A stretch of DNA of 44,241 nt from a virus (lineage: Duplodnaviria > Caudoviricetes), in IMG/VR virus record IMGVR_UViG_3300037483_000122, positions 1 to 44,241 of that record; one strand, 5' to 3'. The position numbers and the translations under genes were made by a program. Every line of letters starts with the position of its first letter. The stretch's first letter is position 1. Below the pieces are notes generated by a model. The model was not told the DNA's origin. It saw nothing but the letters and a program-made list of their open reading frames with translations, and did no database searches. Shown piece after piece: positions 1 through 44,241 of this stretch.

Positions 1-127
1 GAGATGTCAAAGTCAGCCATTAGGAGCTCCCATCTCATTTCCTGGTGGTAATTGTCCTTCTTGTTGCGGTGGCATACCTCCTGAGGATGACTGATCTAAG
101 CCAGACATTCCCAGACCACCGGCTACC
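1..127. repeat. Contig-end direct repeat (copy 1), probable assembly circularisation overlap
   Basis: Identical to 44115-44241; 127 is a common assembler k-mer; the repeat lies inside the portal gene. Confidence 0.95.
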
Positions 128-2094
128 ATTTTAACTTGTTCCATGGCATCATTAACAGCAGCAAGGTGCATGTTAACGTGCTCTTCAAAAGCTTGTTTTA
201 TAGGCTCTGGTAAGACCTCAAAAGCTTGTGTTTTACGGAAGTTATTGTGTGTAGTTATATGTACATCATGGTTATCCCACGTATTAACCGGCAATACAGG
301 CGGTGGCATTAGTGGCATACCAGTTTGAGGATCCATAGGCATTTGTGGCATTTGATCCGGAGGCATACTCTGCATCATTTGCATTATCTGATCTTTTTGA
401 GCTTGTGCCTCAGCTACCTGGGTAGGATCAGTAGACCTAAGTTTGACATTCTCTCTTTGTGCCTGAGAGTAGTCGACTCTTAGATTTTGCCAAAGTTTAG
501 TAACTCCACCCATTTCTAACATACGCAGGCCGTCTTCTGGAGTAATGAATCCCATCTTCATCATATCCATTAATAGAGCCTGTTTAGCTGCCTTACTCGT
601 AGGAAGGGATGAGCCGCCCTCCATACGAATATCAGTACCTTTTTTGATATCCGATCCAGCTAGCATTAGGGAATCGAACGTACCGTCATTACCTGTAGTT
701 TTAACCATACGGCTCATATCCCAGAACTGAACAATTAGCTGAAGAGTCTGTTTAGCTATAGACTCCCAGCCATCCTCAATATCAGCGTACGTATGTGACA
801 AAAGTGAATCATCTTGTTCTTGAAGGTATGAAATAGCTGTAGCAGCTGTGACTCCAGGAGGGGCACTACCTTTTGAAACCTCATGCTGTCCACTAATATC
901 TGACATATCCATTATATGGCGATCAAGTTCATTAATAACATATGCAGGAAGGGGCTGTATTGGCATAGGCTTAGGTTCTGGCATACCCGGACGGTACTCA
1001 ATAATAAGACCAGGCTCAGTAGTCCACTTCTTAGGATCAACTGATCCTGTAGCGGCAATAAACTGAGGCTTTGCAGTTCTGTTTTTAGCTTCGGTTATTT
1101 GACTTCTAGTTCTGTTGAATTCTCTTTGGAGAGGCACTAAATCGTTAATAACTGATTCGCCGTAGAATTTACCAGTAGGTATATGTGTAAACTTAGTAAA
1201 AGGATACATACCATGTGCATACATACCCCCTTTAGCTACTATTTGATCCCCGATAATGTGAACTGTACCGCCATCAGGAATAAGCCTGTGCGCTCCTGGC
1301 TTAGCCCATAATTCAATACAAAGAACACTATCAGGATTGGTAGTAACTCCAGTATTAAGATTAAGATATGCGTCAGACAAAATTTCATTAGCAGCTACAG
1401 CGTCCGGATTAACCTTCATATCATAAAATCGCTCAACCCACGCTACAGGCTTTGTATACGCATTAATTAGATATGGTTGATCTTCTATTTCTTCTTCACG
1501 TAAATCAGGAACATACAGATGAAACGGGGTTACGGGAGCATAACAGATATCGCCCTGAGATTCACCATCTTTAGCCCCAGGATCCCACCAAGTTTTCATA
1601 AATGAAGTACCGGTAAGGCACATCCACCACATAGACCTACGAAATTTAGATTTTACCTTTTTACTAGCAGAAATAGACTGCCACAAAGCTTCCCCCGCGT
1701 ACGCGGCAAACATATCCTCATCATCACTGGATGATGGGATAATAGAAGCACTAGGTTCTTGAGCTGTTAGTCTTGCTATCTCTTTTCTAATAATAGGTTT
1801 TATTCTATTAGATACTAGACGAACTCTATACGGAGGGACCTTAGGAATTCCTAGCTTTTGTAACTGAGGCAAAAGCTCTACATACTGATTACCGTAGTAG
1901 AATGCTAAGTTAAGATACCAACCAAGCTGGATCCTTAATCTAGCAGACTTCATACGATCATACTCTGATCGCACCCACTGGGCCAGCTCTAGGTTTTCTT
2001 TTGCTTCTACCTTGCTATCCTTGGCTGGTGAAATATCCCGGGACTGGGATTCCAATTTCGGCAAGAGCTTCTGCATCGAGTTCATCATACTCAT
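13..2094 (-). CDS. Portal protein
   Basis: 693 aa downstream of terminase; FYGESVINDLVPLQREFNRTRSQ, DISGQHEVSKG and TAATAI segments typical of podovirus-like portals. Confidence 0.85.
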   Translation of the reverse strand: MSMMNSMQKLLPKLESQSRDISPAKDSKVEAKENLELAQWVRSEYDRMKSARLRIQLGWYLNLAFYYGNQYVELLPQLQKLGIPKVPPYRVRLVSNRIKPIIRKEIARLTAQEPSASIIPSSSDDEDMFAAYAGEALWQSISASKKVKSKFRRSMWWMCLTGTSFMKTWWDPGAKDGESQGDICYAPVTPFHLYVPDLREEEIEDQPYLINAYTKPVAWVERFYDMKVNPDAVAANEILSDAYLNLNTGVTTNPDSVLCIELWAKPGAHRLIPDGGTVHIIGDQIVAKGGMYAHGMYPFTKFTHIPTGKFYGESVINDLVPLQREFNRTRSQITEAKNRTAKPQFIAATGSVDPKKWTTEPGLIIEYRPGMPEPKPMPIQPLPAYVINELDRHIMDMSDISGQHEVSKGSAPPGVTAATAISYLQEQDDSLLSHTYADIEDGWESIAKQTLQLIVQFWDMSRMVKTTGNDGTFDSLMLAGSDIKKGTDIRMEGGSSLPTSKAAKQALLMDMMKMGFITPEDGLRMLEMGGVTKLWQNLRVDYSQAQRENVKLRSTDPTQVAEAQAQKDQIMQMMQSMPPDQMPQMPMDPQTGMPLMPPPVLPVNTWDNHDVHITTHNNFRKTQAFEVLPEPIKQAFEEHVNMHLAAVNDAMEQVKMVAGGLGMSGLDQSSSGGMPPQQEGQLPPGNEMGAPNG

Positions 2095-2389
2095 CCCTTG
2101 TTACCCTCCTTCCTAAGGATACTCGTTCTGCTTCTGCTGCATCTGATGGATCTACTGGGCCAGAGAATAAGTCAGGACCATTATCCAAGCTGGAAGATAC
2201 TGCTTGGATCTGTTGGAAAGCCAAGGGATCCTTCGAGGCCAATAGATTTAGGGATTGCTGGAGTAGTATCGCTTGATTCCTGTTCGATACCTGTACTGTT
2301 TGAATCGCCTTCATCAGCACTAGAAGAACTAGTATTAATACGATCACGAATACTAGATAGCCTAGCATTAAAATCAAATTTGAGTTCAT
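2015..2389 (-). CDS. Membrane-anchored hypothetical protein
   Basis: N-terminal hydrophobic helix, acidic tail, co-oriented in the operon; overlaps both neighbours. Confidence 0.65.
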   Translation of the reverse strand: MNSNLILMLGYLVFVIVLILVLLVLMKAIQTVQVSNRNQAILLQQSLNLLASKDPLAFQQIQAVSSSLDNGPDLFSGPVDPSDAAEAERVSLGRRVTRDEYDELDAEALAEIGIPVPGYFTSQG

Positions 2390-2678
2390 TGATAGCCCTA
2401 ACTACTTCTTCGGCAGCCCCATCAATATTAGAAGTGAGGGCTTCATGTTCTAGACTCAGTGAAGAATACTTAACTTTAGAGATCATGCCACAAGTAGTAC
2501 CTATCTGAGCACCACAGTCTTCACAGAAGTACACTCTACCGTACCACTGAATTTCTATTCCTAAGTCCACTACTCTTTTATCTACTGCTCCACAAACAAT
2601 ACATTTTCCTGGACTTCGGACAGGTTTTGGTACAAATTGCATTCTTGACTGAAGTGCCTCACTAGGGGCTACCATCAT
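2181..2678 (-). CDS. Hypothetical protein with zinc-ribbon-like N-terminus
   Basis: CIVC and CEDC pairs; ATGA overlap with upstream gene. Confidence 0.7.
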   Translation of the reverse strand: MMVAPSEALQSRMQFVPKPVRSPGKCIVCGAVDKRVVDLGIEIQWYGRVYFCEDCGAQIGTTCGMISKVKYSSLSLEHEALTSNIDGAAEEVVRAINELKFDFNARLSSIRDRINTSSSSADEGDSNSTGIEQESSDTTPAIPKSIGLEGSLGFPTDPSSIFQLG

Positions 2679-3043
2679 GACTCCGGAAATTCGGGGATTT
2701 TACCCTCTTCAGCTTCAGTTTCATCCTCTTCAGCTTCAGTTTCAACAGAGCCACCAAGAGGCATGGGCCCTAAATCAGGGTTATCTGCATTAGCTAACAC
2801 AGCTGATTCATCTAATAGTGGCTTATCAAATTCCGAAGGCTGTAGATGATGAGACTCCACTAGCTCTTTAGCAGTAACTAAAGGTACACCAGCTGTACTA
2901 GTCATATTATTGTAGTCAGGGTGCCGACCTTCGGCAGCTGCCCTCTTATCTTCAGCAGCTCTTAGTTCTACCTCATCAAGATAAGGACCACCGGTACGTC
3001 CATTAGGGCCCTCATTAACGTTAAATAGTGGCTGATCTGGCAT
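2675..3043 (-). CDS. Acidic hypothetical protein
   Basis: Strong AGGAGG RBS, 122 aa ORF. Confidence 0.8.
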   Translation of the reverse strand: MPDQPLFNVNEGPNGRTGGPYLDEVELRAAEDKRAAAEGRHPDYNNMTSTAGVPLVTAKELVESHHLQPSEFDKPLLDESAVLANADNPDLGPMPLGGSVETEAEEDETEAEEGKIPEFPES

Positions 3044-3071
3044 TTTTCCTCCTGTTGTTTCTTACAGAGTA

Positions 3072-4616
3072 TCAAACGTGTCCATCATATTCTAGTGCAA
3101 AAAGATCAGATCCAGCAAAAGTACGCCACTCAGTAGTATTCTCTCTATTATTTTCTAATGCCTGAGCTAGCATAACATCAAATTTCTCAGTTACCGTATT
3201 AATGGGTAGTAGTTTAGCTAGTGCTGCTTCCATCTCCGGAGCTAGATCAGGTAAGAATGACATATAGTATCTTAGAGAGTCAGATGCGTGATCGTCTTTT
3301 TTATGAATCTGTTCATGGGGATTATTCTCAAACTGGGCTTTCTTTCCTGCCCAAGTCTTCCATCTAAGACGCTGAAGCTCACGTATTAAATTAGGACAAT
3401 TTTCTGTGACATGCCATGACGGCTTATTAGTTTTAGGATGTGGTCTAATATAGTGATTAACCTGGTTAACTCCAGTAATCACATCGTTATTACCAGGAGC
3501 AAAAAATACACCATACTTAGCATACTCAGTCTGAATAGAAGTCCCAGTAACACCCTGTCTTTGAGCAATAGCAGGATCAGCTATACTTAACTCAGGAGAT
3601 TTGCCTAGCTTCTTTTCAAACTCTAGAATATACTTAGCATGACGATCTACTGTCCACTCTTTCTTATAGTGCTCAGCAAAAGTAATAACCTGACCAGTCG
3701 GGGAAGCAGCGTGCCATAGAACTGCTGTAGGGTTATTATATCCATGATCTAAGCTTCTAGCCCATTCCCATTCTTTTGGAGGTATCCCAGCTTCGATCAC
3801 ATGAGTATTAGGATCAAATGCCTTGTAGACTTTACCGCCAAGTTGCATAAACTTACCGTGGGCTCGGGCTTCTCTTTCATCTGGATCTAGTCCGGCAAGA
3901 TAAGCTTCAGCTGCTTCGGGACTAATATGAGGATTATCCAACATATCAACTTCAAAGACATCAATAAGAGGATGACCGCCATCTTCCCCTTTTATATACA
4001 ATGTGTCATATATCCAAGTCATACCCTCAAGAGGAGTAAGAGTTAACCAAGAAGGGGCGTTATAGTCAATAAGACGAGCTTGACATTCATTAAAAATTGG
4101 CATAGGAGGTTCTTCGTCATAATGAACAAAATGCCGTGCTGTGCCAGCAAATTTCTCAACATCCTGTTCATACGTCATAAACTCTACAGTAGATCCATTA
4201 GAAAGAGTTAGAAGTCTATCTGTTTTATTATATGAATCTTCCCAGGATCCATTTATCAAAAGACTAGGAGGGGCCCATTGCTTATAATTAGGAATAAGAA
4301 TCTGATTAATACCCTGGAGGATATCTACCGCTACAGCCCTGCCAGCTATTGGAGGCTCAAATACCTTCTTATGTGGGTGTTGCCCTCTTAGATAGTAAAT
4401 ATCCTCAACTACACCTGAAGTAGTTTTACCGGACCGGTTGCCACCTAAAAACAGACGAATACGTTTTTGTGAACGATGAAAAGCTTCTTGTTTTGCATGA
4501 GGTTCGTATGCATGAATATTAGGCTTATTAGCCTGCATACGCACACCTGTAGCAAGAATACGTAGCATTTCCGCAGGGTCACGGACCTGTGCTGTATTCC
4601 TGCGAGGTCTTGGCAT
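3072..4616 (-). CDS. terL: Terminase large subunit
   Basis: PHAKQ motif, Walker A GGNRSGKT, Walker B VHYDEEP, LTLTPLEG, nuclease LDHG and DDHASDSLRY. Confidence 0.95.
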   Translation of the reverse strand: MPRPRRNTAQVRDPAEMLRILATGVRMQANKPNIHAYEPHAKQEAFHRSQKRIRLFLGGNRSGKTTSGVVEDIYYLRGQHPHKKVFEPPIAGRAVAVDILQGINQILIPNYKQWAPPSLLINGSWEDSYNKTDRLLTLSNGSTVEFMTYEQDVEKFAGTARHFVHYDEEPPMPIFNECQARLIDYNAPSWLTLTPLEGMTWIYDTLYIKGEDGGHPLIDVFEVDMLDNPHISPEAAEAYLAGLDPDEREARAHGKFMQLGGKVYKAFDPNTHVIEAGIPPKEWEWARSLDHGYNNPTAVLWHAASPTGQVITFAEHYKKEWTVDRHAKYILEFEKKLGKSPELSIADPAIAQRQGVTGTSIQTEYAKYGVFFAPGNNDVITGVNQVNHYIRPHPKTNKPSWHVTENCPNLIRELQRLRWKTWAGKKAQFENNPHEQIHKKDDHASDSLRYYMSFLPDLAPEMEAALAKLLPINTVTEKFDVMLAQALENNRENTTEWRTFAGSDLFALEYDGHV

Positions 4617-4624
4617 CAGATATC

Positions 4625-4939
4625 CTATGGTGTAGTATTATCTGTGGCACCAAGAGCTACTAAAGCTGCAATTATACTTGGCACAGCTGTAGCGGTTCCT
4701 CGCGTACCACTAAGAGAGAATCCTGCTAAAATCTGAGGACTGCTAGTCCCATCATGTACGTGATTACCAGGAGATGCCTGATTACCCTGAGGGCCTAATG
4801 TATGATGCAGAGACTGTTTAGAGAAATCAGTATCAGCCTTCTCATGTATCTTTTGTACATCCCTAGCATCTAAAGCAGCATCTCTAGTATTTAGTGTTTT
4901 AGCAGGATCACTATTAGGCCCTATAGAAGACTCAGGCAT
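4625..4939 (-). CDS. Hypothetical, possible minor virion protein
   Basis: 104 aa ORF coupled to amidase stop; QASPGNHVHDG motif like those in phage fibre proteins. Confidence 0.7.
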   Translation of the reverse strand: MPESSIGPNSDPAKTLNTRDAALDARDVQKIHEKADTDFSKQSLHHTLGPQGNQASPGNHVHDGTSSPQILAGFSLSGTRGTATAVPSIIAALVALGATDNTTP

Positions 4940-5832
4940 TATATATTAGGATAAGTTGCGGCATTCATAACTGCCGATACGGCTGCACGAATATCGCTTG
5001 GAGTTAGAGGAGCTACTGTAGAAGCACCTGGTGTAAGGATTAAGCGTACAGCTGCCTTAAGATCGTCTGTGCGAAGATAAGCAGCAAGTACAGTTTCATC
5101 TACCTTAGGTAAATTAGCGGATGTCTTAATGTTAGGATTATTCAATGTCTTGATGTAGGCATTAACTACCTGAGGGCTTTCTACGTAATCCGCAAGACCT
5201 GCACTAATATCAAACACTCTGGTACCTACCAATACTAGCATTTGTCCTCCTACTGAGGTTAAAGGCTTAGGTTTGGCTAGCTGTATCTGCATCATACGAT
5301 TCCATGGGAATTTACCAGGATCCCAATGCGTATTCTGCGGTACATGTTCATGTCCTAGCCAACCTGAATATACATCAAACTGATTATTAGTAAGCCTAGT
5401 AGCAAGGTCACGGCTAGCAAATTCCAGTGCACGAATCGGTATCCCTAGTGCGTCGCTACAGGGCTTTATTACTTTAGTGTAGAGGTCTTTTAATACCGCA
5501 TCATCAGCATCAGGCCAGTAGTATCCCGGTCCGGTTGAGCTACAAGTTCCGATGAGTTCTATTTGAACTACATCATCTGTATTAGTTGCTTGTGCCTCAG
5601 TGTGTCTTAAAGCAAATGAGGCATAATTAAGAGGGATAAATTGCCGTCCCGTCACACCCACATTAGGGATAGGTGTGACGTCAATATGAGGATTAACACT
5701 CCATCCGTTATAGCTAGGTTTACCACTAGTCTCTGTAGTGTGGAGGCAGCCTTTAGGATCGTCAGTTTCTGTTCTTTTTAGTCGCTGCCCTTTATCAACT
5801 TTCTCTAAACTAGATAGCCAGATATCAGTCAT
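4939..5832 (-). CDS. Endolysin, N-acetylmuramoyl-L-alanine amidase
   Basis: Zn-amidase motifs LHTTE, QIELIG, GHEHVP and HWDPG. Confidence 0.85.
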   Translation of the reverse strand: MTDIWLSSLEKVDKGQRLKRTETDDPKGCLHTTETSGKPSYNGWSVNPHIDVTPIPNVGVTGRQFIPLNYASFALRHTEAQATNTDDVVQIELIGTCSSTGPGYYWPDADDAVLKDLYTKVIKPCSDALGIPIRALEFASRDLATRLTNNQFDVYSGWLGHEHVPQNTHWDPGKFPWNRMMQIQLAKPKPLTSVGGQMLVLVGTRVFDISAGLADYVESPQVVNAYIKTLNNPNIKTSANLPKVDETVLAAYLRTDDLKAAVRLILTPGASTVAPLTPSDIRAAVSAVMNAATYPNI

Positions 5833-6467
5833 TATACACTACTCGCAATCCTGTAGCGCATACTCCAAGAAACCCAGTCTCCAGAAACAATAGTCACGGG
5901 AGTACCTTGACCAAAGACACCAGAACCGTTATAGGTACCTATAAGTCCACGCATCTGCATAATAGTAGGTGATGCAAAGAAGCAAAAACCACTAGCATAG
6001 TCAGCACCTGGGGAGATATCCCTAAACCATGCTTGACCTTGGTTAGGGTTGTTTATACTAGTATCAGCCGCTACAGGGGCATTAAACGTGTAGTCACCAC
6101 CAGGACTGCCATTGGTACTTCCAAAGACAATCTGGCCTTCATAATGACAGTAGTCTCCTACAATTTGATACTGACCGACATTAGTATATCCGCTCGGCCC
6201 GCCAGTGACTGTAGGATTAAATACAGTTACTTCTCTATTGATTATCGCCCAGCGAGTTCCATTCCAGACCCTATAAGTCTTAGTATCTGTTTCATAGATA
6301 GGCTGACCTTGCCAAGGTGAACCGGGCCGCGTAGTGCTAGTACAGATTAGCCAACCTATTGCAGCATCTATGTCGTCAAAGTTATCATCTAAATCTGTTA
6401 CGACATTAACTAAGTCTGTAGTATTATTAGGCTTTCTAAGCCCCAATCGCGTTGTAAACGTCGCCAT
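5832..6467 (-). CDS. Tail fibre or minor virion protein
   Basis: N-terminal TTRLGLRKP...LDDNFDDID and RPGSPWQGQPIYETDT...VWNGTRW motifs of actinophage minor tail proteins. Confidence 0.7.
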   Translation of the reverse strand: MATFTTRLGLRKPNNTTDLVNVVTDLDDNFDDIDAAIGWLICTSTTRPGSPWQGQPIYETDTKTYRVWNGTRWAIINREVTVFNPTVTGGPSGYTNVGQYQIVGDYCHYEGQIVFGSTNGSPGGDYTFNAPVAADTSINNPNQGQAWFRDISPGADYASGFCFFASPTIMQMRGLIGTYNGSGVFGQGTPVTIVSGDWVSWSMRYRIASSV

Positions 6468-7140
6468 TTATAACTCCTCCAGTTCCCGCTACAGGGGTTG
6501 AGAGCTGATTACTTGCTGCTAGCATCTGCATATCTCTTGCTATTGCTTGCAGGACAGCTGGGTCTTTAACATTTCGCTGAATTATCTCAATCACCTGTGT
6601 TAGGACAACAGCAATGTCAGCCTGTTGCTCCTTAGCGGGATTGTAACGCCCCGTCATCTCATTGTAGTATTTAACTGCGTTTAAGTCCCCTTTATCTAGC
6701 CCTTTAATCAGCGCTTCATGGGCTAGATGCTGGCTTCCTTTTATAATCGCTTCAGTCTGTTCCCGAACCAGTCCCGAAAAGATCGGGTCTCTCATCCAGT
6801 TATTGTATTCCGTTTGGCTAATGCCGGCTTTCTTCAGCCTTCGGCTTAAGGGCTCGTTAGTCAGCGGCTGACAGATTATCATTAGGGCGTAATGCTGCTT
6901 AGTTGTCAGCCCCCGCGGGTCCGCCCATTCAATCCCCCTGTGTTTCATTACCTCCGCGAATTCAGGCGTCAGCATTGCTTTCCGGAGGGTCGCCTCGTGC
7001 TTAGCCCGATTAGGTTCGTCGAAATAGTATTTCGCGCAGGCTGAGGGCGACCCAATGGTCCCATGCTTAGACCAATAAGTATATGCCGCCCCGATGGCGT
7101 TCCTAAAGTCTAATTCTTTCCAACCCTCAGGAATTCTCAC
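6436..7140 (-). CDS. HTH protein, probable terminase small subunit
   Basis: LTTKQ...RLKKAGISQTEYNNWMRDPIF HTH followed by helical region; upstream of terL. Confidence 0.6.
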   Translation of the reverse strand: MRIPEGWKELDFRNAIGAAYTYWSKHGTIGSPSACAKYYFDEPNRAKHEATLRKAMLTPEFAEVMKHRGIEWADPRGLTTKQHYALMIICQPLTNEPLSRRLKKAGISQTEYNNWMRDPIFSGLVREQTEAIIKGSQHLAHEALIKGLDKGDLNAVKYYNEMTGRYNPAKEQQADIAVVLTQVIEIIQRNVKDPAVLQAIARDMQMLAASNQLSTPVAGTGGVINGDVYNAIGA

Positions 7141-7625
7141 TCCCTCTCCTCTCCTAGGAAGCGAACTCCTAAATCTTCTATCAAGCCCTCCGGGAGCCCC
7201 GCATCTTTAAGGTATTGGGCTATTAGCGGATGCAAAGCCCGTTTAGTAAACCGTCGCTCATAGTTTCTCACTATCTGAGGGTGAATAGCAAGGATTTTAC
7301 AGTAACCCATAAAAGAATCCGTAATAAGCAATCTAAAAGAGGTATGCGGGTGCGCCGCTACAGGGGCAATAGTTGAGTCATAGAGAAGTGCGGCTTCTTC
7401 TAAGGTTTCCCTATTAGATTGCCTTATGGAGACCTGAAAAGCATGGTACTGAGCAGCCGCTACAGGGCGAGTCAAATGGATGGCGTGGCGAAGCTTAGGT
7501 GGGAGTGTCGTATAAACACCAGCTTCTGCTAGATGGACAACTTGGCTAGTAACACCAAGACGGGATGCGAGTTCAAGCTGCGTTAAACTGTTAAGCTCTC
7601 TGTATTCGGCTACGGGATTCTGCAT
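7137..7625 (-). CDS. XRE-family HTH regulator, possibly two HTH domains
   Basis: YRELNSLTQLELASRLGVTSQVVHLAEAG; second HTH-like CKILAIHPQIVRNYER; TACTAT 6 nt before ATG suggests leaderless start. Confidence 0.75.
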   Translation of the reverse strand: MQNPVAEYRELNSLTQLELASRLGVTSQVVHLAEAGVYTTLPPKLRHAIHLTRPVAAAQYHAFQVSIRQSNRETLEEAALLYDSTIAPVAAHPHTSFRLLITDSFMGYCKILAIHPQIVRNYERRFTKRALHPLIAQYLKDAGLPEGLIEDLGVRFLGEERE

Positions 7626-7656
7626 ACACTAATAGTACAGCAGACTGTCAAGGAGT

Positions 7657-7751
7657 ATGCAAAAATATGGTATAAAGACCCTAGAAATGTGAAAAAGAAA
7701 TGCAAAAAAGAAATGCAAAAATATGGTATAAAGACCCTAGAAATGTGAAAA
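7657..7751. repeat. Two 39-bp AT-rich direct repeats with AGAAATG(C/T) subrepeats
   Basis: ATGCAAAAATATGGTATAAAGACCCTAGAAATGTGAAAA at 7657-7695 and 7713-7751. Confidence 0.95.
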
Positions 7752-7809
7752 TGTGGGGACGACGTAATTGGAAACAACAGCGGCTCTCAGACCCTTACAA
7801 CATGCTTTA

Positions 7810-7838
7810 TTGACAGACTCATCCATTAGGAGTAGTGT
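7810..7838 (+). promoter_or_regulatory. Sigma70/HrdB-type promoter of early arm
   Basis: TTGACA-N17-TAGTGT. Confidence 0.7.
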
Positions 7839-7876
7839 TCTCACTGTAAGGCCAGCCGAGGAACTAAGGAGCAGAC

Positions 7877-8275
7877 ATGTTGGTGCAGGTTGACCTCGAT
7901 ACCCTCGTCGAGATGCGCAATACCCTCGATATCTTCAAGGACGAGAGCACTAAGAAGGACGCGCATATCCGAGCTCTGCAGCAGGACGTGGACTCTGCCT
8001 ATCAGTTGCTCGATAAGGTCAGAGGTGAGCTGGCCGATGCTAAGCGCAAGCTGACTATGGCTGAGCCGCTGTCCACTTACGATGTCGTTAGCATCTTCCA
8101 CTGGTTCGTGACCCATAACAATGTGCAGCAGTACGATGAGCTTTACAAGCCGATGCATGATCACCTCGACGCTAACCATAAGATTCAGGCCATTAAGTTG
8201 GTCCGTGACGTCCTCGGTATTTCTCTCCACTCTGCCAAGGCAATTGTTGACAAGGAGGACGAGCTCAATGGCTAA
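7877..8275 (+). CDS. Protein with ribosomal L7/L12 C-terminal-like domain
   Basis: AAGGAG RBS; coiled coil then KIQAIKLVRDVLGISLHSAKAIVD. Confidence 0.7.
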   Translation: MLVQVDLDTLVEMRNTLDIFKDESTKKDAHIRALQQDVDSAYQLLDKVRGELADAKRKLTMAEPLSTYDVVSIFHWFVTHNNVQQYDELYKPMHDHLDANHKIQAIKLVRDVLGISLHSAKAIVDKEDELNG

Positions 8276-8357
8276 GCACGTGGACGAAACTCGGGCAGTT
8301 GATCAGCCGACTTACATCATCAACTGCAAGTACCCTGGCAAGCAGCACAAGAAGTAA
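8268..8357 (+). CDS. 29 aa peptide
   Basis: ATG overlapping the upstream gene end, GGAGG RBS, same codon style as neighbours. Confidence 0.55.
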   Translation: MAKHVDETRAVDQPTYIINCKYPGKQHKK

Positions 8358-8362
8358 GTAAT

Positions 8363-8382
8363 TAGGGCCCTTCGGGGCCCTA
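8363..8382 (+). terminator. UUCG-capped hairpin
   Basis: TAGGGCCC-TTCG-GGGCCCTA; no U-tract. Confidence 0.55.
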
Positions 8383-8624
8383 TCGACTACTATGCGAGTC
8401 TTTCTGATCTTTACGATCTGCTCGGACTAGCTCGAACCACCACAAGCGACGAAGTTGGCTGGAACTGCGACAAACTCCTCGAGGCCCAAGGAATTGTGTT
8501 CGAGACGTGTCCGGAACCTCGCTACTGGCGTTGGGGTGTTCGGGATTACCTGCGTCTTCCAGAAGAGTTCGACTCGGATATCGAGAACTTCGGAGAAATT
8601 CGTCAGTACTGGTGAGGAGTAATT

Positions 8625-8819
8625 ATGAACGCTGTATTGGAAATGGCCATTAGGGACGCCTATTTCATGCGGTATGGGCAACGAGCTGCTGGAAACCTGA
8701 CGGTCGAAGCAATCAAAGCCGCTTGTGAGAAGGTCGGAGAGCAAGGCACAATATCTGATGTTGTTGAGTTGTTGGCATTAAGTCCACTAGGGTGGCAACA
8801 GAGACTCAACCGCAAGTAA
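8625..8819 (+). CDS. Hypothetical protein
   Basis: GAGGAG RBS, 64 aa. Confidence 0.7.
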   Translation: MNAVLEMAIRDAYFMRYGQRAAGNLTVEAIKAACEKVGEQGTISDVVELLALSPLGWQQRLNRK

Positions 8820-8896
8820 ATGGAAAAAGTTCTGCACGCACTAACTCGCAAGATTTACACGCCCCATAATGAGACCCCTACGAAAAGGAGAACGTC

Positions 8897-8965
8897 ATGA
8901 TCGACGAGACCAACACCGAAGAGTACTCCTCCACCTCCAAGACCTACGCGGCTGGGGTCGTCTAA
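8897..8965 (+). CDS. 22 aa peptide MIDETNTEEYSSTSKTYAAGVV
   Basis: AAAGGAG RBS, C-ending codons. Confidence 0.5.
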   Translation: MIDETNTEEYSSTSKTYAAGVV

Positions 8966-8976
8966 TCCCGCGAAAA

Positions 8977-9006
8977 TTGACAATACTCAGGATTAGTGCT
9001 TAGATT
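8977..9006 (+). promoter_or_regulatory. Sigma70-type promoter
   Basis: TTGACA-N18-TAGATT. Confidence 0.65.
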
Positions 9007-9228
9007 GAGGCATAACAGCAGAACGGGCCGGACAGAGGTGAGGGGTACAGCCCTCAGAGCCTCCACGGGGCACACAGCGCGTCCCACGGGCATCTGTGCA
9101 GGTCAGAGGCGGGTCAGCTCGCCCACCATGATCATTGATAATTGGATACGCCACGCGATTAGTTGCCTTGATTAGCGTCAGGGTGTACCATAGTCATGCA
9201 AGCCAACATTCCGCTACAGGAGGACACC

Positions 9229-10041
9229 ATGTCTGAGAACGCCACAGAGGCCGTCGAAACTACTGAGGTCGAGTCTCCCGAGGTCGATACCGTTGTTATT
9301 CCGGATAGCCCGCTAGTTGTTGCGGGCCGCGCAGAGTACGAAAATTATGCGGCAGAGGCTAATAAGCTTTTCTCGCAAGTTGAGGCAGTCGAGAACGTCA
9401 ACGCCACCATTGCGGAAATTCGCAATACTTCCACAGATGAGCGTATTGTGGCCTTCCGGGAATGGAAGGATAAGGCAGACAAGGCAATTCTTGCTCGCGA
9501 GTCTGAGATCGACGCGATTATTAAGGCTGAAATGGTTTCGGCTGAGCCGGTCGACGTCGATAAGGTTAAGGCAGCTCACAAGGAGCTCGTTAAAAAGGCT
9601 AAGGACCTCGCGACTGTGCTGCGTAACTTCGCAGGTGAAGCAGCTGTGCACAAGCTGCCAGCCCTTAAGTCTATCTCGGGTCGCGCAGTTTCTACCTCGT
9701 CTGGTAGTGGTGGGAAGCGGCCGCGTCTCCAGTCTGTCACTGTCGATGGTGAGAAGGTTTTCGCTACCGTTGACAATAAGGATGGCACTAAGACTGAGGT
9801 TGCCAGCTTCACTGTCCTTGCTGCTTACATCAATAAGGACAATAAGGGCTGCATTAAGGTCGAGCCGAAGGACCTTCAAGAGGCCGCGTTCGCAGCGGCC
9901 AAGACAGATGATCTGTCTACCCTTGCTGGCCAGCCCGTTAGCTTCCCGTTCACAGTAAGTAAGGCCAAGGAGGATGGCACTAAGGAATACATGCGGACCT
10001 ACGCTGAAATCGTAGTTATTCCGCGAGTCCCGGAGAACTAA
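9229..10041 (+). CDS. Probably abundant early protein, coiled coil plus basic linker, possible DNA-binding
   Basis: AGGAGG RBS favours ATG 9229; biased codons (AAG, GAG, GTC); own terminator. Confidence 0.85.
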   Translation: MSENATEAVETTEVESPEVDTVVIPDSPLVVAGRAEYENYAAEANKLFSQVEAVENVNATIAEIRNTSTDERIVAFREWKDKADKAILARESEIDAIIKAEMVSAEPVDVDKVKAAHKELVKKAKDLATVLRNFAGEAAVHKLPALKSISGRAVSTSSGSGGKRPRLQSVTVDGEKVFATVDNKDGTKTEVASFTVLAAYINKDNKGCIKVEPKDLQEAAFAAAKTDDLSTLAGQPVSFPFTVSKAKEDGTKEYMRTYAEIVVIPRVPEN

Positions 10042-10089
10042 TCCCAACTAATAATAGCCCTCAGTCCGAAAGGATTGGGGGCTATTATT
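10030..10089 (+). terminator. Intrinsic terminator hairpin
   Basis: ATAATAGCCCTCAGTCC-GAAA-GGATTGGGGGCTATTAT after the stop codon. Confidence 0.8.
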
Positions 10090-10583
10090 ATGCCCTCAGA
10101 AGGCCAGCCTGCATGGAAACAATGCCGCTCCGCCGTGTTAGTTGTCTGCTGAGCTGTGATAAGCTGTACTCAGCGGTTCGCCCTATGCCCTAAATGGGCC
10201 CCAGATAAACGTTAGAAAGGGCCCGCTACAGGGCTCTTAGTTGCTGAGATAGCCTCATATCTAGTTCGCAGAGGGGCTGAAATTTTATTATTCGAAGATC
10301 AACTAACTAAAATTAGAATTAGTTTGAGAGATAAACGGATGGTGTATAGACGGACTCCGTCCTAAATACACCGCCGCTATTCTGAATGGTGAATGGGCAG
10401 GACCCCCCTCTGACCTGCGGGTTTGCGCTTCCGGTAAGGAATGAGGTATGGTGTGCATAGAAAGAATGACTTGGCGAATTAGCATAAGTCGCTGGGCTGG
10501 GCAAACTCCCATTTGCTGTATATTCGCATGAGCTGAATGGGATACCGACTGGTTATAATCTAACGATTAAGGGCAGATGAAAA

Positions 10584-11189
10584 ATGTCACGCCATAGTAA
10601 TGAGGCATTTTTTACCGAGCAGATCCTCTCTACACTTCTAGGCTCAGCAACTCCCGAGAAAGGTTTAACTCAGCCAGATATTGCAGAGGCTATTGGTGTC
10701 AGTCAAGCGACTGTATCGAGGGTCCTTAGTAAAAACCCTGATCTCTTTAAACGGGCTAGGAAGCCCTCTATTCCGAAGTCTTACTATGCAGATACTAGTG
10801 GTCGCCAAGCTATCATTGCGACTAATGCAAAGGCTAATATTCCCCCTGATAGTTTTGATCCTGAGTTACTTGAAAAGGCTATGGCTAAAGACGCCCTCAC
10901 AATTCTAGGGAATCTTTATGCTAATGATCAGGCTGGCCAGGGGCAACTTAATGAGGTCCTCACAGCTGTAGCGCAACTATCGCATTGGCACTATCAGGTT
11001 TATAATTGGCAAGTAACAGATGCAGATTGGGACCGAGCTAAATGGGAAGCTTTTAAGGCTGGCCTTAGCCACCTCCCGCAGGTAATTAGCCTATTGATTG
11101 CGCTGCACGCTAAAGTTGTACGAGATCCTCGTTGGGCAACTAATGAAGCCTGGGCTATCTTCCTAGATCGGGGCATGTTCAATGGTTAG
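10584..11189 (+). CDS. HTH DNA-binding protein
   Basis: GLTQPDIAEAIGVSQATVSRVL. Confidence 0.8.
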   Translation: MSRHSNEAFFTEQILSTLLGSATPEKGLTQPDIAEAIGVSQATVSRVLSKNPDLFKRARKPSIPKSYYADTSGRQAIIATNAKANIPPDSFDPELLEKAMAKDALTILGNLYANDQAGQGQLNEVLTAVAQLSHWHYQVYNWQVTDADWDRAKWEAFKAGLSHLPQVISLLIALHAKVVRDPRWATNEAWAIFLDRGMFNG

Positions 11190-11313
11190 TGTGATAGGTT
11201 GGATTTCGCCTAGGGCACCGCATTGGGAGTATCTGCTCCCTGCTAATTTTATTAGCCCGCAACTAGAAGCAGAGCTAATTGCTGACGGTTGGAAAAAGGA
11301 GCCAGTGATATGA
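11182..11313 (+). CDS. 43 aa hypothetical protein
   Basis: Overlap-coupled to both neighbours (ATGA at the 3' end). Confidence 0.55.
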   Translation: MVSVIGWISPRAPHWEYLLPANFISPQLEAELIADGWKKEPVI

Positions 11314-11483
11314 AGGCTAAGTTGGCAATCCTAATTGGTCTGGTAGTTGTGCTACCTATCAGCGCTGTAGCGGGTAGCGCCCTACTAACCGAAGATAACC
11401 CTAGCCCTAAGCCGGTAGTTAACCTCTGGGAGAATGGTTGCTACGCTAATGATCCTCCACCCCCCTGTAGCGGAGCTAAGTAG
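11310..11483 (+). CDS. Small membrane or secreted protein
   Basis: AAGGAG RBS; MKAKLAILIGLVVVLP signal-like N-terminus. Confidence 0.7.
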   Translation: MKAKLAILIGLVVVLPISAVAGSALLTEDNPSPKPVVNLWENGCYANDPPPPCSGAK

Positions 11484-11485
11484 TA

Positions 11486-11641
11486 ATGCCTACGTCTAGT
11501 GTTAGTTGCCCTCGCTGCGGCTCCGGTTACAGGTATAGTTATACAGCTAAACCCCCTGTAGCGGTAGCGAGCCTAATTGCTAATGGGCTATGTGATAGGT
11601 GCTATGATGAACTGGAGGCCCAACTAACCAGCCCTAAGTAA
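11486..11641 (+). CDS. 51 aa zinc-ribbon protein
   Basis: CPRC...CDRC, GGAG RBS. Confidence 0.6.
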   Translation: MPTSSVSCPRCGSGYRYSYTAKPPVAVASLIANGLCDRCYDELEAQLTSPK

Positions 11642-11671
11642 TGGCTTGCAGAATCAGGTTGAAGTAATGGC

Positions 11672-11699
11672 TTGACAGGCATTAGATCTGTGGTAGACT
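11672..11699 (+). promoter_or_regulatory. Sigma70-type promoter
   Basis: TTGACA-N16-TAGACT. Confidence 0.6.
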
Positions 11700-11741
11700 A
11701 TGGTATAGTCAAACGCAATCGGGAGATGCGGGAGCTAAGTA

Positions 11742-11936
11742 ATGAGAATTGGCGTCATCATCGGGCTAGTTCTTTTGGCAATCATTATCTACGGAGCAGC
11801 CCGAAGTAATAAGCCAGATAGCACTATTAGTCCAACTGATATGCTGCGTAAGAATGACCCGCTAAATCCAGACTACCAACTGGATAGAATTCGGGATCGG
11901 GAACGCTATCACAGGGAGCGTGGTAATGGATCGTGA
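11742..11936 (+). CDS. Small membrane protein
   Basis: N-terminal TM helix, GGGAG RBS. Confidence 0.7.
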   Translation: MRIGVIIGLVLLAIIIYGAARSNKPDSTISPTDMLRKNDPLNPDYQLDRIRDRERYHRERGNGS

Positions 11937-12012
11937 TAAGGTAATCGCAGCTCTTTTCTTCGGAGCGATAGTCTCACTAGCAGCTTTGTCTCTCTACTTC
12001 TCTAATAGGTGA
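11926..12012 (+). CDS. 28 aa membrane peptide
   Basis: MDRDKVIAALFFGAIVSLAALSLYFSNR, GGGAG RBS. Confidence 0.55.
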   Translation: MDRDKVIAALFFGAIVSLAALSLYFSNR

Positions 12013-12016
12013 TCTT

Positions 12017-12094
12017 ATGAAGTTGACAGAGTTCCTCTGGATTGTTATCCTGGGTTTCTGCATTGCTGTAGCGCTTAAAGTGGCGTTTGGGTAG
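12017..12094 (+). CDS. 25 aa membrane peptide
   Basis: MKLTEFLWIVILGFCIAVALKVAFG, AGGTGA RBS. Confidence 0.55.
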   Translation: MKLTEFLWIVILGFCIAVALKVAFG

Positions 12095-12106
12095 GAGTCG
12101 AGCTAA

Positions 12107-12244
12107 ATGGCACACTTTAACGCTACAGGTGAGCGAGTAGGTAAGATTCATAATGATCCGTCCTCAGGCACACCTAGTCGTCGGATGCGTAAGGAAGGCA
12201 CTAAATCCCTGATTGCTAAGGGCAAGCGTAAGTCTAAGCGTTAG
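12107..12244 (+). CDS. 45 aa basic peptide
   Basis: AGGAG RBS; K/R-rich C-terminus. Confidence 0.55.
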   Translation: MAHFNATGERVGKIHNDPSSGTPSRRMRKEGTKSLIAKGKRKSKR

Positions 12245-12254
12245 GGAGGTAGAA

Positions 12255-12338
12255 ATGATCCCGCCGGAAGATGACGTCGAGGAAATGACCATCGATTACG
12301 ACAGTGACCAGGATCCGGATTACGATCCTGGCCGCTAA
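12255..12338 (+). CDS. 27 aa acidic peptide
   Basis: GGAGGT RBS; MIPPEDDVEEMTIDYDSDQDPDYDPGR. Confidence 0.55.
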   Translation: MIPPEDDVEEMTIDYDSDQDPDYDPGR

Positions 12339-12344
12339 AACTCC

Positions 12345-12690
12345 ATAGTGCATCCTGACCGGGCAGGTCTGTTATAAAGCGAGTGCCCCTGATATGGCGT
12401 AAGCCCGCTAACCTACCAGACTAGCGGTAACACGACCTCATGGGACAGACGAGAACTTAAGCCCGGTGCGGCAGGGCTAGTTAAGTGCAGTATAGAGATT
12501 AGCCCTGCGTGAACTCTCCCAACTATTAAGAGGTAGCTGCCAGTCGCCTCGCGGGATGAGAACTGGTGTAAGTATTGTTCTTCGGCGTTGTTACACTGAT
12601 AACTGTCGGAGTTTTATAAGGGGCAGGGACATAGGAGTAGTGACCTAGGGTCCTCCCGCGCAGAGCGGTGACAAATAAACAAAAAGCCCC
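12345..12690 (+). ncRNA. Candidate large structured non-coding RNA(s)
   Basis: No credible ORF; nested helices ACCGGGC/GCCCGGT, GTCTGT/ACAGAC, GCAGGGCTA/TAGCCCTGC, GGGGC/GCCCC. Confidence 0.5.
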
Positions 12691-12695
12691 CACAT

Positions 12696-12768
12696 TCCCT
12701 CATAACTCAATTGGCAGAGTGGCTGACTGTTAATCAGCTGGTTGTAGGTTCGAGTCCTACTGAGGGAG
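12696..12768 (+). tRNA. tRNA-Asn(GTT)
   Basis: TCCCTCA/TGAGGGA acceptor, GCTGA-CTGTTAA-TCAGC anticodon arm, GTAGG-TTCGAGT-CCTAC T arm; CCA not encoded. Confidence 0.93.
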
Positions 12769-12821
12769 CGCGGTTTACGGGTCCTTCATCGTTGCTCCGG
12801 CCCGAAGGAACATACATAGTT

Positions 12822-12924
12822 TACAGAGTTGGAGTGTTGCAGCCGATAGTTGATCTGACAAGGAAGATACTGTTATCGCAGTATCGAGGAATGGTCAGCA
12901 ACTATAAACAGCATGACCCCTGTA
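12822..12924 (+). ncRNA. Candidate rod-like hairpin RNA
   Basis: Nested ATAGTTG/CAACTAT, CTGAC/GTCAG, GATACTG/CAGTATC helices with purine-rich internal loop. Confidence 0.5.
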
Positions 12925-12947
12925 GCGAATGAGAGTTACCTGCCGCA

Positions 12948-13034
12948 ATGGACCTATTAGAGATACTACAGATATGGGGATGGGCTATACTAGTAATACT
13001 TCTACTGTGGATACTACTTAAGCGGAGGGATTAA
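12948..13034 (+). CDS. 28 aa membrane peptide
   Basis: MDLLEILQIWGWAILVILLLWILLKRRD. Confidence 0.5.
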   Translation: MDLLEILQIWGWAILVILLLWILLKRRD

Positions 13035-13108
13035 TGGGTGTATGGGGATGGCTAGCGATAGGTATCTTCGCATTCATCTGTGCTGTTATCACCTACTTTA
13101 GTCTTTAG
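13034..13108 (+). CDS. 24 aa membrane peptide
   Basis: GGAGG RBS, TAATG coupling, MGVWGWLAIGIFAFICAVITYFSL. Confidence 0.55.
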   Translation: MGVWGWLAIGIFAFICAVITYFSL

Positions 13109-13121
13109 AAGGTGAATAGAA

Positions 13122-13283
13122 ATCGAACCACTAATAATCGGAATCCTCTTGCTGTGTCTAATAGCATTTGCAGCATCTAAAGGAAAAGATAAGAAAGGTG
13201 GTGGTAGTTTAGGTCCAGGACACGGGGGATTTCGTTGTCCAGTATGTGGTGGTAGACTAGGTCATCCAGGTAAATGTGAGTAA
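13122..13283 (+). pseudogene. TM plus CxxC-H-C ORF without canonical start (ATC)
   Basis: AAGGTG RBS then ATC; IEPLIIGILLLCLIAFAASK...CPVCGGRLGHPGKCE. Confidence 0.4.
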
Positions 13284-13297
13284 CTCGGGAGAATAAG

Positions 13298-13567
13298 ATG
13301 GACGTCCAGTTTGACATTGAAACCAAACTTGTCACTATTACGATGCCGCTACAGGAGATGCTCAATATCGATGCTGGTATTACTACAGCTCATAGCGTTC
13401 TTCACACGTGGCTTGCAACTATTGGTCTTGGTGCTAAGCCCGCAACTCTTGAAAAGGCAAAGCAGCTTTACGACACCTATCGTAATTGGAATAAGATGAC
13501 TAGTGAGCTTGAGATGATTGCTGCTGAGCACATCCTCGAAGCTTATTTTGCAGACAAGGCTAACTAA
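13298..13567 (+). CDS. Hypothetical protein
   Basis: GGGAG RBS, coupled to helicase. Confidence 0.8.
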   Translation: MDVQFDIETKLVTITMPLQEMLNIDAGITTAHSVLHTWLATIGLGAKPATLEKAKQLYDTYRNWNKMTSELEMIAAEHILEAYFADKAN

Positions 13568-15609
13568 TGTCTGACGACTTTGCCTTTGATTTTGAGTCCC
13601 CAAGAGTGATTGGGGAGATCGTTAAAGAATTCGTCGACGACGAAACCCCTGTAGCGCTTGACGAGACTTCTGAGGCAGGTCGTATAGCACTAGAACTTAA
13701 TGATACACGTAACCGTCTTAAGTCTCTCCATAAAGAACAGTCTGCTGATGATAGAATTAGAGTCGAGTTTGAACAGCAGATAGTTGCTATTCAGGCTGAT
13801 TATCGTAAGCGTTTAAGGGCTATCGAAGATGAAATGAAGGTCGTTAAAGAACGTATCTTCGATAGGCGTCGGGAGATTAATAACGTCCAACGAGTTGTTG
13901 AGACTCTTGAGCGTAAGCTTAAGCTCGCTCTTGATAAGATCATAGCGGGTAGTAAGTTCCAGCAGATTAGTAGTGAGCTAGATACACTTACTGCTGGTGC
14001 ACCTTGGAGAGAATGGGCATTTGATAAGCAGGTTGAGTGCGGTAAAATTATCGCAGCTAATAAGCGCGTGCTCATGGGAAATAAGGTAGGAACTGGTAAG
14101 TCCCTGACCGCGCTTATTGCTGCTGATATGCTGCAAGTTAAACGACTGCTTATTGTTACACCAGCAGATGTGACCCGTAACTTTGAACGAGAGGTTATTC
14201 GTTGGGCTCCACATAGGCCACTGCTCAGTCTTTACAAGTTGACCAAGGGTCAGCGGCGAGCCGCTATGTCTATTGCGACCTTCACTAATGAATATACGGT
14301 GACGGTTAATTATGAGGCTTGGCGGCGTGATCAAGAATTGCTAATGGAATTGGTTGATCTTAAGTTCCAAATGGTAGTTCTTGATGAGAGTCATAATCTT
14401 AAGAATGTAAGCTCCATCGCTTTTGCTGGGATTAAAAAGGTAGTACACGCTGAGAATGTCTGCCCCCGCTGTAGCGGCGATGTTGAGCAGCGACCTTATC
14501 CTGGCGGAGAGAAGCGTTACTTCTATGCCTGTAAGACTTGCGATTGGGACAGCATGTCTGATCGTAACTATACAATGCTTGACAGGTGTAGTGTTAAATT
14601 TCTACTACCTATGACAGGTACTCCGATCCTTAATAGGCCACAAGAGCTATACCCTCTGCTTCATCTTATGATGCCTCATATTTTTGATAATCTACATAGA
14701 TTCTTAGACTTGTACTGTGAACAAGACCTATACACAGGTTACTGGAAGTGGAATAGTGGTGGCTTGCAGAGGCTACAGCACCACCTTGCTGGCTACTATA
14801 TTGCTTACAGTAAGGAAGATATGGGCATTAAGTCTATGCAGCTTCCTCCTGTTGTCCATGAAATGGAATTTGATGTAGAGAAGTACCCGCTACAGTGGAA
14901 GATTATCCAACAACTTACTAAGCACGCTCAGATTCTTCTAGATTCTGGTAAAGCGGTGAAGGCTATCGCTACCATTGCACTAATTACTAGGAAGCGTCAG
15001 GCTAACGTTTGGCCCGCTGGAATTTCCCTTAAGGATCCTGAAACTAAGGAAGTTCTCTTTAGTGTAGGCGAAGAAGTGCAGGAATCTATCAAGGTTGATA
15101 AAGCCTACGATATGATTACAGAGGAACTTGAAGATGAGCGAATCGTTGTATTCTCACAATTTAAGGGTCCTCTACGAGCACTTGCAGAACGACTCGAAAA
15201 TATTGCAGTGGTACTCGACGGCGATACTCCAGAAAGCTTACGAGAACAGATTAAGATTGACTTCGATCGAACATACTGCGATGTTCAAGGCTACGAAAAG
15301 AAATGGCGAGTCGTCCTCTGTAATTTCAAGACCGGAGGAGTTGGCCTCAACTTCACTAGTGCCACTCAAACAATTGTACTGGATGAGGAATGGAATCCCG
15401 GTAAGAACGAACAAGCTTATGGCCGAACTGACAGAATTGGTCAAACTCAAGAGTCCACTATCCATATTCTCAGGTTGAATCAGTCCATTGATACTTGGAT
15501 GGCTTCTCTAAACGATCATAAAGCTAACGTAGTTCAAGGTTTTGCAGAAGCAACCAGTGATATTTCCACTAGTCTTCTAACTGCTATGCAGAACGGAGAA
15601 ATTTTATAA
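13567..15609 (+). CDS. SNF2-like (SF2) helicase with N-terminal coiled coil and zinc insertion
   Basis: VGTGKS, VLDESH, MTGTPILN, VVFSQF, GGVGLNFT, WNPGKNEQAYGRTDRIGQ; CPRC...CKTC insertion. Confidence 0.93.
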   Translation: MSDDFAFDFESPRVIGEIVKEFVDDETPVALDETSEAGRIALELNDTRNRLKSLHKEQSADDRIRVEFEQQIVAIQADYRKRLRAIEDEMKVVKERIFDRRREINNVQRVVETLERKLKLALDKIIAGSKFQQISSELDTLTAGAPWREWAFDKQVECGKIIAANKRVLMGNKVGTGKSLTALIAADMLQVKRLLIVTPADVTRNFEREVIRWAPHRPLLSLYKLTKGQRRAAMSIATFTNEYTVTVNYEAWRRDQELLMELVDLKFQMVVLDESHNLKNVSSIAFAGIKKVVHAENVCPRCSGDVEQRPYPGGEKRYFYACKTCDWDSMSDRNYTMLDRCSVKFLLPMTGTPILNRPQELYPLLHLMMPHIFDNLHRFLDLYCEQDLYTGYWKWNSGGLQRLQHHLAGYYIAYSKEDMGIKSMQLPPVVHEMEFDVEKYPLQWKIIQQLTKHAQILLDSGKAVKAIATIALITRKRQANVWPAGISLKDPETKEVLFSVGEEVQESIKVDKAYDMITEELEDERIVVFSQFKGPLRALAERLENIAVVLDGDTPESLREQIKIDFDRTYCDVQGYEKKWRVVLCNFKTGGVGLNFTSATQTIVLDEEWNPGKNEQAYGRTDRIGQTQESTIHILRLNQSIDTWMASLNDHKANVVQGFAEATSDISTSLLTAMQNGEIL

Positions 15610-15776
15610 TGTATAAAATCGTGATTAATTGGTCCGACGATTCCCAGTCTATTTTCACTAATGCAGATAAAGATCTGGCCAGGATGGTCTTTGAGCACTG
15701 TAGCGTTAATGGCTTTTCCTCTACTCCAAATATCCCTTATGTCGTTACCTTCCAACTTGAACCTCAGGAAGTATAG
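15609..15776 (+). CDS. 55 aa hypothetical protein
   Basis: TAATG coupling, GGAG RBS. Confidence 0.6.
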   Translation: MYKIVINWSDDSQSIFTNADKDLARMVFEHCSVNGFSSTPNIPYVVTFQLEPQEV

Positions 15777-15779
15777 CTA

Positions 15780-15935
15780 ATGAACGGCGCTACAGGTTGG
15801 TACAGTCCGCCGTGTACCTTCTGTTACAATCCGGAGCATGGCCGTAGAGAGTGCCCACTTTTAACTACAGCTGTTGAGAAAGATATCGGATTCGCAGCTA
15901 GTAATAAATACGGAGAAACGGAGGCTGAGAATTAA
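15780..15935 (+). CDS. 51 aa CCHC zinc-knuckle protein
   Basis: CTFCYNPEHGRREC = CX2CX4HX4C. Confidence 0.65.
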   Translation: MNGATGWYSPPCTFCYNPEHGRRECPLLTTAVEKDIGFAASNKYGETEAEN

Positions 15936-16057
15936 TGGCTAAGGTTGTTCGTCCTAGTGACCCTCCTATGAACCGCTCGTACCATGAGTGGCAAGGTGGA
16001 CCAGCAAGTGCTAATCCACATATTCCCCCTCACAAGTTAAAGGAGCGTTGCAAGTAA
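15935..16057 (+). CDS. 40 aa hypothetical protein
   Basis: GGAGG RBS, TAATG coupling at both ends. Confidence 0.55.
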   Translation: MAKVVRPSDPPMNRSYHEWQGGPASANPHIPPHKLKERCK

Positions 16058-16350
16058 TGGCAGATAATGACGGAATGAACCCACTAGATGAAATTGAGAC
16101 TCAAGCAGTTCCACCTAAGCGTTTTATTAGTGATGAGGAACTGCAAAACTGGCTGATGTACCATCCGCCAGGTCCACACACTATTCATGTCCATGAAGCT
16201 GTTAGATCAGAAATGACCCAGATGGCACTATGGCTAAACAGAGCACTACCAGAAGGACCTAATAAGACTATCTGTCTCCGCTACCTACAAAAGACAGCAA
16301 TGTTTGCCAATGCAGCTGTAGCGATTGACACTCCTAGTAACGAAAGGTAA
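16057..16350 (+). CDS. Acb2/Tad1-like helical hairpin protein
   Basis: YHPP...HEAVR...LPEGPNKTICLRYLQKTAMFANAAVA pattern; AAGGAG RBS. Confidence 0.6.
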   Translation: MADNDGMNPLDEIETQAVPPKRFISDEELQNWLMYHPPGPHTIHVHEAVRSEMTQMALWLNRALPEGPNKTICLRYLQKTAMFANAAVAIDTPSNER

Positions 16351-16368
16351 AACATTAAGTAAAAAAGG

Positions 16369-16470
16369 GCCGATAGTCCTCACTACCAGACATAGTGAGA
16401 CGGTAGCTGAATAGCTAAGGTGCTGCTACGCTGAGAGCCAATTATCGGTAGATGGGAGCGGTAACCCATC
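16369..16470 (+). ncRNA. Candidate structured RNA upstream of the tRNA-like element
   Basis: CCGATAG/TTATCGG closing helix, CTCACTA/TAGTGAG hairpin, then GATGGG/CCCATC hairpin. Confidence 0.45.
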
Positions 16471-16564
16471 CGGACTGTAGCTCAATGGAAGAGCCTTAAG
16501 AGCTTTGTGTTCTCCCGAGCAAAAGTATTCTTAAGAGATCTCGGTTCGATTCCGAGCGGTCCAC
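16471..16564 (+). ncRNA. tRNA-like RNA with extended anticodon arm
   Basis: Acceptor GGACTG/CGGTCC, D arm GCTC-AATGGAA-GAGC, T arm CTCGG-TTCGATT-CCGAG, 41-nt arm without a canonical anticodon loop. Confidence 0.7.
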
Positions 16565-16588
16565 TAGTAAATCTAAACTGTAGGAGAC

Positions 16589-16942
16589 ATGGTGGATATC
16601 TTTTACGACACAGAGTTCCATGAATCAGGCCATAGAAATCCTATTGACCTAATTTCTATTGGTCTTGTTAGAGACGATGGTCAGAAATATTATGCCATTC
16701 TCCCTGATTTCAGTATCCCAAGAGCATGGGATAACGAATGGATTAGGGAAAATGTCCTTCAGCATTTAGTACCGGGATATCGACCCAGAGGATTTGCGAT
16801 GAGGGAGAAAAGAATTATTGAGATGTTCGACGAATTACATAATGAGTTGAGCTATCGGTTCGGCAAGATAGATGGTAAGATGGAGGAACTAGAGAGACTA
16901 CTGAATACTCTTATCGAGCATAGGGAGAAGCAGAATGCGTAA
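16589..16942 (+). pseudogene. Truncated DEDD 3'-5' exoribonuclease (Rv2179c-like) N-terminus fused to a coiled coil
   Basis: IFYDTEF...LISIGLVRDDG..YYA...NEWIRENVLQHL; later catalytic motifs absent. Confidence 0.65.
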
Positions 16943-17453
16943 GAGGATCGGGTTTCTAATCCTGATATCTATTATTGGTGCTATAGCTTTCATAGTTGCG
17001 CAAATCGTAACACCCTACGGTTTCGATAAGACATCAACACCTATTCGTATTGTTTCTACTGAGATGACGAATAAGCAAGCAGCTGAGAAGTACACGCAGA
17101 TTGTTGCACCCTCTAATAAGATACTTGCTCAGATGCAAGCTATGGAATCTTCTTTCATAGGACATCCCAGAGAAACTAAGGTTCCTGCTGAGTACAATTT
17201 GGTAGCTAGACGTTATCGGGATGCCGTACGAGAGTTCGTCAGACAGCTAATGACAAACGTTTGGCCTGTGGGCGTACGTAGTACAGTAGTCGAACTAGTT
17301 GATGAGACTACACCAGCTATTACTATAGCTAACAGTCTATCTAAGGCTAAGACACTTGGCGACGTGGTAGACATTTACAGTGCTGATACTGGATCTAATG
17401 CAGCAGCGCAGAAATTACGTATCCAATTAGGACTAGGAGTTGCAGGATCATGA
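16935..17453 (+). CDS. Membrane-anchored protein
   Basis: N-terminal TM helix, GGGAG RBS. Confidence 0.8.
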   Translation: MRKRIGFLILISIIGAIAFIVAQIVTPYGFDKTSTPIRIVSTEMTNKQAAEKYTQIVAPSNKILAQMQAMESSFIGHPRETKVPAEYNLVARRYRDAVREFVRQLMTNVWPVGVRSTVVELVDETTPAITIANSLSKAKTLGDVVDIYSADTGSNAAAQKLRIQLGLGVAGS

Positions 17454-17510
17454 GAATCCCCCATCTCGCACGTGCCAAGTATTATGCCTTTACCCAAGAG
17501 GAGCTTTCAG

Positions 17511-17789
17511 ATGCCAAAGGTTAATGTTAAGATCAGCTACATTGTCGAAGTCGATACCGATGAAGTTGCTGGCTATCCTGACTATGTAATCTACCCTGGC
17601 AGGCCGAACACAACAGCTGTAGCGATGCTTGAATTTGATTGTGAAAACGAGTCTCTCAGTGAAGATGCAATTGATATTAATGACCCCGACAGTATTGAGG
17701 CACTAGGCGATGACGACGAACTCGGAGAGAGTGAAGTTGTACCGGCAACAGAATCCCCTGTATCGGGAGAAGGAAGCGAAGAGGGTTAA
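17511..17789 (+). CDS. Acidic hypothetical protein
   Basis: GAGGAG RBS favours ATG 17511. Confidence 0.65.
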   Translation: MPKVNVKISYIVEVDTDEVAGYPDYVIYPGRPNTTAVAMLEFDCENESLSEDAIDINDPDSIEALGDDDELGESEVVPATESPVSGEGSEEG

Positions 17790-17886
17790 AGCTAGAGCCT
17801 TAGCTCTAAATGATCTAAAAGTTAAATTCGCAAAAGAATATGAAGAGATGTACCAGGGAAGACTTAGACAATTAAAGGTGGAATAG
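17710..17886 (+). CDS. 58 aa basic hypothetical protein
   Basis: MTTNSERVKLYRQQNP...EYEEMYQGRLRQLKVE fills the gap before the deaminase. Confidence 0.55.
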   Translation: MTTNSERVKLYRQQNPLYREKEAKRVKARALALNDLKVKFAKEYEEMYQGRLRQLKVE

Positions 17887-17889
17887 TGC

Positions 17890-18300
17890 GTGCAATCAAA
17901 GGAGACGACCTCAGAGCTTAGTAATCGCGATAAGGCTTTCCTAAAGTTAGCGATTGCAGCTGCTGAGACTAGTGAATGCAGGCAAAAGCATGGTGCTGTT
18001 CTAGTCAGTGGTGGTTCGGTTTTAGCAATAGGGATTAACAAGACTCGTAATCACCCAGATGTACTAGGCACAGGAAGATTCTCTAAATACAGAGAATTCG
18101 CAGATATATACGGAACTTCATACCATGCTGAGATGGATGCTATTAGGGGTATTTTTCCTGTAACGTGCTCAAGAGCTGTTCTTTATGTAGCTAGAGTTAA
18201 CAAATTAGGAGAACCTCGCTACAGCAGGCCATGTAATAAGTGCTATCCAGTTCTCATGAGCTACGGAATAAAGGAAGTGGTGTATACTCTCAATGGATAA
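17890..18300 (+). CDS. dCMP/cytidine deaminase-like protein
   Basis: KHGAVLV, HAEMDAI and RPCNKC zinc motifs. Confidence 0.88.
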   Translation: MQSKETTSELSNRDKAFLKLAIAAAETSECRQKHGAVLVSGGSVLAIGINKTRNHPDVLGTGRFSKYREFADIYGTSYHAEMDAIRGIFPVTCSRAVLYVARVNKLGEPRYSRPCNKCYPVLMSYGIKEVVYTLNG

Positions 18301-18457
18301 TATTGAGTTTACACTTGAGGCTATTGAGCGTAAAGAACCTAGAGTATCTGAAATAGCGGACACCTGTAGCGTGTGTGGTGCTGCTGTAAAAGTTCAAATT
18401 AATAAAAGTACTGGTGTCTGTTCTGAGATATGTAGGAAGAGGAGAGATGGCAACTAG
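18293..18457 (+). CDS. 54 aa zinc-finger protein
   Basis: CSVC...CSEIC. Confidence 0.6.
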   Translation: MDNIEFTLEAIERKEPRVSEIADTCSVCGAAVKVQINKSTGVCSEICRKRRDGN

Positions 18458-18665
18458 CTATATCCTAAACTTGTCAGTGACTAAAACTACAAAGACTAGC
18501 CCAGAACCAATACCAGTACTAAGAGGTAATTACAACCCTAATCCTCCTTCTCAACCTGAGATTACGTCAGAAGTTACTAAAATTATTCAAAAGGCAGGGT
18601 CCTTGGCTGAGGTCAAGCGGATTGTGCAAGGTCTGATTGAGCTGCTGCCGGAGGACACGCCGTAA
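18447..18665 (+). CDS. Hypothetical protein
   Basis: GAGGAG RBS before ATG 18447. Confidence 0.65.
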   Translation: MATSYILNLSVTKTTKTSPEPIPVLRGNYNPNPPSQPEITSEVTKIIQKAGSLAEVKRIVQGLIELLPEDTP

Positions 18666-18761
18666 ACCGACTTGGCTAAACCCGGGAGAGTGTGCTAGTA
18701 TCTCTACTAGTTCCTCTCCTGGGTGAAGCCGCGTAGCACAGTAGCCACAGGTGAGAGGCAG

Positions 18762-18807
18762 AGAGTCGGCCCGGTCGCCTGTTAAAGGTACCGGGCCCTA
18801 CTCTTTT
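18762..18807 (+). terminator. Hairpin with U-tract
   Basis: GGCCCGGT/ACCGGGCC stem, outer AGAGT/ACTCT, then TTT. Confidence 0.6.
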
Positions 18808-18819
18808 CGGAGCAATTAA

Positions 18820-19338
18820 ATGTCGTGCATAGCTTGTGTAGCGGAGTGTCATTATGAATGCTATGAATCTTCTGAATCCGGTTGTTGCTGCCCGAAAACT
18901 AGCTTGTCAATTACCGCTGGCAAAACGGGAAATGCTTCTAAAGCTGATGATGAAGTTACTGACCCAGAATCCACGGGAAGAAAAAGAGCTGCTGTTCTAT
19001 ATCCTCTATCACCCGGTATGGCGTGTGAGTGGCGAGGACTTAAAGCGGCGTGTGGTGGAGCAGCTCCCATTATCGGATGCGTTGAGGGCATCGCTACAAA
19101 CCGTCACCACGGACCTGACAAAAGTACACTCAATAATGAATCAGGAAACGTTCACAGAATCTGCGCCACGTGCCACAACAGATGGCACACCCTTAACGAT
19201 CCGCTTTATAAAACATTAAAAACTTTACCAGATGCTATTCCTCACGATCCGTTTACTAAGGCTACTGAAAAAGAACAATTAGAAAATGAGATGCGTTGGG
19301 TTAGACGCCCAGCCGATAGAATTAAGGATGAAACATAA
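18820..19338 (+). CDS. Cys-rich HNH-like protein
   Basis: RHH...NNESGNVHRICATCHNRWH. Confidence 0.7.
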   Translation: MSCIACVAECHYECYESSESGCCCPKTSLSITAGKTGNASKADDEVTDPESTGRKRAAVLYPLSPGMACEWRGLKAACGGAAPIIGCVEGIATNRHHGPDKSTLNNESGNVHRICATCHNRWHTLNDPLYKTLKTLPDAIPHDPFTKATEKEQLENEMRWVRRPADRIKDET

Positions 19339-19553
19339 TGAGTATATTTGAAACTCCTATTGTAGCACCAGTCCCTGACGTAGAGTACACACCTCCAGAT
19401 ACACAACAACGCGAACAGTATCTTAGGATTAAGGCGCTAGAACTTGCTACAACTATTAGTCCTGAATCTGCTGATGAGCTTATTGAGGCAGCTGACAAGA
19501 TTTACAAGTTCAGCCTTACAGGAGATACAGGAGTAGAAGGCGATAGTGAATAG
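19338..19553 (+). CDS. Hypothetical protein
   Basis: TAATG coupling; LRIKALELA...LIEAADKIYKF. Confidence 0.75.
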   Translation: MSIFETPIVAPVPDVEYTPPDTQQREQYLRIKALELATTISPESADELIEAADKIYKFSLTGDTGVEGDSE

Positions 19554-19656
19554 TCTAGGTCTATTGATCATAATCATAGTAGTAGTTGTAGTTGGAATTG
19601 CAGTCTTAATAGGTATGAATAGAGATAAAGGACAAGGACCACCTAGACGTCACTAG
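19546..19656 (+). CDS. 36 aa membrane peptide
   Basis: GTG start; LGLLIIIIVVVVVGIAVLIG then basic tail. Confidence 0.55.
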   Translation: MNSLGLLIIIIVVVVVGIAVLIGMNRDKGQGPPRRH

Positions 19657-19663
19657 TATTGCC

Positions 19664-19692
19664 TTGACAAGGTAATACTAAAATGATACTAT
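19664..19692 (+). promoter_or_regulatory. Strong sigma70-type promoter for recombination/replication genes
   Basis: TTGACA-N17-TACTAT with extended TGn. Confidence 0.8.
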
Positions 19693-19722
19693 GATATAGT
19701 TACCTCGTCAAGGAGACGTCAT

Positions 19723-20589
19723 ATGTTGCTGTCGCATAGTGAAGCTGAAAGTTTCTCTCTTTGTGAAAAACGTCATTATTATGCGTTCGGAGAGAGAATC
19801 CAAGGCCGTAAGTTGTCAATCTCTTTGACTCGGGGGAACTACGGCCATACATTTATGGAACGATTCTTCAAGGTGTTTGCATCTTCTGGTAATTGGGACG
19901 ATGCAATGCGAGCTATTGATATAGTATATGAAGAGTCAATGGTAGAGTGTATTAAAGATACTAAACTAATGGAGATGCTAACAACTCTTAGGCTAAGAGT
20001 TCAAGGTTTTCTTGAGTTCTACAGACATCGTATCCAGCGATGGAATATTGTAGCTGTAGAGCAGGAATTCAGGCTAACACTCCATGAGGATGTAACCTAT
20101 CCTTTTAAGCCTGACCTAATCATTTCAGAAGGTGGGCAGGCTAAACTGATCGACTGGAAGTTCACGTACGATTTCTATGATCCTGATGTAGTTAATCTTC
20201 TTCCTCAGATTCCCAAATATGTAGGCGCCCTCCAGGCTATGGGCTACTCAGTTAGCGGAGGCTACTACGCATTTATTCGCTACAGGAGCCTCAAGGAAGA
20301 AACTCCAGATAGAGTATACAATCTACACCCTGTAGCGCTTAATAAGCAGCGTATTATGTCTGCATTCTCAGATTACGTTAGTTATATTGAAAGCGTATCT
20401 ACTATGCGTGCACTTCCACTACAGGAGTGGTCTGATCGGGCCCGCAGAATTTCTAACAATATGATCTGTAAGTCTTGTGGCTATAAGTTCCTATGTCAAG
20501 CGGAGTTAAATGGGTCAGATGGTATAATGATTCGTCGTCAAGATTTCGTCCCTAACACCTACGGTTATGCTGAGGAACCCGATGCCTAG
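19723..20589 (+). CDS. Cas4/RecB-like PD-(D/E)XK exonuclease
   Basis: LSHSE...CEKRHYY, RGNYGH, AVEQEF, KPDLI, IDWKF, QIPKY, CKSCGYKFLC. Confidence 0.88.
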   Translation: MLLSHSEAESFSLCEKRHYYAFGERIQGRKLSISLTRGNYGHTFMERFFKVFASSGNWDDAMRAIDIVYEESMVECIKDTKLMEMLTTLRLRVQGFLEFYRHRIQRWNIVAVEQEFRLTLHEDVTYPFKPDLIISEGGQAKLIDWKFTYDFYDPDVVNLLPQIPKYVGALQAMGYSVSGGYYAFIRYRSLKEETPDRVYNLHPVALNKQRIMSAFSDYVSYIESVSTMRALPLQEWSDRARRISNNMICKSCGYKFLCQAELNGSDGIMIRRQDFVPNTYGYAEEPDA

Positions 20590-21469
20590 TCCACAAGAAC
20601 TACTTGCCGCATTAGAGGCACAATTAACACCACTTGAGTCTACTAAGCCATGTGGCAAGTTCATGCTATTCGGCAACTCAGGTACAGGTAAAACTGTCCT
20701 ATCTATTAGAATTGCGCAGGCTATTACTCCGCCTGATAAGCAGATTCTATACGTAGACTTTAAAGAAGGCTGGACGTCTCTACTTAACCACGATCCAGCT
20801 CTAAGAGCTAGAGTTACTAGACTCCCCTATGAGAATTATACTCAAGTTAGTCTAGTAGTAGATGCAATCTGGAATAATGTAGGTAAGTTTGCTAATGTTG
20901 GTACTATTGTTATTGATGAGCACACTTCTATGGCTCAAGATGATATGGAAGCTATTACTAGGAATCGTGCTCAGAGTGACAAAGAGAAGGATCCAGATAC
21001 TCCTACATGGCCTGATATGAATACAGCAGGGCTTAGAGCACGACGAGCACTGAATAGCGTCCTGGATCTTCCTATCAATGTTATCCTTGTAGCCCATGAG
21101 AGGGATAATAAAGACCGACGAGGTGTGGTAGTTACTACTCCTAACTACCTACCTAAGCTCTATGCCAAGATTCTAGAGCCTCTTCACTTTGTTGGTCACT
21201 GCACTGCAACACTCCAAGAAGGTGGAGCAGATGCGGGTAAATATGTCCGCCAGGTCCAATGTCATCCATCTAAATTAATTGTCTGCAAGAGTCGAGTTGG
21301 GGGTCTCGGTATTTTCGAGACTCATGAGAACTTAATCGAGAAGCTAACTAGTTGGTTATCTCTAGGAGGAATGCCTGAAAGCGAAGCTGCACAGGTTTCT
21401 TTTCAAGACGAGCAAGAAGTCCTCGGTGAGGGCATCGTAGATGAAGCTGCAATTCTAGTGGAGGATTAA
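20582..21469 (+). CDS. AAA ATPase, Sak4-like recombinase candidate
   Basis: FGNSGTGKT, TIVIDE, NVILVAHE; between nuclease and SSB; GAGG RBS favours ATG 20582. Confidence 0.8.
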   Translation: MPSPQELLAALEAQLTPLESTKPCGKFMLFGNSGTGKTVLSIRIAQAITPPDKQILYVDFKEGWTSLLNHDPALRARVTRLPYENYTQVSLVVDAIWNNVGKFANVGTIVIDEHTSMAQDDMEAITRNRAQSDKEKDPDTPTWPDMNTAGLRARRALNSVLDLPINVILVAHERDNKDRRGVVVTTPNYLPKLYAKILEPLHFVGHCTATLQEGGADAGKYVRQVQCHPSKLIVCKSRVGGLGIFETHENLIEKLTSWLSLGGMPESEAAQVSFQDEQEVLGEGIVDEAAILVED

Positions 21470-21470
21470 A

Positions 21471-21959
21471 ATGGGTATTTTCGGTGCAATGGATATTGAG
21501 TCTGCTGAGGAAAGTCTTTGGCCTAAGAACGATACCTATCGTTGCGTTCTAACTGATGCAGTTGTTGCTCCTTCTAAGAAGACAGCAGACCTTCCAGAGG
21601 GTGAGAAAGAATACTTCTGGGTTCTAACTTACGAAATTCAGGAAGGCCGCTACAAGAGTACGGATCTTTACGAGCGTAAGCGTGTATTCCCAAATATGGA
21701 TCCTGAAAATCCAACTCCTGAAGAGGAGAAGGCAGCTACTTATATTAAGCGTCGACTTAACAGTTTGGGTATTCCTGAATCTCGTCATAACTCTGTGACC
21801 AATGACGACCTTAAGGGAATTGAGTGCGCGGTTACAGTTAAGGAGAACAGTAACTCTGATTTCCCGCCTAATGTTACGAGGGTTGAGCTTCTTCAAGCTA
21901 CGGGTCTTGGTAACGCTCAGCCTGACTCCAGCGGTATGAGCGTATTCAAGGGAATGTAA
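21471..21959 (+). CDS. Single-stranded DNA-binding protein candidate
   Basis: Position after Sak4-like gene; predicted beta-rich pattern with DDLKGIECAVTVK. Confidence 0.65.
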   Translation: MGIFGAMDIESAEESLWPKNDTYRCVLTDAVVAPSKKTADLPEGEKEYFWVLTYEIQEGRYKSTDLYERKRVFPNMDPENPTPEEEKAATYIKRRLNSLGIPESRHNSVTNDDLKGIECAVTVKENSNSDFPPNVTRVELLQATGLGNAQPDSSGMSVFKGM

Positions 21960-21964
21960 GTACC

Positions 21965-21996
21965 CTCGCTACAGGTGGGGCAACACCTGTAGCGAG
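21965..21996. repeat. Perfect 13-bp inverted repeat built from two CGCTACAGG motifs
   Basis: CTCGCTACAGGTG-GGGCAA-CACCTGTAGCGAG. Confidence 0.9.
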
Positions 21997-21999
21997 TTA

Positions 22000-22073
22000 G
22001 CCGATATATCCCAATAGGCAGAGGAACTCGACTTAAAATCGAGTCAGTGTGAGTTCGAGTCTCACTATCGGCA
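22000..22073 (+). tRNA. tRNA-Leu(TAA), short variable loop
   Basis: GCCGATA/TATCGGC acceptor, CTCGA-CTTAAAA-TCGAG, GTGAG-TTCGAGT-CTCAC, discriminator A. Confidence 0.9.
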
Positions 22074-22074
22074 C

Positions 22075-22497
22075 GTGGACAAAGAGCTAATAACTCCTAT
22101 TATCGTGGCAGTAATAGTATCCACAACAGGTCCTTTATTACTAGGATACTTAACAGACAGAGCTAGACGTAGGGACAAGAAAGAAGATTACGCACGCCAA
22201 GATATCGTAGCGGACCGCGCAGAAGAAGCTGCCCGACTTTTATTGGAAGAGAATAAACGAGTAGCAGAAGCTACAGCACAAACGCAAGGACAACTGCAGG
22301 AAATACACACTTTAGTAAACTCTAACCTCACGGCAGCAATGCAGGCAGAATTAAGTGCGTGTGAGGCCCTTTTAGAGATGAAAATAAGATACTCTGAAGT
22401 TGATGAAGAGCTACGATTGAAAATTGTAGAACTAAAAACTATCTTATATGATCGAACAAAAGCAACTGAACTAGGCGAGTCACAGAGAAAAATCTAG
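22075..22497 (+). CDS. Membrane-anchored coiled-coil protein between two tRNAs
   Basis: GTG start, N-terminal TM, IHTLVNSNLT segment. Confidence 0.75.
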   Translation: MDKELITPIIVAVIVSTTGPLLLGYLTDRARRRDKKEDYARQDIVADRAEEAARLLLEENKRVAEATAQTQGQLQEIHTLVNSNLTAAMQAELSACEALLEMKIRYSEVDEELRLKIVELKTILYDRTKATELGESQRKI

Positions 22498-22570
22498 GGC
22501 TATTAGCTCAGTAGGTTAGAGCAACACTCTTATAAAGTGTAGGTCTCGGGTTCAAGTCCCGAATAGCCCA
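22497..22570 (+). tRNA. tRNA-Ile(TAT)
   Basis: GGGCTAT/ATAGCCC acceptor, ACACT-CTTATAA-AGTGT, TCGGG-TTCAAGT-CCCGA. Confidence 0.92.
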
Positions 22571-22596
22571 CATGGACACTAAGGAGGGTCTAGCTA

Positions 22597-22755
22597 ATGG
22601 ATGAAGTACAAATTTTAACAGAGGTTAGGCTTCTAAGAGACTTAAGAATGGATTGTTTGCAAGTAATAGAAGATACTGGTTTCTCTAATGAATCCAGGAT
22701 ACTAGCTGGTATTTTTCTTCTACTAGCTAGACAGCAGGTAGACTTAGATGTGTAA
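22597..22755 (+). CDS. 52 aa hypothetical protein
   Basis: AAGGAGG RBS. Confidence 0.6.
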   Translation: MDEVQILTEVRLLRDLRMDCLQVIEDTGFSNESRILAGIFLLLARQQVDLDV

Positions 22756-23173
22756 GACAGCAGAGGAGCTTCGTAAAGAGCCTATCATAGATTTAAAAGA
22801 GAGGCAAAGAAACTATCCAAATGTATGGCTTAGTTTAAGGTGCAGTTGCCCTAAAGATAGGCCATTTCCATGGTTCACATGGTTCGGGGGAATAGCAACA
22901 AAATGTAACACCTGTGGTAAGACAGAGCCATGGCGACTTCAGCAATGCGCTAATTGCGATGAATATTTTATCAAGGATTTTAGCCATCCTGCTTATTGCA
23001 TATTTGATCCTTGGTGCTGGACCTGTCTTGAGACTGAAAATCCAGATGGATTAGATCCCCATAATATGGCAGCAGTCCTTGGTACTAGGCTAAAAAAGAA
23101 GGGACCTCAGCTATCGGACTTATATGATTTTATTAAAAATCCGGTTGACCCGTTTGAAGTATTTGGCTTCTAG
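22748..23173 (+). CDS. Cys-rich zinc-binding protein
   Basis: CSC, CNTC, CANC, CWTC motifs. Confidence 0.75.
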   Translation: MCKTAEELRKEPIIDLKERQRNYPNVWLSLRCSCPKDRPFPWFTWFGGIATKCNTCGKTEPWRLQQCANCDEYFIKDFSHPAYCIFDPWCWTCLETENPDGLDPHNMAAVLGTRLKKKGPQLSDLYDFIKNPVDPFEVFGF

Positions 23174-23182
23174 GGAGACTAA

Positions 23183-25024
23183 GTGGGAGCCGGTAACTCT
23201 CCCGCTGAGAGGTTGAATCAGTTTTTCACCTTTATGTGGGGAGAAACGGAAGGATACGTTTACCTTCCAACTAAGGACAAAGCAGGGGCTTGGAAGAAGT
23301 GGATGTATAGATGGCCCCTTAATAGAACAGAAGTAATTAATCACGTCCTAAGCGCTTCGGCGACTCAACGGGACGTGTACTTTTCTCCGGCCATTTTTAG
23401 AAAAGCAAAACCTGAGAAAGAGTATATTCTTGGCGCTCAAGTAATCTGGGCAGAGTATGACGGTAATGCTCCTGATGAGTGGACCGAGGCGCCAGATGGG
23501 AGCGCTGACGGGGCACACACGGCCGTTCCTGGCCCCCCTAGCCTGAGGGTCCAATCGAGCACCGACACGCACCAGCACTGTTATTGGAAGCTAGAAGAGC
23601 TTAGTACCGATGTAGAATTTATTGAACGGGTAAATAGAGCAATAGCCTACGAAACTAAGTCAGATACTAGCGGTTGGGACGCTAATCAGGTCCTTAGGCC
23701 ACCACATACTATCAACTACAAGCATGATTTAGAAGTTACAGTAGTAGAAGAAAATGATAGAGAATACCATAACAAGCATTTCTCTCATATTAAATCATTC
23801 AAAGAACTAGTCGATACAAATATTGATATAAATGAACTGCCTCCGGTACAGGAGTTGATTGGTAAATATCAATGGGAAGCTGATACTCTAAATCTTCTTC
23901 TAAAAGATGCAGATAATATCCCTACAGGTATGCGTTCTTCAGCACTTATGCGTATAGGGTTCCACTGTGCTGAATTAGGAATGTCAGATTCAGAAGCCTA
24001 TGCTATTTTAATTTGGGCTGACGATAAATGGGGTAAGTTCAAAGGTCGCTCAGATCGTAAGAAGCGACTAATTGACATAATCAATAGGGCAAGACAGAAG
24101 CATCCTAGGGCTACCGAGACAGTCACATTTGCCGGTCTAGTTTCTCCAGACACTAAAATAGAGACAGATACTAGAATTGTCTATGGCTTCCAGGACCTTC
24201 TAAAAGCTGAGATCCGTATTGAATGGGCTATTAAAGATTTAATGCCTAGAGCTGGACTAGGTATTATTGGCTCAGCCTCAGGTGTAGGTAAAACGCAGCT
24301 ATCACTCAATATGGCTATACGCTGCGCCCTGTCGCGGGACTTTTTAGGCTGGTCTCCTATAGGTCGCCAAAAATTACTATTCCTAGAACTAGAGATGAAT
24401 GCCGGTTCGTTCAAACATTTTATTAGTAATATGGCTCAAGCCTATAGTCCAGAAGATTTAGAGACGCTACAGCGCAATCTTCTACTAGCACCTATAAATG
24501 AGCCTATCCCACTGCATCATCCGACTGGAAGACAGTTCATAGAAGAACTAATAGTCAAATATCAACCTGATGGCATAGTCATTGACTCTCTTGGTAAGAT
24601 TCACCTTGGCAACTTGAACGATGATGAGTTAATCCGTAAGACTATGATATATATCAACTATTTGCGTTCAAAATTTGGAGTCTATGTCTGGATCATCCAC
24701 CACAACAGAAAAGCTCAAGAAGGTAATAAACGTCCTAGAAAACTAGAAGACCTGTATGGTAATCAGTATCTTACAACTGACCTAGACATAGCGATTAGTC
24801 TATGGAAAGAAGAGGATGGCAGACTTGAGCTAAGACAAGTAAAGAACCGTTTAGCAGAAGAGGTACCCCCATTTAGTATCCGACGTGTCGAACATCTTCA
24901 GTTTATTAGAGATGACACGGCTATGCCAGAAGGTATAATGAATGGACTTCAAAAAGGTATTACTCCCCCCAAAGATGAACCCCCTAACGGGGGAATTCCA
25001 CACTTTGACCTTGGAGTTGGATGA
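23183..25024 (+). CDS. RepB-type primase fused to RecA-family (AAA_25/SF4-like) helicase
   Basis: VYFSPA, IWAEYD, VQSS...HQHCYWKL, DANQVLRPPHTINYK; Walker A SASGVGKT, IVIDSL, IIHHNRK. Confidence 0.88.
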   Translation: MGAGNSPAERLNQFFTFMWGETEGYVYLPTKDKAGAWKKWMYRWPLNRTEVINHVLSASATQRDVYFSPAIFRKAKPEKEYILGAQVIWAEYDGNAPDEWTEAPDGSADGAHTAVPGPPSLRVQSSTDTHQHCYWKLEELSTDVEFIERVNRAIAYETKSDTSGWDANQVLRPPHTINYKHDLEVTVVEENDREYHNKHFSHIKSFKELVDTNIDINELPPVQELIGKYQWEADTLNLLLKDADNIPTGMRSSALMRIGFHCAELGMSDSEAYAILIWADDKWGKFKGRSDRKKRLIDIINRARQKHPRATETVTFAGLVSPDTKIETDTRIVYGFQDLLKAEIRIEWAIKDLMPRAGLGIIGSASGVGKTQLSLNMAIRCALSRDFLGWSPIGRQKLLFLELEMNAGSFKHFISNMAQAYSPEDLETLQRNLLLAPINEPIPLHHPTGRQFIEELIVKYQPDGIVIDSLGKIHLGNLNDDELIRKTMIYINYLRSKFGVYVWIIHHNRKAQEGNKRPRKLEDLYGNQYLTTDLDIAISLWKEEDGRLELRQVKNRLAEEVPPFSIRRVEHLQFIRDDTAMPEGIMNGLQKGITPPKDEPPNGGIPHFDLGVG

Positions 25025-26735
25025 TTTCTTAAAAGGACTCGCTACAGCACCTGTAGCGGCTATTGACTTGGAGACTAATGGACAGGATTGCAGAGATGGA
25101 CGAGGCTACACACAAGGAATATCTGCGGCCTATGAATACCCCGGTTTGGGACTTATCTCTCACTACATGCCATTTAGACACCTTTACGGAACTAACCTGG
25201 AGATATCTATATGGCTGCCAAGAGTCAAAGAAGCCATTGAGTCTAGAGATTCTCTCATCACTGTAACACACAATAATAAAGCTGATATAGTATTTGCAGA
25301 TAGTTTTGGTATTGATATTAGGATGCCAGGACTACTCTGTACTATGTTAATGGCTCATCTAATTAATGAAATACTACCATATAAGAAATCACTTGATAGT
25401 GTTGGAAAATACTACTTAAACGATCCGGGTAAGAAAGAATCACCTGAGTTCATAGCATTGCGTGATAAAGTAGGATGGCACGCTATACCATCTGAACTTA
25501 TGTATGAGTACGCTAGGTATGATTCAGATTTAGACTATAGAATATACTTCAAACTACTTCCTAAATGGAATGCTGAAGAACTACAAGACTACTGGCCACT
25601 AAAACAAAAGACAACCAATGTAGTGATTGAAATGGAACGTCGTGGAGTTCTCATTGATGTGCCGTTATGTAAACATATGACGGTTATTGGCAATGAGCAA
25701 ATGGGAGAACTCACCGAATTACTAGGTTTCAATCCAGGATCTACTAAAGAATTAGGCAAAGTCCTAATTGATAAAATGGGACTTCCTGTAGTTAAAAAGA
25801 CCCCAGCTGGCAAACCATCCTTTGATAAGTACGCTATGGAAGAATACGAAGAGATTCTTGAAAGGATGGAGGATGAAACAGCGCAATATATTCTTACCTA
25901 CCGGGGCTGGCAGAAGTCAGTATCTTCAAATTTCGTACCCTATGTTGCCTTACTTTCACCGGATGGGCGCCTTCGTCCTAATTACAAACTACACGGCACC
26001 AAGACTGGTCGTTTTTCTTGCGAAAAACCGAACTTGCAACAAATTCCACGGGTAAGTGACAAACCCTGGAATGGCGAAATGAAACAGGCATTTATCGCTA
26101 TGCCAGGATATTCTCTATGGGAGGCTGACTATGGTCAGTTGGAGTTTCGTCTTGCCACGGCATATGCTAAAGAGCAGTCCCTACTCGCAATTTTTGCTGA
26201 AGATAGAGATATATTCTCGGAAATGGCCGCTGTTACTGGCCTGGCACGCCATGACCAAAAAACACTTGTGTACACAATTCAGTATGGAGGGGGAGTCAGG
26301 AGAGTTTCAAACGTATTCGGTGTTACGCCGCAAAGGGCTAAAGACCTTATTGAAGGTTACTATCGAGCCTATCCCGGGTTCAGAGTTGTTAACGCCAGAG
26401 CCCAGCAAGTAACTAGAGCTAAAGGAAAAGTTCAACTTTGGAGTGGGCGCTACAGGCATTTTCAGTGGCCTAAAGATGAGGCCCATAAAGCTTTCAACTC
26501 TATAATTCAAGGCGGCGCGGCAGATATTGTCGAAGGCTCCATGCACCGTTTATATGACGGAGTAGACGACGAAGACAAGTGTAGGATGCTACTCCAGGTA
26601 CACGATTCTATTGTGTTTGAAATTAGAGATGATCTAGTAGATCACTATAGGCCACAAATTATAGACATAATGGAAAGTGTACCAGTAGACTTTGGCGTCC
26701 GATTCAAAGTTGATTTTCATAGATGGGGAGAGTAA
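24942..26735 (+). CDS. DNA polymerase family A with 3'-5' exonuclease
   Basis: IDLET, HNNKAD, YARYD, TGRFSCEKPNLQQIP, ADYGQLEFR, KTLVYTIQYG, NSIIQGGAAD, QVHDSI; start uncertain. Confidence 0.95.
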   Translation: MDFKKVLLPPKMNPLTGEFHTLTLELDDFLKGLATAPVAAIDLETNGQDCRDGRGYTQGISAAYEYPGLGLISHYMPFRHLYGTNLEISIWLPRVKEAIESRDSLITVTHNNKADIVFADSFGIDIRMPGLLCTMLMAHLINEILPYKKSLDSVGKYYLNDPGKKESPEFIALRDKVGWHAIPSELMYEYARYDSDLDYRIYFKLLPKWNAEELQDYWPLKQKTTNVVIEMERRGVLIDVPLCKHMTVIGNEQMGELTELLGFNPGSTKELGKVLIDKMGLPVVKKTPAGKPSFDKYAMEEYEEILERMEDETAQYILTYRGWQKSVSSNFVPYVALLSPDGRLRPNYKLHGTKTGRFSCEKPNLQQIPRVSDKPWNGEMKQAFIAMPGYSLWEADYGQLEFRLATAYAKEQSLLAIFAEDRDIFSEMAAVTGLARHDQKTLVYTIQYGGGVRRVSNVFGVTPQRAKDLIEGYYRAYPGFRVVNARAQQVTRAKGKVQLWSGRYRHFQWPKDEAHKAFNSIIQGGAADIVEGSMHRLYDGVDDEDKCRMLLQVHDSIVFEIRDDLVDHYRPQIIDIMESVPVDFGVRFKVDFHRWGE

Positions 26736-27217
26736 TGCTTACAACACTAGATCACCCTATGAAAACCTATCCAGCGTTTGATCCAGGAGTTACAACTGGA
26801 TACGCTATCTTTCGAGAAGATGGAGAGATACTAAAACTTGGCCAACTATCTTTTGATGAGCTTTGTAGATTTCTTGATTTAGATGACGAACTATTGGCCA
26901 GCCCTATCAAAGTCATCTGTGAGGACTATAAAATTTTCAGAAAGAAGGCTAAAGCCCATATTGGGTCCCGAGTCCCAACAGTGGCCGCGATTGGAGTTAT
27001 CAGAGCCTACGCACTAAAAAAGAAGGCAGAAGTTATACTCCAACCTTCTAACATAATGCAAACAGCTTCTTTATGGACAGGTATCCCACATCCAGACTCT
27101 ATGGAACACTCAGGATCACATAAATATGCAGCTGCACTTCATGGGTCTTTCTACTTAATCAAAGAAGGTATTCTTCAAACTAAGTTGGAGAAAGAACATG
27201 GGACGCCGAAAGCTTAG
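26723..27217 (+). CDS. RuvC-like Holliday junction resolvase
   Basis: AFDPGVTTGYA, VICEDY; start may be a later ATG. Confidence 0.75.
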   Translation: MGRVMLTTLDHPMKTYPAFDPGVTTGYAIFREDGEILKLGQLSFDELCRFLDLDDELLASPIKVICEDYKIFRKKAKAHIGSRVPTVAAIGVIRAYALKKKAEVILQPSNIMQTASLWTGIPHPDSMEHSGSHKYAAALHGSFYLIKEGILQTKLEKEHGTPKA

Positions 27218-27707
27218 TGACAAAGAGAAAGCTGGTAGAAAGCTAGCATCCCTACTAAAAGTCCCGCTACAGGATGATGTAGTACAAGAAGCTATAGAAG
27301 ATATTAGATCAGAAAACTATAAGCCGCCCGCTCATTGGGAAATTGAAGCTGTACTTCGATCTTTAGAGAAGCCAGCAGCTTTTACATATAAGAAATGTAA
27401 GCGGTGCGGCGAAATGTTCGGTACTAATTACAGAGCTGTAGCGTACTGCTCTGACCACTGTCGTCAGGTTGGGTTTCAAAATCAAACCGGAATACGTTGG
27501 AATCCTCTTCGTTCAACACCGGAGCAACGATGGGGAGGGGAACCTCCACTAATTGTTTCTCCAGATGTGCTGAAGAAACTTCTTCCATGGGCTGAGCATC
27601 TTGTATCTCAAAGTCAAAAAATGGAACCACAGGTTGAACCTGAGGTAGTCCATCGGGATGATCAGAAACCTTCTTTTGACTCTCCATTTGATTTCGATAA
27701 TCTCTAA
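27198..27707 (+). CDS. Zinc-finger hypothetical protein
   Basis: CKRC...YCSDHCR. Confidence 0.75.
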   Translation: MGRRKLSDKEKAGRKLASLLKVPLQDDVVQEAIEDIRSENYKPPAHWEIEAVLRSLEKPAAFTYKKCKRCGEMFGTNYRAVAYCSDHCRQVGFQNQTGIRWNPLRSTPEQRWGGEPPLIVSPDVLKKLLPWAEHLVSQSQKMEPQVEPEVVHRDDQKPSFDSPFDFDNL

Positions 27708-28038
27708 CAATATCGTGTATTTCTGATCTCTCAGGAAGTCTACTAGGCTCAAACCAGCCTTCGTCGATTGCTTGGCGGACCGCTTTGACTCCAAGTGTTG
27801 GGAATATAGTTTGTCTCTCATCCCTACTAAGTCCTCCCCATACTCCGTATTCGTCATGAACTAGAGCGTCTAATAAACATATCTGTTTAACAGGACATGT
27901 CATGCAATAGTCCTGATACCTACGTTTAGCAGGAGGTCTACCTTTACCAGGGAAAAATAAAGAGTCATTGCGTTTGATAACTTCTTTATTATGAGAAACA
28001 CAGTGGCCCCGTGCCTGCCATCCCTCTTGGTATGTCAT
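27424..28038 (-). CDS. whiB: WhiB-family transcription factor with long C-terminal extension
   Basis: WQARGHC, LFFP, CMTCPVKQICL, YGVWGGLSRDER. Confidence 0.9.
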   Translation of the reverse strand: MTYQEGWQARGHCVSHNKEVIKRNDSLFFPGKGRPPAKRRYQDYCMTCPVKQICLLDALVHDEYGVWGGLSRDERQTIFPTLGVKAVRQAIDEGWFEPSRLPERSEIHDIVRDYRNQMESQKKVSDHPDGLPQVQPVVPFFDFEIQDAQPMEEVSSAHLEKQLVEVPLPIVAPVLNEEDSNVFRFDFETQPDDSGQSSTLQLCN

Positions 28039-28044
28039 ACCTCA

Positions 28045-28074
28045 AGGGTGCAGTACGGGGCCCTGTGCTGTCAA
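28045..28074 (-). promoter_or_regulatory. Probable leaderless promoter of whiB
   Basis: TTGACA-N18-CACCCT, then 6 nt to ATG. Confidence 0.55.
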
Positions 28075-28080
28075 TAGGGT

Positions 28081-28278
28081 CTAGGAGTCGCTGTGCTCCT
28101 CTGAGACAGCCTTCTGATGTTTTGATATAGGAGACACTGAGTAGTAAGCAGCTATAGCGATAAAAGCATTAGCTACTTGATCCCATGGAGTAGGAATTAA
28201 ACCAGCCGCAAGCATAGCAGCTGTAATCGAAACTAAACCTACTGCCGATTTTCTTACAATACTCATTGTCTTACTCAT
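28081..28278 (-). CDS. Holin-like two-TM protein
   Basis: 65 aa, two hydrophobic helices, charged C-terminus, end of virion operon. Confidence 0.6.
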   Translation of the reverse strand: MSKTMSIVRKSAVGLVSITAAMLAAGLIPTPWDQVANAFIAIAAYYSVSPISKHQKAVSEEHSDS

Positions 28279-28583
28279 GGTAGGATCAACCTACTTCCTG
28301 AAACAACTACTAGTCCTAGTATAGCAATTATAACGGTGGACAAAACTAGCCATGTAACCTTGTTTCGTTGGTTATTAAGATCACTAATCTGAGTCTGAAG
28401 TCCATCTATTACTGCGTTAAAAGTATCCTTACTTATGTACCGGTCAGGCAATGTATCAATTTTTTGCATTACCTCACCTACCTTAGCATCTACATGAGTA
28501 CGGACAGACCGTACGTCCTCCCGTAACTCAGATAATCTATCATTAATAGAAGTCAAAATAGTGTCGGAGGCTCCCGTTGTCAC
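28275..28583 (-). CDS. Coiled-coil protein with C-terminal TM, lysis-associated
   Basis: Heptad pattern and WLVLSTVIIAILGLVVV. Confidence 0.7.
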   Translation of the reverse strand: MTTGASDTILTSINDRLSELREDVRSVRTHVDAKVGEVMQKIDTLPDRYISKDTFNAVIDGLQTQISDLNNQRNKVTWLVLSTVIIAILGLVVVSGSRLILP

Positions 28584-29206
28584 TATAAAATTCCCATCGC
28601 CCTGAGGATCCCCCGAGCGTATGCATTAATACTAGAGTATGCGCCTTGTGGCCTATTGTAGAAACCACTATTGGTATTTCTAGCCCAACCTGCTACTCTT
28701 CCCGGTCCCGCATACCACGCTACAGCTGCCCCACCAGGTCCGTATTGATTATAGTACCTGCGCAGCATGTATTGAGCGACCTGCTCCTGTAGCGACGGCG
28801 ACCTTAGGAATTGAGATGTGCTAATACTATGCCCTAAAGCTTGTCGAGACCATGAGGGTATGTTACCAGGCATAATCTGATATTTCCCTAGTGCACCAGA
28901 GTCACGGTTGACAGCCCCGTAGTTGCCACCAGACTCACGTTGGGAAATAGCTCTCATAAAGTTTTCAAAAGTATTGCCCCCTCCTTGAGCCGGAGGAGTA
29001 TATCCAATACCACCCCCACCGCTAGAACTACTCCTACCGTATGAGGAAGAAGCAGGAGCTTGTACTTGCTGTGGAGGATGTGCTGCTCTATATGCCTGTA
29101 AAGAAGCCTGGGTATTAGACAATGACGACTTAGACCAGTCACTAATTGTACTAAGTCTAGTCATCAATGCCTGATGAAAGGGGTCAGGTGTGTACGTAGT
29201 AGCCAC
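28583..29206 (-). CDS. Virion-associated lytic transglycosylase (lysozyme-like fold)
   Basis: RESGGNY, ALGKYQIMP, AVAWYAGPG. Confidence 0.85.
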   Translation of the reverse strand: MATTYTPDPFHQALMTRLSTISDWSKSSLSNTQASLQAYRAAHPPQQVQAPASSSYGRSSSSGGGGIGYTPPAQGGGNTFENFMRAISQRESGGNYGAVNRDSGALGKYQIMPGNIPSWSRQALGHSISTSQFLRSPSLQEQVAQYMLRRYYNQYGPGGAAVAWYAGPGRVAGWARNTNSGFYNRPQGAYSSINAYARGILRAMGIL

Positions 29207-29207
29207 T

Positions 29208-32200
29208 CTACTTTCCCCTTAATTTATCACGTAGTTCAAACTGCGCGGTTCTTATGTAGTTAGGCTTACTATAGTCTACTTGTCCTAGACCAGTCAATAA
29301 ATTAAATATAGCTGTAGTATCTGCACCTTCTGGCCTATTACCTCTAGCTGTATCTTTTGTAGGAGATCCCAGACCTGTAACTGTATGGCCAAATATCCTA
29401 TCGAAGTAGCCTAATCCTGGTATTTGCTGGTCCAGGTATTCTGGGGTATTAGTGATGTTTCCACCTGTACGTACATTCTTACCAAATGCAAGTTCAAGTG
29501 GTACACGCGCTACAGGGCTCGTAGCTCCCAATACTTGCCTACCAGGATCGTTGCCTCCATATTGAGATAGAATCTGACTAGCAGGATCAGGCCAGTTAAT
29601 ACCTCTATAATGGGAGCCACCTTCCATACCTGTTCCTGGTATTCCAGGTAACGAACCTTGCCACTGAGGGCCGAAAACTTGGTCTGTTAGGAAGCTGGGG
29701 AATAGCTGATCATTAGGGAATGGATTAGAGATAGACTCAGGATCAATACCCATCGCTATTGAGAAGTTATACATAGCCTTAGGCATAACCATAGCCTTGC
29801 CAGGCTTCATAGCTAAGGTCTCAATAACTAGCGGAATAGCTTTACGCTGCCAAGAATAGAACATGAAAGCTCTACGCATGTACTTAGACTCGAAGTTAGA
29901 TAAGTCTCCACCATCAGGGTGCCACTTACGAACAGTGTTACCCGCTGCATCAAATGCTTCGTCTAGTGACTTCCAGTTACCTTTTTGAAGGACATCAATT
30001 TGATGAGCAATACGGACCCAGTGATCCCTAGCCTGAGATAGTCCACCAGCAGCTTTTCGTACGTTGCCACCAAAGGGCCTAGTTATGCCGTATTTTCTAC
30101 CTGTAGTCATACCTTGAGACTGACGTAGGTTGAAGGCTGTATCCTCAAGAGTTCTATAATCAGGAACTAGACCTTTTTCAAAGGCCATTCTCCAGATAGT
30201 ATCGTCATCAACAAATGTCTTTTTACCATTAATCTTTATATGTATACCCTTACCATTGGCTACATCAGGTAGGGATTTACCCTCAGTAAGAGCTTTAAGG
30301 CCATCCCAATCCCTGTATGCCTTAGCACGACGTCCCATAATCCTAGCAGCTTTAGCGTACACTGTAGGATTATTGACACCAGCAAACCAAGATAAAGTAA
30401 CATCACCTATAAAGTTAGAAACATGGTGACCAGGACGATAAATAGTCATGCCCGATTTCCAAGCATGTATAAGAGTATCGTAATGCCTCATTACAGCGGC
30501 TACATTGGGATTTTTAAATCCGGTAAACTGACCTTTAAGAGCTTTATCTAGCCACTGTAGCTGATCCACCATTTCACGAGGATAATAGAGACTCTGATCA
30601 ATGTACGGAGCTATGTAACTAGTACCATTTTTATCTGTAATTTTAACATAGCTATCATCTGGTCTAGTAGCCCTACCAAATTCATGGCTAAAACTAGCAC
30701 CTATAGTAGTTTCAACAGATGCCTTCTGCATAGCAGCGTGGTACTTATCCATAATGGATAGTGGATCCTCCACACCAGTCCATGTTTTCCAGATATCAGC
30801 CTGTTCAGCTATAGACTTAGTCCCATCAAAAAGAAACTCATCTGGGACACCATAGTAGGACAGAGCTCTATTAACACGCTCAGGCACAAAACCATTTCGT
30901 TGTGCAAAAGACCCTAGACCGTTAGCAGCAGACCCAAATGTTATGTCTATGCTCTTTTGTAGCTGATCCACTAAATCGGCCATTACAGTATCCGCTACAG
31001 GTGTACCCTCTTGGGCATGCTTAAAGGCATCTTGTATCGACTTGTTTACATCAGGACCATAAGCCTTGTGTGCCATCTCCCACAGATTAGACATTAGGGA
31101 AGAGTGCATTCTGGCGAAGTCTTGAGTAACGCTCCTGCGGTCCCGCAGAATTAAATGTAGGTCCCTGTTGCCATAGTGAGGTACGAAAGCCTCACCCATG
31201 ACGTCTTTAAAAGCAACTATCTTTTCGTCTAAAGGTACACCAGCTTTGAATAAGGCAGTATACAGTCTACTCTCGTACTTCTGGCCAATATCGACTACGT
31301 CCCCTGCCGCTAGATCAGCAGCAGAGGCTCTAGCCGCGTATTGATTTTTAGCTACCTTAGGATCTCCGGGTTTCGCAGCAAATGCTTTTGCGGCAGTGGA
31401 CTCCGCAATATCACTTGGAGAGACTGAAGATGCTAATTTAGCATCAACTAGATCGTTAGCTAGCTTTACAGAACCAGCAGGAGCTGCAATGCTTTTGCCG
31501 ATAGCAGCAACGGAATTACCACGATTAACAAAGTCACCAAAAGCTTCGCCGATAGAGACATTAGGATCCGCAAATTTCTGTGCGATATTCTTGATTACAG
31601 GATCTGTCATAGAAACGACAGCAGTACCCGTCTTCATAGACTCACGGGCGTAGTTTTCTTCTACACGTTGAACTAATTCATCGCTATGTGCAAGAAGTTC
31701 ATCAATTACTGTATTAGTAAATACCTCACTGTTCTTCATACTTGCTATTTTAGCATTATTGTGTATAACATTGAACGCATCTACACGTGCTACGTCTAAT
31801 GATGTGCCTTCTATTATAGACTTAGCAATAGAGGCTGCAGCATCTAACATAGCTGTAGGATAGACAGAAGATGCAGGTGTAAATAGGTACTTCTCTACTA
31901 GAGGTCTTGGTAGCGCGTCAATTACGTCGCTAAGACTAAGGAGAATACCCTTATTGTCCGTTCCCGCAATAAGTTTAACGCCTTCTTTACGCATTAATAG
32001 ATCAGCAGCGCGTAGTTCTGGCACGATACGGTCGTATAGGATACTAGCACGCTGTTTGAACATAGCGCGCTTAGCACCCTTAGAAGTAGCAGCTTCTGTT
32101 CCCTTTTTGAAATCAGCAGAAGCTCGCCGTATTAGAGTCCTAAATACATCAGACTGTGAATAGGAGTTCCAGCCATGAAGATTGCGGGCCCGTCCCTGAC

Positions 32201-34382
32201 CTGGGGTTCTACTAGTACGAAGAGACTTCTTAATATCCGTAACCCATGGATATATTTTAGGATCTAAAGGCTTAAGGATATTTTCCATGACGGCGTAGCC
32301 CAGTGCACTAGCCAAGTCCTTAATTTGGGCTTGATCTAATGTAGGCATAACTTTATCCAGCTGTGCACCCTCTGTGACTAGTTGCTCAGCTGGTTTAACA
32401 CCTGTAGCGAAAGTATCTGTAGCCTTAGCCTCAGCTCCTGTAAGACGCTGTAGCTTAGCAGAAGGCTTAGGCGCAGCAGGCTTGGCCGCTACAGGGGCTT
32501 TCTTCCGTTCTCCAGTCTTATCAATAATGGCACGTGCCTTGGAACGAAGATCAGCTAGTGATTTAGCTCCGGCAGTATCTAGCAGCTGCTTAAGAGCGTC
32601 AGCAGGAATCATTCCTTGTTCGGCAGCACTGATTACTTCATCTAGGGTCTTAAAGTTACCTACTATGACCTTAGTCTTAATTTCAGCAAGACGCTTATCA
32701 AAGGAAGATCTTGAGCCTGCTTTTCTAAGATAGGCCATCTCTTCTTTAGTCAAAACTCCGGCGTGCTTAGACATCCATGAGATAGTCTCAGCTGGAGTCA
32801 TACGGACTGCTTTAGTCGTAGTAGTGGAGGTAGTCTCATGGACTACTTTAGAAACAGTTCTAGTTGCAGGTGGCTTTTCAAAATCGAACTTGAAAGGCTC
32901 AGCTACAACTTTGGCTTCACCTGTAGGACTTATAGCTTTTACAGTTATACCTAAGTCAGTGAGGTACTCACCAAGAGGGACTAATGCACCTTTTGAATTA
33001 TGCAGATAGACGTTAGCCAGATCCTCAGCACTGTGAATTGGCTGCTCACCTAGGAACTTAGCAGACTTACTAAAACCACTAGTAACTCCACCAATTTCTC
33101 CACGCTTAAGTAGATCACTGGCCTGCGCTACAGTGAGTCCGAACGGAGTTTTCTTACCAGCACTAGTGTAAAGAGTAGCCCCTGTTTCCTCACCGACTCT
33201 AGGAAGCTTAGTCTTGTGCTCACCTGTCTTAAAAAGCCTTTTGGCTTCTTCATTAAAGACAGTATCAATCATCTTTAACTTAGAGGGGTCTGTAGTAGCC
33301 CGTGCAGTTCTAAGATAATCTGATACCTTAATGCCATTAATAGGATAGTCTTCAGCCTGCATAAGACTCATTTTAATAGCTCTAAGACTAGCTAATCTAG
33401 TATCAGATGCCCTAGGTGCAGCTTTAGCCTCGACTGGAACTTCTACTTGCTTAACTACTGGTACTGTACTTTCTACTGTTTGAGAGACATCTTTGAATAA
33501 AGGTTCCACAGAAATGCCAGAGGGGTGGACAAGCTTAGGCATTCCCTGAATCTGACTTGTCAGAGACTGCGCTGTAGCGGTTCTTATGACATCCGGAGAA
33601 GTGATATCAATTACACCGCTAGGTGATCCTACAAATGTTCTATTGCCAGGCTTAGGTCCCTCTAGTGCATATCTAGCAAAAGCATCAGCTTGTCCTTTAG
33701 GAAGTACAGTGCCTTCTAAAACTTTAGGAACAGCATTATCTACAGCACTCGTTACTTTAGCAGCTCTTCCTACAGAGCCTGCTTTAGCTACTATACCGCC
33801 TACAGGTATATAAGTAGTAGGATCTAAAAAGATATCCCCTACAAGACCGCCTGTACCTTTAACCCAACCTGGAGCATTTGGAAATTCCTGCTCTATGACA
33901 TCAGCATATGTAGATTTATCTTTACCTGATAGCCCTGCCCATGCGGCCCCTGGGATACCTGTTATATCTCCACTACTAGCCGCCTTAGCTACATCAGCAG
34001 AGGCATAGGTACTCCTAGACAGTATGTCAATAATTCTCTTACCGACAGAAGTATCAGAACCTTTAGATAGCCCAACTGCTCCCCAAGCACTTGGTAAATA
34101 AGGAGCAGCTTTGCTTTCAATATGAGCTAAAGATTTAGCCCAATCGGGTGCCCAATCGGGAGCCTTAAATAGATCCTTATTTCCTGTGTCAACTGAGGGT
34201 GGCGTTACTGGTGAAACAGCAGGTAAATCTCTACTAGCTAACATAGCATTTAGAGCAATTGCCTGAGGAGAGTAGGAACCCCCTCCTCCCAGACTATTTT
34301 GAGTCTGATTTAAAAGTGACATGCGATAGTTCTGCAACGCATAGATACGCGCTACAGCCTGCTGAAACCAGTCGGTTGCCAT
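29208..34382 (-). CDS. Large internal virion (ejection) protein
   Basis: 1724 aa, Ala-rich, DIFLDPTTYIP, RPGHHVSNFIG, FMFYSWQRK motifs; position typical of podovirus ejection proteins. Confidence 0.75.
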   Translation of the reverse strand: MATDWFQQAVARIYALQNYRMSLLNQTQNSLGGGGSYSPQAIALNAMLASRDLPAVSPVTPPSVDTGNKDLFKAPDWAPDWAKSLAHIESKAAPYLPSAWGAVGLSKGSDTSVGKRIIDILSRSTYASADVAKAASSGDITGIPGAAWAGLSGKDKSTYADVIEQEFPNAPGWVKGTGGLVGDIFLDPTTYIPVGGIVAKAGSVGRAAKVTSAVDNAVPKVLEGTVLPKGQADAFARYALEGPKPGNRTFVGSPSGVIDITSPDVIRTATAQSLTSQIQGMPKLVHPSGISVEPLFKDVSQTVESTVPVVKQVEVPVEAKAAPRASDTRLASLRAIKMSLMQAEDYPINGIKVSDYLRTARATTDPSKLKMIDTVFNEEAKRLFKTGEHKTKLPRVGEETGATLYTSAGKKTPFGLTVAQASDLLKRGEIGGVTSGFSKSAKFLGEQPIHSAEDLANVYLHNSKGALVPLGEYLTDLGITVKAISPTGEAKVVAEPFKFDFEKPPATRTVSKVVHETTSTTTTKAVRMTPAETISWMSKHAGVLTKEEMAYLRKAGSRSSFDKRLAEIKTKVIVGNFKTLDEVISAAEQGMIPADALKQLLDTAGAKSLADLRSKARAIIDKTGERKKAPVAAKPAAPKPSAKLQRLTGAEAKATDTFATGVKPAEQLVTEGAQLDKVMPTLDQAQIKDLASALGYAVMENILKPLDPKIYPWVTDIKKSLRTSRTPGQGRARNLHGWNSYSQSDVFRTLIRRASADFKKGTEAATSKGAKRAMFKQRASILYDRIVPELRAADLLMRKEGVKLIAGTDNKGILLSLSDVIDALPRPLVEKYLFTPASSVYPTAMLDAAASIAKSIIEGTSLDVARVDAFNVIHNNAKIASMKNSEVFTNTVIDELLAHSDELVQRVEENYARESMKTGTAVVSMTDPVIKNIAQKFADPNVSIGEAFGDFVNRGNSVAAIGKSIAAPAGSVKLANDLVDAKLASSVSPSDIAESTAAKAFAAKPGDPKVAKNQYAARASAADLAAGDVVDIGQKYESRLYTALFKAGVPLDEKIVAFKDVMGEAFVPHYGNRDLHLILRDRRSVTQDFARMHSSLMSNLWEMAHKAYGPDVNKSIQDAFKHAQEGTPVADTVMADLVDQLQKSIDITFGSAANGLGSFAQRNGFVPERVNRALSYYGVPDEFLFDGTKSIAEQADIWKTWTGVEDPLSIMDKYHAAMQKASVETTIGASFSHEFGRATRPDDSYVKITDKNGTSYIAPYIDQSLYYPREMVDQLQWLDKALKGQFTGFKNPNVAAVMRHYDTLIHAWKSGMTIYRPGHHVSNFIGDVTLSWFAGVNNPTVYAKAARIMGRRAKAYRDWDGLKALTEGKSLPDVANGKGIHIKINGKKTFVDDDTIWRMAFEKGLVPDYRTLEDTAFNLRQSQGMTTGRKYGITRPFGGNVRKAAGGLSQARDHWVRIAHQIDVLQKGNWKSLDEAFDAAGNTVRKWHPDGGDLSNFESKYMRRAFMFYSWQRKAIPLVIETLAMKPGKAMVMPKAMYNFSIAMGIDPESISNPFPNDQLFPSFLTDQVFGPQWQGSLPGIPGTGMEGGSHYRGINWPDPASQILSQYGGNDPGRQVLGATSPVARVPLELAFGKNVRTGGNITNTPEYLDQQIPGLGYFDRIFGHTVTGLGSPTKDTARGNRPEGADTTAIFNLLTGLGQVDYSKPNYIRTAQFELRDKLRGK

Positions 34383-34384
34383 TT

Positions 34385-35500
34385 TTATCCCTGGGCTGAG
34401 TAGGGATTATACCTAGGATTGATCTGGTCATACATAAACGAGGCTAATGACATTAGCTGCTGATCGTCTAAAGCTGCGCCAGGGTTGGTTTTCTGTAGTT
34501 CATGGTTAGCATCTTTAACAGCCTGAACGAAAGCAAAACCATTAGGATAGCTGCCAGCATCATTACCAACAGACATAACTAAGTTCATAGCGGCGCCAGC
34601 ATTTTGGGGACCAAATAGCTGAGATGCCTGATAGTAGCCCTTATCAACAGGCCCCATCATACTCCATTGCTGAGACATACTAGGAGTTTGACTTTCCTGA
34701 GCCTGCTGTTGCTGACTAAGCTGGTTGTTATATGCTGAGTACGCCAAGTTCTGCTGATTTTGTAGCTGAGTTAGATAAGAGTTTTGCATTTCTTGGGTAG
34801 TCTTAGCTAGCTGACTGTTGTAGTTACCAGCAGCTTGGAGCCCTTGCTGCTCATACCCAGCAAGGGTTCTATTGAGAAGCTGAGCTAACTCAGACCTAGC
34901 ATTAGTTCCCTGTTGTCCTGCTATATTTTGCTGAGCAGTATTGAAAGCTAAATCTCCAGCTCGACTAGTACCTAGGGCATTATTAGCAGACTGACGATTA
35001 GCTGCTACGATACTACGCATTAGTGCTTCATTCGTATTAGACTGCCTAAGGGCATCCGGCGCGGCAGCTTCTAGCCCAAACTTAGCAAGCATAGCTTGCA
35101 TATCGTTCTGTGTGGTGTCAAAAGCACCACCAACATCTTTAGCGCCCTGGCTATAAGCGCTATTAACAGTACCGAATCCTTCGTTAAATATATTATTGAT
35201 ATTACCAGCATTTTTGCCAATATCAATACCAAGGGCTTTATACATGGCAGCTAGTTGAGCGTCGTTATAGGATGACTGCTTCCTAGCTCCACCCTTAGCA
35301 TTTTCAATTGCAGCCATCTGAGCCTGGTAAGCAGGGTCTAACTGCTGTTTAGCTAGCTGCGTAAAATCAGGCTGTGGCTGATTAAGTAGCTCTAGCAGCT
35401 GCTGTAGCGGATCTGGCTGTTGATAGGGTTCAGCAAGAGAGGTGCTTCCCCTTCTGTATCCACTATGTTCACCTGGCATATTAGCGGAAGCATTAGCCAT
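34385..35500 (-). CDS. Internal virion protein
   Basis: Q/A/N-rich helical, AAGGAGG RBS. Confidence 0.7.
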   Translation of the reverse strand: MANASANMPGEHSGYRRGSTSLAEPYQQPDPLQQLLELLNQPQPDFTQLAKQQLDPAYQAQMAAIENAKGGARKQSSYNDAQLAAMYKALGIDIGKNAGNINNIFNEGFGTVNSAYSQGAKDVGGAFDTTQNDMQAMLAKFGLEAAAPDALRQSNTNEALMRSIVAANRQSANNALGTSRAGDLAFNTAQQNIAGQQGTNARSELAQLLNRTLAGYEQQGLQAAGNYNSQLAKTTQEMQNSYLTQLQNQQNLAYSAYNNQLSQQQQAQESQTPSMSQQWSMMGPVDKGYYQASQLFGPQNAGAAMNLVMSVGNDAGSYPNGFAFVQAVKDANHELQKTNPGAALDDQQLMSLASFMYDQINPRYNPYSAQG

Positions 35501-35514
35501 GCTATTCCCTCCTT

Positions 35515-36186
35515 CTAAGCTAGAGTCCCATACTGCGCTGCCCTACGAGAAATTGCATCACTCTTAGCCTGTTGACTAGTAATATTTTGCTGAGACCGGA
35601 AGTTATTAAAATCTAGACCAAGATTAGCTAAGAAATCTGCACGGGCCCTAGAAAGATCTGACTGACGATTATCAAACTGAGTAGATAGATCACCAGCAGC
35701 TTTACCAAAAAGACCAGAATGAAAAAGACCACGACCTGTGTAGTCATTCATTTGATCATCCATACCAACTTTTCTATCTGTACCTAGTTGATTGAGATTA
35801 GAAGCATAGTTAGTCTGATATTGATTTGACTGCATACCCATCTGAGCTTGGTAGTCTGCAAGAGCTTTATTCAGAGCAGCAAGCTGAGACTGGTATTGTG
35901 TATCTGCACCTAAGAATGATTCAATAGTAGGAGCTACTTGAGAGACTTGCCCTGTAGCATTAGAACCTACTCCTCCACCGCTATAACCCCCTCCTGTGCC
36001 ACCTGTGCTACCTCCATAATTAGTGGAAGGCACAGGAGCAGAAGGTTTAGGAGTTGGCCTAGGTCTGGGCCTGGGGGCGTTTACAAAAGGAGCACCCTGG
36101 GACTCATAAGTTGGAGGACGATATCTTAAAGTTGGAGGGCGAGGAGCTATTTGACCTATTTGCCCGCCACTGTGTTCACCCGGCAT
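35515..36186 (-). CDS. Internal virion protein
   Basis: Pro/Gly-rich N-terminus, Q/A-rich helix, GRGLFHSG. Confidence 0.7.
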   Translation of the reverse strand: MPGEHSGGQIGQIAPRPPTLRYRPPTYESQGAPFVNAPRPRPRPTPKPSAPVPSTNYGGSTGGTGGGYSGGGVGSNATGQVSQVAPTIESFLGADTQYQSQLAALNKALADYQAQMGMQSNQYQTNYASNLNQLGTDRKVGMDDQMNDYTGRGLFHSGLFGKAAGDLSTQFDNRQSDLSRARADFLANLGLDFNNFRSQQNITSQQAKSDAISRRAAQYGTLA

Positions 36187-36520
36187 GTTTATTACCTCTC
36201 AGCCATTCTGCTGAAAAATACTTCTTGCCCATACCAGCCTGCATTCTTCTAAGCAATGCATTTCTTTTAGCTTTTGTTAGAGCATCTCTTTCTTCATACC
36301 CTTGAGGATCTACTCTACCCATAGTAGGCATAGAACGCCCACCACCGTAATGCTTATTACCAGCGCTGTAGCGATTAAATCCTCCACCTGCAACACTTTT
36401 ACCGCTGCCGGTGTTGCCACTTCCGTGTACCTGACTTGGTGGTACCTGTATACTTTTACCTGGTCTTTGGAAAGCGCCAGGCATAGCACCAGGCATGTGC
36501 ACAAAACCTTTACTAGCCAT
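36176..36520 (-). CDS. Small basic virion-region protein
   Basis: 114 aa G/K/R-rich ORF in operon. Confidence 0.7.
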   Translation of the reverse strand: MASKGFVHMPGAMPGAFQRPGKSIQVPPSQVHGSGNTGSGKSVAGGGFNRYSAGNKHYGGGRSMPTMGRVDPQGYEERDALTKAKRNALLRRMQAGMGKKYFSAEWLRGNKHAG

Positions 36521-36557
36521 AGCTCAACTATACCACCCTTCTCATACTAAGCAAGTA

Positions 36558-38084
36558 TTAGTTAATCCTCTTGGGTGCTTGCTGCTTCTGGGAAATTACA
36601 GGATTTATTGTAAACAGTTTAGCAGGAGAAGTAGTAGCAGTTCCATCTGTCTGAAGCTGCACTTCAAAATAAACATTTCTAAATCTAATAGCTTTTAAGA
36701 ATTTTATAAATCTACGACCTGTAGACCCTGAAGCATCAGCTGAGTCTACTACAGAAGGAACAATATTAAGAGGCTGTCCCCATGTAAAGCCTGCTAAATC
36801 TCCCCATTTCATGCTTGAGAGCTGGCCCCATGTTACAGAGAAGCTATAGATAACTGGAGTAACCGTTCCTGTAACTGTTCCTTGGGCGATACAGTCTACT
36901 CCCCACCAGTACATCCTCTTAAATAGGTTAGGACTTTGAAAGTCAAAATACTTAGTTCTAGCTTTACATACTATAGTTTCAGTCAGTGTACTAAAAGCAT
37001 CTGTAAACTTAAATACGTCATTATCATTAAGTGCGGATGAACCACTTAGATACGACAAAGGAGCGTTACTAGTGCTATCCTTAGGTAGTTGAGTAAACCT
37101 ACCTACTAACTTAGTCGTCACCCACGTAGTCCACGTCCTAGTTTTTAGATTAAATACGTATACCTTATCGAAATAACGAAGAACCATTCTATCGCCCACT
37201 TTAGACAACGCTACAGGGCGATCGTACGTAGTAGGGTTAGTAAAGTCAGGAGTAAAATCTACTTTATAGTTAAGTTTGCTAAATATGTAGTTAACAAGCT
37301 CATACAAGAAACCTTCATGGTACACATAAATAGTATTTTCAAATTGAGCTAAACACTCAATAGAAGACACACCAATTGAATTAGATATGGGCTGTAGCAC
37401 GCCCTTAGTAGGAGACGAATCGTAAGAGAACACATACGTGCTATCACTCTTAAAACAATACAGAGAGTTACCAGAAGAATATATATCTATTATTTTCTGA
37501 CCATCGCCGGGATTGACATCAAAGAAATCTGACCCAGACCAAGTAGCTGGATCGGCAATAGCACTAAATGCAATACGGCTTTCGTTAGTTGTAGCTTTAC
37601 TACCGGCACATATATACAATCTATCTTTGAAAATTTGACCTGCCATACCCTTAGGCATAGCTGAAACAGCAGTAAATGTACCAGCAGCTCCCGGAGTTGT
37701 GGGTACCCACGAACCACCAGGATTAGCAGATCCAGGCTCAACAATTAACCATGCTTTATTTCCGTACTGAACCATAGCTGCTGCTCTAAAGCCTGTAGTA
37801 ATTTGTACCCAGGTACCACTGTTATCATAGTATATTATATTAGTAGTAGCACCTATAGTCCATACTGCGCCATTGTTGTCTACAAAACAACCTAGTATAT
37901 GTAACGTATCCGCTACAGGGCCAGCAGTATAATCGGTTATAGGTGGCCTACTTGATAATGATCCATCTGTATCAAATTCAAAGTTCTCACATACAGAGAG
38001 TTCATCATCAGCAATAGAAGAGGGGTCACTGGAGCTATTAAGACCGCCCTTAAAAGGCCCCAGTCTAACAGCTTCTCCAGGCAT
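36558..38084 (-). CDS. Tail tubular B / nozzle-like protein
   Basis: FKGGLN N-terminus, beta-propeller-like pattern (FKDRLY, DPATW). Confidence 0.75.
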   Translation of the reverse strand: MPGEAVRLGPFKGGLNSSSDPSSIADDELSVCENFEFDTDGSLSSRPPITDYTAGPVADTLHILGCFVDNNGAVWTIGATTNIIYYDNSGTWVQITTGFRAAAMVQYGNKAWLIVEPGSANPGGSWVPTTPGAAGTFTAVSAMPKGMAGQIFKDRLYICAGSKATTNESRIAFSAIADPATWSGSDFFDVNPGDGQKIIDIYSSGNSLYCFKSDSTYVFSYDSSPTKGVLQPISNSIGVSSIECLAQFENTIYVYHEGFLYELVNYIFSKLNYKVDFTPDFTNPTTYDRPVALSKVGDRMVLRYFDKVYVFNLKTRTWTTWVTTKLVGRFTQLPKDSTSNAPLSYLSGSSALNDNDVFKFTDAFSTLTETIVCKARTKYFDFQSPNLFKRMYWWGVDCIAQGTVTGTVTPVIYSFSVTWGQLSSMKWGDLAGFTWGQPLNIVPSVVDSADASGSTGRRFIKFLKAIRFRNVYFEVQLQTDGTATTSPAKLFTINPVISQKQQAPKRIN

Positions 38085-38737
38085 TACATATCCTCTTCCA
38101 TTACCATAATAGTGTGATACGTTCCTCTAACATAAGTCTGAGGATCTTGGGCTAACTGATTAAGACTCGCATCAGACTGTTGAGCCTTAATAGCGGATCC
38201 TTGCCAGTCATCGTCCTGCTCATACGCCTGAGCAAGAACGTACTGTAGTATAGCGTCGAAATATTGATCAGGAACACCTAATAAGTCAGTAACAATGCTA
38301 ATAGCTGCTGGATACTGAACATAGTATATATCAATGTCGTCACCGCTAAGCTGCGGAACAGGGTACAGCGAAATTACACTAGCCCACTCATAAAATAGTG
38401 TAGGTGTATCGGATTGAATTTGAGTAGGATCGTACTTAGCTATATACTCTTGGGCCTCTTGAAAGCCCATGTATCTCAGTGGTACACCCGCATAATGCAG
38501 ATGTTCTATATTAAGAATATTAAGGCCACTAAACGTATAGTCCTTCTGGCCTGCCACAGAAGGAGTTGTAGATTTAGCTTTTAGTATTCTATTTTTTCTA
38601 ACTACCTCAGTTATAGCAGAGTTAGTCCATGCAGTAATGTCAGCTAGAGTTATCTGAGAACCTGACTCGTCACCAAATTGCCTGGTAACTCTGTCAAATA
38701 TGTTCTGCAGAGTTTTAGTAGTAACGGCCAGTCCCAT
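38084..38737 (-). CDS. Tail tubular A / head-tail adaptor
   Basis: ITAWTNSA, GQKDYTF, ISLYPVP, VPDQYFDAILQYVL. Confidence 0.75.
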   Translation of the reverse strand: MGLAVTTKTLQNIFDRVTRQFGDESGSQITLADITAWTNSAITEVVRKNRILKAKSTTPSVAGQKDYTFSGLNILNIEHLHYAGVPLRYMGFQEAQEYIAKYDPTQIQSDTPTLFYEWASVISLYPVPQLSGDDIDIYYVQYPAAISIVTDLLGVPDQYFDAILQYVLAQAYEQDDDWQGSAIKAQQSDASLNQLAQDPQTYVRGTYHTIMVMEEDM

Positions 38738-38745
38738 GGTATCCC

Positions 38746-39189
38746 CTACTGATATTTAACACCGTTGTGCTTGTAGGCGTTAAGAGGGCTCTTAATAATA
38801 CTTAATGCTATATCTTGAGCAGCATCCAGCTTTTCTTGGTCTCTCTTTAATTGCATTGCTTTTTTAGCAGCCTCATGTGCTTCTAGCCTGCCCAAAATAT
38901 CAGTACCGCCACGAGCCTGATCATTGGACCAAAGCCACTCAAGAAGTCTAACATCCACTTCAGAGTCTTTACAGCGACGAACCACATACTGAGATTTACC
39001 AGGAGGCATATGAACAATAGCAAACGGTTCGGTATCATTTAGATCCCTTTTATCAGGAGGAATCCACATGAGGTATAAGTCAGGATTGTAATCCTGTATA
39101 ATTTCAGCTATTATCCTATGCTCTTCTGATATAAAATAACCACAATCAGCATCGTACATATAAGAATTGTGTAGATCTACAGCAGCCAT
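38746..39189 (-). CDS. Hypothetical virion-region protein
   Basis: 147 aa ORF, GAGGAG RBS. Confidence 0.75.
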   Translation of the reverse strand: MAAVDLHNSYMYDADCGYFISEEHRIIAEIIQDYNPDLYLMWIPPDKRDLNDTEPFAIVHMPPGKSQYVVRRCKDSEVDVRLLEWLWSNDQARGGTDILGRLEAHEAAKKAMQLKRDQEKLDAAQDIALSIIKSPLNAYKHNGVKYQ

Positions 39190-39461
39190 GTTGGGGGCTC
39201 CTCATTAGCTAGTTCATACATATCACGTAAAGTTTCCCCAACCCCGTCAGCTCCTGTCTTAGCTTTCAATCTAGCAAACTCTCTGTCAGTAATAGAACCG
39301 GTCGTGTATCCAAGTCCTGTCAAATACTGCATATATAAATCAGCATTAGTCTTCCAATATCCAGCAGGAGGAGCTGGTGGATCAGATAACTGGGTTAGGT
39401 ACCCAACTGGTCTTACCTGTAAAGGTTGAGTGTACCTAACTAGCCTTCCTAAATTAGCCAT
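39177..39461 (-). CDS. Hypothetical protein
   Basis: GAGGAG RBS, TAATG coupling. Confidence 0.7.
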   Translation of the reverse strand: MANLGRLVRYTQPLQVRPVGYLTQLSDPPAPPAGYWKTNADLYMQYLTGLGYTTGSITDREFARLKAKTGADGVGETLRDMYELANEEPPTWLL

Positions 39462-40249
39462 TACCAGACACTCCTCATGTTAGCATATATAGGGAATATC
39501 TGAGGTATCGCTACAGGGGATATTAGCGACGGTCCGATGGCTAAAGTTGCTGCAATCCAGTGAAACTTAGTAGGTGTTGGGGTTGTAGTATCTTGGAACA
39601 CACACCCTGATTGGGATGCCCCTCCACCTCCAGATAGCTGCCTGTATCCTGCTGTAACCTCAGCATTAGTGGAGGCAGCCGATGTAGAAGAATCATAGTA
39701 AGCTTGAGTATATGGAGAATTTGCAGTTTTAGTTCTAACGTAAGGTGTAACATTAGAACAAGATGCCATGATACCAACTAGCAATGAATCATCAGTATCC
39801 GGAGTAACACTAGGCCCTGTAGCGGTAACTACACCGTCAGCATTCGCAGTGTACGTCCCTAATGCAGTTACTATGTCATCAAATACACACCCACGTATTA
39901 ATAATCCTCCAATAGCCTGACGTCTAACTACACTACCATCACCAGGAGGTATAAACGAAGATACGACAGCTTCCGAATCCCCAGGACCTACGGGGGCGTA
40001 TCCCATATACCAGGACATAGCTGTACCGGCAGTATTAGATATTGTTGTTAGTGCGTTTGCTAATCCTGTAGGAACAGTTGGCACTGCTGTAGCACGCTCA
40101 GCAGTTACATGCAAAATTAGAACATCACCATCTAGTATCCCAGCTGGCATAGCTACTTCTACATGGTCTACAGAAGTAGATCCAGAGTTATTATGAGGAG
40201 TAGCCTCAACAGTCGTAGACAATTGACTCTCCTCCCTAACTAGCCACAT
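39461..40249 (-). CDS. Putative fibre/decoration beta-sandwich protein
   Basis: PAGILDGDVLIL and PSVTPDTDDSLLV motifs; S/T-rich; start uncertain. Confidence 0.65.
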   Translation of the reverse strand: MWLVREESQLSTTVEATPHNNSGSTSVDHVEVAMPAGILDGDVLILHVTAERATAVPTVPTGLANALTTISNTAGTAMSWYMGYAPVGPGDSEAVVSSFIPPGDGSVVRRQAIGGLLIRGCVFDDIVTALGTYTANADGVVTATGPSVTPDTDDSLLVGIMASCSNVTPYVRTKTANSPYTQAYYDSSTSAASTNAEVTAGYRQLSGGGGASQSGCVFQDTTTPTPTKFHWIAATLAIGPSLISPVAIPQIFPIYANMRSVW

Positions 40250-41147
40250 GGGGGGTTACAAAATTATTATTATCTAGATATCTGTTCTCTGGGAAACTAT
40301 AGATAAGGTTACTATTGATATTAAATGAGTTGCTTACAAAATCTCTTCCCCACTTGTTATTACTAATAGTACCAATATCAACGCCAGAAAGACTTGTCTT
40401 AGACGCATTAACTGTTACTTCTCCGCCATAGAGCCAGTTACCGTTTACAAGACCATTCATATCACTGACATTATCTGTATACATTAGAACTGAAGTAGAC
40501 TGAATTTGTCCATCACCAGGCATTTCACCAAACGGTGCTACCTGGCTATTAAATCCGTGTAACGAGTTACCTAGTATGTTGAAATTAGTCCCACCTTCAA
40601 TTTGAATAACATCATTGTGGGTACCGTCAGTTTGAGATGGATCATTAGCCCACCAAAGTAGTTCATCTCCGTAGCACTGCTGCACCCACACATCAGCTAC
40701 AGACCCCCCACGGTTACGAATTCTAACGCCATCTTTAAAACGTCTAATATAGCAACGTAAAGCTTTAAATCCATAACCTACAATAGCATACTCATGAGTT
40801 GAGTTAGTAGGAGACTCAGCTTCAAAAGTACAGTCGTTATACTCTGTACCGCCATAGCTGTTAGTTGTATCGTCACAGTCAGCTCTGTTAGAAAACCAAC
40901 AGTTATTATATTTAATGTTATCAGCTCTACGACTAGCTATGCCTTGAAACCAGATATTATTGAATATTTGACCATCAGTGCTGTGCGTTACGTTGCCAGC
41001 TACTACTGTTAAAGCTGACCTAGCTGGTGTGCCTCCTACAATACCAGTTGTAGAAACTGGAGCAGGCTCATACCCATATAGTTGTAAATCTCCCCGACCA
41101 GTAGAGGCGCCTAATCCGGTCGGCAAAACTCTAGGCCGGACAAGCAT
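40236..41147 (-). CDS. Parallel beta-helix (pectin-lyase-like) protein, possible depolymerase
   Basis: DGTHNDVIQIEGG, ILGN, NGNWLYGG, ISNNKWG Asn-ladder pattern; AAAGGTG RBS before ATG 41147. Confidence 0.7.
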   Translation of the reverse strand: MLVRPRVLPTGLGASTGRGDLQLYGYEPAPVSTTGIVGGTPARSALTVVAGNVTHSTDGQIFNNIWFQGIASRRADNIKYNNCWFSNRADCDDTTNSYGGTEYNDCTFEAESPTNSTHEYAIVGYGFKALRCYIRRFKDGVRIRNRGGSVADVWVQQCYGDELLWWANDPSQTDGTHNDVIQIEGGTNFNILGNSLHGFNSQVAPFGEMPGDGQIQSTSVLMYTDNVSDMNGLVNGNWLYGGEVTVNASKTSLSGVDIGTISNNKWGRDFVSNSFNINSNLIYSFPENRYLDNNNFVTPHVAS

Positions 41148-41148
41148 G

Positions 41149-41607
41149 TTAGCACCTTTCAAAGACCATAGACGCTCTAGCATTTACGGGAGCCGGAGCA
41201 GTGCACCTGAGAATAAATGCATTGGATACGGCACAGTCAGGAGTATCTCCCAAAGGCCAGTCGTACCATAGAGTACCACCTACAGGAGTTATAAGGCTCT
41301 GCTCAATTACTGTTAGTACAGTAGGCTCAGCAGTATAGCTATACCCGGTTGTGAACCCAGCAGTAATAGTACGGCCATATATCTGCCGAACAGTTCCTGC
41401 CGTAGAAGTACCTGCTGTAGCCTGAGTTGAAGTACACAGCTCACATAGAACGGGAGCTGCACTAAATGTCACACCGTCAAAAGATAGCTTAAGCTTCTTA
41501 AGGTCTACACCAAATTGTGCAGGAGCTATAACACTAAGAACTGATTTAGCAACACCGGCTGCCAAAGCTGTAGCCGCTTCATTTCGTACGGAGTATCCAG
41601 CCTTCAT
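41149..41607 (-). CDS. Putative capsid decoration or virion protein
   Basis: GAGGAG RBS before ATG 41607; A/T-rich beta pattern; directly after capsid gene. Confidence 0.65.
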   Translation of the reverse strand: MKAGYSVRNEAATALAAGVAKSVLSVIAPAQFGVDLKKLKLSFDGVTFSAAPVLCELCTSTQATAGTSTAGTVRQIYGRTITAGFTTGYSYTAEPTVLTVIEQSLITPVGGTLWYDWPLGDTPDCAVSNAFILRCTAPAPVNARASMVFERC

Positions 41608-41627
41608 TTTTAAACTCCTCATGAAGA

Positions 41628-41655
41628 AGTGGGGGCGGCCGTAACCGCCCCCACT
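41628..41655 (-). terminator. Terminator after major capsid gene
   Basis: 11-bp perfect stem AGTGGGGGCGG/CCGCCCCCACT then TCTT. Confidence 0.8.
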
Positions 41656-41663
41656 ATCTAATC

Positions 41664-42854
41664 TTAACCTTCGGTAAGATCCTTGATAACTCCGTGGCTG
41701 TTGCGGCGATGCGTACCAAGCTCACTGTACTGGAACATAGTAGCTTCGTAAGCGTCATATCCAACTACACGCTGCCACATAGAACCATCACGGTCCATAA
41801 AGGACCAGTCAGCTTCTCGGTACCACTTAAGCATCTTCTCATTAACATGGAACTGAGTATTCGGAGGCGCATCAGTATCTGCTACTACAGGAATTTCACC
41901 ATCATCAGTAGTAAACGCAAGACCGGTGAAGCCACCGGTGAACTCTTTAACATTTACAATCTGACGCTGCTGAGAAAGCAGGTTGAAGTATGCCCTACGA
42001 ACACCGAGGCTCTGGAGAATAAGAGAAACCTTGCCACCCTTGGTACGGATGCTGTCAACTGCAAGGATCATAAGACCCTCTGACAGTGCACGGTTAGTAC
42101 CACTGTTAGAGTCTACATAGGACTTCCACCGGGGCTGAGTAGTGGGGTCAACATTAAAGAGAGTCCCACTATCTTTAATAATAGACCCAAAACCATCCCA
42201 TTCACGGCCATAGTTGCCGGTACGGACAACTAAGTCACCCGCTACACCGGTAACGGCCGCACCACTAATAGTGATAGTCTTAGTAGCAGTGTTAACAGCA
42301 GTAATTTCACGGTTAGACGCAATAATCGTACCATTGGCCTGGGTAACATCTACCATCTGACCTTCTTCTGCCCACACAACGTGTGTACCAACAATATCGT
42401 TGGACGAAGTATAGGTAGCCGCAGAAGTTACAATAGCACCCAGAGTATCTCCGTAGACCTGGCGGTTAAGGTCTTTAGCAAGGTCAGTTTTAAGGCCATT
42501 AACTTCCAGATCCAATGCAGAAATGAAAGCCTGAGGATTAGACTTAGCAAGTTCCATAGTCTGGCCAGTTAGCTGGACTCGGCCATACAGGTACTTAAGG
42601 CCGACACGTGCAGCTGCGGTACCCTGCTGACCAGCAGTAGGCAGGGCCTCAGATTCATTACGAGCACCAATACCAGAGTTACGCTTGGTGTGAATTGGGA
42701 AAACTACGTACTTACCGCCAACATCTGAAGAGACACCTTCAGATGTTTTTTGAACACGAGTAAGGGCAGTAGTACTATTATTAAGCTGGTCCTGCATATC
42801 CTTTTCATACAGTTCTTTAGTGATTGCACTAATAGTGGTCATTGTTGCAGGCAT
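41664..42854 (-). CDS. Major capsid protein
   Basis: 396 aa after scaffold; GIGARNESEALP, KDLNRQVYGD, HRRNSHGVIKDL; biased codon use; downstream terminator. Confidence 0.88.
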   Translation of the reverse strand: MPATMTTISAITKELYEKDMQDQLNNSTTALTRVQKTSEGVSSDVGGKYVVFPIHTKRNSGIGARNESEALPTAGQQGTAAARVGLKYLYGRVQLTGQTMELAKSNPQAFISALDLEVNGLKTDLAKDLNRQVYGDTLGAIVTSAATYTSSNDIVGTHVVWAEEGQMVDVTQANGTIIASNREITAVNTATKTITISGAAVTGVAGDLVVRTGNYGREWDGFGSIIKDSGTLFNVDPTTQPRWKSYVDSNSGTNRALSEGLMILAVDSIRTKGGKVSLILQSLGVRRAYFNLLSQQRQIVNVKEFTGGFTGLAFTTDDGEIPVVADTDAPPNTQFHVNEKMLKWYREADWSFMDRDGSMWQRVVGYDAYEATMFQYSELGTHRRNSHGVIKDLTEG

Positions 42855-43810
42855 TATGACTCCCTCAAAGCACTAGTCAGCAGCGATACGCCGTACGCTT
42901 TACGTTGTTCTTCTGTCATTCCCTTAGTGCCCGGTGAAGCAGTAGAAGGAGTACCATTGCTAGGCGGGATAACTGGAGGAGCCCCATTATTAGGAGTAGG
43001 AGTGTTCCTAATCCCACTAATAAGTTCCACATACTGCCCCACAGCTGCGTCAAGAGCGCCATCAAAATCTTTAGTACGCTCTCCTATTGCAGCTGCTGAA
43101 TGAATGATGTAGTCCCAAGCTTTTGCTGCCTGAGGATTAGAATTAGGATTCATATCTAATCCGTATTTCTCTTTCAGACTAGCAGTAATTTGAGACTGCT
43201 TCATATCCAGCCAAGTATCTGCCTGACGTTGCATCTCCATCTGCTGAGCATGTTCCAGCTGCTGCGCTATCATTTGCTGCTGCTGCTCTAATTGCTGAAA
43301 TCTGGGATCCTTACTTATATCTACTTGCTGATCCCCAAATTCCCCAAGGTCTACTTCACCAGTTTGTTGCTGTGGCTGCTGGCCCTGCTCACCTAACGCC
43401 CCTTGACTTTGTAACCATTCACCCATTTGACTATAGAAAGTAACCGGGTCAGTATTAAGAAGATTATACATCTGCTGAGCATTACGTAACTGCTCAGGGT
43501 CCGGCTTACTCTCTAAAAATTCTTTATAAGGAGCATACTGTGAGTGTACCTGAGTTAGCTTTTCCTGAACTCCTTTATCCCACTTTTCCAGGGTAGGACG
43601 AAGGTTGTCATGAAGCATTTCTGGAACCTGAGAAAGAATTTCCTGCCAAGCAGGATGTCCGGTACTAGTCTGCGACGCTACAGGCTCTGTAGGTGTTACT
43701 TGTGGAGGCTCTTGAAAAGTAGGAGCTGTAGCGGCAGGAGTAGTAGCTGGATCTCCTGTTTCTGTAGCATTAGCAGTATTTAAAGCATTAAGAGCTTCTT
43801 CAGGTCCCAT
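42854..43810 (-). CDS. Capsid scaffolding protein
   Basis: Q/E/P-rich, between portal and capsid genes. Confidence 0.75.
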   Translation of the reverse strand: MGPEEALNALNTANATETGDPATTPAATAPTFQEPPQVTPTEPVASQTSTGHPAWQEILSQVPEMLHDNLRPTLEKWDKGVQEKLTQVHSQYAPYKEFLESKPDPEQLRNAQQMYNLLNTDPVTFYSQMGEWLQSQGALGEQGQQPQQQTGEVDLGEFGDQQVDISKDPRFQQLEQQQQMIAQQLEHAQQMEMQRQADTWLDMKQSQITASLKEKYGLDMNPNSNPQAAKAWDYIIHSAAAIGERTKDFDGALDAAVGQYVELISGIRNTPTPNNGAPPVIPPSNGTPSTASPGTKGMTEEQRKAYGVSLLTSALRES

Positions 43811-43891
43811 TTTACTACTTTCTATGAATGCTGTACCGGCTCTCCGGCCCTGGCTACTATCTAGAGTGTATTGATAAGGTCAAGTAATTCT

Positions 43892-44134
43892 TTAAATACC
43901 AGCTGAGTCGGAGCTAGCGGTGCGAAGTGCATAAATCATATCATTCTTAGTCATCGCATCCAGACGTGCAGTTGTATAACTAGTAGCACTTAAAGCAGTT
44001 AGCCTAGCACGCAGACCTTTAATATCATCCATATTATCTTCTTCTACGAAGACTGCTGAGTTAGCTTTATCAATTCCTCTACCTATGCGCTTATCTGTAA
44101 GTCCGCGATTAGTAGAGATGTCAAAGTCAGCCAT
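43892..44134 (-). CDS. 80 aa hypothetical protein after portal
   Basis: ATG overlaps the portal stop region, GGGAG RBS. Confidence 0.7.
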   Translation of the reverse strand: MADFDISTNRGLTDKRIGRGIDKANSAVFVEEDNMDDIKGLRARLTALSATSYTTARLDAMTKNDMIYALRTASSDSAGI

Positions 44135-44241
44135 TAGGAGCTCCCATCTCATTTCCTGGTGGTAATTGTCCTTCTTGTTGCGGTGGCATACCTCCTGAGG
44201 ATGACTGATCTAAGCCAGACATTCCCAGACCACCGGCTACC
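44115..44241. repeat. Contig-end direct repeat (copy 2)
   Basis: Identical to 1-127. Confidence 0.95.

Follow-up and report, generated by a model that had tools for sequence, protein, structure and literature searches.

The window that we analysed, a stretch of 44,241 nucleotides, is a complete Jasmine/Shocker-like actinobacterial podophage. Its replication module includes a PD-(D/E)XK exonuclease and a Sak4-like annealing protein, together with a protein (21471-21959) that may bind ssDNA, a role proposed from its position only (all at 19723..21959, + strand). A primase-helicase of 613 amino acids is encoded at 23183..25024 (+ strand). This protein matches AAA_25 and, over amino acids 9-197, the DNA primase family phrog_10514, and its homologues in Jasmine and Shocker are annotated as DNA primase/helicase. 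Beside it lies a family A DNA polymerase with a 3'-5' exonuclease (PolA; 24942..26735, + strand; PF00476, E 8e-66, and PF01612). A scan of the window with Rfam found tRNA and no other family.

The primase-helicase is predicted to combine a RepB'-type AEP primase, a helix bundle, and a RepA-like helicase. In the predicted model, the AEP catalytic domain (amino acids 5-205; 23195..23797, + strand; pLDDT 92) is of the RepB'/S-2L branch: Foldseek matches it to 3h20 (E 1e-9), and in VIA comparisons it aligns with the PrimPol of cyanophage S-2L, 6zp9, which is its best structural match (Z 19.1, rmsd 2.6, 174 aligned), and with 3h25 (Z 17.1, rmsd 4.3, 184 aligned). The metal-binding acidic residues of motifs I-III, along with their His and Arg (E91, D93, H132, D161, and R172), align to those of S-2L and are intact, and the last four are invariant in both alignments. 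PF16793 (RepB_primase) has no match in the window protein itself; among family members, 17 of 42 give a hit with E no higher than 1 (the best is 2e-5), and Erla is the one of 5 in which it passes the cut-off. The C-terminal helix bundle that a RepB'-type primase should have is also predicted (amino acids 203-312; 23789..24118, + strand), and its match to the pRN1 helix bundle 6gt7 (VIA Z 7.8, rmsd 3.7, 103 aligned) is middling for a helical bundle. The RepB' structure 3h20 aligns with amino acids 6-307 (VIA Z 17.3, rmsd 15.8). According to passages of PMC8718748, it is the helix bundle that recognises the template site in the pRN1 and NrS-1 primases. Finally, an SF4 helicase domain like RepA of RSF1010 (amino acids 330-587; 24170..24943, + strand) matches 1nlf by structure (VIA Z 26.1, rmsd 3.0, 237 aligned) and 1g8y by hmmsearch (E 3e-7).

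Throughout this genome runs the octamer CGCTACAG, which occurs 56 times on the two strands (about 1.2 are expected by chance). The 30 exact copies on the + strand span 1441..43683 and start at 1441, 4329, 5454, 6069, 6487, 7356, 7458, 9212, 10224, 12121, 13347, 14888, 15788, 18217, 20278, 21967, 24465, 25040, 26448, 27265, 28718, 29508, 30993, 32487, 33126, 34350, 37209, 37911, 39509, and 43676. The 26 exact copies on the - strand, which read CTGTAGCG on the + strand, span 1047..43733 and start at 1047, 4687, 5851, 10966, 11365, 11465, 11556, 12066, 12920, 13649, 14469, 15698, 16316, 17617, 18364, 20330, 21987, 25051, 27436, 28787, 32402, 33572, 35402, 36366, 39817, and 43726. A first-pass annotation of this DNA had found the same 30 and 26 sites, with none missing and none extra, and its estimate that about 1 would be expected agrees with 100 dinucleotide shuffles (1.20, sd 1.11, maximum 4) and with order-2/3 Markov models (1.4-2.1). 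It was also right that the next base is never A (G 35, C 18, T 3). The flanks of these 56 dispersed sites show no conservation past about 3 nt, and single-mismatch neighbours of the word occur just 0-6 times each.

The word is written mostly via silent codon choices. The 49 listed ORFs, which cover 86% of the window, contain 44 of the 56 sites, and several of the remaining 12 fall in small ORFs. As had been claimed, the reading frames are mixed, with five of the six frame/strand combinations used. One site lies in two overlapping ORFs and is counted twice, which gives an in-gene count of 45, compared to 1.7 (maximum 5) in 300 synonymous shuffles, 2.1 (maximum 7) under a codon null that preserves the next base, and 7.2 (maximum 15) in 200 runs of a codon-pair Markov model that was trained on the same sequence as was tested. 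Put another way, the word is present in 45 of the 82 peptide contexts that would allow it. Both orientations are found in both transcription arms (17+/10- and 13+/16-), again as first described. These nulls uphold the proposal that the word is a DNA-level signal independent of protein sequence; of the roles that were listed for it, priming fits best, and the others are disfavoured for reasons given below.

A single-protein query of viral contigs returned no relative; an alignment-based scan did. Of 36 genomes with a window-type primase, 35 have as their top word a lineage-specific one of the ...ACAG or ...ACAC kind, and these 35 were selected through the primase. In 33 of them, the top-ranked 6-9-mer includes ACAG or ACAC; the other two have a shorter CGCTACA or CCGACA. 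Read on the template strand, the 3' part of the site varies between lineages (AGCG, GGCG, AGCC, AGG, AAAG, CG, GG, GC, or GGCC). Nine of the 35, one of them uncultured, are sipho- or myoviruses, including phages of Proteobacteria; the hosts of the others are Serratia, Pseudomonas, Yersinia, Brevundimonas, Gordonia, Mycobacterium, Arthrobacter, and Microbacterium. The primase-helicase and PolA are the only ones of the window's 49 proteins that we detected in every one of the nine. The exception is the Streptomyces phage Satis. It encodes the AEP domain, the helix bundle (E 5.5e-37), and PolA, yet our examination of 50 of its 187 kb revealed no such word; because its primase part is full, we count it as an exception and not as a control. 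Erla was tried as a negative control and rejected, as its genome encodes a diverged version of this primase and is enriched in a word of its own, GGCCACAC (38 vs 2.5).

A second sample of 15 contigs, all at least 90% complete, was chosen by capsid or terminase. Here the word class was found in 9 of 9 contigs with a match to the primase profile and in 0 of 6 without (Fisher p 2e-4, which overstates the independence of these genomes because the six primase-less ones fall in about two lineages). The word thus follows the primase gene, which in this sample is not separated from PolA: the two are lost together in the swap genomes. All six primase-less genomes share the terminase subunits (TerS and TerL), the portal, and the capsid with the window. 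Three of them also keep the helicase domain, Sak4, exonuclease, SNF2, RuvC, WhiB, and XRE, with TerL at 52-54% and capsid at 57-58%, and lack the AEP domain, the helix bundle, and PolA. The 19723..21959 part of the replication module is present in relatives without the word as well, and we did not find a Toprim primase in the primase-less relatives. Amigo has only the primase part in common with the window and has the word GCACAC; MW202475 has only the helicase domain and PolA in common, MW202554 encodes PolA together with a capsid homologue, and neither has a word. Among the window's relatives, such words are nearly confined to genomes with a single kind of primase and polymerase.

Copies of the word are also evenly spaced within strands, about 1.5-1.7 kb apart in the window. 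On the + strand, the mean gap is 1470 (gap CV 0.59, P 0.0006 vs random placement), and the word is the most even of 386 matched words. On the - strand, the mean gap is 1696 (gap CV 0.78, P 0.12 vs random placement, not significant alone), and the word is at the 8th percentile, counted from the most even, of 462 matched words. So the asymmetric word and fragment-scale spacing expected of dispersed primase sites are clear on one strand and not significant on the other. Across genomes (pooled counts leave out Satis, which was handled as a control at that stage), evenness reaches p<0.05 in 23 of 68 strands, and a matched-word test puts 28 of 67 strands in the lowest 5% and 60 of 67 below the median. 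Permuting the strand labels gives p<0.05 in 10 of 33 genomes (0.013 for the window), and pairs of sites at most 150 bp apart number 155 vs 200 expected on the same strand and 206 vs 190 expected on opposite strands. Pooled strands are likewise even in 12 of 35 genomes, which counts against the priming reading given below. Divergent close pairs are not in excess as they would be at an origin (110, with 96 convergent, vs 95 expected of each), and the GC skew of the window tracks transcription and does not indicate an origin.

Given a word written in silent codons, its even within-strand spacing, and its co-occurrence with the primase and polymerase, the word likely marks primase start sites. We are fairly confident that the template sites, 5'-SCTGTAGCG-3', are where the phage's own primase primes discontinuous synthesis. 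The 23183-25024 protein is the likely reader. It would read 5'-(C/G)CTGTAGCG-3' on a single-stranded template, with its helix bundle setting the word, and make a short primer that the neighbouring family A polymerase may extend. For + strand copies of CGCTACAG, the template would be the - strand, which reads CTGTAGCG. We propose that sites serve Okazaki-type synthesis on either strand because forks run both ways. If the start resembles that of RepB', whose first nucleotide is dATP opposite the T of GTG, the primer would open with A-C-A-G-(G/C); if it resembles that of NrS-1, which starts at the first base 5' of its GTGG site, the primer would open with A-G-(G/C). Under either analogy the 3' AGCG, the part that varies by lineage, would be read and not copied. 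Selection would act to maintain site density and spacing, not individual positions.

How does this compare with known systems? The closest solved fold for amino acids 1-312 is RepB' of RSF1010; both have an AEP domain and a helix bundle, the partner helicase is of the RepA type, and priming starts, or in the window would start, on a T within a GT-containing core. However, primase and helicase are one protein in the window, and ssiA and ssiB of RSF1010 are described in PMC8567376 as 40-nt hairpin sites, present once each, for leading-strand-only replication. The window's sites are unlike these: the word is 8-9 nt, has no hairpin, and has 56 copies, mostly in genes, instead of one per strand at an origin. 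The pRN1 and NrS-1 enzymes are also helix-bundle AEP primases with sequence-specific template sites, given in PMC8718748 and PMC10250227 as GTG for pRN1 ORF904 and as TTTGGTTA, with GTGG/GTGA, for the NrS-1 primase-polymerase. The measured GTG/GTGG sites (RepB', pRN1, and NrS-1) are contained in, or similar to, the template cores GTGTGG and CTGT.., and five distant relatives have a GTGTGG word, which includes GTGG. But these primases polymerise themselves and belong to another AEP branch (VIA Z 5.7-7.5 vs 17-19 for RepB'/S-2L), and the NrS-1 genome has no comparable grid, with TTTGGTTA occurring once. S-2L PrimPol differs in being the sole polymerase of its phage and in its C-terminal domain; the same word method found no clear evenly spaced word in the S-2L genome, and PMC8065100 reports its priming template as unknown. 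A further parallel is phage T7. Its gp4 primase-helicase works with a family A polymerase and primes at 5'-GTC-3' with a DnaG/TOPRIM-type primase. The layout is alike, with a primase fused to an SF4 helicase beside PolA and dispersed priming sites, but the window has no Toprim_2 match, and its word is longer and lineage-dependent. Our literature search found no report of such a genome-wide word grid.

The strongest alternative to discontinuous priming is that the same replication module reads the word for another purpose: loading or pausing of the helicase-primase hexamer, restart of stalled forks, or PolA-mediated selection. Primase, fused helicase, and PolA travel together, and the NrS-1 authors propose, in passages of PMC8718748, restart at GTG sites. 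Also, within the podovirus family (18 genomes), the distance between motifs tracks the helicase as well as the helix bundle (rho 0.35 for each) and the AEP domain weakly (0.19). We nevertheless consider this reading improbable: a stand-alone helicase without the primase part comes with no word in G030, G031, G033, and G045, Amigo has a word without a window-type helicase domain, and PolA selection fits neither the two wordless genomes with PolA and no window-type primase nor the lack of correlation of PolA distance with motif distance (rho -0.07).

It seems very unlikely that the word is a packaging, genome-coating, or stoperator-like transcription-blocking site bound by small terminase, capsid, XRE, HTH, WhiB, or Lsr2-like proteins. 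The window does encode several HTH proteins, and the distance between motifs in the podovirus family also tracks that of TerL (rho 0.39), portal (0.28), and TerS (0.23); as the terminase does so as well as the helix bundle, the distance test does not single out the primase. Nor does any residue cleanly predict the word, with a hint only at position 286, where all 23 CG-type rows have Tyr and 30 of the 36 A-type rows have Phe (many rows come from one clade, and word labels were assigned by hand). In a quick tree of the primase N-terminal part (63 rows, split genes dropped), words group by clade with a few switches, and since kin share labels we do not use this as evidence. Against these binders, the six wordless genomes have the same packaging and capsid proteins (three with XRE and WhiB as well), and the nine sipho- and myoviruses have the word class and no detected match to any of them. 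The stoperators of L5 are repeated asymmetric motifs in an actinobacteriophage. The repeats of clusters EC, EF (SAS/ESAS), EG, and EI, described in PMC7302621, are similar in this respect, and neither GTGTGG nor CCACAC is present in its main text. All of these motifs, however, are at least 13-18 nt, have 5-12 copies, and are intergenic and tied to gene starts. The contrast with L5 that was drawn earlier holds: our word is intragenic, and its orientation is independent of transcription.

A signal read by the host (Chi-like, KOPS-like, for uptake, or a methylation self-mark) is just as unlikely. Chi and uptake sequences are typically asymmetric octamers of this sort, spread through coding DNA, and our comparison covers the hosts of relatives. 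Among those relatives, however, the host does not set the word. Jasmine and Amigo infect one strain, Arthrobacter sp. ATCC 21022, and differ: CCACAG and GCACAC occur 101 (vs 30) and 9 (vs 8) times in Jasmine and 23 (vs 24) and 88 (vs 27) times in Amigo. Conversely, CCACAC is common to phages of Serratia, Pseudomonas, Yersinia, Gordonia, and Mycobacterium, across host phyla. A point against a self-mark is that no methyltransferase family was found among the 49 proteins scanned. Lastly, a by-product of codon or amino-acid usage, which the 23 of 44 in-gene sites in one frame (PVA/AVA) might suggest, is refuted by the three codon-aware nulls (45 vs 1.7-7.2), and the five frames, the rarity of mismatched neighbours, and an evenness beyond that of matched words also speak against it.

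If the word marks priming sites, a broader idea is that a widespread replisome of RepB'-type primase-helicase and PolA uses a private, evolvable priming code of 6-9 letters, with a separate word for the helix bundle of each lineage and with silent positions continually rewritten to hold a per-strand grid. We think that this has slightly less than an even chance of being correct. Known sequence-specific AEP primases were characterised singly, and their sites have 3 or 4 bases or are hairpins at origins; the search for a suitable template can hold up the assay, as was reported for S-2L. Here, genomes predict the template of every member of a large primase family, cultured and tractable phages included (Jasmine, Shocker, Erla, Emalyn, and Amigo), so that primase specificity, the control of fragment length, and the co-evolution of protein and site become directly testable. 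The word is also a hidden constraint on synonymous sites, which is relevant to recoding phage genomes, and it points to a set of possibly orthogonal primases. If the code is indeed private, then genome sequence by itself could reveal the specificity of hundreds of uncharacterised primases, and the primase of a phage would favour that phage's DNA far over that of the host or of a co-infecting phage.

The octamer is real and sharp, and it does not depend on protein sequence. An exact coordinate check of the whole window gave 30 copies of CGCTACAG and 26 of CTGTAGCG, which is the same word on the minus strand; all 56 sites in the first-pass annotation are exact and none was overlooked. The chance count was 1.2, with a maximum of 4, in 100 dinucleotide shuffles of the window, close to the rough estimate of one, and each single-mismatch neighbor has at most 6 copies. 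The base that follows the word is G at 35 sites, C at 18, T at 3, and never A, just as had been noticed, and the third base after it is G or C at 45 of 56. Most copies had been said to lie within genes and in varied frames: 44 of the 56 are within the 49 listed ORFs, in 5 of 6 combinations of frame and strand. It had also been claimed that protein sequence is not the explanation, and the codon-aware check agrees, with an in-gene count of 45 versus 1.7, 2.1, or 7.2 expected under three nulls. Of the 82 peptide contexts that could encode the octamer, 45 do so.

The window spans an entire phage genome (completeness class 100%) whose ends overlap by 127 nt. It encodes a P22-like portal, terminase, an SU10-type capsid, WhiB, an SNF2 helicase, an exonuclease, Sak4, a family A polymerase (PolA), and an Acb2/Tad1-like hairpin protein (16048-16350; PF24729, E = 1e-8), which is likely, from its sequence, to be a nucleotide-signal sponge that counters host defence. 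Among named phages, the closest to it are Cellulosimicrobium phage DS1, Microbacterium phage Shocker, and the Arthrobacter podoviruses Jasmine and Adat; because these infect actinobacteria, we infer an actinobacterial host. There are four tRNA calls, Asn-gtt (12696-12769), Gln-ttg (16471-16564), Leu-taa (22000-22074), and Ile-tat (22497-22571), and Rfam confirms three of them. An exact 39-nt direct repeat, with copies 56 nt apart, lies in the AT-rich gap that separates the divergent arms (7657-7751).

Relatives have different words of the same class, ending in ACAG or ACAC: (G)CGACAG in DS1, CTTTACAG in Shocker (45 copies versus 0.1-1.8 expected), CCACAG in Jasmine, and CCTACAG in the spring contig MW202795. 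In an alignment scan of viral contigs, nearly all of the best 80 of 101 loci had a top word of this class. Of the 29 contigs at these loci, 21 were taken whole or nearly whole, and five of those have 28-63 copies of CGCTACAG itself. Together with the window, 4 named podophages, and 9 named siphoviruses or myoviruses, these make a set of 35 genomes, in 33 of which the top 6-9-mer (order-3 Markov background) contains ACAG or ACAC; the other two have CGCTACA or CCGACA. Because these genomes were chosen via the primase, they carry it by construction, which is not so for the words. In the 50 kb examined of Satis, which has the primase part and PolA, there is no word of this class, so 35 of 36 primase genomes have a word. 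Hosts of the nine distant phages are Serratia, Pseudomonas, Yersinia, Brevundimonas, Gordonia, Mycobacterium, Arthrobacter, and Microbacterium, with one phage uncultured, and the primase-helicase and PolA are the only window proteins detected in all nine.

We also note some peculiarities of individual genomes. Shocker and two contigs (G015 and G020) have two enriched words, CTTTACAG and CGACAG, which is perhaps a specificity switch under way; Shocker also has 15 copies of TACCCTAA (about 0.1 expected). Jasmine is depleted in CCACAC, which distant relatives have as their word (1 copy versus 11 expected). Five linear siphoviruses (L005, L006, L007, L009, and L010) show a strand bias of the word, for example 7 versus 32 in FF47, unlike the window. 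NrS-1 has 11 copies of AAGTGTAAC (0.2 expected) and 31 of GTGGTT (11 expected).

What reads the word? The product of 23183-25024 (plus strand) is the likely reader. It has three predicted parts. The model of the AEP catalytic domain and helix bundle (aa 1-312, pLDDT 92) has RSF1010 primase RepB' as its best Foldseek match (E = 1e-9), and in VIA comparisons it gave Z = 19.1 with S-2L PrimPol and 17.3 with RepB'. The helix bundle (aa 203-312) matches that of pRN1 (Z = 7.8), and aa 330-587 match the RSF1010 RepA helicase (Z = 26.1, rmsd 3.0, 237 aligned). The catalytic positions of the AEP domain are intact and most are invariant. PF16793 has weak matches in 17 of 42 family members and none in the window protein. 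In a large CGACAG clade (L058, L061, L065, L069, L072, L079, L080, L083, L084, and L090), the gene is split near aa 190 into two, one for the catalytic domain and one for the helix bundle and helicase; their stop and start codons often overlap, and the word is still present.

Relatives were also chosen independently of the primase, by capsid (best 80 of 479) and terminase (best 80 of at least 554). Of 23 longer, new contigs searched with a primase profile, 15 were at least 90% complete, and 9 of those 15 matched. A class word was present in the first 40 kb of all 9 (for example, 42 copies of CGCGACAG versus 0.9 expected) and in none of the 6 whole contigs without a match (Fisher p = 2e-4, although these six represent about two lineages). 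The six wordless contigs lost primase and PolA jointly. Three of them, as close to the window by capsid and terminase as the others, kept a separate-gene helicase domain, Sak4, exonuclease, SNF2, RuvC, WhiB, and XRE, and neither AEP, helix bundle, nor PolA was found; in the other three the only trace of AEP is a distant match within a long ORF, and PolA was not found. Amigo shares only the primase part with the window and has a word. There is no word in MW202475, which has the helicase domain and PolA in common with the window, or in MW202554, where the shared genes are PolA and a capsid homologue. Counting against a primase-only link, motif distance among 18 podoviruses follows TerL (0.39) no less than the helix bundle (0.35); it does not track PolA. 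G030, G031, G033, and G045, which are close by capsid, have a stand-alone RepA-like helicase, with no AEP, Toprim primase, or PolA detected.

The first-pass annotation listed several DNA-level signals for a phage or host factor. Priming fits best. Reading by the host is improbable: Jasmine and Amigo have different words on one host strain, with neither enriched in the other phage, and CCACAC is common to phages across host phyla. A transcription-linked site fits poorly as well, as the word is mostly intragenic and its orientation does not follow transcription, a contrast with intergenic, transcription-oriented sites that had been drawn at the outset. As for a methylation mark, no methyltransferase family matched among the window proteins scanned.

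The spacing of the word is consistent with priming. Gaps on the window's plus strand average 1470 nt (CV 0.59, P = 0.0006) and on the minus strand 1696 nt (CV 0.78, P = 0.12); with strands pooled, the CV is 0.96. Across the family, evenness reaches p < 0.05 on 23 of 68 strands, and 12 of 35 genomes are even with both strands pooled; permuting the strand labels abolishes the evenness (p < 0.05) in 10 of 33 genomes. Compared with count-matched words, 28 of 67 strands are in the lowest 5% and 60 are under the median. Close pairs are depleted on the same strand (155 versus 200 expected) but not on opposite strands (206 versus 190). Selection on each strand separately is what would be expected for a signal in single-stranded template. 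Sites have mostly turned over, with density and spacing kept and positions mostly not: of 144 window sites in genes that align with those of five relatives sharing the octamer, 17 coincide with a site in the relative (about 0.5 by chance).

Some sites are paired. At 12066-12128, two sites face outward within an imperfect 23-nt inverted repeat with CACTTTAA in common, as would be expected at a bidirectional start; the divergent pairs listed for six relatives showed no comparable extended repeat. Facing pairs at 21967-21994 (between a gene end and a tRNA) and 25040-25058 (terminator-like on the minus strand) form perfect hairpins with 11-bp and 8-bp stems.

By analogy with studied primases, we think it quite probable that the helix bundle binds 5'-SCTGTAGCG-3' on template that the helicase has made single-stranded, and that the AEP domain then synthesizes a short primer for PolA to extend, with about one start per 1.5 kb on either strand. 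The primer would begin with A and run into a G/C-rich tail on either register, and the lineage-variable 3' part of the site would be read, not copied. RepB' is reported to begin with dATP opposite the T of GTG (PMC8567376) and pRN1 to prefer GTG (PMC10250227); for NrS-1 the preferred sites are GTGG or GTGA, which its helix bundle reads, with synthesis starting one base 5' of the site (PMC8718748).

AEP priming at specific sequences and dispersed priming sites have both been described before. The variant here combines a RepB'-type primase-helicase with a lineage-specific word of 6-9 nt in a per-strand grid in coding DNA. In the accessible portions of the open-licence literature, we found no report of this combination, and these words are not mentioned in the accessible portions of surveys of Microbacterium and Arthrobacter phages (PMC7302621, PMC5513430). 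The contributions of our analysis are the RepB'-type family, the range of words, and a control by module swaps.
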